Virus genome (UHGV): UHGV-1709118
DNA: 61,628 nucleotides
From: a virus
Direction: 5' to 3' (one strand)
In this document: piece after piece, positions 1-61,628 of the stretch
How the letters are laid out: every line of letters starts with the position of its first letter
How positions within the stretch are numbered: position 1 is the first letter of the stretch
Translations under genes and position numbers: made by a program
Notes under the pieces: generated by a model
The model's database searches: none
Told to the model about the DNA's origin: nothing
Seen by the model: the letters and a program-made list of their open reading frames with translations, nothing else

Positions 1-32
1 ATTACCTCGCGCCCGCTTTCGTTATTGGATAA
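1..32 (+). CDS. 3-prime end of DGR target gene (variable region, partial; gene body upstream of window)
   Basis: 1-15 matches TR 3-prime end attacctcgcgcccg; in the TR-equivalent frame the ORF reads YLAPAFVIG then TAA at 30-32. Confidence 0.55.
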   Translation, partial: YLAPAFVIG

Positions 33-59
33 CTGTAAAGTTACACAGTAAGGTTATAT

Positions 60-87
60 TGGCATTGGCCCTTTTGGGCCAATGCCA
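60..87 (+). promoter_or_regulatory. GC-rich stem-loop just downstream of VR (candidate DGR homing hairpin)
   Basis: perfect inverted repeat tggcattggccc-tttt-gggccaatgcca, 12-bp stem, no U-tract so not a typical terminator. Confidence 0.5.
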
Positions 88-148
88 TAGTATAAAAATG
101 CTTTCACCTTTTCTGGGAAAAATTTTTCTAAAAAAAATTTTTTTTCTT

Positions 149-177
149 TTGACTTTTTAAAAATTTTCTGATATAAT
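149..177 (+). promoter_or_regulatory. sigma70-like promoter upstream of avd-TR-RT operon
   Basis: TTGACT 149-154, 17-bp spacer, extended -10 TGaTATAAT 169-177; RBS aaggagg 197-203 before TTG start at 212. Confidence 0.5.
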
Positions 178-211
178 ATTACTTGTACGTTATTTAAAGG
201 AGGTTTTTAAT

Positions 212-676
212 TTGTCAGTAAGAAAAAAAGATAGGCATCAATCTAAAAATGATTATTTAAATGATGCAAGAAAGTTAGTTCATCAAGTATTGATTTTAGT
301 TCGTCCATATCAAGAATTAGATGATGGTTCTCATATAAAACCAGGCATTCTTGGTAATCCATACTATTATTCAGCCTTTGGCGCAGATATTTTAAAATGT
401 GCTAAAAACGCACATGGATATGCTTTCTCTGCTAGTTTAATCAATCTAAAAAATAAAAAAACTTTAGTTGAAAGAGCGGATTACTTTAATAAATCAATAA
501 GATATTGTGATTCAATTTTAAGGCAATTAGATTTATGTATTTATGAATATGGGTTAAATAATAAAAAGAAAAATAAATCTTTCAAATATGTTGCTAAACT
601 TACTTACAAATTAAAACAAAATCTTCTTGATAGAATAAATAGAGATAATCTAATTTATTCTCAGCGATACAAATAA
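212..676 (+). CDS. DGR accessory protein, Avd-like (accessory variability determinant) candidate
   Basis: 154-aa basic ORF (TTG start with good RBS) located between VR and TR as in avd-TR-RT cassettes; assignment is by position, not sequence identity. Confidence 0.4.
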   Translation: MSVRKKDRHQSKNDYLNDARKLVHQVLILVRPYQELDDGSHIKPGILGNPYYYSAFGADILKCAKNAHGYAFSASLINLKNKKTLVERADYFNKSIRYCDSILRQLDLCIYEYGLNNKKKNKSFKYVAKLTYKLKQNLLDRINRDNLIYSQRYK

Positions 677-699
677 TTTTTTATTCGGTTAAATTCTAA

Positions 700-814
700 A
701 AATATCGCGGGTCTCGCTACTACAACTCGAACAACACGAACAATGTGTGCAATGTCAACTCTGATGGTAATGCGAACAATACCAACTACAACAACAACAA
801 TTACCTCGCGCCCG
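700..814 (+). repeat. DGR template repeat (TR); 5-prime boundary approximate
   Basis: 3-prime end 800-814 identical to window 1-15; adenine-rich with many AAC codons in the VR-equivalent frame and no stop; GC-rich terminal block cctcgcgcccg. Confidence 0.7.
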
Positions 815-1121
815 ATTAGATGAGAACTCTAACTGTCTCTGGTGATGGAGCCGCAGGCGACATCGGCTGAGACGACTAAGTGTTACCCCAGAAAATTATA
901 ACCTATGTTATAACTCATCTATTTTTGGTATTTTCTGGACGCATTGGTTTTAAAACCAAGAAGGAGAGGAAATATTAAATAAAAGACTTAGATTATAATA
1001 GATAGCTTTCATTTAAGGAGAATTTAACCTTTTATCTATACAGATAATTAATTAAGATTGCGGATGTGCGTGTCAGAGCACACAATCTAGCACCGCATGA
1101 TAAAAAAAAGGAGAATTTTTT

Positions 1122-2354
1122 ATAGAAGAAAATCTTTTCCAGCGTTTTTGTAATTTTGACGCTTTTTATGATTCTTCTTATTCTATTTGCCGAAACGTAA
1201 GATGGAAAGATAGTACAGTTAATTTTGAAGAAAATAGATTAAATAACATCTTAACGCTTAAAGAACAATTAGAAAATGACAGTTATGAACAATTAGTTTT
1301 TAACAGTTTTAGTATAATTGAGCGGGGCAAACCTAGAGATATAAGAGCGTGCCATATTTATGACAGATTGGCACAAAATACATTATGTTCGCAAGTTCTT
1401 ATTCCAGAACTAACTCCAAAATTTATTTATGATAATTGTGCTACATTAAAAGGAAAAGGAATTGATTTTGCTTTGCTAGAAGTGCGTAAACATTTACAAG
1501 CAGCGCACAGAACATATGGTTTAGGAAAATCTTTTTATGGTTTAAGAATTGATATTCAAAAATTTTTTGATTCAATAGACCATAATTCTTTAAAGCAAAT
1601 GGCAAAACATTATATTAAAGAAAAACGAGTATTTAAATTAATTGATTATATTATTAATACCTTTTGTTTTTCAGTCACGAAAGATACAGTTCCTATTCCT
1701 GATAAACAATACTATATCATCAAAAAACAAAAATATAAGATAATTTATCCTAAACAATTTTATAAAAATTGTACTTATTATGAATTTAATCATAAAAGTT
1801 TAGGTTTAGGTAGTCAAGCATCTCAATTATTAGCTTTATTGGCATTAAATGGAATTGACCATTATGCAAAAGAGCATTTGCATTTAAAATATTATGGACG
1901 TTATATGGACGATATTTATATTTTGCATAATGACAAAGATTATTTAAAAGAATGTCTTAATAAAATTGAAAATGAATTAAATAAAATACATTTAAAATGT
2001 AACAAAAGAAAAACTAAAATAATTAAAATTAGTCCAATAAAACTAGATAAAAATAATTATCCTCATAAAAGACGTTCAGATAAACATAATCCATTTAAAT
2101 ATTTAAAATGGGATTTTTATTTAACTAATACGAATAAAATTATTCAAACTCCATTTAAAAAGAAAATAAAGCGACAATATAGAAAAATGAGAAAAATGCA
2201 CCAACTTTGGCTACAAGGTAAAATAACTGATATAGAAATTCAAGAATCATATCGAGGTTTTAGAGAACATATAAATAAAGGTACTACTTTTTATATTATA
2301 CAAAATCTTGATAATTATTTCCATTCATTATTTAAAGGAGTTGAAATATTATAA
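1122..2354 (+). CDS. DGR reverse transcriptase
   Basis: ORF track 1368-2354 has YMDD at 1902-1913 and LGSQASQ; open frame continues upstream to stop at 1101-1103 and encodes conserved N-terminal RT region (ERGKPRDIRACHIYDRLAQ); only ATA at 1122 follows RBS aaggaga, no ATG/GTG/TTG before 1368. Confidence 0.85.
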   Translation: MEENLFQRFCNFDAFYDSSYSICRNVRWKDSTVNFEENRLNNILTLKEQLENDSYEQLVFNSFSIIERGKPRDIRACHIYDRLAQNTLCSQVLIPELTPKFIYDNCATLKGKGIDFALLEVRKHLQAAHRTYGLGKSFYGLRIDIQKFFDSIDHNSLKQMAKHYIKEKRVFKLIDYIINTFCFSVTKDTVPIPDKQYYIIKKQKYKIIYPKQFYKNCTYYEFNHKSLGLGSQASQLLALLALNGIDHYAKEHLHLKYYGRYMDDIYILHNDKDYLKECLNKIENELNKIHLKCNKRKTKIIKISPIKLDKNNYPHKRRSDKHNPFKYLKWDFYLTNTNKIIQTPFKKKIKRQYRKMRKMHQLWLQGKITDIEIQESYRGFREHINKGTTFYIIQNLDNYFHSLFKGVEIL

Positions 2355-3013
2355 TGTATTTATTAATCAATAGAGAAAATATAGTAGTCGATATCCTCAC
2401 GGAAATCCGCTACATCAAATTACAATCCAACCCAAGTATTGTCATTGCTTGCTCGGAAGGTGAAGCTACAGGGGTAATAGGCTCAGATTGCAATAGCCAT
2501 TTCATTTTGGCTAATTCAGATATGACAGGTTCTATTGATGCAGTAAGAATTTTATCTTTTGATGGTAATATTCCAGAAGATTATGAACCTAATTTTTATA
2601 AATATGATAATGAAAAAAATGAATTAACATATTACTATTCTTTAGAAGAATACCAAAAAATGAAACAAGAAGAAAATAAAAAAGCTTTCGCTAATTTCCT
2701 TGTTAATCATCCTTTAACTTGGATTGATGGAAAGCAATATGGAGTTACAGAAGAAGACCAGGCAGAAATTAGCCTAAATATGAACCAATATTCTATGGCA
2801 ATTCAAGCTGGAGCCGAGAATCCTAGATTAGAATGGCATGCTCGCCAAGAAGAATGTACATCTTGGACAGTTGAAAATTTGACTGCTTTAACTTTAGCTA
2901 TTTCTGATTTTGTTTATCCTTATTATAGAAAAATGCAACAATATAAAACACAAATTTATACTGCTAAAAATTATAAGGAAATTAAAGCCATAGAATTAAA
3001 ATATGAAAATTAA
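2354..3013 (+). CDS. hypothetical protein, translationally coupled to RT (TAATG overlap)
   Basis: 219-aa ORF; ATG 2354 overlaps RT stop 2352-2354. Confidence 0.5.
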   Translation: MYLLINRENIVVDILTEIRYIKLQSNPSIVIACSEGEATGVIGSDCNSHFILANSDMTGSIDAVRILSFDGNIPEDYEPNFYKYDNEKNELTYYYSLEEYQKMKQEENKKAFANFLVNHPLTWIDGKQYGVTEEDQAEISLNMNQYSMAIQAGAENPRLEWHARQEECTSWTVENLTALTLAISDFVYPYYRKMQQYKTQIYTAKNYKEIKAIELKYEN

Positions 3014-3440
3014 TTCTTTTTTTAAAAATTCTATATTATTTTTGATTGGCGGAAGTATTTACTGGTTAATTGAATTTGTTTACAAAACATATATAAATTC
3101 AGGAAATACTCATTGGTCAATGTTTATCTTAGGCGGTTTATCTTTTTTAATTTTAGGTAGCTTAAATGAAAATATTCCTTGGAATTGGTCTTTATTAGCT
3201 CAAGGATTAATTGGAACCGCAATTATAACAAGTTTAGAATTTTTATTTGGATATATTTTAAACATTCAATTACAACTTAATATTTGGGATTATTCACATT
3301 TACCTTTTAATTATAAAGGACAAATATGTTTATCTTTTAGTTGTCTTTGGTTTATTCTAGGTCTAATAGGAATTATTTTAGATGATTTTCTTAGATGGAA
3401 AATCTTTGATGAAGAAAAACCTTATTATCATATTATATAA
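3003..3440 (+). CDS. small integral membrane protein (about 4 predicted TM helices)
   Basis: 145-aa ORF with four hydrophobic segments; overlaps previous gene by 11 nt. Confidence 0.5.
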   Translation: MKINSFFKNSILFLIGGSIYWLIEFVYKTYINSGNTHWSMFILGGLSFLILGSLNENIPWNWSLLAQGLIGTAIITSLEFLFGYILNIQLQLNIWDYSHLPFNYKGQICLSFSCLWFILGLIGIILDDFLRWKIFDEEKPYYHII

Positions 3441-3451
3441 AACAAAAAAAT

Positions 3452-3476
3452 GGGTAAGAGCATTTAGCTCTTACCC
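3452..3476. terminator. bidirectional rho-independent terminator between convergent DGR operon and tail operon
   Basis: gggtaagagc-attta-gctcttaccc with A-run upstream and T-run downstream. Confidence 0.65.
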
Positions 3477-3488
3477 ATTTTATTTTTA

Positions 3489-4091
3489 TTAACAATTATC
3501 TACGATAATAATGCCTATGCTATCAGTAGGTTTTTCTTTTATCTCAAAAGTAACTCCAAAGCCAGGAGTAGCAGTAGCCTTTTCAATTTTAGAATATTCT
3601 TCTAAATTACTGGTATAAGTAATAATTGGCGGAACCGTACCATCAGCACCACATTTCAAAGTTTCAATTAAATAAGACATTTTATAAACTTCTCCATCTA
3701 ATGTCCAAGCTCCTACGGACAATGTAGCAGGATAAGCCTTAGAAGTGACCTTATCAGTAGCAGTTTTAATATTATCACTTACTTCTGTTTTACTATAAAC
3801 ATCTAAATTGGTTCTTGCTTCAGCCGCAGTTTTACCACCAGTGCCACCATGTTCTATATCAATAATATCAGAATTTAAAACCAATTCTTCTGGATCAATT
3901 TCTATTTCAACTGTTCCAGCCGCATTAAATTTCCGAAGTTTCTCTGCATATCCCGCATTTAGTTTATGTCTAGCATTATTAAAATCGACATACATACAAT
4001 CATTTTCTTCTAGGATATAAGCATAAGACTCTTTGACTGCGACTTGGTTCATTTCAGCTTCTGTTCCATAAAAAACTTTAAATAAAGCCAT
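3489..4091 (-). CDS. tail-fibre-associated protein (last gene of tail operon)
   Basis: 200-aa ORF at distal end of minus-strand structural operon. Confidence 0.4.
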   Translation of the reverse strand: MALFKVFYGTEAEMNQVAVKESYAYILEENDCMYVDFNNARHKLNAGYAEKLRKFNAAGTVEIEIDPEELVLNSDIIDIEHGGTGGKTAAEARTNLDVYSKTEVSDNIKTATDKVTSKAYPATLSVGAWTLDGEVYKMSYLIETLKCGADGTVPPIITYTSNLEEYSKIEKATATPGFGVTFEIKEKPTDSIGIIIVDNC

Positions 4092-4162
4092 AATTTTCCT
4101 CCTTATATAAAAACATAAGGGGAAGAATAAAATCTTCCCCTTAGAAAAGAATATCTTATTCT

Positions 4163-6352
4163 TTAGTTTAATAAATCTGAAATTCTACCCCATGTATTAA
4201 TACTATTAATTTGGGTAATAATTTCTTCTATTTTTGTATCTAAAGTTTTAGCATTATATGTTTCTTTATCTTTATCTACTGGATTGGAATTAATTCTATT
4301 GCCGACAGTAGTAATTAAATTATCTATTACTTTAGCAGTGTAAGTACCTTTTGTTTTATCAGCAGGTTCATCACTGATTAAAGCTGCAACTTCATTTATT
4401 TTTGTTTGTAATGCTTCATTTTTCTCATTAATAGCTTTTGCGGTATAGGTTTTTCGCTCTAAATCCGCAGCTAAAATTTCATTAACAATTAAGTTATTAA
4501 TATAATTAGCCGTATATGTTTTATTAGTGCTATTATCTATATCATACTTATCTTGTAATAAGCTGGCTACACCACCAGTTAATTGCGCTCTTCCCCAAGC
4601 ATTATTTGTATAATAATACCAATATGCAGTATCACCATTTTCAACAGAAGAATAAGTCACTTGTAAAATTTCATCTGAACTTATACCATTAGGATAATAA
4701 GCTTTTAATTTATTTCCAATATTTTCAAGTGTATCAACACCATCTGCTTCAGTAAAAGTATATGAATTTTTAATATTAAGAGCTTTACCAACTGGGCCTT
4801 CTATGTTTTTATCAGTTTTAGTCCAAGCTGTACCATTAAATAAATATATATTACCTCTAAAATCATCTGTCATATCATCAACAGAATAAAGGTAATAGTC
4901 CCCATTTTGAGCGCCTTCAATAATAGTATTTAACTTATTATCATTCACTTCATCGCCGACAAACCAACGTGCGCCGCTAGGTAGTATAAATTTAAAATTA
5001 ATAGTATCAGTACCGACAATACTTTTTTCTACTGTTCCTTCATCTGCGGAACCAACATCTTCATAGGTAGAAGTAATATTTGGAATTGTTGGAAAAATAA
5101 ACTTATGAATAGGGCCAGTTTTTTCAATAGGGTCTTTATAACTAGACTCAATAGTAACGTCTACTCTTTCTCCTGATTCAGTAAATGGATCTTTTATATC
5201 AGTTTGTACTTCAGGAGTTTTACCAGCCAAACAAGCACAATAAACAAAAGTAGTAGAAGTTTCAGTAATCTGACTAATATAATAAATAAAACCAGTATCT
5301 TTATTTATATAATAATCTCCTACCTTCGCGTTAGGAACAATAGTACCTAAAGAATAAGTTATATCTTTTGATTGTCCTAATAAATCTCCATAAAAAAATT
5401 CTGCTGATTCTGGCAAATTAAAAGTAAACTGCGGATTATCGGGATCAGCAGAGATTTCAACTGTTGGTAATTCCGCAGGAGCTAAATGATTAGTAATAAC
5501 ATCAGTGCGGAATTTTTGTGAGCGTGGAATCTTTAAATGAATTGTTACTATGTGGTCATTATCATAGGTCAAAGAACATTCAGGTGTTTGACCTGGTTCT
5601 AAAGTGCTAAAATCAATAGGAGCAAAATCATAACCTTTAGGCAACCACATATTCAATTTTTTTGTTTGTTTATCTTCGTCTAAAGTAATCGTTGCCCTTG
5701 GCTCAGAATCCGCAGAAATATATTCAATATTTCCAATTTCAAATTCCCACATCTCTGGTAAAGTAAAAGTAATAATAGGATGATTAATATCATCTTCATT
5801 ATAATTTAATGTAGGAATAACAGTTTCGCCAGGTTTTTTGGTAATTAAATCTGCCATAACCATTACTTGACTTTGTGGCAAACTGAATAAAACCGAAGGG
5901 AAATCTGTATCGTTATTATCTACATCTACTGTTGGTTCTTGGTCTGCATTAAGAACAGTAGATGGCAAAATAATTTTAATTCTAGGAGTTTCACCAGTTA
6001 AAGAAGTAATTAATTTATAACCAAGACCATAATTTTTGTCTGACAAATATAAAATTTCTATCCCTCTAATTGGTTCTTCTCCTGCATGTTCTTCTTCAGT
6101 AAAAATTTTTTGCCAAAGAGTAGAATTATAAGCTCTTTTATATTTCGCAGTATCCACATCTTTATTAGCATCATAAATTGCTCGTTGCTCAGGAGTTCCA
6201 CCAGGTAGGCCATAAGAAATCATTACAATTTCTCCAACTCCAATAGGAGATTGCCATCTTTTGTCTAAATCGGCTACCATAGCAACTTTATTTTTAAATA
6301 TTTGTTTTATCTCAAAGTTTTTTCCTTGCTGTCCACCATAAAAACTAAACAA
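4163..6352 (-). CDS. tail fibre protein
   Basis: 729-aa ORF; C-terminal repeated motif K-x-Y-T-A-K-x-I-[DN]-x-x-I (4 copies); position in tail module. Confidence 0.55.
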   Translation of the reverse strand: MFSFYGGQQGKNFEIKQIFKNKVAMVADLDKRWQSPIGVGEIVMISYGLPGGTPEQRAIYDANKDVDTAKYKRAYNSTLWQKIFTEEEHAGEEPIRGIEILYLSDKNYGLGYKLITSLTGETPRIKIILPSTVLNADQEPTVDVDNNDTDFPSVLFSLPQSQVMVMADLITKKPGETVIPTLNYNEDDINHPIITFTLPEMWEFEIGNIEYISADSEPRATITLDEDKQTKKLNMWLPKGYDFAPIDFSTLEPGQTPECSLTYDNDHIVTIHLKIPRSQKFRTDVITNHLAPAELPTVEISADPDNPQFTFNLPESAEFFYGDLLGQSKDITYSLGTIVPNAKVGDYYINKDTGFIYYISQITETSTTFVYCACLAGKTPEVQTDIKDPFTESGERVDVTIESSYKDPIEKTGPIHKFIFPTIPNITSTYEDVGSADEGTVEKSIVGTDTINFKFILPSGARWFVGDEVNDNKLNTIIEGAQNGDYYLYSVDDMTDDFRGNIYLFNGTAWTKTDKNIEGPVGKALNIKNSYTFTEADGVDTLENIGNKLKAYYPNGISSDEILQVTYSSVENGDTAYWYYYTNNAWGRAQLTGGVASLLQDKYDIDNSTNKTYTANYINNLIVNEILAADLERKTYTAKAINEKNEALQTKINEVAALISDEPADKTKGTYTAKVIDNLITTVGNRINSNPVDKDKETYNAKTLDTKIEEIITQINSINTWGRISDLLN

Positions 6353-6365
6353 TTATAGCACCTCC

Positions 6366-6974
6366 TTAATAAATAAAATCTATAATTACATTATATAAAT
6401 CTTTATATGGATTTTCTGCATCAAGTTTATATACACCATTAATACCAGTATTATATTGCGCTAACGCCACTCGATAAGCTTCATCATATACAGCCTGAAT
6501 CTGATTATATTCAGCCCAGTAAGCATTATTATGTTCAGGATATTTTTTTTCAAGCTCTGCCATAGAAACTTTTCGAGCTGTTTCCGCAGCTTCTAATTTT
6601 TTCTTACCATCTGAAAGATTTTTTTCTGTTGTTTCAGTATCTAATATGTAATTTTTAGGGCGAAGAAAATATAATCCAGTAATAGCAATATCTTCATCCA
6701 ACTCATAAACTCCCGTGCGGCCTATCATAATATTTTTATTAGTATTCATTACTAATTTAGTACCAGGAGGAGCCTGTATTCCTACTTTAGAAAATTGTTT
6801 ACTTGCATAAATTTCTACTAGATTACGAGTAAAAATATCTATTTTATTAGTTTCATAATCTGGATCAGTAGCAGAAGTAATAGTTTGAGTAGTATTGCCA
6901 TTAGCTGTAGAAATATATCCGCCACTAGAATTATAATCTTCTAAATTATAAATTATCTGACCAACATTTGCCAT
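6366..6974 (-). CDS. tail/baseplate protein, hypothetical
   Basis: 202-aa ORF in tail module. Confidence 0.4.
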   Translation of the reverse strand: MANVGQIIYNLEDYNSSGGYISTANGNTTQTITSATDPDYETNKIDIFTRNLVEIYASKQFSKVGIQAPPGTKLVMNTNKNIMIGRTGVYELDEDIAITGLYFLRPKNYILDTETTEKNLSDGKKKLEAAETARKVSMAELEKKYPEHNNAYWAEYNQIQAVYDEAYRVALAQYNTGINGVYKLDAENPYKDLYNVIIDFIY

Positions 6975-6989
6975 TTAATTTATTCCTCC

Positions 6990-8885
6990 TTATACTCTAG
7001 TTAGCACTTCTGTAGCTGTAATTGACATTGTGCCTGAATAAGTTAAAGGTAAAGTAATTTGAGAAATCGCATAATTTCCTATAATATTACTTTCCATATC
7101 TTCTATATAAATAATATTATTTGGTTCTAAATAATACTTGGGTACTCCTTGTATAGTAACTTGAGTATTATAACTTAAATTTTGATATAATAATTCTCGA
7201 ATTTGATCAAAAGCACTAGAACCAGTAGAACTACTAGCAAAAATAGATTTATAATTATCAGTAATTCTAAAATATTTTTGACCAATAGAATCATAATATT
7301 TTCTTTTTTCTACATTTTCCCATTGTTCTTGGGTCATAAAAATAACATCAGGAACTTCTGTATTATATATACAAGTTACTTCAGAACTATTAATAACTTT
7401 TGTGCGACGTCCAATCATATTGACTGAGTATTTACCAATTGCTGCACCAGTATCTATAAAATCTAGCCAATAATTTAAATTTCTAGGGTCAGAATAAACT
7501 TTTGGATTCCAATTATCTGTTGCTTTCCAATCTGCATTTTCAGGGTCATATAAATTACGCCATTCAGCTAATAGTTCCATATCATAATTACTATTTGTTA
7601 AATTATTTAAGGAAGCAATTAAAGCTTGTCTATATAATTCTTCTCGCCATTCTTTACAAGGACTAGCTATTAATTTACCATTAACAGGAGGATTATTTGT
7701 ATAAGTAAATTCATATCTTAATAAAACTTCATTCTCATAAATACCCCACATATATTGTAAACAATAATTAAGAATTGGTTTAGCATCAATAGCTAAATGA
7801 TAACGAATATCTATTTCTGCACCATCTGTTGTTTTTCTTTTTCCCCATACAATAAAATCATTTTTAATTTCATCATATTTTGGAGCAATAGCAAGAGAAG
7901 TAATATTATCTAAATCAGTTAAACTATAAGCATATTTTGTGTTTGAATAATTCTGCACATAATCTTCAATATTTAAATCTAATAGCGGACTTCCAGTGTT
8001 TAAATAATTTTTCTTTTCTTGAAAAATAAAACGTCCATCTATATCATAAAAAAATTCAAAATTGCCTAAAATATCGCAAATCTTATTTAATAAAGTAACT
8101 ACACTATCGCCAGCTTTTAAAATCAATTCTCCAGGATAAGTAAAATCTGTTTCTTTATATCCAATATCTTGTCCATTTATAAACATATAAGGATAAGTAT
8201 CTCCAGGAGTATAACTTAAACTAGAATAATTATTACTTAGATATATAGGTTGTTCTCCAATATATTTTACTAAAAGTTTTGCGGTTTCCTCTAAATCTGT
8301 AATAAAAATATTGTTTATTGGCTCTTCTCCCCAATGATTAACTGCTTCTTGAATAATTTGGTAAATAGTAGGGTAATTAACTACTGCTTCTGTTTTATCC
8401 TTATTATACACATATGATTCATGGAAAGTAACAGAAGCAGGTAACATTCCACCTACACTACCATCTAGCATTACCATTTTATCTTTACCAGAAATACTAA
8501 TAGTCCAACCACCAGTTGCTCTAGTAATACTAGCAGTAGAAACCAAAAAAACCCCGCAAGGAAACCAAATAATTTCTCCATATTTTTGATATTCTCTTAA
8601 AGGATTATTATATCCAATTAAAATTTTAATTTTTTTATTTAAAGAAATATCATTATCTAAATTTGTTAAATCATTATTATTTAAATTAGCCAACATAGTT
8701 AAGCTAATAGTTCTTCTAATTGCGGAAGAACCATTAATTGATAATGAACCGGCAGTAATATTACCTTGAATTTCTTTAATAGGTTTTTCATCAAAAGAAA
8801 GAAGAATAAGTTTTGCATATTGAACGCGAACTCGCAATTTATCTAACTTGTTTAAAAAATCATAATCTTTAAGATATTCAAACAT
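6990..8885 (-). CDS. baseplate or tail-fibre protein
   Basis: 631-aa ORF in tail module. Confidence 0.45.
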   Translation of the reverse strand: MFEYLKDYDFLNKLDKLRVRVQYAKLILLSFDEKPIKEIQGNITAGSLSINGSSAIRRTISLTMLANLNNNDLTNLDNDISLNKKIKILIGYNNPLREYQKYGEIIWFPCGVFLVSTASITRATGGWTISISGKDKMVMLDGSVGGMLPASVTFHESYVYNKDKTEAVVNYPTIYQIIQEAVNHWGEEPINNIFITDLEETAKLLVKYIGEQPIYLSNNYSSLSYTPGDTYPYMFINGQDIGYKETDFTYPGELILKAGDSVVTLLNKICDILGNFEFFYDIDGRFIFQEKKNYLNTGSPLLDLNIEDYVQNYSNTKYAYSLTDLDNITSLAIAPKYDEIKNDFIVWGKRKTTDGAEIDIRYHLAIDAKPILNYCLQYMWGIYENEVLLRYEFTYTNNPPVNGKLIASPCKEWREELYRQALIASLNNLTNSNYDMELLAEWRNLYDPENADWKATDNWNPKVYSDPRNLNYWLDFIDTGAAIGKYSVNMIGRRTKVINSSEVTCIYNTEVPDVIFMTQEQWENVEKRKYYDSIGQKYFRITDNYKSIFASSSTGSSAFDQIRELLYQNLSYNTQVTIQGVPKYYLEPNNIIYIEDMESNIIGNYAISQITLPLTYSGTMSITATEVLTRV

Positions 8886-8899
8886 ATTCTTCCTCCTCT

Positions 8900-11638
8900 T
8901 TATCCACCAACATTTTTAGTAGTTTGCATTGTAGCACATTTATAATTTATAATTGCATAGGTAGGTTTTTCAAAACGAATACCTTTTATTAAAGTATCAG
9001 AAGGGTTCAAAATATATTTTTCAGTCGCACCGATTGTTATTTGAGTAGTTGAACCATCATTATTGTCAAGTAATAATACACTACCTTGGTCTGCTTCAAT
9101 TTCCATAGATAATATATCAGTAAAATTATAAAAAATAGTTCCATTATCCCAAGTATCAGTATCTTTATCATAATTAGAAAAACCATTTTCTATATCATAA
9201 ATTTCTTCTATTTGAAATCTACTTTTTTCTTTAACAATATCAAAAATATTTTCAGATTTAAATAAATCAAAATTAATATTATCATAGTCCCCATTTATAT
9301 CAGGAATTTGATATTGCTTTATATCATTATATCTAAAGTTATAACTCAATAAAGTTTTATCAGTAGAAGTAAAAATTCCAGCTAATTGACCCCATACTAA
9401 AGAAGTTTCAATAGCTTGAACTGTTTTAGAAATATCTTCCACTTGTGTAACTTTACAAGTATAATTTATAATAATAGGGCCACTGTATTTTAAATAGATA
9501 TTAGATAAATTATCAAAAACATCTTGTAAAACAAAAACTTTATTCTTGCCTAAAGAAAAATCTTTACCATTAATAACTAATGTAATTAAAGGATAAGTTT
9601 GTTCAGTAGTTATAAAATTAATTAACTTATTATATTCAGCGATTTTTTCATCAACTTCTTTTGTTGATAATCCCTGATGTGCTAAATCTGCGCGTTCCGC
9701 ATTTAATTCTCTTAATTCAGCTTCAAAAGTTAATACAGGATATTGTTCTACCCAAATTGAAGTTAAATTATTAAATTTATATCTATAACCACCGCCAACA
9801 TTATATTCAACTTGTTCTTTTATTTTTTCCAAAAGATTTTCTTTAGTATTATTATTTATAATACTTGTAGGTCTATCAGTATTTAAATTATTATTTAAAC
9901 TTAAAGTGCCAATATACATTCCACTTAATTGACCAAATAAATCTACAGTTTCTTCAGCAGAAAATTCTTCAAAATTACCTATATCAATAATATTTAAATT
10001 ATTTAAATTACTTAAATTAAAATCCGCAACTTCATAAGCAGTAGCAGAAAATTTGTAAATCATTCTACTTAATGTTTTTTCAGGACTTAAAGAAATATTC
10101 ATTAAATTTATAATAATATTTCCTTCTGTCGCAGATTTATATAATTTACTACTTCCATCATTTAAAAATTCTTCTACTTTATCTCTAAAAATTTTTTCAA
10201 TAAAAATATTACTATGTGTTAGATTAGTATCTATTTTTCTTTCAATAGTAGTATCTTCAATATTATCAAAAGGAATAATCAACTTATTTTTATAATAATA
10301 CCCATCTCTTCTAAGTTCAAAGAAAGTATTATCATCATCCATGTGAAAAGAAATTAATCCTGAAACAGGAAATTCTGCATAATAAGCATGACCATTGCGG
10401 AAAATGGTAGGATACTTAGAACCCAATGTATCACTCTTTGACTCTAAGACACTATGTTTAAAACTGGATAACTCAAAATTATATTCTAATTTTAATTGAA
10501 CTCCATCTTTATATAAATAACTATGTTCAAAGTTAATTCCTCTAGCAGGTTTATCAATTTCAAATAAAGGAGAAGTCCGCAATCTTGCACTATTTTCTTG
10601 CTGAAAAGCATATTTATATTTAATGCCATTTTCAATAGTGTAATCAGTATAAATTAATTCATTGACAAAAGTATGGTTAGAATATAAGAAATAACTTAAA
10701 TCTTCCCATATTGTATAATTACTTTTTTCAGAAGTTCTAATTAATACATAATTACCACTTAAAGGAGAATCAGAATTTATATATATCTTTAAACAAGCAT
10801 TTTCTATACATGAAATATCTGAATCATCAACATTAAGGGTTACTCCAACTAATTGACTTAAATATGTCTCTCTTGCCTGAAAATTATATCGTGCAGAACT
10901 AATTTCATAACCATTTATTGAAACAATTTGATAAATAACACTATAATCTTGTCCATTTTCTAAAACAGTAGAAAAACGATGTGAATCTGTATTATCTGCG
11001 GAAGCATTATGTTGCAACCAACCACTATCTTCAATTTTATCACCATGCGAATTATATAAAATAAATTTATATTTATCTACTGACTCCCTATTACTTGTAA
11101 CAAAATTGCAAGCTCCTATAATCAGTGGTGTTAAAGAAGTTTCAAGATTTTTTGCTGATTGAACGCTTTCTTTCACAGAAGTAGCATTTTTTATTTCAAT
11201 TACTGGCTCATTAATAGCTTTTATTGCCATAACTGTTGACCATTCAGAAAATGCACTTTTTTCTATTTGCTGTTTTTTCCAATTAGCAAAATCTGATATT
11301 GAATTATAAAGTGTATTTATGCCAAAACGCAATTGTACCTTATATAATTCTCCAGCACTCCATCCAGATTCTAAATCTTGTAAATTTATAGAAATAGTAT
11401 ATTGTGAGCCTTTTTGACCAATTTCATCTTTCGATTTATAAATAATTCCATCTGGATAAATAGAAGTATTTACTATTGTTCTGTTATTAGTTTGTTTTAC
11501 TAATCTAATTTGAATATGTTTTATACTACTTAAAGACATCAAATCAGGTAATGTAAAATAAATAATATAGTCAGAAACATCATAAGTAAAAGCAGGCTGC
11601 GAACTATTTATCAATGGAGGAAAAATACCAGTTGCCAA
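8900..11638 (-). CDS. large tail/baseplate protein
   Basis: 912-aa N/Y/I-rich ORF downstream of tail tip gene. Confidence 0.45.
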   Translation of the reverse strand: MATGIFPPLINSSQPAFTYDVSDYIIYFTLPDLMSLSSIKHIQIRLVKQTNNRTIVNTSIYPDGIIYKSKDEIGQKGSQYTISINLQDLESGWSAGELYKVQLRFGINTLYNSISDFANWKKQQIEKSAFSEWSTVMAIKAINEPVIEIKNATSVKESVQSAKNLETSLTPLIIGACNFVTSNRESVDKYKFILYNSHGDKIEDSGWLQHNASADNTDSHRFSTVLENGQDYSVIYQIVSINGYEISSARYNFQARETYLSQLVGVTLNVDDSDISCIENACLKIYINSDSPLSGNYVLIRTSEKSNYTIWEDLSYFLYSNHTFVNELIYTDYTIENGIKYKYAFQQENSARLRTSPLFEIDKPARGINFEHSYLYKDGVQLKLEYNFELSSFKHSVLESKSDTLGSKYPTIFRNGHAYYAEFPVSGLISFHMDDDNTFFELRRDGYYYKNKLIIPFDNIEDTTIERKIDTNLTHSNIFIEKIFRDKVEEFLNDGSSKLYKSATEGNIIINLMNISLSPEKTLSRMIYKFSATAYEVADFNLSNLNNLNIIDIGNFEEFSAEETVDLFGQLSGMYIGTLSLNNNLNTDRPTSIINNNTKENLLEKIKEQVEYNVGGGYRYKFNNLTSIWVEQYPVLTFEAELRELNAERADLAHQGLSTKEVDEKIAEYNKLINFITTEQTYPLITLVINGKDFSLGKNKVFVLQDVFDNLSNIYLKYSGPIIINYTCKVTQVEDISKTVQAIETSLVWGQLAGIFTSTDKTLLSYNFRYNDIKQYQIPDINGDYDNINFDLFKSENIFDIVKEKSRFQIEEIYDIENGFSNYDKDTDTWDNGTIFYNFTDILSMEIEADQGSVLLLDNNDGSTTQITIGATEKYILNPSDTLIKGIRFEKPTYAIINYKCATMQTTKNVGG

Positions 11639-11715
11639 AAAATCACACTCCTTTATCTCATTTATCTATTTATTTTAATTTTTTAATTTAAAATATGAAC
11701 TATCCTTGTCCAATA

Positions 11716-11747
11716 AAAAGAAAAAGAGGACGATTAATCGTCCTCTT
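11716..11747 (-). terminator. rho-independent terminator overlapping 3-prime end of 11734-12093 gene
   Basis: minus-strand hairpin aagaggacga-ttaa-tcgtcctctt followed by T-rich run; stop codon lies in the loop. Confidence 0.5.
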
Positions 11748-12093
11748 TAATAATTGGCATTAATTTTCTTACAACATCAATAGGTAAATTAATATATGAT
11801 ATATCCTTTAAACTAATTATATATAAATCAAGCTCTTCTTTTATCATTCCTAATTCTCTAAGCTTTTGATTTACTTCATTCATTTTATCAGTTGGTATAA
11901 TATCATTCTCATCTACATAAACTTTAAATAAATTTCTTCTAGCTTCTTCAATAGCCATATACAAAGGTTCTAACTTTTGCATATTTCTAACTAATTGATA
12001 AGCTAAAGTAACTGGTAAAGAAATTTCATTTTTTTCTTTTAGTTCATATAATGCTTCATATAAACCATAAATTTCATCATTTAATAATGTCAT
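11734..12093 (-). CDS. hypothetical small helical protein (tail module)
   Basis: 119-aa ORF. Confidence 0.4.
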   Translation of the reverse strand: MTLLNDEIYGLYEALYELKEKNEISLPVTLAYQLVRNMQKLEPLYMAIEEARRNLFKVYVDENDIIPTDKMNEVNQKLRELGMIKEELDLYIISLKDISYINLPIDVVRKLMPIIKEDD

Positions 12094-12111
12094 CTTATTA
12101 TCTCCTTTTTC

Positions 12112-15100
12112 TCATTTAAATTTAGCATAAACAATAACATCTGGATCTATTTTACTATTTTTATTCAAATGGCCTTCACCACTAAAATAACCTGTAAGTC
12201 TACCATCCATAGTCCCTTTTACTGTTATAGTACCAGTTTCATTGCCCACTGGTTGAATCTTATCAGTTTGTATGGTTGGGGTTGAAATATAACCATTTCC
12301 AGATAAACTTAATTTTTTATTAGCAGAAATTGTTACATCACTTGTAATTGTTGTAGGCTTTTTAATAGTCATTCCGTCATCTTTTAAAACCAACCAAGAA
12401 CTTCTAATATACAACTGGTCAGCATCTGTTTCTGCACCTAATCTAATAGTTCTATTTTCAACAATAAATTTTTTATCTAAATTATCAATATTAGAACTAT
12501 TTCCACAATAAAAACCTTTTCTTGCCATTATATTACCATGCATCCAAATACTACCTGTTGAAACAGACATAGAAATATCACTAGAAGCTACTACTCTTGC
12601 GCCTCCAAAACTATATATACCTACGTTAGATGTTTTTGAAACACCATTATCGCCACCTACTAATCCCATATATCCTATTTGACTACCTTCTCCTCCACTT
12701 GCTCCAGGTAAATTAAAAACTAAAACTTTATTAGTCTTAATTTCTCCACCTTTACACAATTCAGTAAATAATGTACCAGATACCATTTGAACTTCTCCAG
12801 TTACTGAATCTTGAGAAGCATATTCAGAAGTAATTTCCCCTCTTAAATTAGTAGGATTAATTTTCCAACCAGCAATATCTCCACCACTTGCATACAATTT
12901 CTGAGTATAAATTTGTCCACTACTATTTAAAGTAGTACCTGTCCAGGTTGGTACTCCTCCTGCTTCTGATGGTTGATTTACTGAAGCGCCAGGACTTTTT
13001 AAACTTTGCCCAGTAATTTTCCAACCAGCAATTTCTCCATCAGTGTTAGCAACTAAATTTCTACAAGTAATTGAACCTCCTCTTAGTCCAGTTGAATCAA
13101 TAGTAAAATCAGCTATCTTGCCGCTTTTAGTTGCCGTTAAAGTGGTTGCTTCAACATTACCTTTTATTTTAACATTGTTAGCATACATATAGCCATTATA
13201 AGTTACATGAAAAGCAGATTCACCTTTTGAATCATTAATATTAATAGCTTTTGTACTACCAGTCATTCGCATATCAGATAAAGTTAATTTCATACTATTT
13301 GCGCCATTTTCTGTTAAGCCACCATAAATATTTGCTTTTGTTCCATCAATATTAATTCTTCCGCTAGTAGAAGCACCAAAAAATGCAGAACCATCTTGCA
13401 TTAAACCAAAAGTAGTAATACCATTTTGATAACCATATAAACCAATTTTTTTCTGCCCGCTATCTTTACCCATAACAACGCCGGTAAATTGATTTTGTTC
13501 ATTTTTAGTACCTGCGCCAACCTGCGGGGCAAAAACATATTGGCCTTTGTTATCTATATCTAACTGTGTTCCATCCCAGCCATTAATAGCTTCATTACCG
13601 TATGTATCAAGATACATAACAATAGAATGTAATAAATATCTAGTATTATATTGCGGGTCGGGGCATTTTAAAATACCAATACTACTATTATTTTTAGCAG
13701 AATCTCTTTCAAAAATAAAATTAGAAGAAGGTACTAAATATCTATCTATAATTTCAGATTCCTTTTGCTGTTTATCTTCAATTACTAAAATATCTTTATT
13801 CAATGATTCTACTAATTTAGTTTGGTCTATTTCATCAAAAGTGTATTTCAGAGCGTTACTATAAAAAGAAGGATTTAAACCAGAAGAATTATATTTAATA
13901 TAAGAAGGAATTTCATTTATGTCAACTCTATTATATTCAAAACCATTAACTGCAACATCAATAGGATAAATAGAATAAAGATAAACAGTAGAATCTCCTG
14001 CTTTTTCTCTAACAGTTATTTTAATTTTTATATAAAATTCATATTTATCAGAAGTAGAATAAAAATCTATAACTGGATCACTACTGCCGGAAATACTAAT
14101 ATATTCATCATCAGTCTCTGCTTCAGGCAATTTTATATTTGTTCCAGACCATTCATATTTAATAGTATATTTATTACCATTTAAATTATTAATTAATTCT
14201 CCATCTTTATAAACATAAACCCTTAATTTTAAAGTATTCCATCCTCTTTTTCTAACTTCTAAAATTTGTTTTATCTTTTCTTCATTAGAAAGAGTATTAT
14301 CATTTCTAATTCTTTCTTGTTCATCTAAAAGTTCTTTAGTTAAAGGATTAAAAACTAAAGGTTGTAAACCACTTAATTTAATACCATTATCATCACAAGG
14401 ACGAATAGCTGCGATATAAGTAGTACCATTAGTACCTTGATCACCATCTTTAACAAAAAGAATTTCTTTATTAAAAATATATTCCTTTTGGTCTAAAGTG
14501 GTAACTTTAATTTGAATGGTATTATTGTTAAAATTTATTTTATACTTCTGTTTAATAGTATAATGTAAAATATTATATTTGTCAACCCAGAGATTTTCTA
14601 TCATCGAATCAATAGGATTAACTCTTTCACCTGTTGTTAATAAACTTCCATCTGGACTATACCATGTCATATCATAAGAAGTGCCGACTCCATCTTTCCA
14701 GACAAATTGGCACTCAATGGTACGCTCTTTTTCAGAATCCTCAATAGTTATATCACCATTAGAATCATATCTAAAAGAATCTTCTCCAATATACTTTATA
14801 CTTAAATCTTCTTGTGATTCAGTATTAGTAATTGTATATTCTTCAGTGGCAATAATATTTTTTCTATCTTTATCATAAATACTACAATAAAAAGTTACAG
14901 CAGAATATAAAAGATATTGCTTAACTTCTATTTCAGATTTTTGTTTACCATTAGGTACCTCTTGATAACTTCCATCAGGTAAAGATAAATACCAATCACC
15001 AACTAATTCATCTTCATCTCTATTATTTTTAATATGTAAATCAATAGTATCTCCAACAGTTAATTGCTCTAGCCAACAATTATAATCAGTATTATAATTG

Positions 15101-16386
15101 CTGATAACTATCTCTTCAGACATTACAACATTATCAGAATAAACTACCATTAATTTTAATACTTTTTTATATATCACATCTTCATCTTTTAAAACAAGAG
15201 TATCAAAATTTGCGGAAATTGGTCGCCATCCAAAACCAGCATTTTTATCATAGGCTTCATCACCTATCATCACAGAATAATCTCTTTCATACCAATAACA
15301 GGTACTATTCTTTTCTGTTAAAACTGAATTGCCATTATAAATTAATTGTCCTTGTAAAGTAATTTCATCTATTTGGTCTGTAAACATTTGACCGTTAGGT
15401 GTTTTAATTCTTAAATAATATAGATTATCTATTAAATTTTTTACTTCTACATACTGCACTTCAATATTTTTAACAAAAATATTCGGTGATTTATCATTTA
15501 TTTTTTCTATTCTATTCTCTTGATTTACAATTATTTTTTCATTATTATCATTTAAATAATAATATTCATTAGTTTCATTATCATGTATTAATTCTTTGCC
15601 TGTTGCTTTATCTAAATAAATATATTCACCATTAGATAAATATTTATCGTATTGAAATCCTTCTTCAAATAACTTAATACTTTTTAAACCAGTTAAAAAT
15701 TTTGTTTGTATTTTTACTGTAACTGATTGTGTGCTATAAGTATTAAAAGAATAAGGGCTACCATTAAAATTTGAAACATCAAGTCTATAAAAAACATCTT
15801 CTCCATTAGATGAAAATGCCAATTCTAAGCCATAATTTCCCTCAGAATGAATATCACTAAAGAGTGTTAAAAAATCGGCCTGAATTTTAATATATTCATA
15901 TTTATTAGCATATTGTAAAAAAGGAATATCGGAAAAATTACTTGCAGTTTCTCTGTTGAAAATCTCTGTAATAGACAATTTATCATCTTTGGGTGCTCCT
16001 GCAACTACCCCATATTCTTTTATTTTATCATAATTATAAAAAACATCAAAAGTAGGCCCAACAGGAGAAACAGAATTTTCTAGCTCATTTAAATTATTTT
16101 CAGTTAAAGACTTATCAGTAACTTTATTTTCAATTAATTTTTTATTAGAAAAATCTCCTTCTGGAATTTTTATATAAATATTATCTCCAATTCTATAAGT
16201 AGTTTTTAAATCATTACTAAAAGCAGAAAATATATTACCATTATATTTAACTTTATATTCACCAGTATTTAAATTAACTAAAGACTCAACAGTGCCTTGA
16301 ACTGTTATATCATATTTTAATTCGGATAATCTTTTTTGCGCTAAAATATCAGCTGCTTGAAGAATTTGCTCTGATATATTATTCAT
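12112..16386 (-). CDS. tail tip / distal tail protein with C-terminal repeats
   Basis: 1424-aa ORF immediately after tape measure; C-terminal repeats of IAGWKI...L(R/K) type. Confidence 0.5.
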   Translation of the reverse strand: MNNISEQILQAADILAQKRLSELKYDITVQGTVESLVNLNTGEYKVKYNGNIFSAFSNDLKTTYRIGDNIYIKIPEGDFSNKKLIENKVTDKSLTENNLNELENSVSPVGPTFDVFYNYDKIKEYGVVAGAPKDDKLSITEIFNRETASNFSDIPFLQYANKYEYIKIQADFLTLFSDIHSEGNYGLELAFSSNGEDVFYRLDVSNFNGSPYSFNTYSTQSVTVKIQTKFLTGLKSIKLFEEGFQYDKYLSNGEYIYLDKATGKELIHDNETNEYYYLNDNNEKIIVNQENRIEKINDKSPNIFVKNIEVQYVEVKNLIDNLYYLRIKTPNGQMFTDQIDEITLQGQLIYNGNSVLTEKNSTCYWYERDYSVMIGDEAYDKNAGFGWRPISANFDTLVLKDEDVIYKKVLKLMVVYSDNVVMSEEIVISNYNTDYNCWLEQLTVGDTIDLHIKNNRDEDELVGDWYLSLPDGSYQEVPNGKQKSEIEVKQYLLYSAVTFYCSIYDKDRKNIIATEEYTITNTESQEDLSIKYIGEDSFRYDSNGDITIEDSEKERTIECQFVWKDGVGTSYDMTWYSPDGSLLTTGERVNPIDSMIENLWVDKYNILHYTIKQKYKINFNNNTIQIKVTTLDQKEYIFNKEILFVKDGDQGTNGTTYIAAIRPCDDNGIKLSGLQPLVFNPLTKELLDEQERIRNDNTLSNEEKIKQILEVRKRGWNTLKLRVYVYKDGELINNLNGNKYTIKYEWSGTNIKLPEAETDDEYISISGSSDPVIDFYSTSDKYEFYIKIKITVREKAGDSTVYLYSIYPIDVAVNGFEYNRVDINEIPSYIKYNSSGLNPSFYSNALKYTFDEIDQTKLVESLNKDILVIEDKQQKESEIIDRYLVPSSNFIFERDSAKNNSSIGILKCPDPQYNTRYLLHSIVMYLDTYGNEAINGWDGTQLDIDNKGQYVFAPQVGAGTKNEQNQFTGVVMGKDSGQKKIGLYGYQNGITTFGLMQDGSAFFGASTSGRINIDGTKANIYGGLTENGANSMKLTLSDMRMTGSTKAININDSKGESAFHVTYNGYMYANNVKIKGNVEATTLTATKSGKIADFTIDSTGLRGGSITCRNLVANTDGEIAGWKITGQSLKSPGASVNQPSEAGGVPTWTGTTLNSSGQIYTQKLYASGGDIAGWKINPTNLRGEITSEYASQDSVTGEVQMVSGTLFTELCKGGEIKTNKVLVFNLPGASGGEGSQIGYMGLVGGDNGVSKTSNVGIYSFGGARVVASSDISMSVSTGSIWMHGNIMARKGFYCGNSSNIDNLDKKFIVENRTIRLGAETDADQLYIRSSWLVLKDDGMTIKKPTTITSDVTISANKKLSLSGNGYISTPTIQTDKIQPVGNETGTITVKGTMDGRLTGYFSGEGHLNKNSKIDPDVIVYAKFK

Positions 16387-16414
16387 TATAAACTCCTTTC
16401 TCTCAAAAAAATAA

Positions 16415-16435
16415 AGGGGAGAAAAATTCTCCCCT
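16415..16435 (-). terminator. rho-independent terminator after tape measure gene
   Basis: hairpin aggggaga-n-tctcccct then T-run on minus strand. Confidence 0.55.
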
Positions 16436-16440
16436 TTAAA

Positions 16441-19400
16441 TTATTTTCTAATACTAGCATATTGAGCCGCATCATTAACAATATTATTAAGAGCTGCTTC
16501 GATTTCTGCTGCACTGGATACACCAGGGAAATCAGCTTGAATATGCACTATCTGTTCAACTATTTGCCCATCACTAGAAATGGTAGTAGAACTAGCCATA
16601 CGAGCGTTTAATAAATTTTGCCCTGCCATTATATTATTATCCAAAATTCTTTCTATTTGTTTAAACAAATTAGGCCCTAATGTTCTAACTGCGGAAACCG
16701 CAGAAAGAATATTTTCAGTATCCTCTTGATTCAAAACTAATTCTTTCTCATGTAAAAATGCTAATTTGCCATCTTCATTATCAAAAGAACCAGTATATCC
16801 TCCTGTTGCATAACCTATTGTATGACTTTTAACAAAATCCTCATATTTGCCAGTTCCGCCATTATCTTTTAGCCATTTCTGAAACTCTGGATCATTTTGC
16901 TTATTATAATAATCTTCATTAGAATAAATATACTGTTTACCTTGTTCAAAATTTTCTCCAAGAATTTTCAAATATCTTTGATATTCTAAACTCTTAAATA
17001 TTTCATCTCCAACTTGTCCACCTTGGCTTAAATAATCATTCATAACAGAAGAATAGTCAATATTAGAATTATACCCTTTCATATCACCAACAGAAGCGGC
17101 AACTGTTCTAGTAGTTACAAAGTTAGACATTTCATACAAAGTATCTAATGCTTGACGTACACACGCTGCATAATTAGACCATTGCTCTGAAGCTTGGCGA
17201 ACTTCTTCAATTTTCTTCCAAACAGCATCTGCGGCTTGAGTACCCGCAGTAGTTAAATCTTGAGTAGATTTAGTAGTATCATCAATAATTTGTTTTAAAG
17301 CATCTACATTTGAACCAGTAGTCCCAGTGACTTCTTCCATAGTGCTATTATAATTATCAGCCGCATTTTCCATTTCATCAAGAGCAGTTTCAAAATATGC
17401 AGTAAAATCAGAAGTACCCATTTGCATAATTTTCATTACATCATTATAAGTATTTCCATATTCTGTAATTATCTCTCCACCTGCATCTGTCATATCTTCT
17501 AAAGATACTTGATATTCTTGCTGAATATAAAGGATTTTATCATTTGCATTTCTACGAATTTCTGCAATCTTTTCTCCACGTTCTTCCTCAGTTAAACTTT
17601 CATCTTCATAAACATCTTTAATTTGGTCTAAAGTATCTTGTTTTAATTGCAGAATTTCATCCATCATATTTTTAACTTGATCTTTCGCTATATTGTAATA
17701 GTTATTTGCCGCATCTTCATACTTTTGTGTAGCTTCATCAATTTTAGACTGATCAGCTGTAAATTGATAATCCCAGTTGCCGGATTCATTGCGGACTAAC
17801 CGCACTGAATTTTTAGCGTTTTGAGCTTCATCCAAAGCATTTTGAGCAAGAGTCATTTGATATTTTGCTTCTAAAATATCCAAATCATATTTAGATAATT
17901 TATTACCTTCACGTCTTACTTCAATTTCTTTTTGTAATGTTTTTAATCTATTCTTAGAAGCTTCATTAGTTTCTTCATCTATTGCTTTTTGAAGTTGTCT
18001 ATTCCATTTACTTACTTCATATGTTTCATTAACTTTATCTAAATATCTTTCTTCTTTACTAATTAAATTATCATATTTTTGCTGCAATAATTCTAAACCC
18101 ATTCCGCCACTAATAGCTTGCTCAAAATCATAAGCAGCTTTCTCAATAGCATTAGTATAATACTCTCTTGCCGTTTCCATAGCTTCTTTAGCTGCATCTA
18201 ACATAGCTTCTTGAGATTCATTAAATTGTTTTAATAAAGCATCACGATTATTTTTAAGAGTATCATAAGCTGCATCTTCTTCAGTAACTCCAGCCAAAGC
18301 TTTTTCTGCTTCTGCTAATTGTTCCGCAGCTTTTTCCATCCATTGCTTTTGTAATTTGGCAGTAGATGTAGCTGTTTCTAATCTTCCTTGAATAGTTTTC
18401 TGTAAAAGTTCAAAATTCTTACCAGTTTTATAAGTTATTCCTTGTAAATCTAATAATTCTTTTACTGAATCTAATACAGTACCATTATGATCTAATTGAT
18501 CAGTAAATTGTGCAAATCTGTCAGCTGCCGCATCAATAACATCAGTTAAATACTCTCTAAGATTTTCTAACCAATCTTTTAAATCAGAAACAGTATCAGC
18601 AATATTACCATGTAAATCTTCTAAAGAATCTATAACACTTTCAAAATCAGCACTGTCTTCAGACTCAGACATAAGATTAAATATTTGATTCATATGTTCT
18701 TCTAAGTCTTTGGCTTTAGCTAAATTGTCTTGCATACCAAAGAAATCAATTTGTCCAGGTTTTTTACCCCAACTAACAGCATCGCCAAAAGCTTCAACAA
18801 CATTTTTACCTATTTCTCTATTAGTATCTTTAAAATCTTTAATCTTTAATTTAACTTCTATAACAGCATTAATACTGCTTAATTTTTCATCAAATTTCTT
18901 TCTAGCCTCTTCGGCAATATTTTCTAAAAGTTCAACTCTTTGCTTTTGATCATTTTCATATTGTTCTAAGATTTCTTTTCTTAAATCAAGCGTTTTCTTT
19001 GCAGCATCAAGAGTATCTTTAAAAGATTCCTGTGCGGTTTTAGAACCTAAAGCATTATATTTTCTTACTACTTTATTATATTCTTCTATTGCCCATTTTT
19101 CTAAATCTTCATAATTTAATAAAGCTTTACTATCAGAATCTATATTTAATTTAACACCAGAAAAATTCTTTTGTAAATCAGTTAAATCTTCTTTTAAATA
19201 TTCTTCAGTTTTTTCTAATTTTTCTTTATATAATTCTTGCTCTTTGTTAATTGCTTCAATTTTTTCTTTATATTTTTCTAATTTCTTAACACCAAAAGCT
19301 CTATCTTTAGCAGTGTCAATCTTATCTAGTAGCTGACTTTGCTCTTCTAGTCTATTATTAATATCGTGATATCTATCATCAAAAATTTCTTCATCTTCGA

Positions 19401-22400
19401 TTTCAGGAGAATCATCTGAGCCAGAGCCGCCACCTCCGCCTTTTCCTTTTCCTCCCTTTCCTTTACCACCTTTGCCTTTTCCTCCTCCTCCACCAGAAGG
19501 ACGATTATTATCAGTAGAAATACCATGAGGATTAAGAGTTCCACTGCCAGTTCCTCCTCCCGAAGGGGCAAAGGCTTTTAAACCATTGGCTAAAACTTGT
19601 TGTTGACCAAACTTTTGTAATTCTTGACCTAATAACTCTAAATTACCGCCCACACTATTATCTTTATTAGGAATAGTAACTGTAGGTTTAGCACCTTTAA
19701 TACTTTTAGAATGACCAAGACTAGCATCCATACTAAACATAGGGCTTCCGCCAGAACCACTACCCTTTAAATCAATATGTGCAGAAGGCATATCCCATTC
19801 AAAAGGAATTTTTCCTCCGGTGACTAAAGCTCCAATTTTATCCTTTAGTCCCCCGCCTAAGCCAATACCACCAGGATTATCAACAACGCCAGTTGCCTGA
19901 ATTGAATAATTAAAATTATTAATAGCTTTTCCCAAAGACACCAAAAGTTGTCCTGCTATTTGACACAAACTACCAATACTAGCCTGTGATTCAGCGGCTA
20001 GACCATTAACTGCAGAAGAAGCAATACTTGTATTTCCTTGCATGGCACTGGCTAATTGACTTTGAGAAGTAATTAAACTAGAATCAAAACCTGCGTTTTC
20101 TGCTTCCATATGGGCCATGATTGCACTAAAAGCTTCAGCATTTGTATCTTTTAAAGACCAAATATCAGCAGCCATAGTGTTACACATATTTTTGAATTTC
20201 GTTGTTGTTGTATCAAAATTATCAGGAAACTCAAGCCAATTTTCATCATTTATATAATTTTTAAAATAATCATAATAAGAAGTAATATCATCTATTGCCT
20301 TTTTAAATCCTTCGGCTTGATCAACTTGTTTTTCCCAAGTATTTAAATTTTGAACTTTTTTCTGAGCATCTTTATAATCTTGTGTAGCTTTAGTTGCATC
20401 ATCAATATTATCAGTAACAACTTTATAACCATCTGCTGTTTTGGTAATATATTTATTAGATTTAGCAGTAATATTCATTAAAGTTTTAGTGCTTTTGACT
20501 GCACCAGCATAATATTCCTGCATATTAGTGCCGCCAGCTTCAACTTCACTAATTAAATCTCTAAAACCATCTGCCAAAGCAGAAGTAGAAGAAATCATAG
20601 TTTTTGCATAATCAAATTCTTTAAGATTATCTATACCATCACTTAATTTTGCAAAATTATCTCCAGTTTCATTAACTCTTTGATTTATTGCATCAAAATA
20701 TTCACTAGCGCTAATCTTTCCCTCTTGAAACGCTTGAGCCTGTCTTCTAAGTGTTTCAGTATTTTTATCAAAATCTTCTCCACTATCTGCACGCTCTTGG
20801 TCAGACCAATTTTTACTACTTTCAATTAAACTACCATAAAGATCAACATACTGCTGAGCATATTCTCTATCAACTTTACCTTTATTTTGCATAGATTCAA
20901 TAGCTTGATCTAATGCCAATTTCTCAGCTTTTTCCATTTCAGTAAAGTCGGTTAAAGATTGAGTAGTTAAAACATACTCATCTCCAACTTTTTTAATATA
21001 TTGAGCATATTCACTATTAGCTTTAATTAGCTCATAGGTTTGATCCATAGTAAGATAGCCCTGTTCTTTATAAGACATCAAAGCTTTTTCTAACGGCTCT
21101 TCACTGGTATTTAAATTTTCTATTTTAGCTTTTGCTGCATCTAATTCAGAAGTATCTACCTTAACTTTAAGGTCTGTATTTTTAGCATTTTCAATAGCTT
21201 CCATTAATTCTCTAAAAGAACCAATGTTTTCTAAATCTAAAGTAAGAATAATATCCCAATCTTCAGCAGTTAATTTATTTAATTGCTCTTCAGTTCCACC
21301 CATTTCAGATTTAATGGTTTCTCTAGCTTGAGACATTCTTTCTGCAATTTGATTAAATAAATCATCAACAGAAATTCCCGCAGCTTCAATGGCAGAACGC
21401 ATTTCATCTGTTAGAGCTAATCCAGCACCTTTAATATCTCCAGAAGATAAAGCTCTAAAAATCTTATCTCTTACTTCATCAAAAGATTCATCATCTAATA
21501 CTGGACGAATAACCATTTCATAATACTGGTTATCAGTAGGATATATTAATTTTCTTAATTCTGCTAATTTATCCTGCATATCTGCAATCATTGACGGATC
21601 GGCCACAATTGCGCCAGAATCAACAGCACCTAAGTAATTAGCATAGTCTTGTTCTAATTCAGCTAAATCTTCTCCTACTTCAGAAGTCATTTGTGCGGTA
21701 GCTTCTGCTATTTGTTGCGTCCAATTCTGATATTGGTCTAATGCTTTTGCCTGTTGGTCAGAATTTAAACTATTATACCATTTATCTAAATCTTCTTGCG
21801 TTTTGAAGTTAGAGGTATCGGCACCAGTTTTACCTTTTGGTTCTACCTTATAAGTCTTGTCATATTTTTTGTCAAAATTATCCGCAATAGCATAAGCCAT
21901 TTCTGCTTGTTTAGCTTTAACTATACGCTCTCTTAAAGTAGCTTGTCTCTCTAAAGAAGCTTCTTGCTGTTTTAAATTAGCTAGCTCATCTTGTTCAACA
22001 AGAGACAAAGAATCTTTAGACTCTAATTCTTCTATCTTTTGTTTAGTTTGCTCTAAAGAACTATTTAACTCATCTAATTTGCTCTTTTGGTCAGTATAAT
22101 TTTGAGTAGCATCCGTAATAGCTTGGCTAGCTTCTTTTTGGGTTACAACTAAAGCATCAACTATTTTTACAATAGCAACTATTGCAAGCGGAATACCTAC
22201 CAAAACACCTAAACTTGCTAAAACCGCCGCTGCAAAATTTTGTTCTGCTAAGGTCGCAAGTCTAGTAGCTGCTGCATGAGCTAATTTCGCAGCTATATTT
22301 CCTTCTTCCGCGGCAGTTGCTAATTTTGTGACAATAGTTCCAGCTAGAGTGGTTGCATTAGCACCAGCCTGAACTGCTTTTAAATCAGCTAATCCTTTAA

Positions 22401-25014
22401 TTAAACCATTAAAAAGACTACCACCACTCATCGCAATCATACCCAAATTGGTTAAAACTTGAGTAAAAGCTTGACCAACAGTAATATTACCTTCTGTAAC
22501 ATCTTGAAAAACTTTGCCCATATTGCTTGCCGCAGAAAGAGCCATTCCAAAATTCATAAGATGATTAGACATACTTACAACTGCTGTAGCCCAATTTTGA
22601 TTACTACTATAACCAGTTTGCAAAGTTTGTACAAATTGTTTCACTTTTTCTTCTAATAATCGAGTCTTATCTGCTGCATCCATTTCTGATGCAGACAACT
22701 CTTTCATTGAAATAATAAACTGATTAATAGCTTCAGGATTACCTCCTAAATCCATTAAAGCTTGTTTTAAAACTTGTAAACCACGAGTTGCTTCACCAGA
22801 TTGAACACCTAAATTGCCAAGAAATTCCTGTAATTTTGGTGTAGACCAATTTTGCATTTCTTCTTTCCATAAGCCAGTTTTTTGAATTAATTCTTGTAAA
22901 ACATTTGAAGTTTCTTTTTGATCTAAATTTAAATTGGCATAAGCTCTTCTAACAGAATCAATAGAAGCAGCCTGAGAAGCAAGTTTTTGCATATTAGCAG
23001 TAATCTTTTCAACTGTTGTATTTACGTCGGTAAAAGCTTGACCGTTTTTAAATATATAAGGAATATCAATATTTATTTTTGCGCTATTAGATACACTAGA
23101 ATTAAATTGTTGAATCCTTTGTTTGAACTTATCTTCCCATCCTGGTTTTGGTTCTATATCTAATAATATAGTAGTTTTATATTCTTCCATATTACCAAGT
23201 AAAGAAGTCTGCTTTTGAGCAGAAGCTACCACTTGCTGACGTAAAACTTCAATGGTACTTAAATCTTGATTAACCTTAGCCATTTGACTTTGATCATAAT
23301 TTTTAGTATATTTATTAATCATACCTTGCAATTGAACTTTTTCTCGCATTAGAGAAATTTCAGTTTCTAAAGCACGATTACCACCAATTATAATATCAAG
23401 ATTTTCCGCTTCAGCGACAGTTTGTTCTTGTAGGCTTCTTGTTAATTTTCCTTGATAACCTGTCATAATCTGAATATTAGTAGCAAAATTTTGTAAACCA
23501 TTTATCAATTTACCGCTATAAACAGAAGTAAGAACAGAACCAACAACCAAAGCAATACCTTTTAATCCACCTAAAGCATTAACAACTTGTGCTATTCCGC
23601 TTAAAAGTGGAGTTAAAACATCATCAATAGCAACAATGCTCTCAGGATTCAAAATGCTATCATAAATATCTTCAGCCGCAGCTTTAACTCTTTTTCTTGC
23701 AGCTTCCCAAGATTCTGCATAAATATCAGCTTGTTTATTTAATTCACCCTCAGAATTTTGAGCAACTTTTAAATTATCTTCAAAGAAATCCCAGTTATCC
23801 ATTAAAGAAACTAGCTGATTATATTGACGAACACCAGCTACTGTTTGTGCTAATGCTACTTGCTGGTCTTTTGCTAAAGTACCCCATTTTGCGCCTATAT
23901 CATCTAAGATAGAATCCATATTACGCAATTCACCATTAGAATCTTTAATTAAAATGCCAACTTTACTTAAAGCTTCCGAATATTTATTTAAATCAGTACC
24001 ATCTTCAAGAGTTTCCCCTAAATTTAAACCTTGAATACGAGCAAAGATAGTTTTTAAAGCAGTACCAACGACATCTTCACTTTGACGAGTTGTAGCAGTA
24101 ATTGTTGCCAAAGCAGAAGCAGCATAATCAAAGCTCAATCCAATCATGTCTGCGATTGATGCAAACTTCTCTAAACCACCTGCAATCTCATCCGAACTAG
24201 AAGCAGTAGCAGCACCTAATGCCACCATCGCATCAGCATAATGCTCTAATGATTGTGAACCATCATAGAAGTTATTCCAAACCGCAGTTAATTGGTCAGA
24301 AACTACTTGAGCACTTTCATTTGCGGCATTAGCCATTTTAATAGTAATATCAGTTCTATCAAGAACTTCTTTATCATTTAAACCTTGCTGATAATATATC
24401 AATGCTGCGTCCGTATAATCTGTTGTTGTTGTACTTAAATTTTTTGCAGCACTATTAGCTTGAACTGCAAAATCAGCCATTTGTTCAGCTGACTGTCCAG
24501 TAACAATTCTAATAGAATTTAAAGATTTGTCTAAAGCTTTAGAATACCCAACACAAGTATTTAAAGCTCCCATAAATCCATGTAACGCACTTGAAGTTAA
24601 TTGCCAACGAGCAGTATTTTTCATTGTTGTCCACAATTCATCTAATACTTTATTAGTACGTCTCATCGGTAATTCCGCAGAAGTAACTGCTTGCGCAACT
24701 TTCATAAAAGCTTGCTGACCAGTAGGGCCTAATTGAGATAATTGCTTAGCATAATCACTAATGGTCATCTTACTATTAGCTAAATTTCTATTAAAAGTTA
24801 CTAAATCTAATTTTCCTGTTTCTTGATTAGTAGCAGTTTTTAAATTATTAGCTAATTCTAATGCAGATTTAGATGCTTCCCGCATACCCTGAGTCATTTG
24901 AGTAGTTGAAGAAGTACCTAATTTTTGTAAAGCTTTTACAGCATCATTTAAAGACGCTTTTAATTGTGAAGTATCGCCAGTAAAGCCTACTTCATAATTA
25001 AGTCTTTTAGCCAT
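16441..25014 (-). CDS. tail tape measure protein
   Basis: 2857-aa, largely helical/coiled-coil ORF between chaperone-like gene and tail tip genes; internal Gly/Lys low-complexity tract. Confidence 0.8.
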   Translation of the reverse strand: MAKRLNYEVGFTGDTSQLKASLNDAVKALQKLGTSSTTQMTQGMREASKSALELANNLKTATNQETGKLDLVTFNRNLANSKMTISDYAKQLSQLGPTGQQAFMKVAQAVTSAELPMRRTNKVLDELWTTMKNTARWQLTSSALHGFMGALNTCVGYSKALDKSLNSIRIVTGQSAEQMADFAVQANSAAKNLSTTTTDYTDAALIYYQQGLNDKEVLDRTDITIKMANAANESAQVVSDQLTAVWNNFYDGSQSLEHYADAMVALGAATASSSDEIAGGLEKFASIADMIGLSFDYAASALATITATTRQSEDVVGTALKTIFARIQGLNLGETLEDGTDLNKYSEALSKVGILIKDSNGELRNMDSILDDIGAKWGTLAKDQQVALAQTVAGVRQYNQLVSLMDNWDFFEDNLKVAQNSEGELNKQADIYAESWEAARKRVKAAAEDIYDSILNPESIVAIDDVLTPLLSGIAQVVNALGGLKGIALVVGSVLTSVYSGKLINGLQNFATNIQIMTGYQGKLTRSLQEQTVAEAENLDIIIGGNRALETEISLMREKVQLQGMINKYTKNYDQSQMAKVNQDLSTIEVLRQQVVASAQKQTSLLGNMEEYKTTILLDIEPKPGWEDKFKQRIQQFNSSVSNSAKINIDIPYIFKNGQAFTDVNTTVEKITANMQKLASQAASIDSVRRAYANLNLDQKETSNVLQELIQKTGLWKEEMQNWSTPKLQEFLGNLGVQSGEATRGLQVLKQALMDLGGNPEAINQFIISMKELSASEMDAADKTRLLEEKVKQFVQTLQTGYSSNQNWATAVVSMSNHLMNFGMALSAASNMGKVFQDVTEGNITVGQAFTQVLTNLGMIAMSGGSLFNGLIKGLADLKAVQAGANATTLAGTIVTKLATAAEEGNIAAKLAHAAATRLATLAEQNFAAAVLASLGVLVGIPLAIVAIVKIVDALVVTQKEASQAITDATQNYTDQKSKLDELNSSLEQTKQKIEELESKDSLSLVEQDELANLKQQEASLERQATLRERIVKAKQAEMAYAIADNFDKKYDKTYKVEPKGKTGADTSNFKTQEDLDKWYNSLNSDQQAKALDQYQNWTQQIAEATAQMTSEVGEDLAELEQDYANYLGAVDSGAIVADPSMIADMQDKLAELRKLIYPTDNQYYEMVIRPVLDDESFDEVRDKIFRALSSGDIKGAGLALTDEMRSAIEAAGISVDDLFNQIAERMSQARETIKSEMGGTEEQLNKLTAEDWDIILTLDLENIGSFRELMEAIENAKNTDLKVKVDTSELDAAKAKIENLNTSEEPLEKALMSYKEQGYLTMDQTYELIKANSEYAQYIKKVGDEYVLTTQSLTDFTEMEKAEKLALDQAIESMQNKGKVDREYAQQYVDLYGSLIESSKNWSDQERADSGEDFDKNTETLRRQAQAFQEGKISASEYFDAINQRVNETGDNFAKLSDGIDNLKEFDYAKTMISSTSALADGFRDLISEVEAGGTNMQEYYAGAVKSTKTLMNITAKSNKYITKTADGYKVVTDNIDDATKATQDYKDAQKKVQNLNTWEKQVDQAEGFKKAIDDITSYYDYFKNYINDENWLEFPDNFDTTTTKFKNMCNTMAADIWSLKDTNAEAFSAIMAHMEAENAGFDSSLITSQSQLASAMQGNTSIASSAVNGLAAESQASIGSLCQIAGQLLVSLGKAINNFNYSIQATGVVDNPGGIGLGGGLKDKIGALVTGGKIPFEWDMPSAHIDLKGSGSGGSPMFSMDASLGHSKSIKGAKPTVTIPNKDNSVGGNLELLGQELQKFGQQQVLANGLKAFAPSGGGTGSGTLNPHGISTDNNRPSGGGGGKGKGGKGKGGKGKGGGGGSGSDDSPEIEDEEIFDDRYHDINNRLEEQSQLLDKIDTAKDRAFGVKKLEKYKEKIEAINKEQELYKEKLEKTEEYLKEDLTDLQKNFSGVKLNIDSDSKALLNYEDLEKWAIEEYNKVVRKYNALGSKTAQESFKDTLDAAKKTLDLRKEILEQYENDQKQRVELLENIAEEARKKFDEKLSSINAVIEVKLKIKDFKDTNREIGKNVVEAFGDAVSWGKKPGQIDFFGMQDNLAKAKDLEEHMNQIFNLMSESEDSADFESVIDSLEDLHGNIADTVSDLKDWLENLREYLTDVIDAAADRFAQFTDQLDHNGTVLDSVKELLDLQGITYKTGKNFELLQKTIQGRLETATSTAKLQKQWMEKAAEQLAEAEKALAGVTEEDAAYDTLKNNRDALLKQFNESQEAMLDAAKEAMETAREYYTNAIEKAAYDFEQAISGGMGLELLQQKYDNLISKEERYLDKVNETYEVSKWNRQLQKAIDEETNEASKNRLKTLQKEIEVRREGNKLSKYDLDILEAKYQMTLAQNALDEAQNAKNSVRLVRNESGNWDYQFTADQSKIDEATQKYEDAANNYYNIAKDQVKNMMDEILQLKQDTLDQIKDVYEDESLTEEERGEKIAEIRRNANDKILYIQQEYQVSLEDMTDAGGEIITEYGNTYNDVMKIMQMGTSDFTAYFETALDEMENAADNYNSTMEEVTGTTGSNVDALKQIIDDTTKSTQDLTTAGTQAADAVWKKIEEVRQASEQWSNYAACVRQALDTLYEMSNFVTTRTVAASVGDMKGYNSNIDYSSVMNDYLSQGGQVGDEIFKSLEYQRYLKILGENFEQGKQYIYSNEDYYNKQNDPEFQKWLKDNGGTGKYEDFVKSHTIGYATGGYTGSFDNEDGKLAFLHEKELVLNQEDTENILSAVSAVRTLGPNLFKQIERILDNNIMAGQNLLNARMASSTTISSDGQIVEQIVHIQADFPGVSSAAEIEAALNNIVNDAAQYASIRK

Positions 25015-25052
25015 AATTAATCTCCTTTCACTCTTTGTGCATATAAAAAATT

Positions 25053-25080
25053 AAAGCTCTGAGAAATTTCTCAGAGCTTT
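25053..25080 (-). terminator. hairpin terminator/attenuator between chaperone-like gene and tape measure gene
   Basis: 12-bp stem aaagctctgaga-aatt-tctcagagcttt followed by T-run on minus strand. Confidence 0.55.
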
Positions 25081-25132
25081 AAAAAAATTCTCTATAAAAT
25101 TTTAATATTTATTAGAAATATATTATCTTAAT

Positions 25133-25681
25133 TTAGCCAACAATATTCTTAATTTCAGAAAGAGTCTCTAAACCTTCACCATTCTTAATCTTCTCTAAAA
25201 TTTCAGTAAACTGCTCATCCATGCCACCCGCATTATCAGAAATCATATTTAACATTCCGGCAAAAGAATTATTAAATCTTGCAATATCGGCAATAGTTTT
25301 ACTAACAGCATTAGTTAAAAAATTGAACTCAGACTCAGGAATGGCACTCATAATTCTAGTAAAAACTCCATTACTTTCTAACACATCATAAGTTTTAGCT
25401 GCATTTTCAATTTGCTTATCAGTAAAAGTAATTCCTGCGTAATATTTAGCAATAGCAAGAGCAAAATAAGTCTCAATTCTAATTTCACTAAAACAACCAG
25501 TCTTTTCATCAATCGTATTTTCCGCAACAAAAGTAATTAAAGCCGCCTTTTGCTCAATCGGTAAGTATTGACGCACTTCTACTTTAAGTTCCTCATCAAG
25601 TTCTGGATTAAGATAAATAGTTGTATATTCATCTTTCATCTTCATTTTCATATTTAATTTACTAAAAGTAACTTTAGACAT
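25133..25681 (-). CDS. tail assembly chaperone candidate
   Basis: 182-aa acidic helical ORF directly upstream of tape measure. Confidence 0.4.
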   Translation of the reverse strand: MSKVTFSKLNMKMKMKDEYTTIYLNPELDEELKVEVRQYLPIEQKAALITFVAENTIDEKTGCFSEIRIETYFALAIAKYYAGITFTDKQIENAAKTYDVLESNGVFTRIMSAIPESEFNFLTNAVSKTIADIARFNNSFAGMLNMISDNAGGMDEQFTEILEKIKNGEGLETLSEIKNIVG

Positions 25682-25745
25682 TTTTAAATCTCCTTTTTAT
25701 CATTTCTATTTTTATTATACTACTTATTTAACAAAAAAGCAAATT

Positions 25746-27152
25746 TTAAATAGATATTCCATTCGCTGCTGTTAAATATTTTCTTAAATTAGAACTAACA
25801 TATCTACCACTAATATGACCTTGCATTGCAATACTATTAATTTGATTATAAGCTCTTTTTACACGAACAGCTTTATTCGCTTTATTTGTTATATCTTTTT
25901 GACCAACCCAACTATTATCAACAGCACTTTTAGTCAAAGAAATACTAAATAAATCACCACTACTTAAAGAACCATATAAATTTCCTTCTCTAACCGCATT
26001 TTTAGCATCATTAACTATATCAGCTAATATAGCTAATATTGGATATGCTCTAAAATTATATACTAATACTCTTTGTGCTTCAGCAGTATTAAAACCAATT
26101 AAAAAGTTTTCTGCAAATTTAGCAATTAAATCCTGCCGAATAATTCTAAAGTTAGTATCCAATGCTCCTGATTCTTGTCCGGCGCTAAAAGCTAAAGTAT
26201 TATATATTTGATAATCAATTGAGTTTCCACCACCATACAATTGATGTAAAGCTGGAATTAAGAAAGAATTTTTTCCAGAATAACTTGTTAAAGACAAACC
26301 TCCCGCTGTTCTATAAGTCTTTACAGTAGCAAAAGTTTCTACATCAAAAGTATCATAAAGTTCAACACCTTGGCTGCCTTGTGAACCGCCCATATCATAA
26401 GAAAAATATGAATTTCCTAAACTAATATCCGCGGATTTAGATTGAATTTCCTTAAATTCTCCACTAAAACTTACTCTAATATTTTGTGATTGAGTACCAA
26501 GTAATAAGTCTTTTACTTCTGTGTCACTTTTAGCTTCAGCGTATGTCCCTATTAAAGCCGCTAAAGCTTCTGAAGGTTTAGTTAAAATTGAATTTAGAGT
26601 ATTCCGATAATTTTCTCCATTCATAGCAGCTTCAATAACTTTCATAAAAGCTTGAACATTAATTAATTCATTTATAGAAATATCAGAATAAATTTGTTGA
26701 GGATTATCTTTTAACATTTCATATAAAGCAACAGCATCTTTATTTTGATGGAAAACAGCTATTATTTGAGCCAATGATTTTATTGCCCCATCTTTATCTC
26801 CTGATTTTAAAGCTGCAACATATCCATCAACTCCCATATTATATCCACCAATATTTCCTCCTAATTTGCTTGCAGCTTTATTATATTCTTCAACAATTTT
26901 ATTTTCTATTTGTTTTTCCATTTTTTCAAATTTTGCTAATTCCATACCTTCTATAAAAGCTTTCTTTTTAGCATCTGTTTGTTGGCTAGCGAGTTGCGCC
27001 TTCATCATATTTAAATATCTTGTTTTAATAGCTGCCATTTTATTTGTTGTTTGAGCATAAGGAGTTAAAGTTCCTCCTATATAATGTTCAGGTTTACTAT
27101 GAATATTAGGATAGCTAGTTCCATCATATTCAAAAACAAAATCACTACTCAT
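25746..27152 (-). CDS. tail structural protein, role unknown
   Basis: 468-aa ORF between major tail candidate and chaperone. Confidence 0.35.
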   Translation of the reverse strand: MSSDFVFEYDGTSYPNIHSKPEHYIGGTLTPYAQTTNKMAAIKTRYLNMMKAQLASQQTDAKKKAFIEGMELAKFEKMEKQIENKIVEEYNKAASKLGGNIGGYNMGVDGYVAALKSGDKDGAIKSLAQIIAVFHQNKDAVALYEMLKDNPQQIYSDISINELINVQAFMKVIEAAMNGENYRNTLNSILTKPSEALAALIGTYAEAKSDTEVKDLLLGTQSQNIRVSFSGEFKEIQSKSADISLGNSYFSYDMGGSQGSQGVELYDTFDVETFATVKTYRTAGGLSLTSYSGKNSFLIPALHQLYGGGNSIDYQIYNTLAFSAGQESGALDTNFRIIRQDLIAKFAENFLIGFNTAEAQRVLVYNFRAYPILAILADIVNDAKNAVREGNLYGSLSSGDLFSISLTKSAVDNSWVGQKDITNKANKAVRVKRAYNQINSIAMQGHISGRYVSSNLRKYLTAANGISI

Positions 27153-27205
27153 ATTTTCTCCTTAAAGCAAAAAATAGGGAAGAGTAAAACTCTTCCCTAT
27201 TTTTA

Positions 27206-27454
27206 TTAATCAGTTAATTTAGAACCATCAATAATATATTTAGTATCATTAATAGTAACTTCCGCAGTAGAACCAATCTTAATTAATAAAGCATAATCAG
27301 AATCAGTTCCATCATACTCCTTAGTCTTGGTATAAATGCCACCAACTTCAGTGATATTAACATCACCTTTATTATAATAATATTTTAAAGCTTCATTCTT
27401 TTGAATAATAGTAGCACCATTTTTAGGAATAATATTATTTAATCTAACAAGCAC
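27206..27454 (-). CDS. hypothetical small tail-module protein
   Basis: 82-aa ORF. Confidence 0.35.
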   Translation of the reverse strand: MLVRLNNIIPKNGATIIQKNEALKYYYNKGDVNITEVGGIYTKTKEYDGTDSDYALLIKIGSTAEVTINDTKYIIDGSKLTD

Positions 27455-27594
27455 ATACTTATTTAAAGTATCTTCTGTTGCTATATCCCCAAATAGCCCT
27501 TGATATTCTGCGGGAATATCAGTTTTATCTACAGTACCAACTAAAGAATAGGTATTCCCTAGTTGACTAATTTTAACATTACTATTTGGGGTAA

Positions 27595-28536
27595 TTAAAA
27601 AACCGCCTTACAATTCTCGCGGTAAGCGGTATCTTCACCAGTGCTATCTTCAATTACCTGAATAGCAGCAAGAACCTTTTTAGTAGGATCAAACTTAGTG
27701 TATCCAGGGAAAGCATCCATAGTAAAGGTAAAGGTAGAAGGATCGCCAGAACTTGCCATAGAGAAAGTAAAGTTAGACTGAATCTTACCATTAGGAATGA
27801 TGAACTCAGCAGGCATGTCAACACCATCAGACTCTCTACGGAATAAAGTAGAACCTTCTAGGTAATAACTACCAGCAAATTCATCAGGAGTAATTTCAAT
27901 CATCTTAGCATTGCCAGTCTTCTTAACATAATAGTCAACAAGAACAACAGAACCTTCAGCTAATTTCTCAACACCTTCAGCATCAGCGTAACAAACAATA
28001 GTAGTTTTCTTCTTAGTGTCATCATAAGTCATAGAAGCAGGGACACAAGGCTCAACTTTAACTTCACCGGCATCATCAAGAGCCATGCAGAAAACATCTG
28101 CTTCCTTATGGAAATCATAATTTGTTCCTGACTTATCCCCTTCTTGCGCACGTCCGCCATTCCAGCAAATTTTACCATCAACAGCAAATTTGCCTTCAGC
28201 ATCAACCTGCACTTGAGAAGTAGTATGAACATAAATAGGGGCTTCTGCAGAAGCATCCATCAAACCAGCACCGGAAAGAATTGCAAAACTTTCAGGGGAA
28301 AGCAATGCATCTTCCATTGTAAATGTAAGAGTCTTCTCACCTTCCCAGGCAATTAATCTAGAGTTACCACGTCCGCCTTGAGCATAAACTGTGGTAGCTT
28401 GACCTTCTAAGCTAGAAGTCTTTAAAGTATCAAAATAAAGAACAGGCTCATTCTTATAAAAAGTACGAGCACCTAGAGTTTGTCTTGCTTTAGCACGTAA
28501 CACAACATCACAGATCTCGCGTACACCAAATCTCAT
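27595..28536 (-). CDS. major tail protein candidate
   Basis: 313-aa ORF, GC-rich relative to neighbours like the capsid gene, located between connector genes and tape measure. Confidence 0.45.
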   Translation of the reverse strand: MRFGVREICDVVLRAKARQTLGARTFYKNEPVLYFDTLKTSSLEGQATTVYAQGGRGNSRLIAWEGEKTLTFTMEDALLSPESFAILSGAGLMDASAEAPIYVHTTSQVQVDAEGKFAVDGKICWNGGRAQEGDKSGTNYDFHKEADVFCMALDDAGEVKVEPCVPASMTYDDTKKKTTIVCYADAEGVEKLAEGSVVLVDYYVKKTGNAKMIEITPDEFAGSYYLEGSTLFRRESDGVDMPAEFIIPNGKIQSNFTFSMASSGDPSTFTFTMDAFPGYTKFDPTKKVLAAIQVIEDSTGEDTAYRENCKAVF

Positions 28537-28557
28537 GTTTATTTTCCTCCTTATAAA

Positions 28558-29292
28558 TTAATGAATGTTTTTCATCCAATTTTCCGCATCTTGTTTGGGG
28601 TCTCCACCTGCGAGCCTAACCCGCAAATTTAAATCCCATTCAATAAACAGATTATATCTTTCAACCAAATCAAATAGTTGATATATTGTTAAAGCCAGAC
28701 AATTTTCTAAAGACATAGAGGAAATCCCTATTGTTAAAATAGAAACATATCTGCTTAACACGCTTTCTTGATTTTTTCCCTTTAATTCCGCAACTCTTTT
28801 TCTGCCTTTCATTAATTTATCAGCAATTTTTTTTGCAGCTTCATTCGCAGGATTATAAACAACATTATCTCCCTGAAAAATACTACTTATACAAAACATT
28901 TGTTTTAATATTTCTTGTAAAAAAACATAATTATTATCATCTATTAAAATGCTTTGTTTTGTTTGCAAATTATTAAGAATAATGCTCTTTGGAGTAATTA
29001 TTGGTTTAAATCCTGGAAACAAAAGAGAAAGTAAAGTTATTAAAGCTATTTTCTTCTCAGCATCTTCTGATTGTTCAATAACTTTCATCAATACTTGAAA
29101 ATTTGTTAAACTCTGTAAAAGACTTTCGTCCTCTAACAAAGCTTCTTTATTTAAACATAAATAATGAATTGCCATAAAAAAATTTTGTTCACCCATCCTC
29201 GCAATTTCTTTTAATTGCGGTTGATGAATAATTGCTTGTAACTCAGGTATAGGAATATCTACACCTGCCATTAATGCTAATTTAATATCCAT
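28558..29292 (-). CDS. head-tail joining / tail completion protein candidate
   Basis: 244-aa ORF in connector region. Confidence 0.35.
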   Translation of the reverse strand: MDIKLALMAGVDIPIPELQAIIHQPQLKEIARMGEQNFFMAIHYLCLNKEALLEDESLLQSLTNFQVLMKVIEQSEDAEKKIALITLLSLLFPGFKPIITPKSIILNNLQTKQSILIDDNNYVFLQEILKQMFCISSIFQGDNVVYNPANEAAKKIADKLMKGRKRVAELKGKNQESVLSRYVSILTIGISSMSLENCLALTIYQLFDLVERYNLFIEWDLNLRVRLAGGDPKQDAENWMKNIH

Positions 29293-29293
29293 A

Positions 29294-29830
29294 TTAATTC
29301 AAAGGATTAACCTTATCTTCATTACCTCTAACGGCCCAATATCTTAAATTAATTCCTGCAAATTCATTATCTATGAGAATTTGTTCTGCACTAAGAAACT
29401 GTAATTCTCCAATCCCAGTTAAATGTTGTCCATCTAAAATAGAATCTAACTCCCCAGCTATGCGATAAGGTCTTAACTCAAAATCTCCTAAATCCCATGA
29501 ATCATAATGACAAATAATTTTAATATCTATCATATGATTTCTATAATAAGGATTAGTATCATTCGGAACAAAATCATCATAACTAATTCTCAGATAAGTA
29601 GCTTTATCTGGAAAAACAGTAATCTTAGGTATATTAGATATTTGTTTATTTTCAAATAGCTCTTTTATTTGTTGATTATTTAAATCAGGTTTATCTTTCC
29701 AATCCCTAGAAGTATAATAAATTAATTTTAAAATATTTTTATTGGTTAAAATTTTATTTATAATCAAAGCTGTATCTTTGGCCATACCCAAAAAACTAGA
29801 CTTTGGAAATTCATATAAATTTTTTTTCAT
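29294..29830 (-). CDS. head-tail connector protein candidate
   Basis: 178-aa ORF. Confidence 0.35.
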   Translation of the reverse strand: MKKNLYEFPKSSFLGMAKDTALIINKILTNKNILKLIYYTSRDWKDKPDLNNQQIKELFENKQISNIPKITVFPDKATYLRISYDDFVPNDTNPYYRNHMIDIKIICHYDSWDLGDFELRPYRIAGELDSILDGQHLTGIGELQFLSAEQILIDNEFAGINLRYWAVRGNEDKVNPLN

Positions 29831-29849
29831 TCCTTTTTCTCCTTTAGCT

Positions 29850-30815
29850 TTAGAATAATGATTCTACCACTATTGTTTTTGTTTCTACAATATAGTCTTT
29901 ATACCATTCTAAAGTAAATTGTCCACTAACCGATTTTTGCCAAATTACTTTAACCCGCAAATCATCGACAGGAATTAAACAAACTGGATAATTTTCAACA
30001 ACTTTCCATTTTCCTCCCACATCTGGGGCTTCATATATTTCAGCAATATTAGGTTTAATAAAAGTTTCTCCCTTTATAATTGTATCAGGAGATGGATCAA
30101 CAGGCTCTATAACTAAACCATTTTTAATTTCTTCTATTTTATCATCTGTTTCCTTATTAATATAATATTCTTCCGCATTAACTTCAATAATATTCTTCAT
30201 TGAAATTGAATCTGGAGCTTGTACTTGCCAGCATTTTCCAGCAAATAAAAATTCTGAATATCTATCAAAAGCAAATAAAGTTTGTTCATTTTTAGGTAAT
30301 AAAATATTTAAACTTAAATTTGGTTTATCAACTCGGACTTGTCCTTTTTGGATAGATTCAATTTGTGTTTCCACAGGGCCTCTAATCGCCGCCCAAGTAG
30401 AACAAATATTTCCTTTTTCATCCTTAAATTTTATTTTATGGCGACAAAGCCTAATTTCACCTCTAAAATAAGCGTCCTCTGTTAAGGCTCTTAAATAAAT
30501 AATCCAATTAGTATCAGTGCCAACCCACTTAAAAATATCTCCTAAATCATAATTATATTTATAATCAATAGAAAGAACTTTATCATCATAGTCTTGTTTT
30601 AATTTATCAGGATTAATCAAAGCTCTATATTGCGGTTGAATCTCTTCTAATTCAAAACAATCTGTATATTTTTGAACTAATTCTACATTACAACCTTGAT
30701 AAGAATATAATAAACTTTTTAAGAAAGCTCTATACTTATCATTTATCATTCTATCCTCTTGCTTTAATCCACCAAAATATTCAAGACGTTTGTGCATTAA
30801 TTCTAAATTATTCAT
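29850..30815 (-). CDS. structural protein, hypothetical
   Basis: 321-aa ORF. Confidence 0.35.
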   Translation of the reverse strand: MNNLELMHKRLEYFGGLKQEDRMINDKYRAFLKSLLYSYQGCNVELVQKYTDCFELEEIQPQYRALINPDKLKQDYDDKVLSIDYKYNYDLGDIFKWVGTDTNWIIYLRALTEDAYFRGEIRLCRHKIKFKDEKGNICSTWAAIRGPVETQIESIQKGQVRVDKPNLSLNILLPKNEQTLFAFDRYSEFLFAGKCWQVQAPDSISMKNIIEVNAEEYYINKETDDKIEEIKNGLVIEPVDPSPDTIIKGETFIKPNIAEIYEAPDVGGKWKVVENYPVCLIPVDDLRVKVIWQKSVSGQFTLEWYKDYIVETKTIVVESLF

Positions 30816-31113
30816 AAGGCATTAACCTCACTAATAAATCTATACAACGAAAAACTGTTTTTCTATATATCATAAAATCATTACAAACTTCAGATTTTAA
30901 TCCTTCAAGTTTAGATAATAAAACTAAAAAATCAATTTGATTTTGATATATTTCATTTAATCCACTAATTTCTTCTATCATTACTGATAAATGTGTATCC
31001 CAAGGTTCATTATTTTCTCTCATTGGAATTAATTTCCATAATTGATTAACCAATCTATGAGTGTCTGCTTTAATCACTTTTTTATCAAACTCAAAATTAT
31101 ATTTATTAATCAT
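30808..31113 (-). CDS. head-tail adaptor candidate
   Basis: 101-aa ORF, overlapping neighbours. Confidence 0.3.
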   Translation of the reverse strand: MINKYNFEFDKKVIKADTHRLVNQLWKLIPMRENNEPWDTHLSVMIEEISGLNEIYQNQIDFLVLLSKLEGLKSEVCNDFMIYRKTVFRCIDLLVRLMPYE

Positions 31114-31600
31114 TAAAGGTACTTATCTCCGCAAGAGTAGACCAATTAGATTTAATTGACCCCTTAGAATCAATAATTTTTCTACGTTTGTATAAACGTT
31201 GCATGTGGCGATCTTGTCTTTCGCCTTCTTGTTTAAGTTTGATAAGTTTATCTAAATGATTAGCTTGACTGGTCATTTTGAAATCAGAACCTGAAAATTT
31301 TTGCCTAGTATTTTCAATAGAAGCTACTTGTCTTTGAAGCCAAGTATTATACATTAAAATAGCGAGGATATTTATTTCCTCGCTAGTTAAATGACAATTA
31401 TAAGAATCTTCATTGTAATCATATAAAGGAAAACGTGGAAATTCAAAACCAGGAATAGCATCAATTAAAATATTTTTTACATCTTTTTCAGTATCCTCTT
31501 TTGTCCATTCCACATACATATCATCAGTAATTTTGCCAAAAAATCTATCATAAATTTCTTTAAAAGTAGTATTTGGCCCAGTGATAGGATAATCTGACAT
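31106..31600 (-). CDS. head completion protein candidate
   Basis: 164-aa ORF. Confidence 0.3.
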   Translation of the reverse strand: MSDYPITGPNTTFKEIYDRFFGKITDDMYVEWTKEDTEKDVKNILIDAIPGFEFPRFPLYDYNEDSYNCHLTSEEINILAILMYNTWLQRQVASIENTRQKFSGSDFKMTSQANHLDKLIKLKQEGERQDRHMQRLYKRRKIIDSKGSIKSNWSTLAEISTFND

Positions 31601-31620
31601 AATAATGTCCTCCTTTATAT

Positions 31621-32178
31621 TTACTCGTCTTTCTTTACAATCTTTTTATAAGTAGGATTAGAGCGACGCTTAGTTGTCTCTATCTGCTGACCAGGGGCGA
31701 CGGTTTTTCCATCTTCTGTTTCAACAGAAGCATTAATAATCGCTTTATCAACATCAAATTTTAACTGTTCTTTTAAAGCTTCTCTTTTATCTGCGGCATT
31801 AAGAGGAACCTCAACTGCGTACTTTTTAATTAAGCTAATGATTCCTTCGGGAGCAAAATCAAGAGCATCCTTAAACTCATTAAGAGAACAAGAATTAATC
31901 CACTTAGGAATATCGCTTTCCTTTAACCAATATTCGGGTTGTTCTTTAATATTTAAAGCACTTTCTAAAGCTTCTGCATTTTGAACAAATAAATAATTAT
32001 AAATTAATTCTCTACCTCCAGGCTGCTGCGCTAAAGCAAGAAGTTCACCATAAGGAATTTTTTTAGTTTCTTTGCGGTTAAACTCTCTACTTACATGCAT
32101 GTCTGGAACAGAATAAATCACAATACCATTACTACGATTAGTCACCTGTAAAATAGTATCTTTATTAAAATTTTCCAT
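31621..32178 (-). CDS. hypothetical structural protein
   Basis: 185-aa ORF downstream of capsid terminator. Confidence 0.3.
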   Translation of the reverse strand: MENFNKDTILQVTNRSNGIVIYSVPDMHVSREFNRKETKKIPYGELLALAQQPGGRELIYNYLFVQNAEALESALNIKEQPEYWLKESDIPKWINSCSLNEFKDALDFAPEGIISLIKKYAVEVPLNAADKREALKEQLKFDVDKAIINASVETEDGKTVAPGQQIETTKRRSNPTYKKIVKKDE

Positions 32179-32210
32179 TATAAATTCTCCTTTTTCTCAA
32201 AAAAAATAAA

Positions 32211-32238
32211 GGGGAGAAGGGAAAATCCCCTTCTCCCC
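32211..32238 (-). terminator. rho-independent terminator after major capsid gene
   Basis: 11-bp GC stem ggggagaaggg-aaaat-ccccttctcccc followed by T-run on minus strand. Confidence 0.65.
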
Positions 32239-32270
32239 TATTATTATTATATCTTATTTTTCAGAAATAA

Positions 32271-33308
32271 TCAAGATAGATCAACCTTATTATCAAGTTT
32301 ACCAGCAAGAGTGGTATCAACATAGGAGCAAATGTTATTAGTCAACATAACACCCACGCCAACCTTACGGTAAACCTGAATATCACGAGACCAATCTTCA
32401 TTCTCGCGCTCACGGACATGGGTAACACCCTCAAAAGCAATCTTGACAGGACGGCTATCTGCACCTGCGGGAATCACCCAAGCATAACCAGGATCAATGA
32501 CCTTACGGCTATTGGTTTCATCCTCAAAAGACTGAGGAAGAACAATAACTTGACAACCCTTGTAATTACCAAGATAACCCTGGCTCCACATCTCATCACG
32601 CATATTATCAGAAACCCAACCAGTAGCAGGAATCATTTTAACGGCGAACTCATAAGTACAGTAAATAGTAGGCTTACCATAAGCAGAAGCAGTCTGAATC
32701 AAATGATCCATACCAACCTCATTAAAGCCATTAGTCTGAACAGTATTGGCTTGAGGCAACTGAGAAATAGAACCCATTAGAGCTGCGGCAATCTCACGAT
32801 AAATCAGCTCATCCATGCCTTCCATAATAATATTGGTTAGCTCTGCAAAATCAGCACGACCATCCAAAAATTCCTCAAAACCGATCTGAGCAGCTCCGCC
32901 GATAGCGCTTGTCTGAACTTCAAAGCTCTCTTGACCAAGCTTAAAGACTTCATACACGCCAGCCAGACCAACACGAGTAACGAACTGCTTAGCTCTCATA
33001 GTACCCATCTTACGAGTAAAGACAGGACGATCACCCTGGTTAAAAGTCTTAGACTCAGCAAATTGACCATAGCGCTCTAAAACACGAGCAGGAAGAACCT
33101 CATTCATAGTCTCTTCTAATAAAGAGAAAATTAAATTCTTATTTTCACGATATAAAGAATAAGTACCAGCAAGAGCATTTAGCTCATCACGCAAAGTATT
33201 ATTCATTTCTTCATAAGTCATAGAAACTTTTTGAAAACTATAAGTCTTTGAAGGCTCACTCTTAGCAACAGCCTTCATTAAAGCTAAAAGATCATTCTTC
33301 TGTAACAT
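32271..33308 (-). CDS. major capsid protein candidate
   Basis: 345-aa ORF after scaffold-like gene, followed by strong terminator; elevated GC. Confidence 0.6.
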   Translation of the reverse strand: MLQKNDLLALMKAVAKSEPSKTYSFQKVSMTYEEMNNTLRDELNALAGTYSLYRENKNLIFSLLEETMNEVLPARVLERYGQFAESKTFNQGDRPVFTRKMGTMRAKQFVTRVGLAGVYEVFKLGQESFEVQTSAIGGAAQIGFEEFLDGRADFAELTNIIMEGMDELIYREIAAALMGSISQLPQANTVQTNGFNEVGMDHLIQTASAYGKPTIYCTYEFAVKMIPATGWVSDNMRDEMWSQGYLGNYKGCQVIVLPQSFEDETNSRKVIDPGYAWVIPAGADSRPVKIAFEGVTHVRERENEDWSRDIQVYRKVGVGVMLTNNICSYVDTTLAGKLDNKVDLS

Positions 33309-33326
33309 TTACACTTTCTCCTTTCA

Positions 33327-33989
33327 TCAAGCAATACGCTGTAATTTAACTGCGGGCTGATTATCGGCTAAAGTATAAACCTTAACAACAATCCACTTCA
33401 TATCGCCAGCACCGGCGGAAGCAGCAGAAGCCTTATTCAAAAAGCCCTTCTCGTTAGGAGCTAATTCATCGCCCTCTTGTAGGCTAGTTTCATCAACACC
33501 ATTGGTAGTATAAATATCGCCGACATTAGTCTTGATAACACGAGGAACCATAGTAGTGCCATCAGCCATATTCTGAGGATAACTTAACTTAGGAATATCC
33601 CAAGTAAAGCCCTCGCTGGAACCCTCACGGAAAGCAGCCTTACTATAATCCATCACATGTTCTAAATCAGAATTACTCTGACCAACAGGACTATAAACAC
33701 GAGCATTATAATTCTGCTTAATCATAGCAAAATCTTCATAAGTCTCACGGTCTCTATAAGTCTTAACTTCATTAAAGACCATCATCCACTCGCCCTTACC
33801 AGTGAAATTAACTTCTTTATTCACATAGTCATACTTCACAAACTGGCCATTTTCCAAAACTTCAATATCACTCTTAGCGGGAAGCTGTGCGTAAATCTGA
33901 CCAGTGCGCTGAGCAGATAAATGGTTAGGCTCGACCTGGCTATAACCACGCTTAACAAACTGAGCACCGCTTAATCTTTTAATTGCCAT
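33327..33989 (-). CDS. capsid-associated protein (decoration or scaffold) candidate
   Basis: 220-aa GC-rich ORF immediately upstream of capsid gene. Confidence 0.35.
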   Translation of the reverse strand: MAIKRLSGAQFVKRGYSQVEPNHLSAQRTGQIYAQLPAKSDIEVLENGQFVKYDYVNKEVNFTGKGEWMMVFNEVKTYRDRETYEDFAMIKQNYNARVYSPVGQSNSDLEHVMDYSKAAFREGSSEGFTWDIPKLSYPQNMADGTTMVPRVIKTNVGDIYTTNGVDETSLQEGDELAPNEKGFLNKASAASAGAGDMKWIVVKVYTLADNQPAVKLQRIA

Positions 33990-34006
33990 TTGTTATATCC
34001 TCCTTA

Positions 34007-35305
34007 TTACATTCCTTTTACAGCTTTCACCCAATCAGGTAAAGCATTAGTATCTTCCTGCTTAGCAATATTATTTAAATTAAAGCTAGTAGGAGCAGAA
34101 TCATCTTTTTTAGAAGCATTGTCAGGATCTAAATCAAAATTAACTTTCTTACGGAAAGCAATAACAGATAACTTAGATTCAATATCTTCTAAACTATATT
34201 TATCAATATTTTCAGAAACATCTTTCTTATCTTCATCAGAAAGCATAAAGAATTTACTAATAATATCTTCCTTACTCTTTCTATCAGCTTTAAGCTTAAA
34301 ATCTCTTAAAGGCTCAATTTCAGCAGTTAAATCTTCATTTGTTTTCTTTAAAACTGCAAAATCGGTAGCAAGATTATCATATTTAGCTTTTAGCTCAACA
34401 TATTCTGTAATCTCAGATAAGTTATATTCCTTCTTCTTCTTATCCTCATTTTCATCCTTATTTTCTTGCTCAGAATTGCCCTCAGACTTTTGATTTTTCT
34501 TAGAATCATCAGGTTCATTAGTAGTTTTATTCTGATCCTGGTTCTTCTCAGGCTCTTCGTTCTCTTTATTTTTAGCATAAGAGTTATCAGGTTCAACAAT
34601 CTGATTCTCAGGCTCATTATTTAAATTCTTGTTCTCAGCCATTTGATTTGCCAGACCTCCTTTTATATTATCAAGTAATGTATATATATTTTGTCGTAAT
34701 TGCGTAATTTGACCTAAAGCAAACTCTGACATTATTTGAGCGCCTTCAAAACAAGGCTCAAAATTTTCGCCTAAAATACAGAGTTTATCAATTACCGCTT
34801 CATTGATAATAAAGAATCTCTCATTAGAATTGTTACTTCCTGTCCAAGAACCTTGAACTTTTCCTAATTCCATAGATTGATTATTACCTTTCTCTATAAT
34901 TCTTTGACTTTCTGGATAAATACCTGTCCAAATTTGTCCTTCAGTCATTAAATATTCTCTAATTACTCCATCAGCATCTTGAAATTTTTGAAACCAAACC
35001 TTAGCTTGTGAGTCAATATAACCATAAGGCTTAGTCATATCAATTAAAGCAAAAGTACCATTATCATTAATTTGAATATCTCGATTATGCTCTTCAAAAT
35101 CCTGAGAGTCAAAATTATAATATCCAACAATAGGCGAACCAGGTAATTTACTACCCATTTTCCAAGCTACTTCTTTAGATATGTTAGTATGGTTGCGGTT
35201 ATCGCCCACATATAATACTTTTATTTGACAATAAGAAACATTAGGATTATCTTCTCGAATATTAATAAGCTCGACTGAATTTTCTATTGGTATACTTGTA
35301 TACAT
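34007..35305 (-). CDS. head morphogenesis/scaffolding protein candidate
   Basis: 432-aa ORF with highly charged (K/E/D/N-rich) central region, between portal and capsid. Confidence 0.45.
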   Translation of the reverse strand: MYTSIPIENSVELINIREDNPNVSYCQIKVLYVGDNRNHTNISKEVAWKMGSKLPGSPIVGYYNFDSQDFEEHNRDIQINDNGTFALIDMTKPYGYIDSQAKVWFQKFQDADGVIREYLMTEGQIWTGIYPESQRIIEKGNNQSMELGKVQGSWTGSNNSNERFFIINEAVIDKLCILGENFEPCFEGAQIMSEFALGQITQLRQNIYTLLDNIKGGLANQMAENKNLNNEPENQIVEPDNSYAKNKENEEPEKNQDQNKTTNEPDDSKKNQKSEGNSEQENKDENEDKKKKEYNLSEITEYVELKAKYDNLATDFAVLKKTNEDLTAEIEPLRDFKLKADRKSKEDIISKFFMLSDEDKKDVSENIDKYSLEDIESKLSVIAFRKKVNFDLDPDNASKKDDSAPTSFNLNNIAKQEDTNALPDWVKAVKGM

Positions 35306-35320
35306 ATTATTTTTTCCTCC

Positions 35321-36943
35321 TTAATTCATAGCTGCTCTATTGGCTATTGTTTTATCACTTTTCTGTTCATCTGCTTTTTCAGGTCTGCCAGCTCCAGTTT
35401 CTTGCTGTTGTTGTATTTTAGCCTGAGCATTATTATTATCTTTATTATTATTATTAAGGTTTTTACTACTCATAGTAGAACTCATCATAGGAGGAATCAT
35501 AATATCAGAAAGCTTCAATATATCATTCTCAAACTGAATAGAAGCTAAAATACTTGATTGAGAATGTCCTAAAGCAATTTGCGGTAACATTTTTGAATAA
35601 CCAATTTGAGTTTGTTCTTTATACATTTTGGACAAATCTTTATAATTATAAATAGTTGTCTCTAAAATGCAAACTTTAAAATTATAAGAATTTTTATTAA
35701 ACTTTTTAACAATTCTATTTAAAAGATTTTGATATTGATAAATCAAATCTCTCATTACTGCTTCATCATTGGCTATTGATTTTTCCAAAGATAAATTACC
35801 ATCTGTATTAAATAGATTTTGAGACACACCCAAATTATTATAAACAGTACGTTCAACTTTTTCTAAATCATCAGTTTTAGTTGTACTATTAGAATCTTGC
35901 ATATCTGCAACATCAATATCAGCAAAAGTAGTAAGAACATCCACTCCCACTGCCCGACGAAGCATCGCAACCGCATTATTATGTATATCTTTTGCTTCAT
36001 CAACGTCAAAAATTAAATCACCATTTTTATCTAATGGTAATTTTTGAATAACAATTTTTAATAATTGCTGCATAGTTTTTTTTCTATCTAATTCTTGCGC
36101 CTGGTCTAAATCTATAATTGAAGGAATTGCTCCTACCAACATAGGAAAATCATTATCGCCTAAATTAAATTTTACAGTACAATCTGGGTCTAACATTGCC
36201 CAACCCATTGAATCTCCAGGATAATCACCTTTAAGTCTATTTTCTTCATAATCTACATAAGCTTTTTGAATTTCTTTAGGAAACATTTTTAAAACTTTTA
36301 TTCTATACTGCGGATCAGTAAAATAAACATTAAAAAAACTCATATGCAATTCAACAACAGGATCAATACCTCTATTAAATCTACTGCGGCAATACTTTGC
36401 AGGTAACTGTTGTATACTAAATTTATCATTAAATTCTAAAATATAACCATAATAAGAACCACATTTAATTACTTCTAATGCAATATTTCCAAAAAGACGT
36501 TTAATATCAGAATTATCTAAATAATCTAAAGCTTTCATAAAATCATTTAATACTTTTTTTGATTCTTTAGCTCGATTATTATTAACAAAAGAAGTAGTAA
36601 CAAACCAATCATATTTATACAATAGAGCTAAATATTTACACATTCTTTGATAAATACCGCTAGCCTCATAAAAATATTTAGAAACTTCTCTTAAAGTTTC
36701 ATAATCATGTTTATCAATAGCATTAAGAATAAAAGCCTTATCGCCATAATTGCGGTTTACTTTTCTATAAATACCTAAGTTCATTACCGCATCATCTAAA
36801 GTTTTTAAGCCTACTCGAATTTTTGAAAAATCTTCCGGCACACTATCTTTTCCAAATTGAGCTTCATATTCTGATTTAGTAATAGGATTTCCGCGTAGCA
36901 TATTAAAACCTTTATTTTTAATTTCTACTTGTCTATCTCGCAT
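35321..36943 (-). CDS. portal protein candidate
   Basis: 540-aa ORF immediately downstream of terminase/endonuclease. Confidence 0.6.
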   Translation of the reverse strand: MRDRQVEIKNKGFNMLRGNPITKSEYEAQFGKDSVPEDFSKIRVGLKTLDDAVMNLGIYRKVNRNYGDKAFILNAIDKHDYETLREVSKYFYEASGIYQRMCKYLALLYKYDWFVTTSFVNNNRAKESKKVLNDFMKALDYLDNSDIKRLFGNIALEVIKCGSYYGYILEFNDKFSIQQLPAKYCRSRFNRGIDPVVELHMSFFNVYFTDPQYRIKVLKMFPKEIQKAYVDYEENRLKGDYPGDSMGWAMLDPDCTVKFNLGDNDFPMLVGAIPSIIDLDQAQELDRKKTMQQLLKIVIQKLPLDKNGDLIFDVDEAKDIHNNAVAMLRRAVGVDVLTTFADIDVADMQDSNSTTKTDDLEKVERTVYNNLGVSQNLFNTDGNLSLEKSIANDEAVMRDLIYQYQNLLNRIVKKFNKNSYNFKVCILETTIYNYKDLSKMYKEQTQIGYSKMLPQIALGHSQSSILASIQFENDILKLSDIMIPPMMSSTMSSKNLNNNNKDNNNAQAKIQQQQETGAGRPEKADEQKSDKTIANRAAMN

Positions 36944-36962
36944 TTAAATAATTCACCTCCTA

Positions 36963-37331
36963 TTAATATCCAGCTTTTTTCATAATATAATCATAACTGA
37001 TTAAATTTTCTTCGGTATAGGGAATTTCTATCAAATTTATATTTTTTAATGCACAAAATCTACGCTTTTGCTTATCATTATAATTCTGTTGATGTAATCC
37101 TCTACTACCACCAAATTTACTAACTGGCATGTAATGCTGTTTTCCTTGATATTCAATTAAAAAATCTAAATTATCATCATCATCAAAAACAGCAAAATCA
37201 AATCTAAGAGGTCTTCCATTTGAACTTGCTAAACCAGGAAACTCATATTCTTCTTTAAAATTAAGATTATTATTTCTTAAAATTTCTTCAATTTTAATTT
37301 CTGCTCTTGAAGCCCTCATTATTTTCACCAC
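36963..37331 (-). CDS. small endonuclease-like protein (possible homing endonuclease)
   Basis: 122-aa ORF with R-F-D-F ... L-I-E-Y-Q-G-K-Q-H motif reminiscent of PD-(D/E)xK / Vsr-type nucleases, inserted between terminase and portal. Confidence 0.35.
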   Translation of the reverse strand: MVKIMRASRAEIKIEEILRNNNLNFKEEYEFPGLASSNGRPLRFDFAVFDDDDNLDFLIEYQGKQHYMPVSKFGGSRGLHQQNYNDKQKRRFCALKNINLIEIPYTEENLISYDYIMKKAGY

Positions 37332-37340
37332 CTTTTAAAT

Positions 37341-37371
37341 TTATGAACTAAGAGTTTTTACTCTTAGTTCA
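37341..37371 (-). terminator. hairpin between terminase and endonuclease genes
   Basis: atgaactaagagt-tttt-actcttagttcat 13-bp stem. Confidence 0.4.
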
Positions 37372-39109
37372 TAAACATCAAATCTGCTACCTTAAAATGT
37401 TTGCGCTTACGTCTATTATCTTCCTCTTGTTTAATGTAATATAAACCATATTCTAAAGAAGATACTTTATCTTTTTTAATTTTTCTATTTACTTGTTTGA
37501 GAATAATATTAACACCTTCGTTTTCTTCTCGAAGGTTAGTTAGCTCTTCTTTAAGTATGGAAGTTAGACTAAATGGAATAACATATTTTGACCTTTCTCG
37601 TGGAGTCATACCTTGGCCCAATTTAGTTTCCATTAATTTCATCATTGCTTCACGTTCATCAAGTAAAAATTTTACTTTACCAGCATTTAATTGTGTTTGC
37701 AAATTAGCATGAGCTTCAGTATTAATTGTAGCATTTGCTTTAATTAAATACATTGCTTCATCTTCTGTATCATCAGTTCTAAATTTTTTATAATAATTTT
37801 CTTCATCATTATAAACACCAAAAGGTGGATAATATTCACCTGTTTTATCATCTTCTTGGACTTTTATCATATAATCAATAAGTCCAATACCTAAGCCATT
37901 CGCGTCTATTACCAAACGTTTTGCTTTATATTTATAATATAATTTTTTCAACATAATAGCTTGATTTTCAAAATGCTCATCTTCCATAGTTACTATATTA
38001 ACTAAGGATTTAATGGATGGGCCTTGTGGTTGCGGAATGACCTTTAAAATGCAAGCAACTGTATCGCAACCTTTACGTCCAACGTCTACAGAAACTACAT
38101 AATAAGAAGAAGCAGATGATCTTCCAGAATATTCATATTCTGGTTTTTGAATTTTTCTGTTTCTATCAAAAACCTCACTGTTAAAGAAAGCATCTTCAAC
38201 TGTTCCACTCCAGATCGACTCGTACTCTCGACCAAAGGAAGCTTCATTAAAAGTAGGGTCACGCTTTAAATTAATTAAGAAATCAGAATCTAATAATCCG
38301 ACTAACACAGGTATACGCCAAGAACCACCCATAACAATACTTTGCCCTGGATCAACCACCATACGTACTAACAAAGTAATAAGTTTTTCATAGGGAAATG
38401 TATTCTTCCAACCGGCTGTTGTAACGTATATCTGCGACTTATTTAAGGATTCTTCGGGGTGGACAGAACCATCCATACATCTACGTGAAACGTTCATTGT
38501 AGGGATTATCACTTCATTTAGTATAGTTCCATCTACACCAACGCATTCCTCAACTAGTCCGCCATGTCTACGTTTACCACGTGAACTTTCTTTAGCCGCT
38601 ACAATATCAAAATAACTACCACTTTTAAATTTATATATACAATAATCTTTACTAATTTGAGTTTGTCCTCTTCCCCAATCAATTTCTTTTTTAAAAGCTG
38701 GTACAAGTTTACATATTTCTTCTACCTTTTCTTTCACAATTGTAGCTGCCTGCTCTTTACCACCGGAAGTAACAAACAACTTTGCACCAGGGTAAAGTAC
38801 ACAACGACACATTAAAACCAGAATCGAAAGAAAAGATTTACTGTACGCTCGAGGAAAGGTCATGTATACATATTTATAACGCATCGCAGCTCTAAGAAAG
38901 ACCCGCTGATAGTAGTAAAATTCTAGTTGTTTTTTACGAGAACTATCTCCTCCGTCCTGTAAAAAATCCACAAATAAATCTGGATATTCTCGCCAAAAAG
39001 AAATATATTGACGAGCAACAGGTAAAATAGCTCTTATTCTCTCTTCTGAAATACCTATTTTTTTTCTATTATTAGATAATTCTAATAATTGTTGTAATGC
39101 CATTATCAT
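37364..39109 (-). CDS. terminase large subunit
   Basis: 581-aa ORF; Walker-A-like PRAYSKSF, nuclease-like VSVDVGRKG and LVIDANGLG segments; sits before portal. Confidence 0.7.
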   Translation of the reverse strand: MIMALQQLLELSNNRKKIGISEERIRAILPVARQYISFWREYPDLFVDFLQDGGDSSRKKQLEFYYYQRVFLRAAMRYKYVYMTFPRAYSKSFLSILVLMCRCVLYPGAKLFVTSGGKEQAATIVKEKVEEICKLVPAFKKEIDWGRGQTQISKDYCIYKFKSGSYFDIVAAKESSRGKRRHGGLVEECVGVDGTILNEVIIPTMNVSRRCMDGSVHPEESLNKSQIYVTTAGWKNTFPYEKLITLLVRMVVDPGQSIVMGGSWRIPVLVGLLDSDFLINLKRDPTFNEASFGREYESIWSGTVEDAFFNSEVFDRNRKIQKPEYEYSGRSSASSYYVVSVDVGRKGCDTVACILKVIPQPQGPSIKSLVNIVTMEDEHFENQAIMLKKLYYKYKAKRLVIDANGLGIGLIDYMIKVQEDDKTGEYYPPFGVYNDEENYYKKFRTDDTEDEAMYLIKANATINTEAHANLQTQLNAGKVKFLLDEREAMMKLMETKLGQGMTPRERSKYVIPFSLTSILKEELTNLREENEGVNIILKQVNRKIKKDKVSSLEYGLYYIKQEEDNRRKRKHFKVADLMFMN

Positions 39110-40301
39110 TCTCCCCTCTCAAGAGAAGCATAAAAAGCATCATCCTCTTCTTGTTGTTTTTGTTCCATTTTCTTAAATTCTAAATAATCTTCATCTTTAA
39201 TAGGTTCAGCTTCATCTTTGAATAATTGTTTTTCAAAAGTTTCTTCTGAATCTACTTCATCTGTATTTGCTAATGCTTCTCTTTCTTTATCTCTTTGAAT
39301 TTCTTTCATAGAAGCTTCAATCATATTACCCAAATTAGTCTCTTCCAAAACTAAACGTCTTGTATAATTTTGAATATCTTCTAATGTTCTATCAACTTTA
39401 TCTTTTGGTTGATCTACATAATATTTAGGAATAAAACCATCTTTTTCACAAATACTAACTAACTCACCGATTGAATCAATAAATTCTCCATCTGCTTCTT
39501 TATTCTGAGCAGCAGTAAAACGACCACTCTTCATAAGTGAATCATATACTTTAGATATTTTTTGAAATCCTTCAACGTCATTAACATCAATAAGTTGATT
39601 AGCTTTCAAAGATGCTTTACAAATCATAATAAGAGTATCTTTATGACCAGCACTTTGAATATCATAAGAAGCCATCATATCTTCATACAACTGTTCCATT
39701 TTAATCCATTCTTCTGGTCTATAACCCTTACCCCATTTTAATCGCAAATAAGTTTTATCTTCTTCAGTAAGTTTATCAGAAAAGTCATCCTCTTCTTCGG
39801 GAAAATCAGAAGAAGAAATATCAGCGTTTTTAGAATCTAAAATTCGTGTAAGATCCGGTTTATCTGGTCGATGATCTACTTTAAGTTCTTTTTCAATCTC
39901 TTCTCCTGACAAACCAGCAGCTTGCATTATTTTAATTTTTTCTTGCCGATTTTCTTCTTGAAGTCTTTCTGTATCTTCCCAATGGTAACTTTTCCATTGC
40001 TTTAATTTCATTTTAGAAAGATAGCGCCCAAGAATAGTAGTGCCTGTAAGTTTTTTGGGGTCTGCACTATATTTTTCTAATACTTTATTCCACTCATCTT
40101 CTATATATGGTACATCAATTTCTTGTAAAATCCACTTGAAAGTTTCTGGATCCCAATTATCTACATGCATAGTGAGACATTTTTTACATTGTCTCATCAC
40201 ACCGCCATTAGGATATTTTTCAAGATTTTTAGACAAATAAAACTGATTAACTGACATGGTGCGACCACATTTTTCGCAATAAGCTGTTTCTCCCGCCATA
40301 A
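39106..40301 (-). CDS. Zn-ribbon protein, possible terminase small subunit
   Basis: N-terminal CxxC...CxxC, acidic C-terminus; start placed at MAGETAY with RBS (track ORF extends to 40410). Confidence 0.35.
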
Positions 40302-40303
40302 CT

Positions 40304-41350
40304 TTAACCTCTTTTCTTATTTCTACAACATTTACATATACTGTACCAACCATCTTTACTTGTTTTATTTTTTGAAAAGAAATCATTATGGGCTGGTTTA
40401 AGTTGACCACATTTTGAACATTTTTTTAAAGGTTTATTTAAAAGTTTATATTGCCAAAAAATAAAATCTTCTTTAGCAGCTTGCGCTATTAACTTAGGAA
40501 TTTTATTCCGCCATAAACTAGAAATATATTCCAAACTATGTTTAATACCAAATTCTGTTTGTAATAATTGCTGAATTTCAATATTCTGCTTTCCATCAAT
40601 TTTATATTCAACTAATCTTTCATATAAGGGAAAATTAGCTAAAGCTAACTCACTAATTTCGTCAAAAGACTGAATTAAGTACCAAGTATCTCCTTCAAAA
40701 TTATCATAACTATCTTGTTTTAATCGTGAATAGTTACATAAAATCGCAGAACATATTTCAGGGTTCATTAATGAAACTCCACTAATATGTACTTCTCCAT
40801 CTTCATCAATAGTAGAATTATCTTCCAATTTAATAAAACCACTTAATGAACGAGTTAATTTATTAAAAATAATTGGACGTTGATATGCTTGTTTTATTAT
40901 ATATTGGTCTTTCCGCATATCTATTAAAGCCTTTTTCATAATATACGCATCTCTACCTGAAGTGCGTTTAAGGACGGCATCCCAATCATTAATTGTATTT
41001 CTTAATTGTTGCAAATAAGGTATATTTTCTAAATCTTTTTTAGTAATTGAAATTTTAGGTTGAAAAATTGTATTTTTATTTTCAGAAATTAAATTATAAA
41101 TGCCGTCTTCGCCATTTTCTAACTGGCTGACAAGACCCTCAAAAGAAGTTTCACGTTTATTAACTGTAGTTAAACGATTTTCTGTTAAAATTTTCTTTTC
41201 TTTTTTCTCTTGCTTTTCCATACAAAGAATTAAATAATCCGCAAGCACTTCTAAATAAGAAGAATTTAGATCAGGGTTTTCTGCGATTATTTTTTCAACT
41301 AATTCTTTACGCTCTTCAGGAGATTCTAATGTATAATCTAATTTAATCAT
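40304..41350 (-). CDS. hypothetical protein with C-terminal Zn-ribbon (first gene of late operon)
   Basis: 348-aa ORF ending CSKCG...CKCC. Confidence 0.35.
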   Translation of the reverse strand: MIKLDYTLESPEERKELVEKIIAENPDLNSSYLEVLADYLILCMEKQEKKEKKILTENRLTTVNKRETSFEGLVSQLENGEDGIYNLISENKNTIFQPKISITKKDLENIPYLQQLRNTINDWDAVLKRTSGRDAYIMKKALIDMRKDQYIIKQAYQRPIIFNKLTRSLSGFIKLEDNSTIDEDGEVHISGVSLMNPEICSAILCNYSRLKQDSYDNFEGDTWYLIQSFDEISELALANFPLYERLVEYKIDGKQNIEIQQLLQTEFGIKHSLEYISSLWRNKIPKLIAQAAKEDFIFWQYKLLNKPLKKCSKCGQLKPAHNDFFSKNKTSKDGWYSICKCCRNKKRG

Positions 41351-41384
41351 ATTACAATAATCATCTCCTTTATCTTATACTATT

Positions 41385-41414
41385 ATTATACTACATCGCA
41401 ACTACAAAAGTCAA
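41385..41414 (-). promoter_or_regulatory. sigma70-like promoter for minus-strand morphogenesis operon
   Basis: on minus strand TTGACT, 18-bp spacer, TATAAT. Confidence 0.4.
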
Positions 41415-41454
41415 AAAATTTTTAGATATATTAATTAAAAATAAAAAAAAATTT

Positions 41455-41485
41455 TAATAAAACTCGCCTTTGGCGAGTTTTATTA
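41455..41485. promoter_or_regulatory. 14-bp-arm palindrome between divergent promoters
   Basis: taataaaactcgcc-ttt-ggcgagttttatta. Confidence 0.45.
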
Positions 41486-41498
41486 AAAGTAATTATTT

Positions 41499-41527
41499 TT
41501 GACAAAACAGAAAAATAATGTTATAAT
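41499..41527 (+). promoter_or_regulatory. sigma70-like promoter for plus-strand early genes
   Basis: TTGACA 41499-41504, 17-bp spacer, TGtTATAAT. Confidence 0.5.
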
Positions 41528-41575
41528 AATTTTAAAGATTAAAGAAAATAACTTTTTAACAAAGGAGAATTAACA

Positions 41576-41923
41576 ATGACTTATCAGGGTTTTGTCAAAG
41601 AAGATTTTCCGCGAGGAACGCAATTTTACTATGGAATTGATATAGTAGAAATTATTTATAGAAAAACAAAAGATCAAAGAAATAAAGTAATTGACTATTG
41701 GGATTTATCTAAAATTACTTCATTTGAGCCTTTTGCTGTTCATATGCGGCAGGCGGATGATTCAGAATTCCGCAAACCTAATAAATTAATTAATGTAATA
41801 GGAAAACCTTTAATGGTTTTAGTTATTTATCCAGATAATTCTATAAATTATTTTTATCCAGAAGAAATTGAAAGTTCTTCTTTTGAAGAAGAGAATGAGG
41901 AGGATTTTGAAGATTATGAGTAA
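41576..41923 (+). CDS. hypothetical early protein
   Basis: 115-aa ORF with RBS aaggaga. Confidence 0.45.
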   Translation: MTYQGFVKEDFPRGTQFYYGIDIVEIIYRKTKDQRNKVIDYWDLSKITSFEPFAVHMRQADDSEFRKPNKLINVIGKPLMVLVIYPDNSINYFYPEEIESSSFEEENEEDFEDYE

Positions 41924-42467
41924 ACCTATTCCAACTTACCGCAATATTTTTTTAAGTGAAGATATTAAAGCAGAATCAGTTAAAAATATTATTGAGACAA
42001 TTATGAAAATTAATTATGATGATGACTGTAAAGAAGAAGATTATAAAGACTGGAAGAGAGAACCTATTAAACTCTTTATCAACTGTTTTGGCGGTAGTGT
42101 TTATGATGGACTTAGCTTAGTAGATGTTATTAAGCAGAGTAAAACCCCAGTCCATACTATTTCTATTGGTTCTAGTATGAGTATGGGTTTTTGGATTTAT
42201 CTTGCAGGCCATAAGAGATATGTAGGTGAACATTCAACTTTAATGTTCCATGATATTGCTTCGTGGATTTGGGATAAAACTGCGGGTATTAAGCAAGAGT
42301 TAGATGAAACACTAAGATTACAAAAAATTATTTGTAAAGAAATTACTTCTACTTCTGCTATTGAGCAAGAGACATTAGATGATTATATTAATAGAAAAGC
42401 TGAATGGTATATTCATGCAGATAAAGCCATTGAATTAGGCTTGGCTAACGGTTATTATAAAAATTAA
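41916..42467 (+). CDS. ClpP-like serine protease
   Basis: segment TISIGSSMSMGFWIYLAG...HDIASW read as ClpP/S14-like by eye (no HMM run); ATG 41916 overlaps previous stop. Confidence 0.5.
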   Translation: MSKPIPTYRNIFLSEDIKAESVKNIIETIMKINYDDDCKEEDYKDWKREPIKLFINCFGGSVYDGLSLVDVIKQSKTPVHTISIGSSMSMGFWIYLAGHKRYVGEHSTLMFHDIASWIWDKTAGIKQELDETLRLQKIICKEITSTSAIEQETLDDYINRKAEWYIHADKAIELGLANGYYKN

Positions 42468-42480
42468 AGGAGAGAAATAA

Positions 42481-43053
42481 ATGAAAAGAAAGTTTCGACG
42501 ATGCGGCCTCATTGCCGCAAGTATTTTTTGTATTTTGACTATGTGCAGTTTCACTACTGCTGAAAAAGCAGCGCAATTAGATAAGGCGCATAATATCGCA
42601 GAAACCGCACGTTCTATGGGATTGCCGGAAAGCGACCCTATTATAACAAGAGCTAAAGAAATTTGGTGGGAAGTGTATAACACTAAAACTTATTCCGATG
42701 AAGATTTGCGAATTCTTGCTACTGTTATTCATTATGAAGCTGGTAATTGCCCGGATCGCCATCAGCAATTAGTGGCGCAAGTAGTTTTGAATAGAGTTGC
42801 AGATTCCAGATTCCCAAGTACTGTTAAGGCTGTTGTTATGCAGCCTCGGCAATATGCCGCATGGTATGTAACTGCAAGACCGCAAATTTCGCAAAGATGT
42901 TATGATAATGCTAGATTGGCGCTTGAAGGTAGGGTTAATTGCCCCAAAAACGTAATTTATCAAGCACAATTTCGCCAAGGAAAAGGAACTTATGAGGTGA
43001 GCAAAGTTGACACAGGTTGGTGGAAGTCTACCACGTACTTTTGTTATGGATGA
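42481..43053 (+). CDS. cell-wall hydrolase, SleB/Hydrolase_2 family, with N-terminal signal/anchor
   Basis: IHYEAGNCP...QVVLNRV...QYAAW...GWWKS motifs typical of SleB-like hydrolases; hydrophobic N-terminus. Confidence 0.65.
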   Translation: MKRKFRRCGLIAASIFCILTMCSFTTAEKAAQLDKAHNIAETARSMGLPESDPIITRAKEIWWEVYNTKTYSDEDLRILATVIHYEAGNCPDRHQQLVAQVVLNRVADSRFPSTVKAVVMQPRQYAAWYVTARPQISQRCYDNARLALEGRVNCPKNVIYQAQFRQGKGTYEVSKVDTGWWKSTTYFCYG

Positions 43054-43288
43054 AACAAAGAAAGCTAGTCAATTACATTTATTAATGACTTGGAATACTA
43101 TGAAGCTGTATTGTGGTGGAAAAATTAAAAGTTTTAAAGAATGGGAAGAAATTGTTAAGGAAAATAGTGCTAAAATAAGTATGCAATATGATAGAAATAT
43201 TCAGCAAGAAAAATTAAGATTGATTAATGAAAGAATTAAGAAACACAATAAATCTATTTATGATTCTAAGGGAAGATTATTAATATGA
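43046..43288 (+). CDS. hypothetical protein
   Basis: ORF track 43007-43288; start moved to first ATG after upstream stop. Confidence 0.35.
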   Translation: MDETKKASQLHLLMTWNTMKLYCGGKIKSFKEWEEIVKENSAKISMQYDRNIQQEKLRLINERIKKHNKSIYDSKGRLLI

Positions 43289-43659
43289 CGATTAATGATA
43301 TACTAAATTTTGCAAATAAATATAATTTGTCTGATGAAGCTAGAGATGAATTAATTACTATGTTTATCTTAAATGATAAAACTAAATTTAATACCACTCC
43401 TTATAATCCTAAATTAGGGCCAAGTGATAGTATTCTGCAAGAAAGTTTGATTTTATCATCGCAAGGAAAAGTATCTTCGGCACCTAAAAAGGTTGTAGTA
43501 TCTTCGCATAAATATAGTAATAACGATAGATTGGCAGGAATTCTTTGCTTGAAGGATAGAAATATTATTGATGAAAAAATTGATTTAATGAGAAAAGGTT
43601 ATTATAGTAATAAAACAAAAAGTAAAACAGGATTAACACCTGTTGTATGGAGGGATTAA
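43285..43659 (+). CDS. hypothetical protein
   Basis: 124-aa ORF. Confidence 0.4.
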   Translation: MTINDILNFANKYNLSDEARDELITMFILNDKTKFNTTPYNPKLGPSDSILQESLILSSQGKVSSAPKKVVVSSHKYSNNDRLAGILCLKDRNIIDEKIDLMRKGYYSNKTKSKTGLTPVVWRD

Positions 43660-43661
43660 AA

Positions 43662-44360
43662 ATGGTAATATGTGGTTTTCCAGGAATAGGAAAAACTTTT
43701 ACAGTTCAAAATTGGATTTATTCAAATATAAAAATTTATGATTCAGATAGTTCAAATTTTTCATGGATTGATAAAAATGACCACTCCAAAGGTCGCAGCC
43801 CAGATTTTCCCGCAAACTATATCGAGTATATTAAATCAATAGATAATGAAAATAGTGTTGTTTTAACAAGTTCGCATAAAGAAGTGCGGGATGCCCTTAA
43901 AGCCGCAGGAATTGACTACTATGTTGTGTACCCCAATTTGGAAAGTTTTGGCAAAGATTTTTATTTAGATAGAATCCGCAGGAGGGAAAACGGCATTAAT
44001 TCTGATTCTTTTGTTTCTTTGATTGCGGAAAATTGTGAAGATTGGATTAGAGATATTGAAGAAACAACAAATAAAGAAAATATTATTGCTATTAATAAAA
44101 ATGCAAAATTAGAGGAAGTTATTTTAAATATTGTTCAGAAAGGAAAAGATATTTTTGTAGTTGAAACTATTTTATATGATGGTAATAATATTTTAGAAAT
44201 AGAAAAATTTTTAGGAAAAAATTACACGATTGCAATAGAAAAAAGGCCCAATGGATATTGTCATATTTATCCTGGAGACATTCGTTTTAAAGTAAATGAT
44301 TGTTTTTGCAAAAGAGACAATGTAATTTGGATAGAAAAGGGAAGTTTTGATGAGGGATAA
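43662..44360 (+). CDS. P-loop NTPase / nucleotide kinase-like protein
   Basis: Walker A GFPGIGKT at N-terminus; ATG 43662 preceded by ggaggg. Confidence 0.5.
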   Translation: MVICGFPGIGKTFTVQNWIYSNIKIYDSDSSNFSWIDKNDHSKGRSPDFPANYIEYIKSIDNENSVVLTSSHKEVRDALKAAGIDYYVVYPNLESFGKDFYLDRIRRRENGINSDSFVSLIAENCEDWIRDIEETTNKENIIAINKNAKLEEVILNIVQKGKDIFVVETILYDGNNILEIEKFLGKNYTIAIEKRPNGYCHIYPGDIRFKVNDCFCKRDNVIWIEKGSFDEG

Positions 44361-44694
44361 CAAATATTTTAAAAATCTTAAAGAAATTCCTTTTCCCTAT
44401 GCGGAAAAAACTTATGCGAAATTAGACCAAAGAGATTGTTTTAATTTGGATACTTCTTTATTTGCTTGGCTTTATGAGCACTTACAGGCTTATTATGATG
44501 AGGCTAGTGTTAGTATTGATTTAATGGAATATAAATATAACATTAATGGAGAAGAACTGAATGAAAAAGAATGTATCTTTAGAATGATTGAAGATTGTAA
44601 AATTATTCTTGACACTTCTGAATATGAAAATTTTGCTGAAAGAAATGATTTATTTGATGTTTTGAAGGAATGTATTTGGAGTTTATGGTATTGA
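44347..44694 (+). CDS. hypothetical protein
   Basis: 115-aa ORF. Confidence 0.4.
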   Translation: MMRDNKYFKNLKEIPFPYAEKTYAKLDQRDCFNLDTSLFAWLYEHLQAYYDEASVSIDLMEYKYNINGEELNEKECIFRMIEDCKIILDTSEYENFAERNDLFDVLKECIWSLWY

Positions 44695-45077
44695 TTTTAA
44701 ATTTCTGCGAAATTTAAAATCAGAAGGAGAGAAAATATTTTAGAAATTCGTTTTTTGAATTTAAAATTGATTTGTATCCTTTTTCAAATTTAAAAATAGT
44801 TTAGAGAGGGAAATGTCCAGGCCAAATGGTTTTTAATAACAAATATAATTTTTTTCCCGAAAACTACCCCGGAGTACGCCAAACCATTAAACTATCTTTC
44901 ATTGGTAAATATCCATTGACCCCACAAAGGCCCCATCAAACAGTATCTTCTGTAAACAACCATTCATTAATCAAAAGAGAAATGATCTTGTCAATAGGCA
45001 AATTAAACAAAATTATTCTTCAGCAAAACGCATAAAGAAGAACTCTTAATTTCTTTTTCTTTTGTTCAATGTGTCAA

Positions 45078-45106
45078 TAGACAAAAGGCTATCTCGATGG
45101 TATAAT
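45078..45106 (+). promoter_or_regulatory. early promoter
   Basis: TAGACA, 17-bp spacer, TGgTATAAT, then conserved leader acagaaattaagg. Confidence 0.45.
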
Positions 45107-45140
45107 AAATACAGAAATTAAGGAAAGGGGTCAATGACCT

Positions 45141-45488
45141 ATGAAAAAGTTCTTCTCTATCATCGCTATTCTAGCAATCACTATCTCTGCTCTCACTACT
45201 TCTGCTTGCGCTCTTAGCACTCCTGCTGAAAATGCCAGATACTGTGCAACAAACAGCATCCACTATGGTATGAATACTGTTCGTCTGGTTCGCGCTACTG
45301 TTACTGCAACTCATGATGATGGATGTGTGACATTGAAAGACATGCGTGATGGCAACCTGTACGCCATTGATGATGATGGCCTTGTGAAAGGTGAGGACGT
45401 TCTCATTGCCATTGACGACAATGCTACACCAGGTTTTGTCTATGATGACATGATTCTTGGCTTCTGGAATGGTTCTGCTCTTAAATGA
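45141..45488 (+). CDS. secreted/lipoprotein-like small protein
   Basis: signal-peptide-like N-terminus MKKFFSIIAILAITISALTTSACA; GC-rich. Confidence 0.5.
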   Translation: MKKFFSIIAILAITISALTTSACALSTPAENARYCATNSIHYGMNTVRLVRATVTATHDDGCVTLKDMRDGNLYAIDDDGLVKGEDVLIAIDDNATPGFVYDDMILGFWNGSALK

Positions 45489-45496
45489 GCAGAACC
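45471..45496 (+). terminator. rho-independent terminator
   Basis: ggttctgctc-ttaaat-gagcagaacc then T-run; stop codon in loop. Confidence 0.55.
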
Positions 45497-45538
45497 ATTT
45501 TTCTTTTTTATTTTATAAATAAATAAATGAAAAAGGTA

Positions 45539-45567
45539 TTGACATTCTGGTTAAGATATGGTATACT
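45539..45567 (+). promoter_or_regulatory. early promoter
   Basis: TTGACA 45539-45544, 17-bp spacer, TGgTATACT. Confidence 0.55.
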
Positions 45568-45594
45568 ATAGATAGTAAAAGGAGGAAAGATCAA

Positions 45595-45798
45595 ATGAAA
45601 AAGACTTTTGAGTTCTATGCTTGCTCACCTGTTAAGACATGGCGAAACAACTACCAGGGAGAAAGTTGGCAGTGGGCTAAAGTTCAATGGTTTCGCTTTC
45701 CTTCTGGTTTGCGCAAGTGCTTAGTCTTTCCTGATGGTCAGGCAATCAAGATTGAACTTTGTAAGGTTAAAAATAAAAGAGAGGTTGGAGAAGTATGA
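45595..45798 (+). CDS. hypothetical early protein
   Basis: 67-aa ORF with RBS aaaggagg. Confidence 0.45.
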   Translation: MKKTFEFYACSPVKTWRNNYQGESWQWAKVQWFRFPSGLRKCLVFPDGQAIKIELCKVKNKREVGEV

Positions 45799-46010
45799 AG
45801 AAATACTGGATAGACAATGAATGTATGATAGATTTTATTGAAATGTATTGTGAGGGTAAAAGCTTTCTATGGAGATGCTTCTTTGGTTGGAGAAAGACTT
45901 CTTTCAAACCTAATGGAGACTTGCACTGGAGAGCTTACATTATACCAAAGAGAATATATCAGAAAGCATTAGTCTTGGCTAAGAAGTATGATGAGTATGA
46001 AGTAGTATGA
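45795..46010 (+). CDS. hypothetical early protein
   Basis: 71-aa ORF overlapping previous stop. Confidence 0.45.
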   Translation: MKKYWIDNECMIDFIEMYCEGKSFLWRCFFGWRKTSFKPNGDLHWRAYIIPKRIYQKALVLAKKYDEYEVV

Positions 46011-46252
46011 TGGGAGAAGAGGTAAGCTTAGCTTATCTCTTTTCTTTTGTTTAATATACTTGTTATAAACGAATGTCTTCGTTTTACAAGGCAACTTTCC
46101 GAATCAGTATACCACAAAGTCTGCTCAAAATCAATAGTCAAAATAGCTAAATTTAGAGAGAGAATTGGGATCCCGAATTGTGCAGTATACCTATTGACCT
46201 ATTGCGGCAAGTATGCTATTATATAATTACAAAAGGGAAGGAGATAAAACAA

Positions 46253-46438
46253 ATGAAGAACATCAAGAAGATCATTGGTGTTAAGATGGACAAAGCTAAC
46301 AAGGCGATCCTTGACAAGTGGAAGGAATGAATCAAAGAAGAGGGCCGCGACAAAGAAAGCAAGAATAACTTCGCTAACTACTACGCTAACTCTTATGAAG
46401 AGTATCAGCAGATTTGGGAAGTGGTTGAATGTTTGTAA
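46253..46438 (+). CDS. small ORF interrupted by a single in-frame TGA (46328-46330); possible readthrough or two short ORFs
   Basis: promoter and RBS upstream; 25 codons, TGA, then 36 further sense codons in frame. Confidence 0.25.
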
Positions 46439-46507
46439 AAAAAAGTCTTGACAAGAAGCTCAGTCTGTGGTATTATATAATCAAGATAAAGAAAGGGGAA
46501 ACAAAAG

Positions 46508-46840
46508 ATGACTAACAAGGAATTATTCGACAGTCGGTACACCGCAACCTACTATGAAAGCGCTTATGTGCTTCACAATGGAGACTTGACTCTCTACTAT
46601 CCCAACTGCGGTTATGACCCTGAGAAAATCATGGTCTGGAAGATCACTGCTGAGGACTACCGCTTTTATGGCAAAGGCGCTCTGAAAGAACTGCTGGAAG
46701 TTCTTTACAAGGAAGCTGCTCCTGAGCTGGTGGCTCTGGTTGATAGTAAACTCCGGTTGGCAACCGATGATGAGGAATGTGCTACGCTTGTTAAACACAA
46801 GTATCCCAACGACAAACAGCACTACATTGATATGTGGTAA
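46508..46840 (+). CDS. hypothetical early protein
   Basis: 110-aa ORF after promoter TTGACA-17-TGgTATTAT. Confidence 0.5.
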   Translation: MTNKELFDSRYTATYYESAYVLHNGDLTLYYPNCGYDPEKIMVWKITAEDYRFYGKGALKELLEVLYKEAAPELVALVDSKLRLATDDEECATLVKHKYPNDKQHYIDMW

Positions 46841-46861
46841 AAAGTAAAGGAGCTGATTAGA

Positions 46862-47083
46862 ATGATAACAATCCTTCACAAAGCAGGTATTGCTTTCAGG
46901 GGAGAATATCTCCGGGAAGCTTGCAGGAAGAACTACGATTGGCTTACTTTAATGTATGCCGTTGAAGATTATAACCGCGCTGTGAAGCGTTACTACAAGT
47001 ATGTTTCTCGCCACCACGCAGTTATCCTTAACAAATATCCTTCTGGCGATGTTATCGCTCTTGAAGAAGGGGTAATTCTATAA
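46862..47083 (+). CDS. hypothetical early protein
   Basis: 73-aa ORF followed by terminator 47084-47104. Confidence 0.45.
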   Translation: MITILHKAGIAFRGEYLREACRKNYDWLTLMYAVEDYNRAVKRYYKYVSRHHAVILNKYPSGDVIALEEGVIL

Positions 47084-47199
47084 GGGCCGCAAGGCCCTTT
47101 TTCTTTTTGTTATATGCTTATATGGTGAAACTTCTAGGCTTCTAGCAGTAAAAAAAAAAAAAAATAAATAAATAAAAATTTTTTTTGTTCAATTTACCT

Positions 47200-47228
47200 A
47201 TTGACAGCAAAGCAAAAGTATGGTATAA
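47200..47228 (+). promoter_or_regulatory. early promoter followed directly by GC-rich hairpin (no ORF)
   Basis: TTGACA 47200-47205, 17-bp spacer, TGgTATAAT 47220-47228; hairpin 47238-47272. Confidence 0.5.
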
Positions 47229-47462
47229 TAATTGCGGCGGCGCGCACACGACCATGGCCTCCCAGTGTGCGCCGAAATTCTGTCAATACGCAAATTGCAC
47301 AAAAATTTAGAGGAAAGTTTGGTGATTTTGCCCAGAAGTATTCATCCCGAAATGGTGTTTGTTTATAAAAAGTATAGCGGCAAAATATCATCAAAATTGA
47401 TTATTGAATTTCTTAAAAATTTTTGTTATAATAATTACAGAAAACAAAAGGAGGTCAAAAGT

Positions 47463-47624
47463 ATGACTGAATACCGTGACTGGTTGGTAGTTTTCCCCAA
47501 TGGTGGACAGATACACTTTGATAACAAGGGTATCGCAATGCGGAACGCGACTCGCAAGAAAGGCTCTGTTTATGAGTGTCATCTGGAAGAGAATGGGAAT
47601 GAAACTCTCATTCATATCTTTTGA
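47463..47624 (+). CDS. hypothetical small protein
   Basis: 53-aa ORF from ATG 47463 with RBS aaggagg; track ORF 47232-47624 N-terminal extension spans promoter/hairpin and is rejected. Confidence 0.4.
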   Translation: MTEYRDWLVVFPNGGQIHFDNKGIAMRNATRKKGSVYECHLEENGNETLIHIF

Positions 47625-47639
47625 TAGGAGGTATTATGT

Positions 47640-47819
47640 ATGAAGCAAACTTATTCTATCTATCATGCTGGCGATGAAGAAATTATCGGGCCTTTTGATT
47701 CCTTTTCATTGGCAGAGGATTTCTTTCATAGGTTAGCTCAGTATGCTACTACAATGTATTACTTGGTAGATGATTCTACTGGTGAAATTCTTCTTGATAT
47801 TGAAGAAATTAAGGCTTGA
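47640..47819 (+). CDS. hypothetical small protein (59 aa, not in ORF track)
   Basis: ATG 47640 preceded by ataggagg; open to TGA 47817-47819. Confidence 0.35.
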   Translation: MKQTYSIYHAGDEEIIGPFDSFSLAEDFFHRLAQYATTMYYLVDDSTGEILLDIEEIKA

Positions 47820-47877
47820 CATTTGGGCCTTACCGTGGTATAATTACCATAGAAACAAAGGAAAGAGGTTGATACTT

Positions 47878-48333
47878 ATGACTGACAAGATGTTGGCTTT
47901 TGATATGGACGGCACTATTGCTGACCTGTATGGAGTTAATGGTTGGCTGTCTAAACTGCGGAAGGAAGATGCAAGCCCTTACCTGGAAGCTAAACCCATG
48001 TGGGATGTGGATAAGCTCAACGAGCTTATCAATAAACTAAAGCAGGCTGGTTGGGAGATTGCAATCATCACTTGGCTTTCTAAAGAAAGCAGTCCTGAGT
48101 ATGCAAAGGCTGTGCGAGAAGCTAAAAAGGCTTGGCTCTTGAAATGGGGTTTCCCCTATGATCATTTTCATGGTCTAAAGTATGGAGCTACTAAAGCGAA
48201 TGCTGTTCGTAGAAAAGCATCTAAGGCAATTCTTATTGATGATAATAAGAAGGTTCGTGATAGTTGGCATTTGGGAGAAACTGTCAATCCTGAAACTTGT
48301 GACATCATTGATTTTTTGGCTTCCCTGCTTTAA
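47878..48333 (+). CDS. HAD-superfamily phosphatase, 5-prime(3-prime)-deoxyribonucleotidase-like
   Basis: N-terminal FDMDGTIADL motif (DxDGT); start at ATG 47878 after promoter and RBS. Confidence 0.55.
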   Translation: MTDKMLAFDMDGTIADLYGVNGWLSKLRKEDASPYLEAKPMWDVDKLNELINKLKQAGWEIAIITWLSKESSPEYAKAVREAKKAWLLKWGFPYDHFHGLKYGATKANAVRRKASKAILIDDNKKVRDSWHLGETVNPETCDIIDFLASLL

Positions 48334-48353
48334 GCAGGGAGTCAAAAAAGTTC

Positions 48354-48382
48354 TTGACAAATGAGAAAAAATCTGGTATAAT
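48354..48382 (+). promoter_or_regulatory. early promoter
   Basis: TTGACA 48354-48359, 17-bp spacer, TGgTATAAT; leader acagaaattaagaaagaggt. Confidence 0.55.
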
Positions 48383-48415
48383 GAGTACAGAAATTAAGAA
48401 AGAGGTAGATGCAAC

Positions 48416-49123
48416 ATGAGCATTGATAGGCGCAGACATTATGTTCTGCTTCTGGACACTGAGACAGCAAACACCATCACTGACCAAAAAGGCCGATTAG
48501 ACATGACCTCAGTTCTTGTCTATGATTGCGGGTGGTGTGTTATGGACACAAGAGGAAATATCTACAAGGAACAATCCTTTGTTAATCGAGATATTTTCTT
48601 TGATGAAAGTGAGCTTATGAAATCCGCCTACTATGCGGAAAAGATTCCCCAGTATCTGGAAGATATTCGACAGGGTATCCGGCAAGTAGCTAACACTTAC
48701 CAGATTCGACAGGCTATGCTTGCAGACATGGCAGAATATGGTATTACAGAGGTAGTTGCCCACAATGCAAGATTCGACCTGAACGCATTGAATTTACTTC
48801 AACGCTGGACTACCAAAAGTAAATATCGCTATTGGTTCCCCTATGGTACCGATATTTGGGATACTCTCAAAATGGCAAGAGACGTTATTCTAAAGATGCC
48901 TACCTATAAAAGGTTCTGTGAACAACACGGTTTCTTAACCAAAACTGGTAAACTCTCAGCGACAGCAGAAAATTTGTATAGATTCATCTCCAAAGACCCT
49001 ACTTTTCAGGAAGAACATAAAGGTCTTGACGATGTGCGAATTGAGCGAGAGATTATGGTCTACTGCTATCGGCAAAAGAAGAAAATGCGGAAAAAACTTT
49101 TTGAAAATCAAAAAACCGCTTGA
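48416..49123 (+). CDS. DnaQ-like 3-prime-5-prime exonuclease (DEDDh)
   Basis: Exo motifs LLLDTETAN, VAHNARFDL, EHKGLDDV. Confidence 0.6.
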   Translation: MSIDRRRHYVLLLDTETANTITDQKGRLDMTSVLVYDCGWCVMDTRGNIYKEQSFVNRDIFFDESELMKSAYYAEKIPQYLEDIRQGIRQVANTYQIRQAMLADMAEYGITEVVAHNARFDLNALNLLQRWTTKSKYRYWFPYGTDIWDTLKMARDVILKMPTYKRFCEQHGFLTKTGKLSATAENLYRFISKDPTFQEEHKGLDDVRIEREIMVYCYRQKKKMRKKLFENQKTA

Positions 49124-49232
49124 CAAAACAAAAGGAAAATGATATAATATAAGAGAAGTGAGGGAGATAAAACCCTCCCCACTTCCTTAACAATTAGGGT
49201 AGCGACCTACCGCACAGAAAGGAATTGATATT

Positions 49233-49589
49233 ATGACTAACGAGAAGAAGATTACTAACAAGGGCGCCCTTCAGTATGTTCTGGACAACTGCGAGATTCC
49301 TGCCGACGTTCGTGCCAAGATTGAGATTCTGCTCCATCAGCAGGAGAACAAGAGCCGCGGTAGTGGTAAGCCTACTGCAACTCAGACTGAGAACGCACGT
49401 CTGATTGAGGTGATTGCCGACACTCTGCCCAAGGGCGAAGCTTTCACCATCTCCGACATTACCAAGACCATTCCTGAGCTGAACGGCTTTACCCCTCAGA
49501 AGGTTGGCCCCATGCTCAAGAAGCTGGTTGAAACTGGTCGAGCCACCCGTGACACCAACAAGGGCAAGGCATACTACACTATGGTGTAA
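49233..49589 (+). CDS. hypothetical protein, paralog of 55318-55734 (possible winged-helix)
   Basis: shared motifs with 55318 ORF (QTEN...LI...KTIPEL...TPQ...PM.K.LV..G.A..DT.KG.A); about 50 percent GC. Confidence 0.5.
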   Translation: MTNEKKITNKGALQYVLDNCEIPADVRAKIEILLHQQENKSRGSGKPTATQTENARLIEVIADTLPKGEAFTISDITKTIPELNGFTPQKVGPMLKKLVETGRATRDTNKGKAYYTMV

Positions 49590-49648
49590 TAATTAAATAA
49601 AGAGGGGCATTAAGCCCCTCTTTATTTTCTCAAAAAGGATGGTGTTTA

Positions 49649-50011
49649 ATGATAGATGAGACTAGGGTTAAACATCTTCAAAAGGTGTTAGACCTTGATA
49701 GAGAACAAGCTTTAGCAGTTATTGCCGATGATGAAGCAATAGATAAAGGTGCAGATCTTTTCCCACTTACTGATGAACAAAAGAAAGTAGAAAAGAAAAT
49801 GCGGTTATCCGGCAAAGAGAAAGGCAAGTATACTATGAATGCTCCCCGACAGCGCAAGGTTGACAATGACAAACATCGCTTGATTGAGATTATTGCGGAA
49901 TCTCTTGAACAACTTGAAATTGAAACTACCATCAATAACCCAGAACGAGAAATTGAGATAGTTTTTAATGAAAGACGTTTCAAAATTACATTAAGCGCTC
50001 CTAGAAAATAA
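49649..50011 (+). CDS. hypothetical protein, paralog of 55759-56148
   Basis: shared DKG...LT-EQ-KV-KK ... LI ... NPER-I ... F ... TL motifs. Confidence 0.5.
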   Translation: MIDETRVKHLQKVLDLDREQALAVIADDEAIDKGADLFPLTDEQKKVEKKMRLSGKEKGKYTMNAPRQRKVDNDKHRLIEIIAESLEQLEIETTINNPEREIEIVFNERRFKITLSAPRK

Positions 50012-50263
50012 TAATAAAACCGGCTTATTTTTTATAGGCCGGTTTTCTTTTTTGCCCAATACTTTTTAATGGCAAATGTTTGACGGCCCGCGCATGGTCA
50101 AGCGCTGCCGCATTTCAATTATACCAGGTAATCCGACTTTTGTCAATGGGCAAACCGCACAATTATTTGACTTTTTGTTTTCCCAAAATTGGTGATTCTG
50201 CCTATTGATTTTTTTATTAAAATTTTATATAATATAATTGTTCCAAGGGAAAGGAGAAACAAA

Positions 50264-50458
50264 ATGAAGATTAATTATAAATCTTTCAGCGTGGAAGTTT
50301 TTGGTGAAAATATTTGGGGCCAAACCTATCTGAACAGAGTAGGCTTTGATTCTGAGGAAGAAGCCGATAAGTTCATTGAATCTCTGGAAAAGGAAGAAGG
50401 AATTTATTCGGCAATTAAAATTGTAAATACAAGTTACAATTTCAGAAAAAACCCTTGA
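50264..50458 (+). CDS. hypothetical small protein
   Basis: ATG 50264 with RBS aaaggaga. Confidence 0.4.
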   Translation: MKINYKSFSVEVFGENIWGQTYLNRVGFDSEEEADKFIESLEKEEGIYSAIKIVNTSYNFRKNP

Positions 50459-50515
50459 CAAACAAACCAAGACGTGTTATAATAAACACAGAAATTAAGA
50501 AAGAGGTTGATAATT

Positions 50516-50737
50516 ATGAAAGCAAGCACTAACACAAAAATCAATATCGACATCACCGGCATCTGCATGTGGTTCCTCTCTTCCCTCTTCATTTGGCTGG
50601 GCTGGAAAGTTCTGGTGGCTCACTTCGGCTTGCCTTACTTTACCTATCTGGAAATCTTCGCCATGCGTATGGGGCTGGATGGTCTTGCAAGCATCTTCCG
50701 CAAGAAAAAAGAAGTGGAAGGCGAAAATAAGGCTTGA
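50516..50737 (+). CDS. small membrane protein
   Basis: 73-aa ORF with hydrophobic core; promoter TTGACA 50455-50460. Confidence 0.45.
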   Translation: MKASTNTKINIDITGICMWFLSSLFIWLGWKVLVAHFGLPYFTYLEIFAMRMGLDGLASIFRKKKEVEGENKA

Positions 50738-50762
50738 CAAACGTCAAGCCGAATGGTATAAT
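50734..50762 (+). promoter_or_regulatory. early promoter with palindromic -35 region
   Basis: TTGACA 50734-50739 inside palindrome ggcttgac-aaac-gtcaagcc (50731-50750); TGgTATAAT 50754-50762. Confidence 0.5.
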
Positions 50763-50786
50763 AATAACAGAAAGAGGTTGATGTAA

Positions 50787-50930
50787 ATGATTTCTACTAT
50801 TGCTCTGGCTTCCCTGGCTGCTATTATGATGGTGAAGGTGTTCGTTGCGGTTGAGCGTGAGGATTACCGCAAAATGTTCGCTAGCGGATTTGAGTTCGCT
50901 CTTCTGCTTCTGACTTTGGCTAATATTTAA
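50787..50930 (+). CDS. small hydrophobic peptide (47 aa, not in ORF track)
   Basis: ATG 50787 after agaggttgatg; open to TAA 50928-50930. Confidence 0.3.
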   Translation: MISTIALASLAAIMMVKVFVAVEREDYRKMFASGFEFALLLLTLANI

Positions 50931-50943
50931 GGAGGTAAATATA

Positions 50944-51192
50944 ATGAGAATTTATTCTATTAAACATCTGTTCGACAAAGAAGTTGCTGGTTTTTATCGA
51001 GAAATGAAAGAAAGCGTTGAAACAAAAGAAGAAGTAGAAAATGCCGTTTATCTGGTAATGGGTATGCAGGTTATGGCAAGTATTATCGCCGAAGGAAGTG
51101 ATGAAGAGGTTCTTGCCATTGAACATGAAACTTGGGATTATTGGATTCCAAAGTTTAAGAAACTTCTGGAAAATCTTCCTGAAAAGACTTGA
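50944..51192 (+). CDS. hypothetical early protein
   Basis: 82-aa ORF with RBS aaggaggt. Confidence 0.45.
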   Translation: MRIYSIKHLFDKEVAGFYREMKESVETKEEVENAVYLVMGMQVMASIIAEGSDEEVLAIEHETWDYWIPKFKKLLENLPEKT

Positions 51193-51217
51193 CATACGTC
51201 AAGTTCTATGATATAAT
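51189..51217 (+). promoter_or_regulatory. early promoter with palindromic -35 region
   Basis: TTGACA 51189-51194 inside palindrome acttgac-atac-gtcaagt (51187-51204); TGaTATAAT. Confidence 0.5.
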
Positions 51218-51248
51218 AAAGCCATAATAAAGAAAGGAAGTCGATATC

Positions 51249-51446
51249 ATGACTAAAGAAGAACTTTTAAACACTTTGCAGGAGGTCGGCTATGAATGGA
51301 GCAGAACGCTCAATGAGCACAAGTATGACTACTCGGATTTCGAGTGGAAGATGCTCGGCTGGGTAGCTGGTGAATTGATTGACCATTTCGATCAGGCAAT
51401 TGATTCAATTCGTGATGAACTTCAGGAGGAGGAAGAAGAAGAATGA
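51249..51446 (+). CDS. hypothetical acidic small protein
   Basis: 65-aa ORF. Confidence 0.45.
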   Translation: MTKEELLNTLQEVGYEWSRTLNEHKYDYSDFEWKMLGWVAGELIDHFDQAIDSIRDELQEEEEEE

Positions 51447-51691
51447 GAATGACAGAAAGAATCGAGAGATTTTTCAATCTTGATGAAGAGGAGAAGGAAA
51501 TTCTCAAAAAGGCTAGTTATATTCTCTGCGACATGGCAGAAAATGTTGATGGTTTAGGAAAAATTTCCTTAACTTATGAGAATTTTACTGAACCATTCGC
51601 AAAAACTCGGAGTTATGATGAAGGGAATCTTTATGATTTCTCATACCTATTAGCTGTTCTTTCTAAGGCAGAAACAATTGAAATTGAATAA
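51443..51691 (+). CDS. hypothetical early protein
   Basis: 82-aa ORF overlapping previous stop; terminator 51695-51719 follows. Confidence 0.45.
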   Translation: MRMTERIERFFNLDEEEKEILKKASYILCDMAENVDGLGKISLTYENFTEPFAKTRSYDEGNLYDFSYLLAVLSKAETIEIE

Positions 51692-51776
51692 AAATAAGGG
51701 CCTTTGGCCCTTATTTTTTACTTGACAGATTTTTCTTTCTATGTTATAATAACAATAGAAAAGGAGATGAAGCAAA

Positions 51777-51980
51777 ATGACAGATTTTGCAAGAACTGAA
51801 ATTCTTCTTAAAGCTTTACAGGAAGCAGGAAGATACATGCGGAAATATTTACCCGCAGAAATGCCATTAGGCGAAGATGCTGATATTACAAGATACTGTT
51901 TAATAAATGGTAATCAAGACCCGGAAGGCTCTAAGTTTGTAGAATACTTCATTCTTAAAGCATTTGATAATTATAAGTAA
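51777..51980 (+). CDS. hypothetical early protein
   Basis: 67-aa ORF after promoter TTGACA 51722-51727 and RBS aaggaga. Confidence 0.45.
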   Translation: MTDFARTEILLKALQEAGRYMRKYLPAEMPLGEDADITRYCLINGNQDPEGSKFVEYFILKAFDNYK

Positions 51981-52226
51981 GGGCTAAAAGCCCTTACTTT
52001 TTTATTTCTATATTTATTATAAACAAAAGTCAAGTGATAGTAAAGTTTGGCGGCGCGTTGATGGCTGACATGCGCCGCAATTTAATTATACCTCAAGCCA
52101 CGCCTTTTGTCAAGAGCAAAAGTGCATAAAAACAAGGCAGACAAAAATCCCGAATTTGTGCATTTCGCCAATAGACAAATAAGACCTGCCGTGTTATACT
52201 ATAATCACAGTAAGGGAGGAGATAAC

Positions 52227-52871
52227 ATGACAGAGATGGAACAGACTGTTCTTCAGTGGCTTGAAGATTTGGCGATTGACCCTTCAATGACCGATTGGGA
52301 CATTCAGAACCGGATGAAAGAGATTAAGCTTGGAAGCGAAGCTGCTATGGATTGCGGTTCTAGCAAGATTTGTCTCATCCCTCACAACGCCAACTTTGTT
52401 ATTAAGTGGACGTATAGCGACCCTGACGAGCTTACCAATGATGAAGCTCTGAAAGAGGTTGACATGTATAACAAAGCTGTCGAAGCAGGTTTAGGCATGT
52501 TCTTCCCCAAGACCGAGCTTTTCTGCACAATGAACGGAATCAATTTCATCAAGCAGGAGAAGATTGATTTTGCGGTTTGTGGCTGTTCCTATCAGACCTT
52601 TAAGCGGTATAAAACCAAGACCAAAACCGCAAGTGACCAGAAAGCGCAACTCATGAACAAGTGCTTCAAGAAAGCGGCTCCTAATGGGCGCTATGCAAGA
52701 AACTTAGACCCTCTTTGGGCTAAGATGGCTCTTGTTATCTATGGCAAAAGACTTTGCAAAACTCTTTGCGAGTTTGTCATTGAGAACAGAATCAATGACC
52801 TGCACGAATCCAACATTGGTTACAAAAATGACCGCCCAATCATCTTAGATTTTAGCGGTTTTGATAGATAA
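52227..52871 (+). CDS. hypothetical protein
   Basis: start at ATG 52227 after RBS aagggaggag; track ORF 52107 start lies in promoter/hairpin region. Confidence 0.45.
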   Translation: MTEMEQTVLQWLEDLAIDPSMTDWDIQNRMKEIKLGSEAAMDCGSSKICLIPHNANFVIKWTYSDPDELTNDEALKEVDMYNKAVEAGLGMFFPKTELFCTMNGINFIKQEKIDFAVCGCSYQTFKRYKTKTKTASDQKAQLMNKCFKKAAPNGRYARNLDPLWAKMALVIYGKRLCKTLCEFVIENRINDLHESNIGYKNDRPIILDFSGFDR

Positions 52872-52876
52872 AAGGC

Positions 52877-52905
52877 TTGACAAAGACCGGACTGTATGGT
52901 ATAAT
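52877..52905 (+). promoter_or_regulatory. early promoter
   Basis: TTGACA 52877-52882, 17-bp spacer, TGgTATAAT. Confidence 0.55.
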
Positions 52906-52937
52906 ACAGGTACAATAAAAGAAAGGAAGTAAAAAAC

Positions 52938-53336
52938 ATGAAAGCTACTGGTATCATTCGCCGCATCGATGACCTGGGTCGGGTGGTCATCCCCAAGGAA
53001 ATCCGCCACAATATGCACATCTGGGAAGGAGACCCTTTGGAGATTTATACTGCTTCGGATGAAATTGTTCTCCGCAAGTATGTTCCATCCGCAGAAAACA
53101 AGGCTTCTATTGCTCAGAAGTGGTTAGAGGACAATGCTCATATGTTATATGGCACTTCTGCAAAGTTCAGTATTGAGGGCAGAACTACTGTTTGCGAAGT
53201 TATCAGCAATAATCATCGCCTGACTGGAAAAGCAACAGCCACAACAAATGACACTTTCATTCCCGCGGTTGGTATGGTTATTGCTTATTGCCGAGCCGTT
53301 GGTTGGACTATTCCCAAAGAACTTATTGAGGATTAA
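52938..53336 (+). CDS. AbrB/SpoVT-family transcriptional regulator-like protein
   Basis: N-terminus GIIRRIDDLGRVVIPKEIRHNMHIWEGDPLEIY...IVLRKY matches AbrB swapped-hairpin domain signature. Confidence 0.6.
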   Translation: MKATGIIRRIDDLGRVVIPKEIRHNMHIWEGDPLEIYTASDEIVLRKYVPSAENKASIAQKWLEDNAHMLYGTSAKFSIEGRTTVCEVISNNHRLTGKATATTNDTFIPAVGMVIAYCRAVGWTIPKELIED

Positions 53337-53658
53337 AAAATTGCAAAAAGGCTTGACAAAGCTCTTCTTCTGTGATATAATACAAGTACAGTCAAGGGAG
53401 GTGATAAAGTGCTTTAGTGGTAAACAAATGAATAAAAAGGAGTAAAGCGAATGATAGATATTACTAGACACCCGCCGCCATGCTAACCCAATTATTACAG
53501 AATTTTGTTTGCACTGTTGTTTTACATGAACGAAATAAAACCATATAGTGCTGCGGAGATTTTCTTAGCTTTTTCTATTGCTCCAAAGTAATAAACAACA
53601 AGAAAGCTATCAGAGTAGGCGCCGCTCTGATAAAATAAAACAAAAGGAAGTTTTACAA

Positions 53659-53946
53659 ATGACAAAACAGGTATTATTTCTTGACCTTGAAGGAACTGTC
53701 CATGCCGGTTTGCTTTTGGATGATGGTAACATTATCTGCGGATGTTGTGGTTCTTTGATAGAACTTGGTGATTATTTACTACTCCATGTTTACAAAGAGT
53801 GGGTAGATATTGAGGAAGAAATCTGTGGGGATGATTTACTCCTTAAAGATTTCCAGAGAAAAGTAGACAGCTTATCTGTTAAAGAGATAGAAAAAATTCT
53901 TACTGAAACAGATGCAAGTAATTTGATAAAATCTCTTGACAAGTAA
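53659..53946 (+). CDS. hypothetical Cys-containing small protein
   Basis: ATG 53659 after RBS aaaggaag; preceded by about 250-nt ORF-free leader. Confidence 0.4.
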   Translation: MTKQVLFLDLEGTVHAGLLLDDGNIICGCCGSLIELGDYLLLHVYKEWVDIEEEICGDDLLLKDFQRKVDSLSVKEIEKILTETDASNLIKSLDK

Positions 53947-53990
53947 GTAAAAGCATGATATAATAACAATAGAAAACAGGAAAGGAATTG

Positions 53991-54524
53991 ATGATTATGT
54001 TCTCTATCAAAAATTGTAATAGCGTTCTGGAAGGTGCTGCTCAGGTCGTTAAACTGTTCGGGGATGAACCCTTCACTTCTGATAGATATGATGCGGCTCG
54101 TGGTAAGGGACGCTCTAAGGCGGAAACTCTCTTCAACCACAACATCATCAAAGTGGTGGGTAAAGCGCCGGTCTATGATACAAATTGGCCTAGATGCAGA
54201 GAAACTGCTCCTTATGTAACAAACCGTGCCGGCGAACTTCTTATGAAGTATAAGGAATACAGAGAGCTGCCGGTAGCGGCAAAGGAAGCTCTAATTGCAG
54301 CCAATGGTGGGGAAGAGTTGGGCATCCACTATGATAGAAGTGATATTACTATCTGCTATCGAGATACTTTTGCCTTTAATGCAAGCGGGTATCAAGAATA
54401 TCTCCAGGAAGTTTATACGAATCTTCTTTTTCAGATAGAAAGTAAGAAACAGGAAGTTCTTAAAATGGAGGATTGTTTTGGTAAGGTAGTTAAAGCATTT
54501 CAAGCAAATGCAATGAAGTTATAA
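53991..54524 (+). CDS. hypothetical protein
   Basis: ORF track 53988-54524; promoter TTGACA-TGaTATAAT overlaps previous gene end. Confidence 0.45.
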   Translation: MIMFSIKNCNSVLEGAAQVVKLFGDEPFTSDRYDAARGKGRSKAETLFNHNIIKVVGKAPVYDTNWPRCRETAPYVTNRAGELLMKYKEYRELPVAAKEALIAANGGEELGIHYDRSDITICYRDTFAFNASGYQEYLQEVYTNLLFQIESKKQEVLKMEDCFGKVVKAFQANAMKL

Positions 54525-54613
54525 AAATCTTTCACTTTGTGCAATTTATCTATTGACAAAACAAAGCAAAGATGCTATAATGAATACAGAAATTAAGAAA
54601 GGAACTGATAGCT

Positions 54614-54835
54614 ATGCTGTGTATGAAGAACGTGTTCAATGTCATGAAAGGTATCACTCGCGTAAGAGATAAGTTCAGAGGAAAAGGGTTCACTTTTTCT
54701 GAGTATAGCACCGATGACTATCAGAATTACTTACGTTATTTACAGACTGCGTTTGAATTAAAAACTATGGACAAAGAGCAGGAACTTGACAAATTGAAAG
54801 CTAATCTTGACAAAGTGGAAAAGGAAATGAGATAA
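54614..54835 (+). CDS. hypothetical small protein
   Basis: 73-aa ORF; bidirectional-type terminator 54841-54867 follows. Confidence 0.45.
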   Translation: MLCMKNVFNVMKGITRVRDKFRGKGFTFSEYSTDDYQNYLRYLQTAFELKTMDKEQELDKLKANLDKVEKEMR

Positions 54836-54881
54836 AAAAATGAGGGATTTTTCCCTCATTTTTTTTTGTACATTTTGCCTA

Positions 54882-54910
54882 TTGACAAAACCGCAGCTTT
54901 ATGGTACAAT
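54882..54910 (+). promoter_or_regulatory. promoter driving ORF-free GC-rich hairpin transcript
   Basis: TTGACA 54882-54887, 17-bp spacer, TGgTACAAT 54902-54910. Confidence 0.5.
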
Positions 54911-55020
54911 GGCGCGGCGCCCACGGCTGTGGAGCGCCGAAATTTCAATTATACCACGCGGCACAAAATTTGTCAAGAGTTAAACTGCACAAAATCTATT
55001 TGGGAAAAATCCCACTTTTT
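54911..55020 (+). ncRNA. candidate small RNA (5-prime GC hairpin, weak terminator)
   Basis: promoter immediately upstream; hairpin 54911-54939; gggaaaaatccca + T-run at 55001-55020; no RBS-ATG ORF. Confidence 0.3.
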
Positions 55021-55317
55021 GTGCAATTTGCCTATTGCAATTTGGGTGAAATCTGATATAATAAATAATGTCAGGAGGGAGTAGCCCAAGAAATCCTAGG
55101 GCGGCCGACTTAGAGAAAGTATAGGAAGTAAACGGAATACATCAAGTGGTAAGTCTTATATCATGTGGTAATTGTTATTGCCCAACATGCTCTGGAAGCC
55201 GTAAATCTTGTGAAAAGTTTGCGAAACCTCTTGACAAACCCCAAGAAACATGCTATAATAAGCATGTAATCAAGAGAAGGACAAACTCTTAAAAACCAGA
55301 AAGCGAGATAGGTGTTT

Positions 55318-55734
55318 ATGGAAAATACTAACAAGAGAATTACTAAGCGTGAGCGTTTCCAGTCTTTGATTGAGCTGGTGGAACTGTGCGAAGGCCGTGA
55401 GGATGAAGGCTTTGACTTTGAGGGTCTGACCGATTTCCTTTCCAATGAGATTCGCCTGCTGGACGCTAAGAAGGGTTCCAATTCCCGCAAGCAGACTGCC
55501 CGCCAGACTGAGAATGAGCATTTTAAGGCTCTGATTGCCGAGCGGTTGACCGAAGAGGGCATGACTATTGCAATGCTCCGCAAGACCATTCCTGAACTGG
55601 AGGATTTGACTCCCCAGCGTATTGCCCCTATGTGCAAGGCTCTTGTCTCTGAGGGTATTGCTTACAAGGATACCTGCAAGGGTATCGCCCACTTTTACAA
55701 GGCGCAGGCCGTAGTAGAAGAGGAAGAGGGCTAA
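55318..55734 (+). CDS. hypothetical protein, paralog of 49233-49589
   Basis: see paralog; ATG 55318. Confidence 0.5.
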   Translation: MENTNKRITKRERFQSLIELVELCEGREDEGFDFEGLTDFLSNEIRLLDAKKGSNSRKQTARQTENEHFKALIAERLTEEGMTIAMLRKTIPELEDLTPQRIAPMCKALVSEGIAYKDTCKGIAHFYKAQAVVEEEEG

Positions 55735-55758
55735 GGCCCTCTTCCCTAGAAGGGAGGT

Positions 55759-56148
55759 ATGTTTTTGGATAAAGCAAAAGAAGCAATCGCAAGAATCCAA
55801 GCCGGCATCAAATGCAGCTATGAAAAAGCAGTAGAAATCTATAAGACAGATTGCGAGGTTGACAAAGGCATCCCGCATGAATGGGATTTGACCGAGGAAC
55901 AGCAAAAGGTAGCAAAGAAATATACTATTACCGGGCAACATACTAAGAAGCATGACCGCAAGGCTCCGGTCAAAAGAGAAAGAAAAGAGAACCCCACTAA
56001 AGCAAATTTGATTGCGGAACTTGCAGGTTTTCTTGAATCTTTGGGGATTTGTGACGTAAAAATTGCAAATCCTGAGCGACAGATTGCTTTTTCTGTGGAT
56101 AATAACGCCTTTGAGCTGACTTTAGTTCAAAAAAGGGCCAAAAAGTAA
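55759..56148 (+). CDS. hypothetical protein, paralog of 49649-50011
   Basis: see paralog; RBS gggagg. Confidence 0.5.
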   Translation: MFLDKAKEAIARIQAGIKCSYEKAVEIYKTDCEVDKGIPHEWDLTEEQQKVAKKYTITGQHTKKHDRKAPVKRERKENPTKANLIAELAGFLESLGICDVKIANPERQIAFSVDNNAFELTLVQKRAKK

Positions 56149-56205
56149 AGTTTTTGGCCCTTTTCACTTAAAAAAGAGCTAATTTTGACGAAAAAGGTGA
56201 TGTAA

Positions 56206-56550
56206 ATGCAACAAAAGAAAGAGTATTTGTATGTAGGTCACTATTTTGACATAGAAGGCAACTACATTCTCAAAATAGGCACTACTAACGATTTAGCCCG
56301 GAGACAGCAAGAGCATACCAGAAATTATAAGCGTTCACCTAAGTTTACTATGCCGAAATCCGCTAAGTTTGTCTATGATTGGCATCTGCCTTTATCTAAG
56401 TATTCAACTTTGCGGTATGAGGATAAGAATCGTGCAGCATGGCAGGAATCTTCTATCGGCGAATTTGTCCGCAATGACAGATTTTGCTGTAAGCAAAAGC
56501 CCAAGAAAGTAAAGGTTACTATCCGCAAAACTTATGAGATCGAGTTATAA
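56206..56550 (+). CDS. GIY-YIG-like nuclease domain protein
   Basis: YLYVGHY...ILKIGTTNDLARRQQEH resembles GIY-YIG motif (GIY ... YIG-T-N-L-R ... E/H). Confidence 0.4.
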   Translation: MQQKKEYLYVGHYFDIEGNYILKIGTTNDLARRQQEHTRNYKRSPKFTMPKSAKFVYDWHLPLSKYSTLRYEDKNRAAWQESSIGEFVRNDRFCCKQKPKKVKVTIRKTYEIEL

Positions 56551-56563
56551 GGAGGAAGAAAAC

Positions 56564-56782
56564 ATGGTTGTTATTAAAAAGCAGTGCGAAGTTCACTTAT
56601 CCCAGGAGGAAATTGACTGTCTTGAAAAAGCAGCTGACATTCTCAATGAAATTTGGTCAGTAATGCCTGCTGAAAGTTATATTGGTGATAAGAAAGTAAT
56701 GTATGCTGAGGATGTCGGAGAAATGTCAGATAATCTGCAAGACTTGGCAACTATCGGAGAAAATATTGTGGTTGAAGATTAA
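56564..56782 (+). CDS. hypothetical small acidic protein
   Basis: ATG 56564 after RBS aaggagga. Confidence 0.4.
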   Translation: MVVIKKQCEVHLSQEEIDCLEKAADILNEIWSVMPAESYIGDKKVMYAEDVGEMSDNLQDLATIGENIVVED

Positions 56783-57101
56783 CGGTTACCAAAGGATAGT
56801 GGTTAATAGCCACTATCCTTTTTTATCCCTATACTTGTTATAAGCAAAAGTAAAGTAATAACAAAACTCAGCGGGCCGCACTTGGTGGATGCGGCCCGAA
56901 TTCGCGTCAATACACATTTTCCACAATTTTTCTGCTTTTGATTTGTACAATTTTACTTATTGACATTTTCCTAAAATTATGTTATTATATAATCACAAAA
57001 GGAAAGGGGATTTAAAAATTTCAAAAAAATAAAAAAGGTCTTGACAAACCAGGGCAAAGATGCTATAATGAATACAGAAATTAAGGAAAGAGGTTGATAG
57101 T

Positions 57102-57377
57102 ATGAATGAACGCAGAGACTTCATTGCAAAGAACTGGGGTGAGGATGTTCTTGAAGCTATTGATAGCTGTGAGCCGTTAAACATTACCTTTGGCCAGTTT
57201 TTGGACAAGTGCGTTGCTTGCGGTGGCAACTGGGGCGGTATGCTTCTAACTGGCCTGAAGAAGTTGCGGCCTGAGATTTGGGAAGCCATTCCCCAAAATA
57301 TGGGTCTTTATGCTTGGCAGTGCATCTGCAATACTTTAATCCTTGCTGGTGTGGTTATGGAAGAAGAAGAGGGCTAA
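57102..57377 (+). CDS. hypothetical early protein
   Basis: 91-aa ORF after promoter TTGACA-TGcTATAAT and conserved leader. Confidence 0.45.
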   Translation: MNERRDFIAKNWGEDVLEAIDSCEPLNITFGQFLDKCVACGGNWGGMLLTGLKKLRPEIWEAIPQNMGLYAWQCICNTLILAGVVMEEEEG

Positions 57378-57410
57378 AAAGCCCTTTTCCATAAAGAAAG
57401 GAAGGTAGAA

Positions 57411-57692
57411 ATGGAAATTAGAAAACCTACGAATTGGTTGGATGCTAAAGGGATGCTTGACAAAACACTACAAGCAAGATCTACAGTAATCACTGAAGCC
57501 CTTGGGCAAATTATGTTTAATCTTCTAAGTGCCGCAGAAGATGGAAAATTTGCTACTACTATTAATCTTCTAGAAGATACAAAAATTATTACTCAAATAC
57601 TTGAGGAAGCAGACTATAAGGTTCAATTTCTTAAACCAAATGGTGAATACTCACAATATATTGTTTGCTGGGAAAAGGAGGACGAAGAATAA
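57411..57692 (+). CDS. hypothetical early protein
   Basis: 93-aa ORF. Confidence 0.45.
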   Translation: MEIRKPTNWLDAKGMLDKTLQARSTVITEALGQIMFNLLSAAEDGKFATTINLLEDTKIITQILEEADYKVQFLKPNGEYSQYIVCWEKEDEE

Positions 57693-57883
57693 TGATTATC
57701 AAAATTACTGACCGCTACAACGGCGATTTCGCGAAGTTTGATTCTTTGCAGAAAGCCTATGACTACTTCATGGACTATGACAAAGAATGTGAGGGAGATT
57801 GGTGGCCATTGATTACTATTGATGGGGCTTGGGTTCCTCTGGAAGAGTTTTTCGTGATGTATAAAGAAAAGGGGTGCAAATGA
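57692..57883 (+). CDS. hypothetical small protein, tandem paralog A
   Basis: MIIKITDRYNGDFAKFDSLQKAYDYF... similar to next ORF. Confidence 0.4.
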   Translation: MIIKITDRYNGDFAKFDSLQKAYDYFMDYDKECEGDWWPLITIDGAWVPLEEFFVMYKEKGCK

Positions 57884-58074
57884 TAATGACTATCAAAATT
57901 ACTGAGTTATACGATGATGATGTGGCAGAGTTTAAGTCTCTGCCAGAAGCATGGGCTTATTATTGTTATTGGGAAAAAGAATCTAAAGGGAAATGGTTGC
58001 CACTGATATTTATCAATAGAAAGATGGTATCACATGAAACGTTCTATAAGATGTGTAGAAAGGTGGGTGTTTAA
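57880..58074 (+). CDS. hypothetical small protein, tandem paralog B
   Basis: MTIKITELYDDDVAEFKSLPEAWAYY... similar to previous ORF. Confidence 0.4.
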   Translation: MIMTIKITELYDDDVAEFKSLPEAWAYYCYWEKESKGKWLPLIFINRKMVSHETFYKMCRKVGV

Positions 58075-58542
58075 TTGTCTTTACTCTTGTTATTCATTGG
58101 TCTTTCTATCGCCAATGTGGTTTTTTCGACAATCAAAAGCATTGTAACTATTAACGGCACACCATTTTCCGCAAGCATGATTTCCGCTTTATACTATGGT
58201 TATTATAACATAGTTCTTATTTACACAGTCGCGGATTTCCCTCTGTGGCAGAAGGTATTAGTTACCTTTGGCTGTAATCTGGTTGGCGTGTATGCGGTTA
58301 AGTGGGCGGAAGCAAAAGGAAGAAAAGAAAAGTTGTGGCGAATTGAGGTTACTGTCCCTAGTGAATTTACAAAACAACTTCACGAAAGATTAAACCCAAT
58401 CCCGCACAACTATATTGAAAATGTAGGTAAATATTCAATTTTTAATATTTACTGTGCTACACAAATGGAGAGTAGCCAAGTCAAGAAAATTCTGGTGGAT
58501 TACAATGCCAAATACTTTGTGACAGAAACTAAAGAACTCTGA
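58075..58542 (+). CDS. membrane-associated hypothetical protein
   Basis: 155-aa ORF (TTG start) with hydrophobic N-terminal half; terminator 58532-58570. Confidence 0.4.
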   Translation: MSLLLLFIGLSIANVVFSTIKSIVTINGTPFSASMISALYYGYYNIVLIYTVADFPLWQKVLVTFGCNLVGVYAVKWAEAKGRKEKLWRIEVTVPSEFTKQLHERLNPIPHNYIENVGKYSIFNIYCATQMESSQVKKILVDYNAKYFVTETKEL

Positions 58543-58623
58543 GAATACTCAGAGTTCTTTTTTTGTTTTTTCTAAAAAATTATGTTATAATATATATAGA
58601 AATTAAGGAAAGGAGCTTTTCTA

Positions 58624-58740
58624 ATGACCTGTGAATTATTAAAGGCACTTGCGGTGATTATTGAATACTGCTTAAAGCAGGATAATTGCAAAGTTTGTGT
58701 TATGCGTGATTTCTGTTCTAAGATGCCTTGTGAGTGGTAA
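58624..58740 (+). CDS. Cys-rich mini-protein (38 aa, not in ORF track)
   Basis: ATG 58624 after aaggaaaggag; CxxxxC...CxxC pattern. Confidence 0.3.
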   Translation: MTCELLKALAVIIEYCLKQDNCKVCVMRDFCSKMPCEW

Positions 58741-58827
58741 ATTACTTTAAAGATTTTAGAGATAGAAAGGCCCGTTTTAGGGTCGAAATTTCGCACGTCT
58801 AGGTCATCAGAAAAAAAATATCTGGAT

Positions 58828-59028
58828 ATGTTGAAAACTGAATTTGCCAGAAAGCTGGACTCGACTGGTCGATTAGTTATCCCTTCTAAGTTAAGAGATT
58901 ATCTAGGAATGGAAACCGGCCAGTTATTTACTTTTTATATTCAAAAAGAAGAAAATGGAGATGTGTATTTGTGTGTGAAGTGTCCTAGTAATAAAATAAA
59001 ATTTACTTTTGGTGAAAATGCCGATTGA
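58828..59028 (+). CDS. AbrB/MazE-like small DNA-binding protein
   Basis: RKLDSTGRLVIPSKLRDYLGMETGQLFTFY matches AbrB/SpoVT swapped-hairpin signature. Confidence 0.5.
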   Translation: MLKTEFARKLDSTGRLVIPSKLRDYLGMETGQLFTFYIQKEENGDVYLCVKCPSNKIKFTFGENAD

Positions 59029-59053
59029 CATAAGGCTGGTTTTATGGTATACT
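59025..59053 (+). promoter_or_regulatory. promoter for ORF-free transcript
   Basis: TTGACA 59025-59030, 17-bp spacer, TGgTATACT 59045-59053. Confidence 0.55.
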
Positions 59054-59059
59054 ATATAT

Positions 59060-59205
59060 AAGGAGTGGCGGGCTGTGGACAGTGGTCACAGCCCGAAATC
59101 CCCTTTCCACTAGCATATGGCGATTTTTCTAGACTTCTAGCGACCCTTCATATGGCCGGGGTTTTTCCCGAAAGTGGCTCACCCGCTCGGGAAAAATTTT
59201 TTTTA
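59060..59205 (+). ncRNA. candidate small RNA (about 145 nt)
   Basis: consensus promoter upstream; 9-bp GC hairpin 59069-59095; terminator-like hairpin plus T-run 59156-59204; no plausible ORF. Confidence 0.35.
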
Positions 59206-59408
59206 ATTTGTCAAGTCAAAGCCCGCATTTGACTTTTTAAAAATTTAAGGCATAAAAAAAAATCAACTTGACTTTTCAAAAAATAAAAGAAAAAATAAAG
59301 TCAAGTTGATTAATAATTAAAAATATTATATAATATTTATATAAACAAAAGGAAAAAGAAAAAGAGATTGCATATGCCCGCTCGGTTTGTTGAAAGTGAG
59401 GTTAGAGC

Positions 59409-60116
59409 TTAAAATGCGGATTCATACAAGTCATGATCGGTTGATCTAACTAACATTTTTCCAGTCTCATCTCTAAATTTGAATATTACATCCTGAAATG
59501 TACCTTCAAAAGCAAGGCGATCCGCGTGATTTAAATATTCTTCTTTAGTCATGTCAGTTTTTCTAAATTCTTTTTCTAGTAATACCATACGTTGAATAAT
59601 TTCTGGCTTATCACCAAAAATAGCGGTAGTATATTCATCAAAGATTCTTTGCTCCTCTGGAGTTAAATCTCGATAGGGTTTGCCGTTTACTGCTTTATCA
59701 AGCTTAATACCCCACTGATATTTGCGGGTTCCATAGATACCCTTGCTGATTTCATCAGCGGTAACTCCAAATCCTATCACTCCAGCTTTGGTCATACGGC
59801 GTCTTCTTTGACTATCAGTTAATTTAGCATATTGTGGCAAAGAACTAATTTCTTCTGCTATATTAGAAATAGAATTAAGAGGATATTTACGCACTTGGTC
59901 TAAATAAACTTGAACATCTTGTGATAAATCACCTTGATATTCATCAATATAAATTTCTTTTACAATAATACCTCCATATACTTCTTCATAATCACAGTAA
60001 TCTTTTAAGAAAGGCATTACTTGTGATTTCTTTTTGCTTTTAAAAAAGTTATAAGTATAACCAAACCAATCGGCTAACTCTCTTGACGTAATTTTACCTA
60101 ATTGTAATTGTTTCAT
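59409..60116 (-). CDS. helix-turn-helix regulator-like protein, divergent from early genes
   Basis: 235-aa ORF; N-terminal LGKITSRELADWFG resembles an HTH. Confidence 0.45.
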   Translation of the reverse strand: MKQLQLGKITSRELADWFGYTYNFFKSKKKSQVMPFLKDYCDYEEVYGGIIVKEIYIDEYQGDLSQDVQVYLDQVRKYPLNSISNIAEEISSLPQYAKLTDSQRRRRMTKAGVIGFGVTADEISKGIYGTRKYQWGIKLDKAVNGKPYRDLTPEEQRIFDEYTTAIFGDKPEIIQRMVLLEKEFRKTDMTKEEYLNHADRLAFEGTFQDVIFKFRDETGKMLVRSTDHDLYESAF

Positions 60117-60283
60117 TTTATTTTGTCTCCTTTTAAAAAAATTTTTTATATTTGGGCAAAACCTAATAGTGGATACTATTTATGCACTCTCTTATATTTC
60201 TCTAACGGTGTGCATGTTTGATATCTACTATCTTAATTAAATAAAATTGCTACTTTTACTTCACTACTCTACTTATAATAACG

Positions 60284-60355
60284 TAAATAAGTCATCCTTT
60301 GGATGACTTATTTACTAAGGAATAATAAATCGACCTTTGGTCGATTTATTATTCC
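60284..60355. repeat. two tandem perfect AT-rich palindromes (14- and 17-bp arms, each with ttt centre)
   Basis: taaataagtcatcc-ttt-ggatgacttattta and ggaataataaatcgacc-ttt-ggtcgatttattattcc. Confidence 0.6.
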
Positions 60356-60528
60356 ATTAACTTTTCTCTCTCACTTTCAATTTTCCCTTCAGAAATTGTG
60401 AGTTCCATTCCCCAATTTTTTCCAAATGAAAATTCAAAATAACTACTCCCCTATATCCACAATTGAAAATATTAAAAAATTATTATATAATATATATAGA
60501 AAAACAAAAGGAAAGGAATTAAAAATTT

Positions 60529-61083
60529 ATGTCTACTTATAAGGTTAATGATTGCTGTAACGCCTCTACTGCCGAGCTTAACTCTTCTTGCAACTGCAAG
60601 ACTACTATGAAGTTTGAGGACTATATTGTGGACGAGCTGCGCAAGGGCAAGTCTATGGATGAAATTATGAAGTATATCTCTGAGCGAGCTAATGCCGCGG
60701 AGTCTACTTTTAAAGCAGAGCAAAATAAAAAGAAGAGTTTTTGGTTGGTGAAGACTCCTGTTGAGGGTGATAGAGATTTCATTTTTGGTAATCTGCATGT
60801 AAAGATTAATGATGCTCTTGTTCATTTGAGTAATGGTAAGATTACTACTGAAGATTTCATTATTCTTTTGATTGAGGGTCTTTATCAGATTGCTCCTGCT
60901 ATGCGCCCTATGCTTGATGAGATTAGTCTTGATGATGATAGTATTAATCTTCTGGCTGAGAGCATGAATAAGGAATTGAGCAAGATGGATAAGCTTTTCT
61001 CTGTTGCTAAGGCTTTTAGTAATGAGACTGATGATGACGCAGAAAGAATTAATAAGTTTTTGGACTCTCTCACTCTACTGTAA
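60529..61083 (+). CDS. hypothetical protein
   Basis: 184-aa ORF; terminator hairpin 61082-61101. Confidence 0.45.
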   Translation: MSTYKVNDCCNASTAELNSSCNCKTTMKFEDYIVDELRKGKSMDEIMKYISERANAAESTFKAEQNKKKSFWLVKTPVEGDRDFIFGNLHVKINDALVHLSNGKITTEDFIILLIEGLYQIAPAMRPMLDEISLDDDSINLLAESMNKELSKMDKLFSVAKAFSNETDDDAERINKFLDSLTLL

Positions 61084-61162
61084 AAGGGGATAACCCCTTT
61101 TACAGGGGTAGGTGCGGTTGACAAGAATTGAAAATGAGTAATAGGTAGGTGAGTGCTGCGCA

Positions 61163-61275
61163 AAGCACCTCTCCATTTTAGAATATTTTAAGAGATTTTA
61201 TTATAAGCACCTCTCCATTTTAGAATATTTTAAGAGATTTTATTATAAGCACCTCTCCATTTTAGAATATATTTT
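61163..61275. repeat. 42-bp direct tandem repeat, about 2.7 copies (iteron-like)
   Basis: unit aagcacctctccattttagaatattttaagagattttattat at 61163, 61205 and partial at 61247. Confidence 0.7.
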
Positions 61276-61628
61276 AATAAAAACACTTCTCTAATTCGTA
61301 AACCCTTTCTTTTAATCTTCTTTATTTCCATTGAAAAAATAACTTTCAAGGTGATTTTCCCCACTACTTCTTTAAAAACCATTGCAAAAAATCTCTCCTC
61401 TAGTGTCTTTTGATGAGAAAAAACGCTATATCACAATTCGCCAATTAGAAAAAAAATCAACTCAAACTTTTAAACTGGCATCCTCACGAACCTATCTCCT
61501 TTCCGAAGATAATTCCTCTTTGAAAATAGAACGAATCCACGTCTTTAAAAACCGAGAGAATAAACATTTTCTCTCCTTCAAATACACTAATCCCATTGAT
61601 TTCCAAATCTGGGTAAAAGAGTATACTA

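Follow-up and report, generated by a model that had tools for sequence, protein, structure and literature searches.

Gene order around the tape measure gene

The window, a stretch of 61,628 nucleotides from virus genome UHGV-1709118, carries on its minus strand a series of virion genes in the order portal, head genes, YomU-type tail tube, 82-aa protein, 468-aa protein, YomO-like protein, tape measure protein (TMP), 1424-aa protein and tail proteins (Table 1). According to the ORF list and its translation, the TMP gene starts with ATG and encodes 2857 aa followed by a stop codon. A Shine-Dalgarno sequence (AAAGGAG), read directly from the DNA, is located 7 nt upstream of this ATG, and the first residues of the protein, MAKRLNY, are conserved among homologues. 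At a genome GC content of about 30%, a reading frame of 8.5 kb is not attributable to chance. Furthermore, over 40 assemblies obtained independently (Logan, ENA, JGI and NCBI) contain the ORF intact (2851-2871 aa, 83-100% identity), which argues against an assembly artefact and confirms the single uninterrupted frame described in the earlier note.

Table 1. Coordinates of the TMP gene, its segments and the neighbouring features in the window.
Feature	TMP residues	Position (nt)	Strand	Remarks
Tail tube protein, YomU type, 313 aa		27595..28536	-	phrog_2729 virion structural protein
YomO-like (weak) gene, 182 aa		25133..25681	-	phrog_30570; possible tail assembly chaperone
Terminator-like hairpin, 14 pairs + T run		25051..25082	-	between the 182-aa gene and the TMP gene
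Shine-Dalgarno sequence of the TMP gene		25022..25028	-
TMP gene	1-2857	16441..25014	-
Conserved N-terminal TMP core	5-497	23524..25002	-	PF10145 at aa 188-394 (nt 23833-24453)
Hydrophobic Ala/Gly-rich region	808-955	22150..22593	-	indel-rich in relatives
Central Gly/Pro-poor ruler segment, presumably helical	956-1698	19921..22149	-	from composition
Gly/Pro-rich, indel-rich, poorly conserved segment (hinge)	1699-1874	19393..19920	-	predicted coil
Gly/Lys tract GGGGGKGKGGKGKGGKGKGGGGGSGSDD	1841-1868	19411..19494	-	within 19400-19560 of the earlier note
Constant C-terminal module	1875-2857	16444..19392	-	starts with the FDDRYHDIN helix
Best-conserved patch of the C-terminal module	2351-2450	17665..17964	-	53-70% identity to the clade at 39% identity
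C-terminal motif (ATGGYTGSF...KLAFLHEKELVLNQEDTENIL)	2735-2813	16576..16812	-	common to cultured large Firmicute siphophages
Terminator-like hairpin, 12 pairs + T run		16412..16438	-	3 nt past the TMP stop codon
Downstream gene, 1424 aa		12112..16386	-	no family match; presumed distal tail/tip by position

The identity of the protein as a tape measure, proposed from the sequence alone, was borne out by family matches. PF10145 (PhageMin_Tail) aligned over profile positions 2-201 of 201 with a score of 93.8 bits against a cutoff of 33.2 (E 1.6e-26), the TMP families PHROG 4211 and 34405 were matched, and a member at 89% identity is named 'TP901 family phage tail tape measure protein' by JGI. The position of the gene, downstream of the YomU-type tube gene and the YomO-like gene, likewise fits a TMP. 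These two assignments are strengthened by L002, a contig with a 97%-identical TMP, in which genes of equal length and position match PF27173 YomU_Tube and, weakly, PF27287 YomO. Synteny of the 1424-aa gene is conserved in L002 and L003. In the 118-nt gap upstream of the TMP gene, no open frame was found that would prolong the 182-aa ORF, as a G/GT-type chaperone pair with a -1 frameshift would need; such a pair is common next to TMP genes of this type but does not define them.

A myovirus reading, with the 468-aa protein as sheath and the 182-aa protein as tube, was rejected, the L002 counterparts being the YomU tube (313 aa) and the YomO-like protein (182 aa). Among the genes scanned, several of which (including the 468-aa gene) were without a match, none matched a family named as tail sheath. 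Stop-codon recoding of the phAss-1 kind was also rejected for this region, since every structural gene reads as a long uninterrupted frame under code 11; neither tRNAs nor suppressor tRNAs were found in the window, and no template or variable repeats of a diversity-generating retroelement (DGR) were found near the reverse transcriptase gene. Megablast of the 18 kb around the TMP gene against 50,697 phage records gave no match, which indicates that there is no close cultured relative among them. A study of Ruminococcus gnavus phages, consulted for relatives with long tails, had no bearing on this virus. The virus is classed as an uncultured gut siphophage with an SPbeta-type tail module, of low GC content and with a genome of about 135-148 kb. 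It probably infects Clostridia, with Eubacterium, Oscillospiraceae and other Clostridia of the source samples as candidate hosts; in a host scan of the genome collection only three phage-sized contigs were binned within MAGs, which is weak host evidence.

Family membership and architecture of the protein

A family of giant TMPs with a constant C-terminal module (C-module), phAss-1 included, was defined operationally in this analysis. Homologues of the C-module were detected in 2703 library representatives at E<=1e-3, including 1188 at E<=1e-30, and no cultured phage carrying the module was found by tblastn against the phage collection. The family is very large and almost entirely uncultured, with the phAss-1 group as its only described members. 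Among 138 near-full-length representatives, TMP length ranges from 2038 to 5731 aa with a median of 2861 aa. The earlier note had ranked the protein as unusually long and among the longest TMPs; its length is in fact ordinary within its large family, and longer TMPs occur in cultured and described phages, such as phAss-1 relatives (3149-3209 aa), Lactococcus phage 949 (3276 aa) and Thermus phage P23-45 (5002 aa). In the clade at 39% identity, TMPs measure 2832-2892 aa, so total length is constrained within about 2%. Self-BLAST of the TMP gave no internal duplications that would explain its length at E<=10, and the same search on the 5731-aa relative gave none at E<=1e-5; apart from a 5-aa Gly/Lys unit, no internal repeats were detectable in the TMP.

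The N-terminal core (N-core) is well conserved, aa 101-450 being 66-75% identical to their counterparts in the 39% clade, and it aligns to aa 8-497 of the phAss-1 TMP and to aa 331-720 of SPbeta YomI. Kyte-Doolittle analysis placed the strongest membrane-like segment at aa 931-949 (score 2.73), within the hydrophobic region, and a weaker hydrophobic segment at aa 477-498 (nt 23521-23586; 1.82 at aa 477-495). Except in the hinge, the composition of the protein is Gly/Pro-poor and rich in helix formers throughout. The central ruler is moderately conserved within the family and cannot be aligned to phAss-1. In 98 divergent representatives, the equivalent of the part on the N-terminal side of the junction varies between 1011 and 4733 aa (SD 430), whereas the distance from the RY motif to the C-terminus has a median of 980 aa (SD 53) and amounts to 977 aa in the window.

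From aa 1879 onward, the C-module aligns to aa 2098-3151 of the phAss-1 TMP, and most library alignments of the module begin at query positions 175-220. Its best-conserved patch contains many invariant columns and a predicted beta-hairpin at aa 2404-2418 (VRLVRNESGNWDYQF), seen as strands E745-749 and E755-759 in a low-confidence AlphaFold2 model. This model covers aa 1660-2857 (1198 aa) and was built from a 17-sequence alignment as a monomer of a presumed oligomeric fibre; since its mean pLDDT is 42, its coil and helix calls, which include almost continuous helices from aa 1875 onward, are only indicative. At the C-terminal end of the module, the motif shared with cultured phages has 42.7% identity to YomI aa 2143-2230, and tblastn matches to it were found in SPbeta-like phages, Enterococcus VRE9/EF1, Brevibacillus Sundance, Alicyclobacillus phages and the phage of C. 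botulinum D-1873.

The proposed hinge and its Gly/Lys tract

The low-complexity tract is present as quoted in the earlier note and contains about 18 Gly in 28 residues, against 6.5% Gly in the TMP overall, a difference that is not explained by chance. Its core is a minisatellite with a period of 15 nt (2.9 copies at positions 19442-19485; Tandem Repeats Finder). Across 44 close relatives the KGKGG unit occurs in 1-4 copies, always in frame. The indel comparison among relatives, suggested in the same note, revealed a hotspot: the length of the tract spans 18 aa, compared with 11 aa in the remainder of the TMP. In one subclade (2844 aa) the tract is almost missing (KGGSKG), which shows that a long Gly/Lys run is not required.

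The tract forms the end of a Gly/Pro-rich segment of about 175 aa, with 45 Gly and 10 Pro in aa 1701-1900. Compared with the distant clade, this hinge has only 13-22% identity and 19-41% gaps, and it appears as coil, at low confidence, at residues 40-215 of the AlphaFold2 model. Homology to phAss-1 restarts exactly at aa 1879, and the phAss-1 protein has its own GGGGKGGGG tract before DDRY. In the 98 divergent representatives, the 35 aa preceding the (D/E)RY(H/K) motif are enriched in Gly (3.5x), Pro (4.5x), Ser (2.1x) and Lys (2.0x), although the junction falls within the top 5% of Gly-richness of its own protein in only 56% of them. Conserved residues, namely NP.G..(S/T)DN.R and (D/E)RYH, flank the tract. 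What had been called an insert is accordingly better described as an expansion of variable length, located at a junction that the whole family retains, phAss-1 included, and the suggestion that a Gly-rich tract may separate domains finds support in both the phAss-1 alignment and the 98 representatives.

Judged from these comparisons, the tract is a flexible linker that varies in repeat number and lies at the junction, common to the family, before the constant C-module of about 980 aa. The reading preferred here, to which a probability of roughly 80% is assigned, is that of a TP901-type giant TMP in which a flexible hinge connects a ruler of variable length to a constant distal module. The alternative that survives best is that the tract has no hinge role and is filler left by neutral replication slippage where the TMP sequence is irrelevant. 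Such filler would be expected to behave as the KGKGG unit does, varying freely in copy number among near-identical phages and nearly lost in one subclade, within a region that is the least conserved part of the TMP; in addition, polyX is found in 95.5% of TMPs, low-complexity polyG and polyA tracts being common (PMC13585406). However, the G/P/S/K-rich junction recurs at identities of 50% or less, including phAss-1 (about 25%) and TMPs of 3.7-5.7 kaa, and all observed indels are in frame. This recurrence across divergent TMPs implies that position and composition are maintained while sequence is not. A Gly-rich, slippage-prone tract of low complexity is usual in TMPs (PMC13585406), but here it occupies one fixed, compositionally conserved junction instead of being scattered. 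A wholly neutral origin is considered rather unlikely, while part of the tract signal may be a by-product of neutral slippage.

Proteolytic processing of TMPs has precedents in lambda gpH and T5 pb2, and the hinge could likewise be a cleavage site that yields an N-terminal ruler and a C-terminal product of about 980 aa, either as the tail matures or at ejection. Such a site would be suited by a Lys-rich stretch that is exposed and disordered, is followed by an acidic patch and coincides with a conserved boundary between modules, as well as by the constant length of the C-terminal part. Nevertheless, the tract has no conserved cleavage motif, it varies in sequence and length, and the conserved residues are located on its flanks, outside the tract itself, so processing at this site appears improbable. 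Adaptive fine-tuning of tail length through copy-number change is more doubtful still. With tube rings rising by about 4 nm, the 18-aa range of the tract would amount to 2.7 nm if helical and to no more than about 6 nm when extended, that is, to about one ring in roughly 100 and less than 1.5% of the tail. The large length differences of the family, moreover, are in the central ruler and not in the tract. For this tract, these values weigh against the role in tail-length tuning that has been proposed for polyX content (PMC13585406), even though the tract is the indel hotspot of the gene.

Finally, the giant ORF could contain an embedded enzymatic or effector domain, which would make the tail much shorter than 0.15 nm x 2857. 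Precedents are SPbeta YomI, with its lytic domains, and the P23-45 TMP, which includes a virion RNA polymerase (PMC10770324), and the approximately 2400 aa that have no Pfam annotation could accommodate such a domain. It is nevertheless very improbable given that the search for lytic domains suggested in the earlier note returned PF10145 as the only Pfam match, with neither transglycosylase nor peptidase and only sub-threshold noise across the whole protein (E<=0.01) and three sub-segments (E<=1), that PDB sequence searches with the TMP (as with the 468-aa and 182-aa proteins) gave no match, and that composition outside the hinge is Gly/Pro-poor and rich in helix formers, with near-continuous helices in the 1198-aa model (mean pLDDT 42).

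Comparison with known tape measure proteins and predicted function

The closest described system is phAss-1 ('Phassvirus', OQ749652), whose members are, like the phage of the window, human-gut viruses and predicted siphoviruses, with genomes of about 133-136 kb (PMC10607447). Its TMP shares the N-core, the whole C-module (aa 1879-2854) and a Gly/Lys tract at the same junction. It differs in having about 25-29% identity, a central portion of about 1400 aa that is unalignable, an additional length of about 300 aa and TAG read as Gln (code 15), whereas in the window the standard code leaves the TMP gene and the genes next to it open. SPbeta YomI (about 2290 aa) shares the N-core and, in an alignment of 89 residues, the C-terminal GGYTG...KLAFLH.KEL.LN motif, but homology is no wider: YomI is without the DRY hinge and most of the approximately 980-aa C-module, and it is annotated as a transglycosylase, in contrast to the TMP of the window. 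The likeness extends to the tail module, with a homologous YomU tube and a YomO-like gene upstream of the TMP, and to a genome larger than 120 kb and a long flexible tail, which for the phage of the window is predicted.

Lactococcus phage 949, a siphophage of Firmicutes with a genome above 110 kb, has the N-core in common with the window and a very long TMP, longer than that studied here, with no detectable homology to the C-module or hinge. TP901-1, whose TMP (937 aa) is the dissected prototype of PF10145, belongs to the same Pfam family; this protein is helical, with hydrophobic regions and essential N- and C-termini (PMC5099701). It is one third the length, and its length variation has been attributed to repeats of the 11-aa type. 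The TMP of Thermus phages P23-45/P74-26 is also giant and defines an extremely long siphovirus tail (PMC10770324). Its N-terminus is the virion RNA polymerase, whereas that of the window is an ordinary PF10145 core; P23-45 was absent among the matches listed in both phage-collection searches, and Pfam and PDB sequence searches gave no two-barrel RNA polymerase domain of its type in the TMP of the window.

The rule of about 0.15 nm per residue invoked in the earlier note is documented, with 0.145 nm/aa and about 127 non-contributing residues in TP901-1 (PMC5099701). Published calibrations of this kind would give a tail of about 400-440 nm, in line with the 400 nm or more proposed in the earlier note and in agreement with the cultured calibrator, phage 949, whose tail measures 500 nm (PMC3888941). 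Both tail length and morphology are thus predictions from sequence, for a protein whose C-module is absent from the cultured phages searched. In the proposed mechanism, the TMP would lie as an extended helical oligomer in the lumen of the tube, setting a tail of this length with about 100 tube rings, and its C-terminus would be anchored in the tail tip. The plan, which is shared across the family and is shown by the comparisons, runs from a TP901-type N-core of about 500 aa through hydrophobic segments to a lineage-variable, Gly/Pro-poor ruler, followed by one Gly/Pro/Ser/Lys-rich disordered hinge and the C-module of about 980 aa, which begins with the (D/E)RY(H/K) helix and finishes in the motif common with YomI. 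The Gly/Lys tract would represent the slippage-prone end of the hinge, with selection acting on composition (flexible and basic, then an acidic patch) and not on sequence or exact length; copy-number changes of 5 aa, being smaller than one tube ring, would be tolerated. The hinge would mechanically uncouple the constant distal module, the part expected to exit the tail first at infection, from the variable ruler. A more speculative extension, considered unlikely as a whole, is that the hinge acts as a functional element in more than 1000 lineages, joining rulers of 1000-4700 aa to an invariant distal unit of about 980 aa (about 145 nm) that, once freed or cut at the hinge, refolds into a trans-envelope DNA conduit in Gram-positive (Clostridia) hosts, with the basic-then-acidic hinge as the switch.

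A long TMP gene and a low-complexity tract are both common in long-tailed phages and ordinary in themselves. The family to which they belong here comprises gut and Clostridia-associated siphophages of about 140 kb with predicted tails of 300-850 nm, of which only the phAss-1 group, with its alternative genetic code, had been described. For giant TMPs, the architecture provides a simple, testable rule in which a ruler of variable length is joined by a single flexible, basic hinge to a distal module that stays constant at about 980 aa. In addition, the naturally occurring copy-number variants of the minisatellite could be used to test how exactly tail length is set by TMP length. If the constant module forms a DNA conduit, it would help to explain the post-ejection function of very long TMPs and would also serve as a sequence marker for the family.

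A tape measure protein in a head-to-tail structural block

The 2857-aa protein is a member of the TP901/PF10145 tape measure protein (TMP) family, with profile, context and C-terminal motif in agreement. Pfam PF10145 (PhageMin_Tail) matches aa 188-394 (93.8 bits, cutoff 33.2), and the PHROG tape-measure families 4211 and 34405, whose profiles span 2625 and 2675 positions, match the first 500 aa, and the central and C-terminal parts more weakly. The gene lies within a minus-strand head-to-tail block; short genes separate the 313-aa virion protein from the TMP, after which come a 1424-aa protein and tail proteins. In a contig carrying a 97%-identical TMP, precomputed Pfam labels call the 313-aa gene PF27173 YomU_Tube and the 182-aa gene directly 5' of the TMP PF27287 YomO (weak), and the tail module is therefore of the SPbeta siphovirus type; no family match named a tail sheath. 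The 468-aa protein, without match in Pfam, PHROG or PDB sequence searches, may serve as a chaperone in tail assembly, decorate the tube or have some other role, and no canonical G/GT frameshift pair was found upstream of the TMP gene.

Features of the window discussed in the text
Feature	Position (nt)	Strand	Remarks
Reverse transcriptase, 328 aa	1368-2354	plus	Pfam RVT_1, 53.8 bits; phrog_1423, E 2e-57
DUF4376-like ORF	2354-3013	plus	24.2 bits, just under the 25-bit Pfam cutoff; follows reverse transcriptase
Terminator-like hairpin	16412-16438	minus	12 pairs + T run; 3 nt past TMP stop
TMP ORF, 2857 aa	16441..25014	minus	ATG start; ORF list and translation
Gly/Lys tract	19411-19494	minus	aa 1841-1868
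Terminator-like hairpin	25051-25082	minus	14 pairs + T run; in the 118-nt gap between 182-aa and TMP genes
468-aa protein	25746-27152	minus	between tube and TMP genes; position conserved
313-aa virion protein	27595..28536	minus	after head genes
Portal	35321..36943	minus
581-aa protein	37364..39109	minus	terminase large-subunit-like PHROG matches
Two ORFs upstream of 581-aa gene	39106-40410, 40304-41350	minus	HNH-like signatures
Conserved 66-nt element, six copies	41490, 48345, 50446, 53927, 54544, 57032	plus
Further TTGAC...TATTATAT elements, two	46188, 56954

The reading frame is well supported. A Shine-Dalgarno sequence (AAAGGAG) lies 7 nt 5' of the start codon, and in a window of ~30% GC an open frame of 8.5 kb cannot have arisen by chance. 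An essentially identical 2857-aa protein is present in the protein database, together with clusters at 83-97% identity (2854-2865 aa) and >100 clusters at 39% identity (2832-2892 aa); >40 full-length close relatives among the cluster members measure 2851-2871 aa. The refuting condition of the earlier note, a frame split on resequencing, was not borne out, as the database proteins stem from independent Logan, ENA, JGI and NCBI assemblies with contigs of up to ~148 kb. Strong terminator-like hairpins flank the gene on both sides, and the upstream one could act as an attenuator that limits read-through into the low-copy TMP gene from the tube genes, whose products are needed in abundance.

Several other features accompany this block. 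The 581-aa protein matches the terminase large subunit weakly (phrog_5909, E 4.7e-4). Separate PHROG families of unknown function match it strongly in the N-part (aa 14-220) and the C-part (aa 355-580), a pattern suggestive of an unusual fusion or of a segment inserted between the two. One of the two ORFs upstream of it resembles a sigma factor (phrog_5767). The reverse transcriptase gene adjoins the tail-fibre region and could belong to a diversity-generating retroelement, but searches of 1-12000 and of the whole window turned up no pair of template and variable repeats. The six 66-nt elements, all in the higher-GC, plus-strand half, carry a near-consensus TTGACA-17-TATAAT followed by a common ACAGAAATTAAGAAAGAGG leader; they resemble a set of strong promoters of host type for early or middle expression.

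Length of the protein and of the tail

With aa 1660-2857 as query, a profile-free exhaustive search of 1.84 billion cluster representatives matched 2703 proteins at E<=1e-3 (1188 at E<=1e-30). Among the best 149 of these, the 138 proteins >2000 aa have a median length of 2861 aa (10th-90th percentile 2583-3143, maximum 5731), and the window TMP is therefore typical of its own family. The cultured Lactococcus phage 949 encodes a TMP of 3276 aa, and TMPs of 3149-3209 aa and 5002 aa have been described in the phAss group (PMC10607447) and in Thermus phage P23-45 (PMC10770324). Thus, the protein is long, but neither unusually so nor among the longest, as the earlier note had put it. Far longer relatives include the family representatives P0237 (4255 aa), P0235, P0252, P0256 and P0266 (3682-3762 aa) and P0259, which at 5731 aa exceeds the P23-45 protein described as giant and, at 0.15 nm/aa, would correspond to a predicted tail length of ~850 nm.

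TP901-1 mutants yield 0.145 nm per residue, with ~127 residues making no contribution (PMC5099701), while the 500-nm tail of phage 949 (PMC3888941) corresponds to 0.153 nm/aa. Applied to the window, these calibrations give (2857-127) x 0.145 = 396 nm and 2857 x 0.153 = 436 nm, and the ~400 nm or more predicted in the earlier note is a sound inference. Siphovirus tube rings rise by ~4 nm, and the predicted tail of ~400-440 nm would comprise roughly 100 of them.

Protein anatomy and the Gly/Lys tract

The TMP has a five-part architecture. Relative to homologues at 39% identity (the 39% clade), aa 101-450 are 66-75% identical, aa 550-950 only ~20%, the hydrophobic region being gapped, and aa 1700-1850 form the conservation minimum (13-22%, 19-41% gaps), with peaks at aa 2150-2450 and 2750-2800 (43-70%). 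There are two hydropathy peaks, one over aa 477-498 and a strong one over aa 931-949, and Gly and Pro are rare throughout except in aa 1701-1900 (45 Gly, 10 Pro). An AlphaFold2 model of aa 1660-2857 is of low confidence (mean pLDDT 42), as expected when a fibrous oligomer is modelled as a single chain, but its secondary structure is still indicative: coil is predicted over aa ~1699-1874 (the hinge) save one short helix, then almost unbroken helices from aa 1875 (FDDRYH...) to ~2640, with a beta-hairpin at aa 2404-2418 within the most conserved patch, and a mixed C-terminal region. Neither an internal duplication nor a PDB sequence match was detected for the TMP.

The Gly/Lys tract quoted in the earlier note holds ~18 Gly in 28 residues, against 6.5% Gly in the whole protein, and its core in DNA is a 15-nt tandem repeat of 2.9 copies (19442-19485). 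Its flanks are conserved in the alignment, with NP.G(I/V).(S/T)DN.R upstream and, downstream, an acidic stretch that leads into (D/E)DRYH.IN. In 44 close relatives, the DNNRPS-to-DDSPEI segment ranges from 15 to 33 aa, with 1, 2, 3 (commonest) or 4 KGKGG units and single-Gly differences, in frame without exception. The indel comparison suggested earlier thus yields 18 aa of variation in the tract versus 11 aa (2829-2840) over the rest of the protein. The 39% clade comprises a subclade with GGKKGKGGGGGG-type tracts of variable length and another in which the tract is nearly absent (KGGSKG). The tract is therefore a minisatellite prone to slippage, and its exact length is not critical. Low-complexity tracts are near-universal in TMPs (PMC13585406). 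As a fine-tuner of tail length the tract is a poor candidate, since its whole 18-aa range amounts to 2.7 nm as helix and <= ~6 nm extended, or ~1 tube ring of ~100.

A probable hinge before a constant C-terminal module

When the first helix of the C-terminal module was mapped onto the 138 diverse representatives, 116 matched, 98 of them with the RY motif at the mapped site. Low-complexity basic sequence recurs just upstream, e.g. ...GGGGGGGGGKKAKKLDKKDPEDEKERYHEVN and ...KEKKGKGKGGKKGGDDNKKTIEELDKILERYHEIN, and likewise at the same junction in the metagenomic human gut phage phAss-1 (...KKSGGGGKGGGGSAPK...DDRY). The 35 residues before the motif are enriched in Gly (3.5x), Pro (4.5x), Ser (2.1x) and Lys (2.0x) relative to the same proteins overall, and D, E and K abound in the 12 adjoining it. 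The C-terminus lies a median of 980 aa past the motif (SD 53; window 977 aa), whereas the N-side spans 1011-4733 aa (SD 430). Even P0259 has the same N-core, no internal repeats, and one Gly/Pro-rich segment (~4600-4800) with ~1000 aa after it. These distances place lineage length differences in the N-side and central part, with the Gly-rich linker as the boundary of a constant module. The role suggested earlier for the tract, a possible separator of functional domains, gains support, while its description as an insert does not hold, as the linker recurs family-wide.

No nucleotide-level relative was found among 50,697 phage records. By tblastn, cultured phages (SPbeta-like, Enterococcus EF1/VRE9, Lactococcus 949-like, Brevibacillus Sundance, Alicyclobacillus KKP_3916, C. 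botulinum D-1873) resemble the window TMP only in its N-terminal core, its last ~130 aa or both, and none has the full architecture; phAss-1 is the only named phage sharing more. Its genome is 136 kb, with TAG read as Gln and a TMP reported at 3149 aa (PMC10607447); translation in code 15 gives a 3155-codon open frame. In the alignment, window aa 5-497 pair with phAss-1 TMP residues 8-497 and aa 1879-2854 with residues 2098-3151, and the middle parts do not align; the window protein is a distant homologue of the phAss-1 TMP. Since phAss-1 uses code 15 in its structural genes whereas those of the window are all open in the standard code, related giant-TMP phages differ in stop-codon recoding; no tRNA genes were found in the 61,628-nt window. 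Three related loci, on phage-sized contigs (~148 kb) or fragments, were binned with Eubacterium, Clostridia and Oscillospiraceae MAGs, a weak hint at such a host that is consistent with the Eubacteriales host guessed for phAss-1 (PMC10607447).

By analogy with the TP901-1 dissection (PMC5099701), and with lambda and T5, the TMP would be stretched out along the tube lumen. Its C-terminus would nucleate tail assembly with tip proteins and its N-terminus would end head-proximally, where tube polymerisation would halt. The hinge, conserved in composition and variable in length, is preferably read as a flexible linker, basic then acidic, that would uncouple the constant distal module, first out at infection, from the variable ruler. 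Neutral filler and a proteolytic processing site are rival readings of it. A hidden enzymatic domain is the weakest alternative, none being detectable in the whole protein or three sub-segments. As no lytic domain was found, a lysin-carrying TMP of the SPbeta YomI type was rejected. In the literature consulted on TMPs we did not find the rule of a variable ruler, one hinge and a constant ~980-aa module for a family of >1000 clusters at 50% identity.

Follow-up and report, generated by a model that had tools for sequence, protein, structure and literature searches.

GC-rich islands at three late genes of an AT-rich gut phage: codon usage and amino-acid composition

Genes and features of the locus

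The window (the whole 61,628-nt stretch of viral DNA that was analysed, UHGV-1709118) contains three GC-rich ORFs, all carried on the minus strand: a predicted major capsid gene, a gene for a 220-aa protein and a predicted tail tube gene. These and the surrounding features are listed in Table 1.

Table 1. Features of the locus, with coordinates in the window
Start	End	Strand	Feature	Details and basis
16441	25014	-	Tape measure protein gene	2857 aa; TIGR01760 tape_meas_TP901, E 1.8e-32; GC 0.328
27455	27594	-	Non-coding gap, very stable multi-hairpin	140 nt after the tail tube gene; RNA fold
27595	28536	-	Predicted tail tube (major tail) protein gene	313 aa; Foldseek of AlphaFold model, phrog_2729, Kirov synteny
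32210	32239	-	Intrinsic terminator	Terminator scan; 13-bp stem with 8 G-C pairs, then T-run
32271	33308	-	Predicted major capsid protein (MCP) gene	345 aa; annotated homologues, HK97 models, synteny
33327	33989	-	Conserved beta-rich protein gene	220 aa; directly upstream of the capsid gene
34007	35305	-	Coiled-coil protein at prohead protease/scaffold position	432 aa; phrog_3313, coiled-coil type matches
35321	36943	-	Portal protein gene	phrog_2739 portal, E 1.7e-82; GC 0.280, a typical low-GC neighbour

Sequence relationships and gene order predict that the 345-aa protein is an HK97-type MCP. With tblastn, its homologues in Bacillus phages Kirov and Thrax are annotated as major capsid protein (E 7e-13 to 1e-9), and Kirov has the matching gene order of portal, protease, small ORF and MCP. 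The NCBIfam HK97-fold MCP model NF042927 hits the protein at E 2.3e-4, under the model's cut-off, and Pfam Phage_capsid_4 matches the capsid protein of one clade member (E 6.9e-7).

The 313-aa protein is, from structural modelling, a predicted siphovirus tail tube protein. Its AlphaFold model has a pLDDT of 69.5, and all 15 Foldseek matches in PDB at E<=1e-3 are siphovirus tail tube or major tail proteins (best E 5.5e-8), with TM-scores of just 0.3-0.44. The protein also matches phrog_2729 (virion structural protein), its gene is syntenic with the Kirov tail tube gene, and precomputed annotation places PF27173 on tail tube homologues. In siphovirus tails, the length of the tape measure protein sets tail length and hence tube copy number, so a tape measure of this size points to a very long tail and thus to many tail tube subunits.

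For the 220-aa protein, AlphaFold gave a mostly beta model that is not coiled-coil (pLDDT 77.6, pTM 0.71), in agreement with the sequence, and a helical scaffold was rejected because both are beta-rich. No test that we ran supports a role as capsid or tail tube protein. Foldseek found nothing significant in PDB (small capsid chains of phages T1 and FCWL1 appeared below threshold, E 1.4-1.7), BFVD matches were all uncharacterised phage proteins, and PHROG matches were families of unknown function. The original prediction, which presumed capsid and major tail genes at the three islands, therefore held for two of them and failed for this one. Pfam gave no match for any of the three window proteins, and nothing significant came from searching PDB sequences with the three proteins or with a capsid profile.

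The coiled-coil protein gene is syntenic with the putative prohead protease of Kirov and has ordinary GC (0.306) with a small synonymous excess (+0.021). A homing-endonuclease-like ORF lies nearby at 36963-37331. The intrinsic terminator sits 31 nt past the capsid stop, inside the 92-nt gap before the next gene, and probably raises the level of the transcript for the 220-aa and capsid proteins relative to the downstream genes. Shine-Dalgarno sites of the three genes are strong, but not separable from those of most other late genes; these sites and the strong terminator after the capsid gene fit high expression. The gap after the tail tube gene has a predicted RNA fold of -43.6 kcal/mol (z = -3.9), equalled by 0 of 200 shuffles. 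Within it, the terminator scan found no T-run terminator and Rfam no family, and the multi-hairpin is possibly a 3' stabiliser or attenuator whose link to codon usage is uncertain. No DGR template/variable repeat was detected near the reverse transcriptase, and tRNA genes were found neither in the window nor in any of 59 structural-module loci.

Base composition of the islands

We compared the three genes with the rest of the late module, defined as the 25 genes (including the three) within 3489-40410. Their GC contents are 0.402 for the tail tube gene (GC3 0.258, A3 0.185), 0.408 for the capsid gene (GC3 0.318, A3 0.113) and 0.412 for the 220-aa gene (GC3 0.353, A3 0.118), against 0.229-0.335 in the other 22 (unweighted mean 0.290, SD 0.031). 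Relative to those 22 genes, z-scores are 3.7-4.0 for GC, 2.9-5.4 for GC3 and -2.7 to -3.9 for A3. The three genes hold GC ranks 1-3 and the three lowest A3 values of the 25, and the chance of a pre-named trio filling those ranks is 1/2300. The claim that these ORFs are more GC-rich than the flanking structural genes was thus borne out (40.2-41.2% versus a mean of 29.0%), although its figures need adjusting: gene means are 40-41% instead of 40-45%, and flanking genes span 23-33%.

The proposed sliding-window check shows sharp peaks at the three genes. GC in 400-bp windows reaches 0.43-0.44 and is down to 0.26-0.30 no more than ~200 bp from the gene ends. GC1 and GC2 are elevated as well as GC3, and AT skew changes sign over the islands, where the coding strand is A-depleted and T-enriched. 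A 99%-identical contig (L003) has the same GC profile as the window, so the islands are not an assembly artefact.

The window has a further GC-rich part, an accessory region at ~45-61.6 kb with around 40% GC and a different codon pattern. Shared codon usage with the three genes was rejected, because this region is C3-rich and its RSCU correlation with them is only 0.80. Nucleotide searches of GenBank phages, with the locus region and with 45-61.6 kb, gave no match.

Amino-acid and synonymous contributions

The GC excess of the three genes is ~+0.10, of which amino-acid composition accounts for about half and a synonymous shift for the other half. With the codon usage of the other late genes as reference, the amino-acid term is +0.041 to +0.060 (40-58% of the excess) and the synonymous term, at fixed amino-acid sequence, is +0.044 to +0.068 (42-62%); the latter is <=+0.033 in every other late gene. 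GC3 is 0.26-0.35 in the three genes versus 0.15 in the other late genes. At the protein level, Val, Ala, Gly and Arg are up and Ile, Asn, Lys and Leu are down relative to other late proteins, the A-rich amino acids Lys, Asn and Ile thus being depleted.

At the codon level, A-ending codons fall from 0.359 in the other late genes to 0.137 in the three. ATA (0/39) and CCA (0/29) are absent, GGA drops from 0.35 to 0.07 and GTA from 0.29 to 0.03. Arginine switches from AGA (0.60 to 0.19) to CGT (0.18 to 0.68), and use of AAG rises from 0.17 to 0.76, of CAG from 0.18 to 0.69 and of GAG from 0.16 to 0.49. GCT, GGT, CCT, ACT and GTT are each higher in the three genes, AGG and TTG are barely up, GAT, CAT and AAT are flat, and G-ending four-fold codons are lower. 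Within amino acids, the chi-square p between the three and the other late genes goes down to 5e-26. This codon-by-codon shift is a tRNA-like specificity, not compositional drift.

Distinct codon usage of the most highly expressed virion proteins, as the original prediction had it, is therefore part of the picture: the synonymous term is codon-specific and recurs in ~50 relatives, but roughly half of the excess comes from amino-acid composition.

Orthologues in related phages

Orthologues of the three genes, 28-99% identical, carry the signature in ~50 loci of related phages. Every one of the 38-51 loci compared (100%) has raised GC (median +0.07 to +0.08), and A3 is lower in 84-90% of them (median -0.11 to -0.14; Wilcoxon p 1e-7 to 5e-11, which overstates independence as the loci are phylogenetically related). 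The A3 shifts of the three unrelated genes co-vary over lineages (r = 0.85-0.93). The synonymous component is lineage-dependent, because ~10-15% of relatives are without A3 avoidance, including one with 84% capsid identity (L039), and another (L035) has no significant codon shift at all.

Enterococcus phage EF1 has a known host, and its three orthologues shift in another direction: CGT goes from 0.34 to 0.80, ATC from 0.12 to 0.43 and TTC/AAC from ~0.2 to 0.5, with ATA and AGA depleted and a gain of C-ending codons without A3 loss. Highly expressed genes of low-GC Bacilli have matching codon preferences, so the shift appears to take a direction specific to host type, which indirectly supports a match between favoured codons and those that the host prefers. 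In distant relatives with Bacilli hosts (EF1, Kirov and L033-L036), the elevation is mostly of the amino-acid type.

Some relatives read TAG as Gln. In these, the three genes contain 0.93 in-frame TAG per 1000 codons and other late genes 14.5 per 1000, a 15-fold avoidance (Fisher p 5e-105). Treating TAG as sense raises coding density from 0.16-0.62 to 0.78-0.94 in four relatives (L001, L004, L005 and L008), and leaves the window almost level (0.727 under code 11, 0.736 with TAG as sense); the window uses the standard code rather than genetic code 15 (TAG to Gln).

Among characterised phages, phAss-1 represents the proposed Phassvirus group of ~135-kb gut siphoviruses that recode TAG to Gln and are distant kin of SPbeta-like Enterococcus and Bacillus phages (PMC10607447). 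It shares 50% capsid identity and a syntenic late module with the window, and shows the same three-gene signature (A3 0.06-0.08 vs 0.21). It differs from the window in its genetic code and in having 36 tRNA genes elsewhere in its genome, against none within our 61.6 kb.

A scan of 185,579 species genomes with the capsid profile gave 52 matches, all of them MAG-binned phage contigs of roughly genome size or fragments. Their taxonomic labels are inconsistent, ranging from Eubacterium and Lachnospiraceae to Prevotella, Treponema and Methanobrevibacter, a spread that points to noise in the binning.

Explaining the islands

We consider it likely (probability about 0.8) that translational selection combined with protein constraint on the highest-copy virion proteins explains the three islands. 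The genome would otherwise be driven towards A+T, and two expression-linked forces would hold these genes at ~40% GC, the islands being genes for products needed in the largest numbers: the capsid protein, the protein co-encoded upstream of it and the tube of a very long tail. Protein constraint would keep Val, Ala, Gly, Arg and Pro, resisting the Ile/Asn/Lys/Leu enrichment of other late proteins. Translational selection would remove A-ending codons and favour CGT, T-ending (and some C-ending) four-fold codons and AAG/CAG/GAG, these being the codons that the tRNA pool of late infection may read best. High expression and copy number of the three genes, like efficient decoding of the favoured codons, is what we infer from this pattern. 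The 220-aa gene equals the capsid gene in strength of codon signature across 48 loci, which suggests a protein of high copy number that is either associated with the capsid (decoration or cement) or acts in assembly; its copy number is assumed from codon signature and position, so this argument is partly circular.

The original prediction also offered mosaic acquisition, in which the three genes came from a GC-richer phage lineage and have yet to ameliorate to the AT-rich background. Composition does step sharply at gene boundaries, large siphoviruses are mosaic, the homing-endonuclease-like ORF is close by, and GC-richer relatives exist (late genes are at 0.43-0.49 GC in phAss-1 and L048, for instance). 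However, in virtually all relatives it is these three orthologues that are conspicuous, over background GC of 0.27-0.48, so a one-off import is no explanation. Their amino-acid identity to each relative is in line with that of neighbouring genes, and identity ranks track those of the portal (Spearman 0.69-0.79, against 0.42-0.77 for other late genes). Nor is there a generic rise in GC, given the flat GAT, CAT and AAT and the falling G-ending four-fold codons, and the pattern is unlike that of the window's own C3-rich accessory region. Import would also need two separate events, 4 kb apart, exactly at high-copy genes. On these sequence comparisons it appears largely refuted and is very improbable. 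Amino-acid composition on its own, with capsid and tube proteins simply needing more Gly, Ala and Val, accounts for the raised GC1 and GC2, the sizeable amino-acid term and most of the elevation in EF1, Kirov and L033-L036. It leaves 42-62% of the excess standing at fixed amino-acid sequence, along with the raised GC3 and the within-amino-acid chi-square result, and so is refuted as the sole cause (the least probable of the readings) and stands as one of two components.

Causes unrelated to decoding are a further alternative: A-poor, GC-richer mRNA might be selected as more stable against AU-directed RNases or toxins, mRNA structure might be under selection, or strand-biased mutation linked to transcription might affect the most heavily transcribed genes. 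The flipped AT skew, the depletion of A-rich amino acids as well as A-ending codons and the stable RNA structures flanking the genes would all suit such causes. We nevertheless judge them quite unlikely, because the pattern goes family by family as tRNA decoding would have it (AAG/CAG/GAG up, AGG/TTG barely; four-fold NNG down; GAT/CAT/AAT flat), the AGA to CGT switch needs first-position changes, the direction varies with host type, as the A3-neutral shift of EF1 illustrates, and the scarcity of suppressor-decoded TAG in these genes of recoded relatives reflects decoding. A more elaborate version of codon selection is also unlikely, namely that the clade keeps its three highest-copy virion genes in a separate "codon dialect" tuned to a tRNA subset, such as the phage-encoded C34 isoacceptors Lys-CUU, Gln-CUG and Glu-CUC plus Arg-ACG of phAss-1. 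The genes do use AAG/CAG/GAG and CGT, almost no A-ending codons and, in recoded members, almost no TAG. However, phAss-1 encodes cognate tRNAs for favoured and avoided codons alike, and with so nearly complete a set, tuning to the host and tuning to the phage look the same. If the dialect were true, bulk virion-protein synthesis would be decoupled from the U34 and suppressor tRNAs used by other late genes, which could serve to time that synthesis or to protect it should the host deplete or cleave U34 tRNAs.

Comparison with known systems

The islands are an ordinary feature of a known kind, of which they are a clean example, and they indicate no new mechanism. AT mutation pressure shifts proteins between GARP and FYMINK amino acids, and highly constrained or expressed proteins resist it. 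The late module resembles this, in that the other late proteins are Ile/Asn/Lys/Leu-rich and the three retain Val/Ala/Gly/Arg/Pro (about half of the GC excess). The difference is that ours is a within-genome contrast of neighbouring genes in one operon, not a between-genome trend. Horizontal-transfer islands (phage mosaicism, morons) likewise have sharp GC steps at gene boundaries, but here ancestry is concordant, the feature is clade-wide and the synonymous pattern is codon-specific.

A close match in kind is the finding that, in many phages, head and tail proteins favour the codons preferred by the host (Lucks, Nelson, Kudla & Plotkin 2008, PLoS Comput Biol, PMC2266997). Shared elements are GC3/codon peaks over structural genes, a bias that persists with amino acids controlled and its greatest strength in abundant head and tail proteins. 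In contrast to that study, the favoured codons here are putatively host-preferred; the bias marks three genes instead of the whole structural module and consists in avoiding A3 against a background of 30% GC; and it is conserved and co-varies across ~50 uncultured relatives.

Significance

In uncultured AT-rich phages, sharp GC/GC3 peaks with low A3 can be used in annotation to locate the genes for major capsid, tail tube and other high-copy proteins, even where homology searches fail. Here, for example, the signature singles out the 220-aa protein as probably an abundant component of the virion or of its assembly. The favoured set (CGT, four-fold NNT and AAG/CAG/GAG) is a host fingerprint and could help host assignment in this large gut phage clade. 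Finally, the same genes shun TAG in recoded relatives, which bears on how stop-codon recoding relates to expression level.

GC contrast in the late operon

The window has a GC content of 32.3% over its 61.6 kb, and a 37-kb late operon runs along its minus strand from about 40410 to 3489 (see table). Three genes in this operon, encoding the tail tube protein, the major capsid protein and a 220-aa protein, have GC contents of 40.2%, 40.8% and 41.2%, against a mean of 29.0% (SD 3.1, range 22.9%–33.5%) for the other 22 late genes, i.e., z-scores of 3.7–4.0. Among all 25 late genes, the trio ranks as the top three in GC and the lowest three in A content at third codon positions (A3), and the chance of those ranks for a trio named beforehand is 1/2300. 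The original prediction that these ORFs are GC-richer than their neighbours is thus borne out, also in sliding-window GC, where the steps match gene ends at 200-bp resolution. The same steps are present in L003, a 99%-identical contig.

Features of the window, with the two GC-excess terms of the three GC-rich genes
Feature	Coordinates	Strand	Remarks
154-aa ORF	212-676	+	upstream of reverse transcriptase
328-aa reverse transcriptase	1368-2354	+	Pfam RVT_1 2.8e-14; phrog_1423 2e-57
Large tail and fibre genes		-	last in late-operon order, after tape measure
2857-aa tape measure	16441-25014	-	
Stable structured element	27455-27594	-	fills 140-nt gap after tail tube gene
313-aa protein (predicted tail tube)	27595-28536	-	amino-acid term +0.060; synonymous term +0.044
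Connector-type small genes		-	between capsid and 313-aa genes in late-operon order
185-aa gene	31621-32178	-	just past capsid terminator; phrog_30998
Strong intrinsic terminator	32239-32210	-	31 nt past capsid stop
Major capsid protein (putative)	32271-33308	-	amino-acid term +0.041; synonymous term +0.067
220-aa ORF	33327-33989	-	amino-acid term +0.045; synonymous term +0.068
432-aa coiled-coil protein	34007-35305	-	protease/scaffold position
Portal	35321-36943	-	
HNH/homing-endonuclease-like ORF	36963-37331	-	between terminase and portal; phrog_9084 5e-29
Large terminase	37364-39109	-	
Sigma-70-like promoter	41414-41385	-	11/12
Bidirectional terminator-like hairpin	41452-41488		17-bp
Extended -10 sigma-70-like promoter	41499-41527	+	perfect 12/12

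Source of the GC excess

Taking the remaining late genes as the codon-usage reference, we computed the GC expected for each protein sequence and so split the excess of about +0.10 in the three genes into an amino-acid term and a synonymous term, the latter being what is left once the protein sequence is fixed. The synonymous term is at most +0.033 in every other late gene. On the amino-acid side, Val, Ala, Gly, Met, Arg and Pro are up and Ile, Asn, Leu and Lys are down; constrained proteins resist AT-driven amino-acid drift.

On the synonymous side, A3 falls from 0.359 in the other late genes to 0.137 in the three. ATA is used for none of 39 Ile codons and CCA for none of 29 Pro codons, GGA drops from 0.35 to 0.07 and GTA from 0.29 to 0.03, while AAG (0.17 to 0.76), CAG (0.18 to 0.69) and GAG (0.16 to 0.49) rise. 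Arg switches from AGA (0.60 to 0.19) to CGT (0.18 to 0.68), and T-ending codons increase in all four-fold boxes. We rejected a general drift to GC-richer composition, because the shift is codon-specific: GAT, CAT and AAT are used as in the other late genes, and G-ending four-fold codons fall.

A second compositional regime of about 40% GC, with dozens of small ORFs, occupies approximately 45000-61628 and includes an antitoxin-like gene (52938-53336). It shows a generic GC rise (GAC, CAC and AAC at 0.36-0.39, C3 0.21), and its codon pattern resembles neither that of the late genes nor that of the three islands. A nucleotide search of GenBank phages with this region gave no match. It could be an early or accessory stretch that often gains genes.

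The signature across relatives

A search with the capsid protein gave seven loci in IMG/VR and 52 in species-representative genomes (52/52 being MAG contigs). Late-gene orthologues were mapped per locus, with TAG read as Gln where this restored reading frames. The three orthologues are GC-elevated in all loci tested (48, 51 and 38 loci), with medians of +0.07 to +0.08, across 27-48% background GC and 31-99% capsid identity. In 84-90% of loci their A3 lies under the average for the remaining late genes (median -0.11 to -0.14), and in 66-80%, depending on the gene, it is below that of every other late gene. Across lineages, how far A3 shifts in one of the three unrelated genes closely tracks the shift in the others (r = 0.85-0.93).

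The A3 shift can disappear in a close relative: locus L039 (84% capsid identity) has the A3 of its neighbouring genes and strong gains of TTC, ATC, AAC, TAC and CAG. The host of Enterococcus phage EF1 is known, and in this phage the trio shows CGT rising from 0.34 to 0.80, gains of ATC, TTC, AAC and GGT, and loss of ATA and AGA with A3 not reduced. This is the codon preference that low-GC Bacilli show in their highly expressed genes. Bacillus phage Kirov has mild elevation only, of the amino-acid type. Because of these patterns, we regard the amino-acid component as universal and the synonymous component as gene-specific yet lineage-tuned.

The original prediction offered two explanations: codon usage of highly expressed virion proteins, or mosaic acquisition. 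Import of the three genes from another phage lineage is not supported, as they are about as similar to each relative as their neighbours are. In locus L009, for example, they have 60-73% identity versus 47-76% for other late genes. Across loci, the correlation of their identity ranks with those of the portal is 0.69-0.79, no worse than the 0.42-0.77 of other late genes. The signature is also common to all relatives, so recent import into this genome cannot explain it. The expression-related explanation is supported by a codon-specific synonymous term that recurs in the relatives' orthologues, with high expression itself something we infer. Selection for decoding efficiency in differing tRNA environments would produce a gene-specific, lineage-tuned synonymous shift, and the observed behaviour is that expected of such selection. 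The tRNAs concerned may be the phage's rather than the host's: phAss-1, with a predicted Clostridia/Eubacteriales host (PMC10607447), has 36 tRNAs covering favoured and avoided codons alike, making tuning to phage tRNAs possible. The window itself contains no tRNA genes.

Many of the clade contigs (L010-L061) are 130-175 kb, and they sit in MAGs with widely discordant labels (Eubacterium, Lachnospiraceae, Collinsella, Prevotella, Treponema, Succinivibrio and Methanobrevibacter). These labels should not serve as host evidence.

Avoidance of recoded TAG

TAG is translated as Gln in most relatives, phAss-1 among them. The standard code applies in the window, L003 and L009, and the window's 25 late genes stop with 21 TAA, 4 TGA and no TAG. 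These observations concern window 3489-40410 and loci L001, L004-L008 and L010-L060. In the recoded relatives, 32% of the Gln codons of the other late genes are TAG (14.5 per 1000 codons), compared with 2.5% in the three genes (0.93 per 1000), i.e., it is 15-fold rarer in-frame (Fisher p = 5e-105, the loci being akin to one another and cross-locus p-values not coming from independent samples). That precisely the three genes shun a codon read by a suppressor reflects decoding efficiency rather than composition. We found no earlier statement of this avoidance in the literature examined.

Identity of the three genes

The original prediction assigned the islands to major capsid and major tail genes, which holds for two of them. 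An AlphaFold model of the 313-aa protein (based on 34 homologs, pLDDT 69.5) has 15 significant PDB matches, all to siphovirus tail tube or major tail proteins (E down to 5.5e-8), and this model identifies it as a tail tube protein. The 345-aa protein is, judging from its annotated homologs, a sub-threshold HK97-fold model match, a Phage_capsid_4 match in one clade member and synteny, very probably the major capsid protein. Its relatives are siphoviruses of about 130-165 kb (50% identity for phAss-1, 38% for Enterococcus phages EF1 and H1); in Kirov the homologue carries a major capsid protein annotation, and gene order there is the same.

The 220-aa protein is neither: its predicted model is beta-rich (pLDDT 77.6) with no significant match among the solved structures searched, and its matches among viral models are uncharacterised only. 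Homologs listed from the protein database share 58-73% identity. Its place directly upstream of the capsid gene suggests an abundant protein that associates with the capsid or acts in assembly.

The 185-aa gene (GC 0.335, A3 0.30) has an intermediate signature with the fourth-highest synonymous term of the late genes, +0.033, and its orthologues are likewise intermediate. It may encode a further head protein of fair abundance.

Expression signals and other features

Shine-Dalgarno sites are strong in all three genes and also in most late genes. The element after the tail tube gene folds at -43.6 kcal/mol (z = -3.9, 0/200 shuffles), with an 11-bp long-range stem closing a multi-hairpin; it has no T-run, and neither it nor the rest of the window matched an Rfam family. 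Together with the Shine-Dalgarno sites and the terminator after the capsid gene, it fits, but does not prove, high and separately tuned transcript levels. A divergent control region appears to lie at 41385-41527, separating the late operon from the plus-strand genes.

L003 has approximately 2 kb of additional DNA inside its terminase region (L003 763-5947), and an HNH "phage intron" is annotated at that place in EF1. With the window's HNH ORF, this suggests that a mobile intron or homing endonuclease is present in some of these phages and absent from others.

At the left end, the 154-aa ORF, an approximately 690-bp non-coding gap and the reverse transcriptase lie beside the late module where its tail-fibre genes end, a layout resembling the avd-TR-RT order seen in diversity-generating retroelements. 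A search of the window gave no template/variable repeat pair, and the target may lie beyond its left end. Against the NCBIfam models for group II introns, retrons and DRTs, the reverse transcriptase falls far short of the curated thresholds, and its matches to PADLOC defence RTs involve only the generic RT domain.

Significance

Lucks et al. described non-random GC3 and codon landscapes in 74 phages, with head and tail genes biased to host-preferred codons after amino-acid control (PMC2266997). The window's structural-gene bias likewise persists after such control, and the three islands are a clear instance of this already described bias. By-products are an uncharacterised 220-aa protein flagged by its strong codon signature, a codon fingerprint usable for host assignment, and the avoidance of TAG in recoded relatives.

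Follow-up and report, generated by a model that had tools for sequence, protein, structure and literature searches.

A stand-alone Vsr-like nuclease core at the terminase–portal junction of gut and rumen phages is probably fixed, vertically inherited, and derived from a homing-endonuclease family

When a small nuclease gene is found amid conserved phage genes, it is usually given the label "homing endonuclease" and written off as selfish. Does this label fit the gene that lies between the terminase and portal genes of virus genome UHGV-1709118, whose 61,628 nucleotides were analysed here as a whole and are referred to as the window? A preliminary description, made from the sequence alone, had proposed a selfish homing endonuclease insertion. 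Our analysis points to a different answer: the gene probably encodes a fixed, vertically inherited, and selected nuclease that derives from a homing-endonuclease family and is not currently mobile.

The ORF list of the window contains a minus-strand ORF of 122 aa at 36963..37331 if GTG is taken as the start codon, and the segments R-F-D-F and L-I-E-Y-Q-G-K-Q-H quoted in the preliminary description are present. All homologues start at the equivalent of an internal ATG at 37319, with orthologues of 118–119 aa. A Shine-Dalgarno sequence read from the window, AAGGTGG (37328..37334, minus strand), is located 8 nt upstream of this ATG, and the GTG start codon falls within it. Based on the homologue starts and the position of the Shine-Dalgarno sequence, the real product is most likely a 118-aa protein encoded by 36963..37319 (minus strand, stop codon at 36963-36965) rather than one of 122 aa, while the four additional codons of the GTG-started reading (37320..37331, minus strand) are probably untranslated. 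Homologues comprise 3067 database sequences, and 13,576 clusters at 50% identity match at E ≤ 1e-3 in an exhaustive HMMER search; judged from these numbers, the ORF is far beyond chance. Anomalous base composition was rejected, as the GC content of 26.3% is unremarkable beside the portal (28.0%) and terminase (32.9%) genes. No paralogues were found within the window.

The gene is indeed flanked as first described. Its upstream neighbor encodes a large terminase subunit of YonF/SPbeta type (37364..39109, minus strand, 581 aa; tblastn to annotated terminases), and its downstream neighbor a portal protein of YonE type (35321..36943, minus strand, 540 aa; phrog_2739, E 1.7e-82). The portal ATG follows 19 nt past the stop codon of the nuclease ORF and is preceded by AGGAGGTG. 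Among 40 non-redundant relatives, the spacer leading from the terminase stop via the Shine-Dalgarno sequence to the ORF start measures 12–30 nt in most, with AGGAGG-like sites at the same place, directly past the terminase stop codon. Neighbor annotation in three further contigs yields the gene order YonG_N - TerL - ORF - portal - YonD_N - YonB. Moreover, no separate promoter or terminator for the nuclease ORF stands out in a promoter and terminator scan of the window. Farther upstream, a terminator-like bidirectional hairpin with a 17-bp stem (41452-41488) is followed by a sigma-70-like promoter (11/12) at 41414-41385 on the minus strand, a pair (41385-41488) with which the operon for packaging and morphogenesis may begin. 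Zinc-ribbon motifs of the form CxxC...CxxC are encoded by both genes that precede the terminase (39106-40410 and 40304-41350, minus strand): a 434-aa protein has its motif at the N-terminus, a 348-aa protein at the C-terminus. The 434-aa protein matches phrog_3314, takes the YonG_N position of the relatives, overlaps the terminase start by 4 nt, and is a candidate small-terminase or DNA-recognition subunit.

The obvious rival explanation is an active free-standing homing endonuclease, which would cut ORF-less terminase–portal junctions and be copied in by recombinational repair. Free-standing genes for Vsr-like and GIY-YIG endonucleases commonly have an RNA hairpin shortly before the start codon (PMC2677866), and the presence of such a hairpin in the window speaks for active homing. 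The hairpin noted earlier at 37341-37371 is real and larger than described: it spans ~37339-37376 (minus strand) with a perfect 17-bp stem and a 4-nt loop, reaches −24.9 kcal/mol (z −6.9 versus shuffles), and overlaps the terminase stop codon (37364-37366). However, it is absent from most of the 40 non-redundant relatives, and this lack of conservation counts against active homing, as do the operon spacing and the lack of a promoter of the ORF's own. Since the hairpin has no T-run, is not called by the terminator scan, and is missing from relatives, it was rejected as a conserved regulatory element or terminator; it is real but lineage-specific.

Which kind of nuclease the ORF encodes is answered by profiles and structure rather than by direct sequence matches. 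Searching Pfam, NCBIfam, PADLOC, and PDB by sequence or profile did not produce a usable match; at E ≤ 10, Pfam returned only an unrelated 13.7-bit match and no Vsr (PF03852). Megablast of the region against GenBank phages found no match, and neither Pfam nor PHROGs gave an HNH family match for the nuclease domain itself. The profile search proposed in the preliminary description was nevertheless informative in PHROGs, where the ORF matches homing endonuclease and intron-encoded nuclease families with E-values of 5e-29 to 2e-18, the matched part of these longer profiles being confined to an internal or C-terminal stretch. The family placement comes from PHROGs and structure comparison. An AlphaFold2 model computed from an alignment of 50 orthologues (pLDDT 95.7) matches Vsr endonuclease best (1cw0, score 10.7), followed by the catalytic domain of I-Bth0305I (3r3p, 10.0; 21% identity, 92/98 residues aligned), Vsr-like RAP domains (7.4–9.8), the DUF559-like protein 3hrl (8.9), and Hjc (6.3). 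According to this model, the protein has a Vsr-type PD-(D/E)xK fold, which bears out the earlier suspicion of such a core. Viral structure matches of the model are mostly larger proteins, annotated among other things as restriction enzyme, DUF2726, homing endonuclease, and "group I intron-associated VSR homing endonuclease". The window protein itself gives no match to DUF2726 (PF10881, gathering threshold 24.7 bits), while several orthologues of 75–79% identity carry precomputed PF10881 matches and multi-domain relatives score 18–27 bits.

E7, D41, E56, G59, Q61, H62, D82, and K85 are invariant in the 118-aa orthologues, with Q58 conserved to at least 90%; across stand-alone and multi-domain relatives together, D41, E56, G59, Q61, H62, G71, D82, and K85 are invariant. 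E7, D41, Q58, H62, and D82 occur in the same order as the I-Bth0305I motif E170, D196, N208, H213, and D222 and reside on helix 1, strand 2, the end of strand 3, the following turn, and helix 2, elements that correspond to those bearing the motif in I-Bth0305I (PMC3239194). Mapped in this way, by order and secondary-structure position and without residue-level superposition, the protein contains the composite motif E...D...x...H...D of the EDxHD family. It is thus described as an EDxHD-type, DUF2726-related nuclease core and predicted to be a Mg2+-dependent DNA endonuclease with E7, D41, E56/Q58, H62, D82, and K85 as candidate catalytic residues, probably acting as a homodimer like the isolated catalytic domain of I-Bth0305I (PMC3239194).

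Although Vsr is the best structural match, a function as a Vsr-type T:G mismatch repair endonuclease or an Hjc-type Holliday-junction resolvase is very improbable. Sequence identity to E. coli Vsr (PDB 1CW0) is 13%, and the Pfam Vsr match as well as a repair context are missing. With a single Cys (C89) and no Trp, the protein has neither the zinc-binding cluster nor the intercalating aromatic (Trp) residues of Vsr. The canonical E-x-K lysine of Hjc is Gln or Asn here, giving an E-x-Q/N motif, and the structural match to Hjc is much weaker than those to Vsr and I-Bth0305I. Further, the sequence relatives are homing-type proteins and not repair enzymes.

By sequence, the closest of these relatives are phage proteins that combine zinc ribbons with a DUF2726-like domain (phrog_9084, phrog_559, phrog_7140) and are annotated as 'intron-encoded protein' or 'homing endonuclease'. 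Their nuclease domain is 40–50% identical to the window protein and shares its invariant residues, and some copies are found within split terminase genes of Staphylococcus phages. Many of the HMMER clusters are of this kind, 230–510-aa proteins with a C-terminal nuclease domain and N-terminal parts of 120–320 aa made of CapR/DUF4379 treble-clef zinc-ribbon repeats, while others are stand-alone proteins of about 115–135 aa. In Staphylococcus phage SPJ2, a 320-aa homologue occurs within a split terminase gene as an intron-encoded protein. Together with the PHROG matches and the intron VSR annotations, this homologue confirms that homing endonucleases make use of the domain family. In contrast to the 230–510-aa proteins with their DNA-binding repeats, the window gene encodes the bare domain, and while the former occur in scattered contexts, often in several copies per genome, the latter is single-copy and strictly syntenic. 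The same holds in comparison with the EDxHD/Vsr-like homing endonucleases (I-Bth0305I, PDB 3R3P; PMC2677866, PMC3239194): the window protein agrees in fold and motif, with sequence similarity to I-Bth0305I below HMMER detection, but lacks the N-terminal DNA-binding region (NUMOD/HTH or zinc-ribbon repeats), as the nuclease core fills all 118 aa, and its gene resides outside any intron, intein, or fractured gene. For active homing, this evidence cuts both ways. The nuclease family is common to intron-encoded and free-standing homing endonucleases, and since the specificity of I-Bth0305I is mainly set by central bases beside the cleavage site (PMC3239194), site-specific cleavage by a catalytic core alone is conceivable in principle. 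On the other hand, a DNA-binding module is missing, unlike in all multi-domain relatives.

Is the gene then distributed like a mobile element? The preliminary description had suggested looking for relatives in which terminase and portal genes are adjacent. Such phages exist among the outgroups, namely Geobacillus virus E3 (terminase–portal gap of 30 nt), Alicyclobacillus phage KKP_3916, Brevibacillus phage Sundance, and Lactococcus phage P1048, and none was found within the clade. The empty junction in outgroup phages implies that the nuclease ORF was inserted at some point; it favors active homing, as does a site between two conserved essential genes. At the same position, the ORF is found in the human-gut contig MT836163, in Enterococcus phages H1, EF1, EF5, and VRE9, and in phAss-1. 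All 78 IMG/VR loci with downstream DNA contain it (80 loci in total, terminases 62–75% identical to that of the window). In a second locus set, ranked by similarity to the E3 terminase, it is present in every locus with a terminase at least 55% identical to the window's and missing from all E3-like loci and three deep branches. Moreover, contigs from bacterial and archaeal genomes and MAGs were searched with the ORF itself as query, which keeps the outcome free of context bias. At a tblastn identity of at least 55%, all hits are stand-alone frames adjoining terminase and/or portal, whichever the contig reaches; below 52%, frames comprise 144–753 aa (most above 250 aa), and none adjoins terminase or portal.

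In total, the ORF is present in 148 of the 159 distinct loci. The 11 loci without it (L003, L004, L006, L089–L094, L103, and L150) are all E3-like or deep-branching, and carriers are monophyletic on a neighbor-joining tree of the terminase with a bootstrap of 77 (L103 and L150 are outside this tree). Inside the clade, the ORF is conserved at this position in 148 of 148 loci, an outcome that the preliminary description had named as speaking against its own proposal; homology to structural proteins, named alongside, is not seen, and the ORF belongs to a nuclease family instead. Active homing is weakened by this lack of presence/absence polymorphism at any sampled depth. Neither of the signatures of mobility, sporadic presence or residence in an intron or intein, is observed, with empty sites confined to the outgroup clade. 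In the scenario we favor, a Vsr-like core would have been gained a single time at the terminase–portal junction, by the common ancestor of a large clade of ~130–160-kb SPbeta-module phages of gut and rumen Bacillota that includes H1/EF1/VRE9 and phAss-1. Since then, it would have passed down by vertical descent, placed centrally in a compact late operon of terminase - nuclease - portal.

The mode of evolution agrees with vertical descent. Averaged over 58 non-redundant loci, protein p-distances are 0.251 (ORF), 0.254 (terminase), and 0.404 (portal); the nuclease ORF is conserved as strongly as the terminase and more strongly than the portal. Its distances follow those of its neighbors as tightly as the neighbors follow each other (Mantel r of 0.93 for ORF–terminase, 0.92 for ORF–portal, and 0.91 for terminase–portal), which argues against active homing. 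So does the median dN/dS of 0.11 (Nei–Gojobori) across saturated synonymous divergence (dS is saturated in half of the pairs), suggesting that the gene has been kept under strong purifying selection since its gain, although such selection could also be compatible with a fixed homing endonuclease still meeting naive genomes. Finally, sliding-window nucleotide identity reveals no tract of elevated identity centered on the ORF, whose identity of 70–87% equals that of conserved terminase segments.

Some pairs of loci show an ORF distance far below the terminase distance, e.g., 0.059 versus 0.226 for L075/L011. These pairs would fit a fixed weapon in phage competition, which does not spread within the clade but cleaves co-infecting related phages with unprotected alleles, with interference competition and a skewed inheritance of the packaging module as the outcome. 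However, the nucleotide identity of these pairs is not raised, indicating constraint rather than transfer, and recent homing between lineages was rejected for the same reason. As synonymous sites are saturated, no target site or protected polymorphism was identified for such a weapon.

Genuinely mobile elements are visible at this very locus. Insertions of more than 300 nt interrupt 13 of 139 complete terminase genes; they are sporadic, and some contain GIY-YIG or HNH genes. Examples are a 264-aa GIY-YIG endonuclease gene (L188:932-1987), an HNH gene annotated as phage intron in EF1 (L007:4085-5848), and an insert without any ORF of at least 80 aa that may be an ORF-less intron (L197:729-1697). 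With these three and 10 other loci, the terminase gene of the clade is a hot spot for sporadic insertions. Sporadic insertions of the nuclease ORF would consequently have been detected, and the contrast between the sporadic HNH and GIY-YIG elements and the ever-present ORF again disfavors active homing. L167 has two additional genes between the terminase and the 118-aa ORF (2618-3813), one of the HNH_3 type (287 aa) and one encoding 73 aa; this looks like a genuine sporadic homing-type insertion beside a fixed gene. In one sublineage, ~1.5 kb separate terminase and ORF (L048:5735-7152; also L049, L050, and L107–L109). This insert encodes a 144-aa protein, HAD-phosphatase-like by eye, and a 117-aa cytidylyltransferase-like protein with an HxGH motif, and may be a moron. 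Some lineages have acquired other genes on one or the other flank of the ORF, which shows that it need not directly adjoin terminase or portal and counts against our preferred explanation. Apparent long portal frames, seen at some loci, were not interpreted as inteins, since they may be an artefact of reading TAG as Gln. A single frameshift occurs in 3 of ~43 MAG-derived ORF copies (L212:3001-3361, L215:2137-2500, and L218:3001-3340), all in the MT836163-like subclade. The halves on both sides of the frameshift have stayed conserved, and its cause may be an assembly error or else early decay (recent pseudogenisation), which would count against the preferred explanation.

Taken together, the presence in every clade locus, the neighbor-tracking distances, and the lack of a co-conversion-like tract and of a DNA-binding module do not support a currently mobile element, and active homing is an unlikely explanation of the locus. 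Of the initial proposal, a historical insertion, made once and visible in the empty outgroup junctions, holds, but current mobility does not, given the complete presence in the clade, the co-divergence, and the dN/dS of ~0.11. Unlike the sporadic EDxHD homing endonucleases, the window gene is fixed and inherited vertically.

When would the nuclease be made? Many relatives, indeed most of those in L008–L253, read TAG as Gln (code 15). The ORF contains in-frame TAG codons in 65 of 83 loci, where the window has Gln, in many cases at the invariant Q61. If these codons are translated as Gln, every copy of the ORF is intact at 118–119 aa, except for a 123-aa frame in phAss-1 (L005). Full-length nuclease in many relatives would hence depend on TAG-to-Gln suppression. 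The ORF contains 1.14 in-frame TAG per 100 codons, the terminase 0.84, and the portal 0.86. As in-frame TAG codons mark late genes in recoded phages (PMC10607447), this density suggests that the nuclease is expressed late, alongside the packaging proteins. In the window, no in-frame TAG is found in terminase, ORF, or portal (35321-39109), no tRNA gene was found in the 61.6 kb, and 1 of 41 long frames ends in TAG.

Vertical inheritance under constraint suggests that the nuclease is retained for a benefit to the phage. Our tentative preference is for a putative role in DNA processing coupled to packaging, in which the enzyme would cut or debranch replicated DNA for the terminase–portal motor. 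This possibility, which remains well short of probable, is favored by where the gene lies, when it would be expressed, and how strongly it is constrained, to the same degree as the terminase. Functionally, such a role would be analogous to that of the HNH accessory nucleases of HK97-like phages (see also PMC3592412). Kala and colleagues are said to have described in 2014 that an HNH accessory nuclease of the HK97 gp74 type takes part in phage packaging. Like the window protein, nucleases of the gp74 type are small, belong to a homing-endonuclease family, and are conserved beside terminase and portal, a placement within the terminase–portal module that the window gene shows in 148 distinct loci. 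In both HK97-type phages and the window clade, the terminase retains its own nuclease domain. The two differ in fold (beta-beta-alpha-Me HNH versus Vsr-like PD-(D/E)xK) and in position, as the HK97 HNH gene is located upstream of the small terminase subunit and the window gene between large terminase and portal; moreover, the packaging role is demonstrated for the HK97 enzyme, whereas we infer it for the window nuclease.

A stronger version of this proposal, in which the nuclease is an integral accessory part of the SPbeta-type (YonG/YonF/YonE) packaging machine of the clade, is rather doubtful. Here, a homing endonuclease would have lost its DNA-binding domain and been recruited to cleave or debranch DNA concatemers alongside terminase and portal, as a PD-(D/E)xK counterpart of the HK97 HNH–terminase partnership. 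The terminase itself counts against a packaging explanation. Its nuclease-domain motifs are intact in the window, and D342, H379, D402, D412, and K546-D547 are invariant in an alignment of phages with and without the ORF, leaving nothing obvious to complement. Accordingly, compensation by the ORF for a degenerate terminase nuclease was rejected. The next most likely role after packaging would be the cleavage of co-infecting relatives without a protected allele, as in the competition weapon introduced above. Such a weapon would account for purifying selection after fixation and is compatible with a homing-endonuclease ancestry and with late expression alongside packaging. The absence of a DNA-binding domain speaks against it, however, and we consider it doubtful as well.

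A literature search that included the phAss-1 paper found nothing on the nuclease ORF, and GenBank already labels the orthologues of Enterococcus phage VRE9 "homing endonuclease". What is new is the combination of a stand-alone core that is fixed at the center of the terminase–portal operon in a large clade of phages from gut and rumen. Thus, the bare catalytic core of a homing family behaves as a core gene in widespread and abundant phages. If it is retained for packaging or for phage–phage competition, this would be a second, independent co-option of a homing-nuclease family into phage morphogenesis. The preferred reading of a selected nuclease is directly testable, because an orthologue occurs in cultivable Enterococcus phages (H1_75 in H1/EF1). 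Contigs of 120–160 kb with the phage module (L174–L212) have been assigned to MAGs of very different taxa, among them Lachnospiraceae, Bacilli, Prevotella, Treponema, and Methanobrevibacter, which suggests that they are whole phage genomes mis-binned into MAGs; their real hosts are probably gut or rumen Bacillota.

Follow-up and report, generated by a model that had tools for sequence, protein, structure and literature searches.

Promoter-early stem-loop (PeSL) cassettes are known from the hyperplastic regions of T4-type phages (Arbiol et al. 2010, PMC2839356; Comeau et al. 2014, PMC4122927). In these descriptions, so far as they are drawn on here, repeated host-sigma consensus promoters, A/T-rich upstream DNA, GC-rich stem-loops and Shine-Dalgarno sequences precede small ORFans, motif-bounded insertions, deletions and replacements separate close relatives, and in one subclass the stem-loop lies directly downstream of the -10. 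SPO1, a Firmicute phage encoding its own sigma factors, has a host-takeover module summarised as a cluster of ~12 short operons with ~26 small early genes between them, whose promoters and ribosome-binding sites are of the type seen at strongly expressed genes (PMC6873191, summarising Stewart et al. 1998). The array described here lies within the window (the whole stretch of DNA analysed, 61,628 nucleotides of virus genome UHGV-1709118); it resembles PeSL regions in each of these respects and SPO1 in its promoters, ribosome-binding sites and phage-encoded sigma-like factor. Its layout is of a known kind (consensus promoters and short common leaders before tiny genes), and by analogy it can be considered a Firmicute-phage counterpart of the PeSL regions and of the SPO1 module; the original prediction's likening of the array to mobile T4-type promoter-stem-loop cassettes is apt. 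Phage lineage and host are unrelated to those of the PeSL accounts, the present phage being siphovirus-like and of Firmicute type and not a Gram-negative T4-like myovirus. Its promoters have an extended -10 (TGn), and its leader, common to several genera, holds the ATG rigidly at 32-33 nt past the -10. A conserved polar flank and, usually, a promoter that is antisense or convergent accompany the stem-loop, neither of which is mentioned in the PeSL description, in the parts used here. No protein homology was detected between array ORFs and the SPO1 module, and to our knowledge SPO1 has neither a repeated leader nor a hairpin with convergent promoters.

The source is an uncultured gut/rumen tailed phage of ~137 kb, a distant relative of phAss-1, and its host is probably a member of the Clostridia, judged from MAG labels and one distant relative. 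Neighbouring genes include tape measure, portal, terminase and a sigma-factor PHROG; the structural genes occupy the strand opposite to the array and adjoin the sigma-like gene, and 40304..41527 marks where the late module gives way to the early genes of the plus strand (Table 1). We infer from sequence that the array is early, because its promoters match the host sigma-A-type consensus, because it adjoins and diverges from the sigma-like gene and the late genes, and because it is syntenic with cultured Enterococcus phages. Taken as a whole, 45-59 kb is in all likelihood an early, host-takeover-type region of a tailed gut/rumen Clostridia phage.

Promoters, leaders and gene units

When the whole window was searched for TTGACA-N17-TATAAT with at most one mismatch, 29 matches were found, compared to 1.43 ± 1.07 in shuffled sequence (shuffle maximum 4), and the predicted array of near-consensus promoters is thus borne out. 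Within 45000-58700 there are 22 (19 plus-strand, 3 minus-strand), almost all of them of the TGn extended -10 type, with another at 59025; 17 matches are perfect (12/12), the spacer is 17 bp throughout and all 19 plus-strand matches have the extended -10 TG. The anticipated form cTATTGACA describes a subclass of ~8 promoters with a TGTGCA-type motif upstream, whereas the remainder read ggcTTGACAAA. Promoters at 47201, 54882, 55035 and 56960 precede no ORF, and perfect promoters at 50146, 52113 and 54976 are in opposite orientation. Compared to a sister contig that is 94-96% identical (IMGVR_UViG_3300045988_145614), hexamers plus TG are substituted at 4/308 positions; the figures are 19/330 for spacers (Fisher p = 0.0025) and 196/2882 for the rest of the intergenic DNA (p = 2e-5). 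The hexamers, ~5x more conserved than the spacers, are under purifying selection. A perfect-consensus promoter need not mean high output, for the escape step can limit such promoters.

Exact copies of the leader ACAGAAATTAAGRAA stand at 45111, 48387, 50488, 54586 and 57074, and a copy with a single mismatch at 58596; allowing up to two mismatches gives 8 matches vs 1.9 expected. Leaders are 18-28 nt long in 18/22 units and carry 7-10 nt matches to AGAAAGGAGGTGATC, and the 3' half matches the complement of the 16S rRNA 3' end. The exact form ACAGAAATTAAG, proposed as the conserved leader of many promoters, follows 5-6 of ~24, the others having related purine-rich leaders. About 35 small plus-strand ORFs are distributed over ~22 gene-bearing units, with one ORF in 13 units and two in 7, so that the expectation of one or two ORFs per promoter holds for 20 units and fails for one unit with four and one with five. 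Terminator-like sites are in excess in 42000-61628 (36 vs 13.1 expected), yet a hairpin with T-run, supposed to end every unit, closes only ~11 of ~22. The description as monocistronic with terminator is therefore true for about half of the units, and long overlapping transcripts are likely because the other half lack a terminator. After the promoter at 55035, the ORF-less stretch is a possible small RNA in view of its fold z-score of -2.6.

Most array ORFs, for which the original prediction proposed host-takeover or anti-defence roles, match nothing in Pfam, PHROG or PDB. Among the few that can be assigned, one has a DNA-binding domain of SpoVT/AbrB type, a second protein is AbrB/MraZ-like, and the others are a HAD-like hydrolase, a possible exonuclease and a protein with a T5orf172 domain. 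Substitution rates against the sister contig at codon positions 1, 2 and 3 (3.7%, 2.1% and 10.2%) place the ORFs under coding selection, and their ribosome-binding sites are strong.

Table 1. Window coordinates of the array features and of the adjoining sigma-like gene
Feature	Position	Strand	Details
Sigma-factor-like gene	40304-41350	-	own sigma-A-type promoter
Perfect promoter	41499-41527	+	divergent from sigma-factor-like gene
Unit 1 promoter	45078-45106	+	11/12 match, TG; then exact leader ACAGAAATTAAGG
Unit 1 ORF	45141-45488	+	115 aa, signal-peptide-like N-terminus
Unit 1 terminator	45466-45501	+	
Unit 2	45539..46046	+	promoter 45539-45567; ORFs 45595-45798, 45795-46010; terminator 46012-46046
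Unit 3 promoter	46194-46222	+	TGTGCA class, 10/12 match, TG
Unit 3 ORF	46253-46438	+	interrupted by in-frame TGA; TGG in sister contig
Unit 4	46448..47099	+	promoter 46448-46476; ORFs 46508-46840, 46862-47083 (different gene at its place in sister contig); terminator 47082-47099
Perfect promoter	47201-47229	+	TGTGCA class; runs directly into hairpin element, no ORF after
Hairpin copy	47229-47289	+	antisense -10 lost
Units 5-6	47404..48342	+	unit 5: promoter 47404, ORFs 47463-47624, 47640-47819; unit 6: perfect promoter 47816-47844, ORF 47878-48333 (HAD-like)
Unit 7	48354..49123	+	perfect promoter, exact leader; ORF 48416-49123 (235 aa; PHROG 20187; DTET motif; weak match to a DNA polymerase exonuclease subunit)
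Unit 8	49120..50046	+	perfect promoter; -10 to ATG 84 nt, hairpin within; ORFs 49233-49589, 49649-50011; terminators near 49597-49625 and at 50016-50046
Hairpin copy with perfect antisense promoter	50075..50146	-	hairpin 50075-50125; -35 at 50146 to -10 at 50118; faces bidirectional terminator 50016-50046
Units 9-13	50205..51999	+	promoters 50205 (weak), 50455 (exact leader), 50734, 51189, 51722; seven ORFs spanning 50264 to 51980; terminators 51690-51718, 51975-51999
Hairpin copy with perfect antisense promoter	52041-52092; 52113-52085	-	predicted antisense RNA ~102 nt, ending at terminator 51975-51999
Units 14-18	52172..54865	+	promoters 52172, 52877, 53353, 53936, 54553 (exact leader); ORFs 52227-52871, 52938-53336 (SpoVT/AbrB domain), 53659-53946 (ATG 277 nt from -10), 53997-54524, 54614-54835; terminator 54834-54865
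Complete convergent unit	54882..54976		sense promoter 54882-54910; middle 54911-54947 (37 nt, GC hairpin + GAAATTTCA); perfect antisense promoter 54976-54948, predicted RNA ~104 nt, ending at 54834-54865
Promoter and candidate small RNA	55035..55235	+	promoter 55035-55062, TTGCAA-16-TATAAT, TG; then ~170 nt without ORF
Unit 19	55231..56815	+	perfect promoter 55231-55259; ORFs 55318-55734 and 55759-56148 (paralogues of the 49233-50011 ORFs), 56206-56550 (T5orf172), 56564-56782; terminator near 56786-56815
Hairpin copy	56862-56913	+	no promoter
Orphan promoter	56960-56988	+	TGTGCA class; leader and Shine-Dalgarno, no ORF
Unit 20	57041..58560	+	perfect promoter, exact leader; five ORFs 57102-57377, 57411-57692, 57692-57883, 57880-58074, 58075-58542; terminator 58531-58560
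Extended -10 promoter and ORF	58564..58740	+	TGtTATAAT ending at 58595; one-mismatch leader; ORF 58624-58740
AbrB/MraZ-like ORF	58828-59028	+	
Promoter, then hairpin copy	59025-59053; 59059-59108	+	then structured non-coding stretch, terminator near 59170-59205

A polar GC hairpin element

The new, undescribed feature of this otherwise known layout is a GC hairpin followed by GAAATTYC, present in 6 copies in the window and 39 in relatives. The original prediction had passed over this conserved hairpin as well as the antisense and convergent promoters. The stem covaries (paired cells 93% vs 72% in shuffles; compensatory changes in 8/9 pairs), and nothing beyond stem and GAAATTYC flank is conserved among the copies. 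Located directly after terminators, the element is oriented like the genes in 27/27 copies checked in nine relatives and in 6/6 in the window, and it usually adjoins an antisense consensus promoter, often standing between two head-on promoters at a rigid -10 to -10 spacing of 37 nt. An antisense promoter (up to two mismatches) is found in 30/42 copies, 27 of these perfect, a count biased by the antisense -10 contained in the detection model; 8/42 copies lack a promoter and four have the sense promoter only.

Face-to-face promoters with transcriptional interference are familiar from coliphage 186 pR/pL and P2-like switches, single-copy lysis-lysogeny switches with promoters ~60 bp apart that drive genes both ways. 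The array shares with them two strong promoters facing each other at short distance, so that polymerases would interfere, but the present unit has 6 copies per genome, with start sites only ~23-25 bp from each other and a covarying hairpin in the space between the promoters, and the antisense side has no gene. Likewise, the element resembles intrinsic bidirectional terminators and cis-antisense small RNAs in placing a GC-rich stem-loop in intergenic DNA, with a shared bidirectional terminator as the expected end of its antisense transcript; unlike an intrinsic terminator, the hairpin is followed by GAAAUUUC and not by a U-tract, and it is located downstream of a canonical terminator.

Our tentative reading, put forward as the lesser part of the odds, is that the polar hairpin with GAAATTYC may serve as an insulator against read-through between cassettes and, where the antisense promoter is present, may also give a ~100-nt antisense RNA. 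Telling against insulation are the lack of a U-tract directly 3' of the stem, the equal folding on both strands and the 8/42 promoterless copies. Somewhat less probable is that hairpin and antisense promoter form the 5' part of a ~100-nt small-RNA gene, with a 5' stem-loop that stabilises an RNA acting in trans or targeting the upstream early mRNA at its 3' end. The retention of the antisense promoter, the covarying stem, the absence of an ORF and the predicted end of the window transcripts 102-104 nt downstream at a bidirectional terminator are all consistent with such a gene; yet conservation is confined to stem and flank, promoterless and sense-only copies exist, the promoter count carries the detection bias, and the missing strand bias and few G-U pairs are what a DNA-level or two-strand element should show.

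Cassette turnover among relatives

The sister contig lacks a 1.9-kb block (window 50154-52037) with five promoters and seven ORFs, and the junction lies within the repeated hairpin/antisense-promoter element, the left breakpoint in copy 50075 and the right in copy 52041. It has an additional cassette joined inside a -10/leader repeat, one ORF exchanged precisely from ribosome-binding site to terminator, and one paralogue missing; 8/35 array ORFs are without sister homologue. The expectation of a modular and recombinogenic region is well founded in this gain, loss and replacement of cassettes with junctions in regulatory repeats. More widely, the same array occurs in phAss-1 (28 promoter matches vs 0.08 expected) and, at the syntenic position, in VRE9_3, a cultured phage of E. 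faecium. IMG/VR (44 stretches) and MAGs (15 contigs) contain the exact promoter-leader, which precedes 43 protein families unrelated to one another; in 49/63 cases the ATG follows the -10 by 32-33 nt.

It is unlikely that promoter-leader likeness is pure convergence on an expression optimum, with immobile cassettes and indels as ordinary events in intergenic DNA. While the conserved parts coincide with functional optima (-35, TG, -10 and the 16S-complement match in the leader 3' half) and the family-wide promoter consensus is generic, the leader 5' half ACAGAAATTA has no obvious optimum and is nonetheless identical before the 43 families at rigid spacing, an identical run of 32 nt in P54553 and P57041 extends through spacer bases outside the consensus, and the crossover between hairpin copies and the -10/leader overlap are both inside repeats. 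Still more doubtful is the hairpin with inverted promoter arms as a selfish MITE-like palindromic repeat or recombination scar, functionless for the phage. The arms do form an imperfect palindrome of ~125 bp, every decay stage is present among the copies and the element is a recombination breakpoint; against this stand the strictly polar orientation to genes, the stem's compensatory changes across distant phages and the rigid 37-nt spacing, and neither presence/absence insertion polymorphism nor target-site duplication was seen.

Proposed course of early expression

It is highly improbable that the array acts mainly at the DNA or polymerase level, with small-ORF expression secondary, as host-polymerase sink, transcription-driven DNA-entry motor or transcription-primed origins: super-consensus promoters are very dense, some ORF-less (47201, 54882, 56960), and the region lies a few kb from one sister-contig end, but its ORFs are under coding selection with strong ribosome-binding sites, and the promoters face the nearby contig end and not the genome interior, the wrong direction for pulling DNA in.

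In the host-takeover reading that we prefer, ~22 near-consensus promoters would be fired upon DNA entry by host primary-sigma RNA polymerase, a phage factor being unnecessary, through an architecture of A/T-rich or TGTGCA upstream element, TTGACA, 17 bp and TGnTATAAT. The 5' leader of each transcript, ~20-28 nt long, would comprise little beyond the start site and the purine-rich extended Shine-Dalgarno AAGRAAAGAGGTTGAT, nearly complementary to the 3' end of Firmicute 16S rRNA, with ATG 32-33 nt after the -10, so that one to five small proteins would be made from each unit at once and in large amounts; intrinsic terminators would close about half of the units and the remaining ones would read through. 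The phage sigma-like protein, itself behind a sigma-A-type promoter, would then presumably shift transcription to the opposite-strand late genes. Host-polymerase use, timing, sigma switch and protein functions are all inferred from the DNA. The repeated promoter-leader and intergenic sequences may double as portable homology, such that recombination among repeats would add, delete and swap cassettes; we propose that gene content would therefore turn over fast while the regulatory scaffold is kept.

Promoter array and gene content of the presumed early region

Based on the promoter, leader and terminator-like counts obtained in this analysis, the array at 45000-58700 is understood as real and far above chance. 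Sites matching TTGACA-N17-TATAAT with at most one mismatch number 29 in the window, as compared to 1.43 ± 1.07 in dinucleotide-preserving shuffles, and 17 of them are perfect 12/12 matches. Within 45000-58700, a stretch of 13.7 kb, 19 plus-strand and three minus-strand sites (22 of the 29) are found, with another at 59025. Every plus-strand site combines a TGn extended -10 with the 17-bp spacer, and the remaining gaps are filled by weaker extended -10 promoters at 46194, 47404, 50205, 52172, 55035 and ~58567. Terminator-like hairpins amount to 36, against 13 expected; the leader ACAGAAATTAAGRAA occurs exactly at five sites and with one mismatch at a sixth. The interval 44500-61628 was read directly in addition to the motif scans, and hairpin searches were anchored on promoters.

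The near-consensus promoter array of the original prediction is thus upheld, while several details of the proposed cassettes require restriction. The cTATTGACA form describes one promoter subclass carrying an upstream TGTGCA-type motif (TGTGCA-class), not the others. In its exact form, the conserved leader follows five or six promoters rather than many. The expectation of one or two ORFs per unit fits the 13 of ~22 gene-bearing units with a single ORF, yet two units hold four or five; and a closing terminator is found in about half of the units, the remaining ones having none.

Some 35 plus-strand ORFs of 38-235 aa, each preceded by a Shine-Dalgarno sequence, occupy 45141-59028. Relative to the sister contig IMGVR_UViG_3300045988_145614, substitutions in them amount to 3.7% at first, 2.1% at second and 10.2% at third codon positions, hence they are considered real genes. 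Most are without family match (exceptions in the table) and without homologue in ~1.4 Mb of related loci; eight of the 35 have no homologue in the sister contig. A role of the products in host takeover or anti-defence would be suggested by analogy.

Annotated features of the window
Feature	Position	Strand	Match or content
Reverse transcriptase ORF	1368-2354		Pfam RVT_1, E = 3e-14
Phage structural genes	4 to 41 kb	minus	2857-aa tape measure, portal, terminase included
Sigma factor gene (PHROG)	40304-41350	minus	PHROG 'sigma factor'
ClpP-like protease and cell-wall hydrolase domain	41868-43053	plus	Pfam CLP_protease, E = 3e-23 (protease)
SpoVT/AbrB N-terminal domain	52938-53336		E = 2e-17 vs SpoVT
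Second AbrB/MraZ-like protein	58828-59028		
HAD-like hydrolase	early-region ORF		weak match
T5orf172 domain	early-region ORF		
Possible exonuclease	early-region ORF		

Several observations on coding can be added. The 61-codon ORF 46253-46438 has an in-frame TGA at codon 26, where the sister contig has TGG (Trp) and a homologue in related locus L078 likewise has Trp; polymorphism to a nonsense codon, an error in sequencing and read-through are all possible explanations. A two-gene module is duplicated at 49233-50011 and 55318-56148, its first gene with 72% DNA identity over 58 nt, and both of its proteins have common homologues in relatives. The ~70 window ORFs end with TAA and TGA only, never with TAG, though TAG trinucleotides are common. 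In the distant relative phAss-1, TAG is recoded; stop-codon recoding of that kind was rejected for the window, where reading TAG as sense merges no real ORFs.

A portable leader and cassette-sized exchange

In 18 of 22 units the ATG lies 24-34 nt from the end of the -10. The leader includes the stretch ACAGAAATTA, and its 3' half, AAGRAAAGAGGTTGAT, resembles the complement of the consensus 3' end of Firmicute 16S rRNA, with matches 7-10 nt long. The exact string TATAAT-N3-TACAGAAATTAAGRAA was found in 44 IMG/VR stretches (~35 contigs) and in 15 contigs of metagenome-assembled genomes (MAGs), the latter labelled mostly Clostridia or Acutalibacteraceae. It heads 53 distinct proteins from 43 unrelated families, and in 49 of 63 cases the ATG is placed 32-33 nt past the -10. 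Moreover, units 54553 and 57041 are identical over 32 bases that span non-consensus spacer positions. The many unrelated families, the set ATG distance and the 32-nt identity together favour a portable module of promoter and leader over sequence convergence alone.

Comparison with the sister contig, 94-96% identical to the window, reveals both constraint and exchange. The -35, TG and -10 elements changed at four of 308 sites, as compared to 19 of 330 in the spacers (p = 0.0025) and 196 of 2882 in the remaining intergenic DNA (p = 2e-5). Judged from its sequence, this is a true promoter cassette region, far from random and maintained by selection, and presumably of early timing. The modular and recombinogenic character proposed for it is supported by cassette-sized differences located at repeated regulatory sequences. 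Window 50154-52037, carrying five promoters and seven ORFs, is missing from the sister contig, whose junction there is a hybrid of both flanking hairpin/antisense-promoter elements with the crossover in the common CTTTTGTCAA. An ORF with terminator and promoter is extra in the sister contig, joined within a 29-bp -10/leader overlap. ORF 46862-47083 is swapped, with boundaries exactly at the ribosome-binding site and the terminator. Additionally, the divergent paralogue 57880-58074 is extra in the window, and 59398-60254 is replaced between the two.

The hairpin element and its convergent promoters

Alignment of the long intergenic regions uncovered a repeated module. First comes a terminator, followed by a sense promoter of the TGTGCA class, which in places has decayed to a remnant. 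Next are the GC-rich hairpin and GAAATTYC, and then a consensus promoter on the minus strand that faces back to the hairpin. Past a spacer of ~40 nt, the next TGTGCA-class promoter and its gene follow. A covariance model placed six hairpin copies in the window between 47229 and 59108, all on the plus strand and two of them outside the seed alignment, and, in related loci totalling 579 kb, 39 copies. Covariation supports the stem: with an alignment that had been fitted to the model, stem pairing holds in 93% of cells (72% in shuffles; 26-48% with one partner slid by 1-3 columns) and compensatory changes occur in eight of nine stem pairs. In the window and in nine relatives, the hairpin always points in the direction of the local genes.

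Convergent promoters are a frequent part of the element. Among 42 copies, both promoters were found in 18, the antisense one only in 12, the sense one only in four and none in eight, a distribution biased by the hairpin model having contained both -10 boxes. Copies without promoters retain the hairpin and a GAATTT flank directly past the terminator. The distance from -10 to -10 is 37 nt in 11 of 19 convergent pairs and 36-38 nt in 15 of 19. A 37-nt spacing implies start sites ~23-25 nt apart, inside each other's polymerase footprint. The antisense transcripts predicted in the window end 102-104 nt downstream, at the bidirectional terminator of the upstream gene.

Our preferred reading is that the hairpin may serve as an insulator against read-through, reinforced by the head-on promoter, which would also yield a short antisense RNA. 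The GC hairpin does not qualify as a Rho-independent terminator, its 3' flank being GAAAUUUC(C) with no immediate U-tract. A GC hairpin lies directly past the -10 at three window promoters and at 53 of 448 promoters of the family; units without such a -10-adjacent hairpin use putative separate upstream terminators. Alternatively, the element may be a small-RNA gene. An antisense RNA candidate has its promoter in 30 of the 42 copies, with only the 5' stem conserved, and Rfam searches at gathering and E-value thresholds returned no credible family, hairpin included. The element may also act at the DNA level: its stems are nearly all Watson-Crick and both strands fold equally well, and no strand-specific RNA structure was detected from G-U pairs or energy bias (11 copies favouring one strand, 14 the other). 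A selfish, MITE-like palindrome, its arms being the two promoters, may be considered as well, but strict polarity relative to genes argues against it, and neither target-site duplication nor empty site was found in the sister contig, the one close relative compared.

Three other candidates were rejected: CRISPR-repeat mimicry, as stem sequences differ among copies and the ATTGAAAT-like flank varies across phages; a Chi-like or other fixed motif, because no 5-8-mer is common to the stems; and peptide coding by the antisense RNAs, because neither an ORF nor a Shine-Dalgarno sequence recurs consistently in them.

What sets the array apart from known systems is the hairpin with its convergent promoters, and a literature search on repeated convergent-promoter hairpins in phage early regions gave nothing relevant. 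It is conceivable, if rather doubtful, that the polar GC hairpin with GAAATTYC, typically clamped by head-on super-consensus promoters with their -10s 37 nt apart, represents a new class of phage regulatory element, of which each early region in a large family of uncultured Clostridia phages (80-200 kb) has about six copies, and which would function as polymerase-collision insulator or switch, or as a source of paired short complementary hairpin RNAs for host takeover or anti-defence.

Non-coding stretches at 53382-53660, 55060-55240 and 59050-59215 had nhmmer homologues in the sister contig only. At 55035-55235, a TTGCAA-16-TATAAT promoter with TG precedes ~170 nt without ORF (fold z = -2.6 vs shuffles), a candidate small RNA; related locus L096 has a faintly similar promoter-proximal sequence. 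In the interval 58828-59205, the AbrB/MraZ-like ORF precedes a promoter and a hairpin copy, after which come ~150 nt of structured sequence (z = -2.1) ahead of a terminator. The beginning of this structured sequence has visually similar counterparts (GC hairpin, CCGAAWTT, then CATATGCGAT-like) close to promoters in loci L075 and L082, and a tblastn homologue of the ORF is present in L075, not in L082. Within 53353-53658, 277 nt separate a perfect promoter from the ATG at 53659; the fold of this stretch is not significant (z = -0.5), and no ORF in it is convincing.

Phage relatives and known early-region architectures

The plus-strand block begins at a perfect divergent promoter at 41499, and the sigma-like gene has a sigma-A-type promoter of its own. 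Promoter 41499 is followed downstream by the ClpP-like and cell-wall hydrolase genes, which thus lie between late module and cassette array. Portal identity is 38% to phAss-1 and ~30% to Enterococcus phages of 137-142 kb. IMG/VR contains 67 related loci on contigs up to 185 kb, among them the nearly identical sister contig of 137.7 kb; megablast of the region against GenBank phages gave zero matches, and a search for tRNAs found none. The phAss-1 paper gives Clostridia as hosts of the phAss-1 clade and nowhere mentions promoters, of which we count 28 sites in the last 24 kb of phAss-1 as compared to 0.08 expected. The cultured E. faecium phage VRE9_3 is syntenic with the window in sigma factor, PHROG 3314 and terminase on one strand; adjoining this module on the other strand, small genes form a block that has a promoter array and two copies of PHROG 20187, the family of window ORF 48416-49123. 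Antisense promoters are seen at 33833 and 35460 of the VRE9_3 locus analysed, and the cultured E. faecium phages counted as syntenic relatives are VRE9_1 to VRE9_4, EF1 and EF5. The hairpin model gave zero matches in the last 50 kb of VRE9_3, where no canonical copy was found. Dense consensus-promoter arrays in the syntenic small-gene region are unannotated in the deposited genomes of phAss-1 (OQ749652.1, 124-136 kb) and VRE9_3 (121-128 kb), and several annotated opposite-strand or tiny 'hypothetical proteins' that overlap promoters or hairpins in both may be spurious.

Towards the window edges, two further features were observed. The reverse transcriptase is preceded upstream by a stretch rich in adenine, with ATTACCTCGCGCCCG at its end (800-814); this 15-mer recurs at 1-15. 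By its sequence, the arrangement looks like a diversity-generating retroelement, whose template repeat would lie near 700-815 and whose variable repeat would belong to a gene that extends past the left edge. At 61163-61288, directly past the last early-type gene and ~1 kb from the matching sister-contig end, a 42-bp unit is repeated three times in tandem, two of the copies being identical and the third 69% identical, possibly an origin, packaging or terminal feature.

There exist analogies to the promoter-early stem-loop (PeSL) cassettes of T4-type phages. Like these, the window has repeated consensus promoters of host primary-sigma type, A/T-rich in the upstream region (29 sites against 1.43), a variable region ahead of ORFans (22 of 29 promoters in 13.7 kb, most ORFs unmatched), and motif-bounded insertions, deletions and replacements between close relatives, with junctions at hairpin/antisense promoter, at -10/leader, and at ribosome-binding site and terminator. 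The lineage, however, is not that of T4-like myoviruses, because portal and terminase have their relatives in phAss-1 and Enterococcus phages. The array is an analogue, not a homologue, of the PeSL cassettes. [quoted passage not shown]

Lastly, the architecture of the array is of a known kind, and the window provides a new example of it from an understudied phage clade. The promoter-leader module of ~60 bp from -35 to ATG, apparently portable, might be of use in Clostridia as an expression part. At ~125 bp, the convergent-promoter hairpin can be synthesised and enables tests of head-on consensus promoters at 37-nt spacing. Candidates for host-takeover or anti-defence proteins may be sought among the ~35 small early ORFs. 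The model in which regulatory cassettes drive the shuffling of ORFans is extended from T4-like coliphages to large gut and rumen Firmicute phages, a widespread and almost unstudied clade that includes the published phAss-1 genome, in which the same array went unreported.
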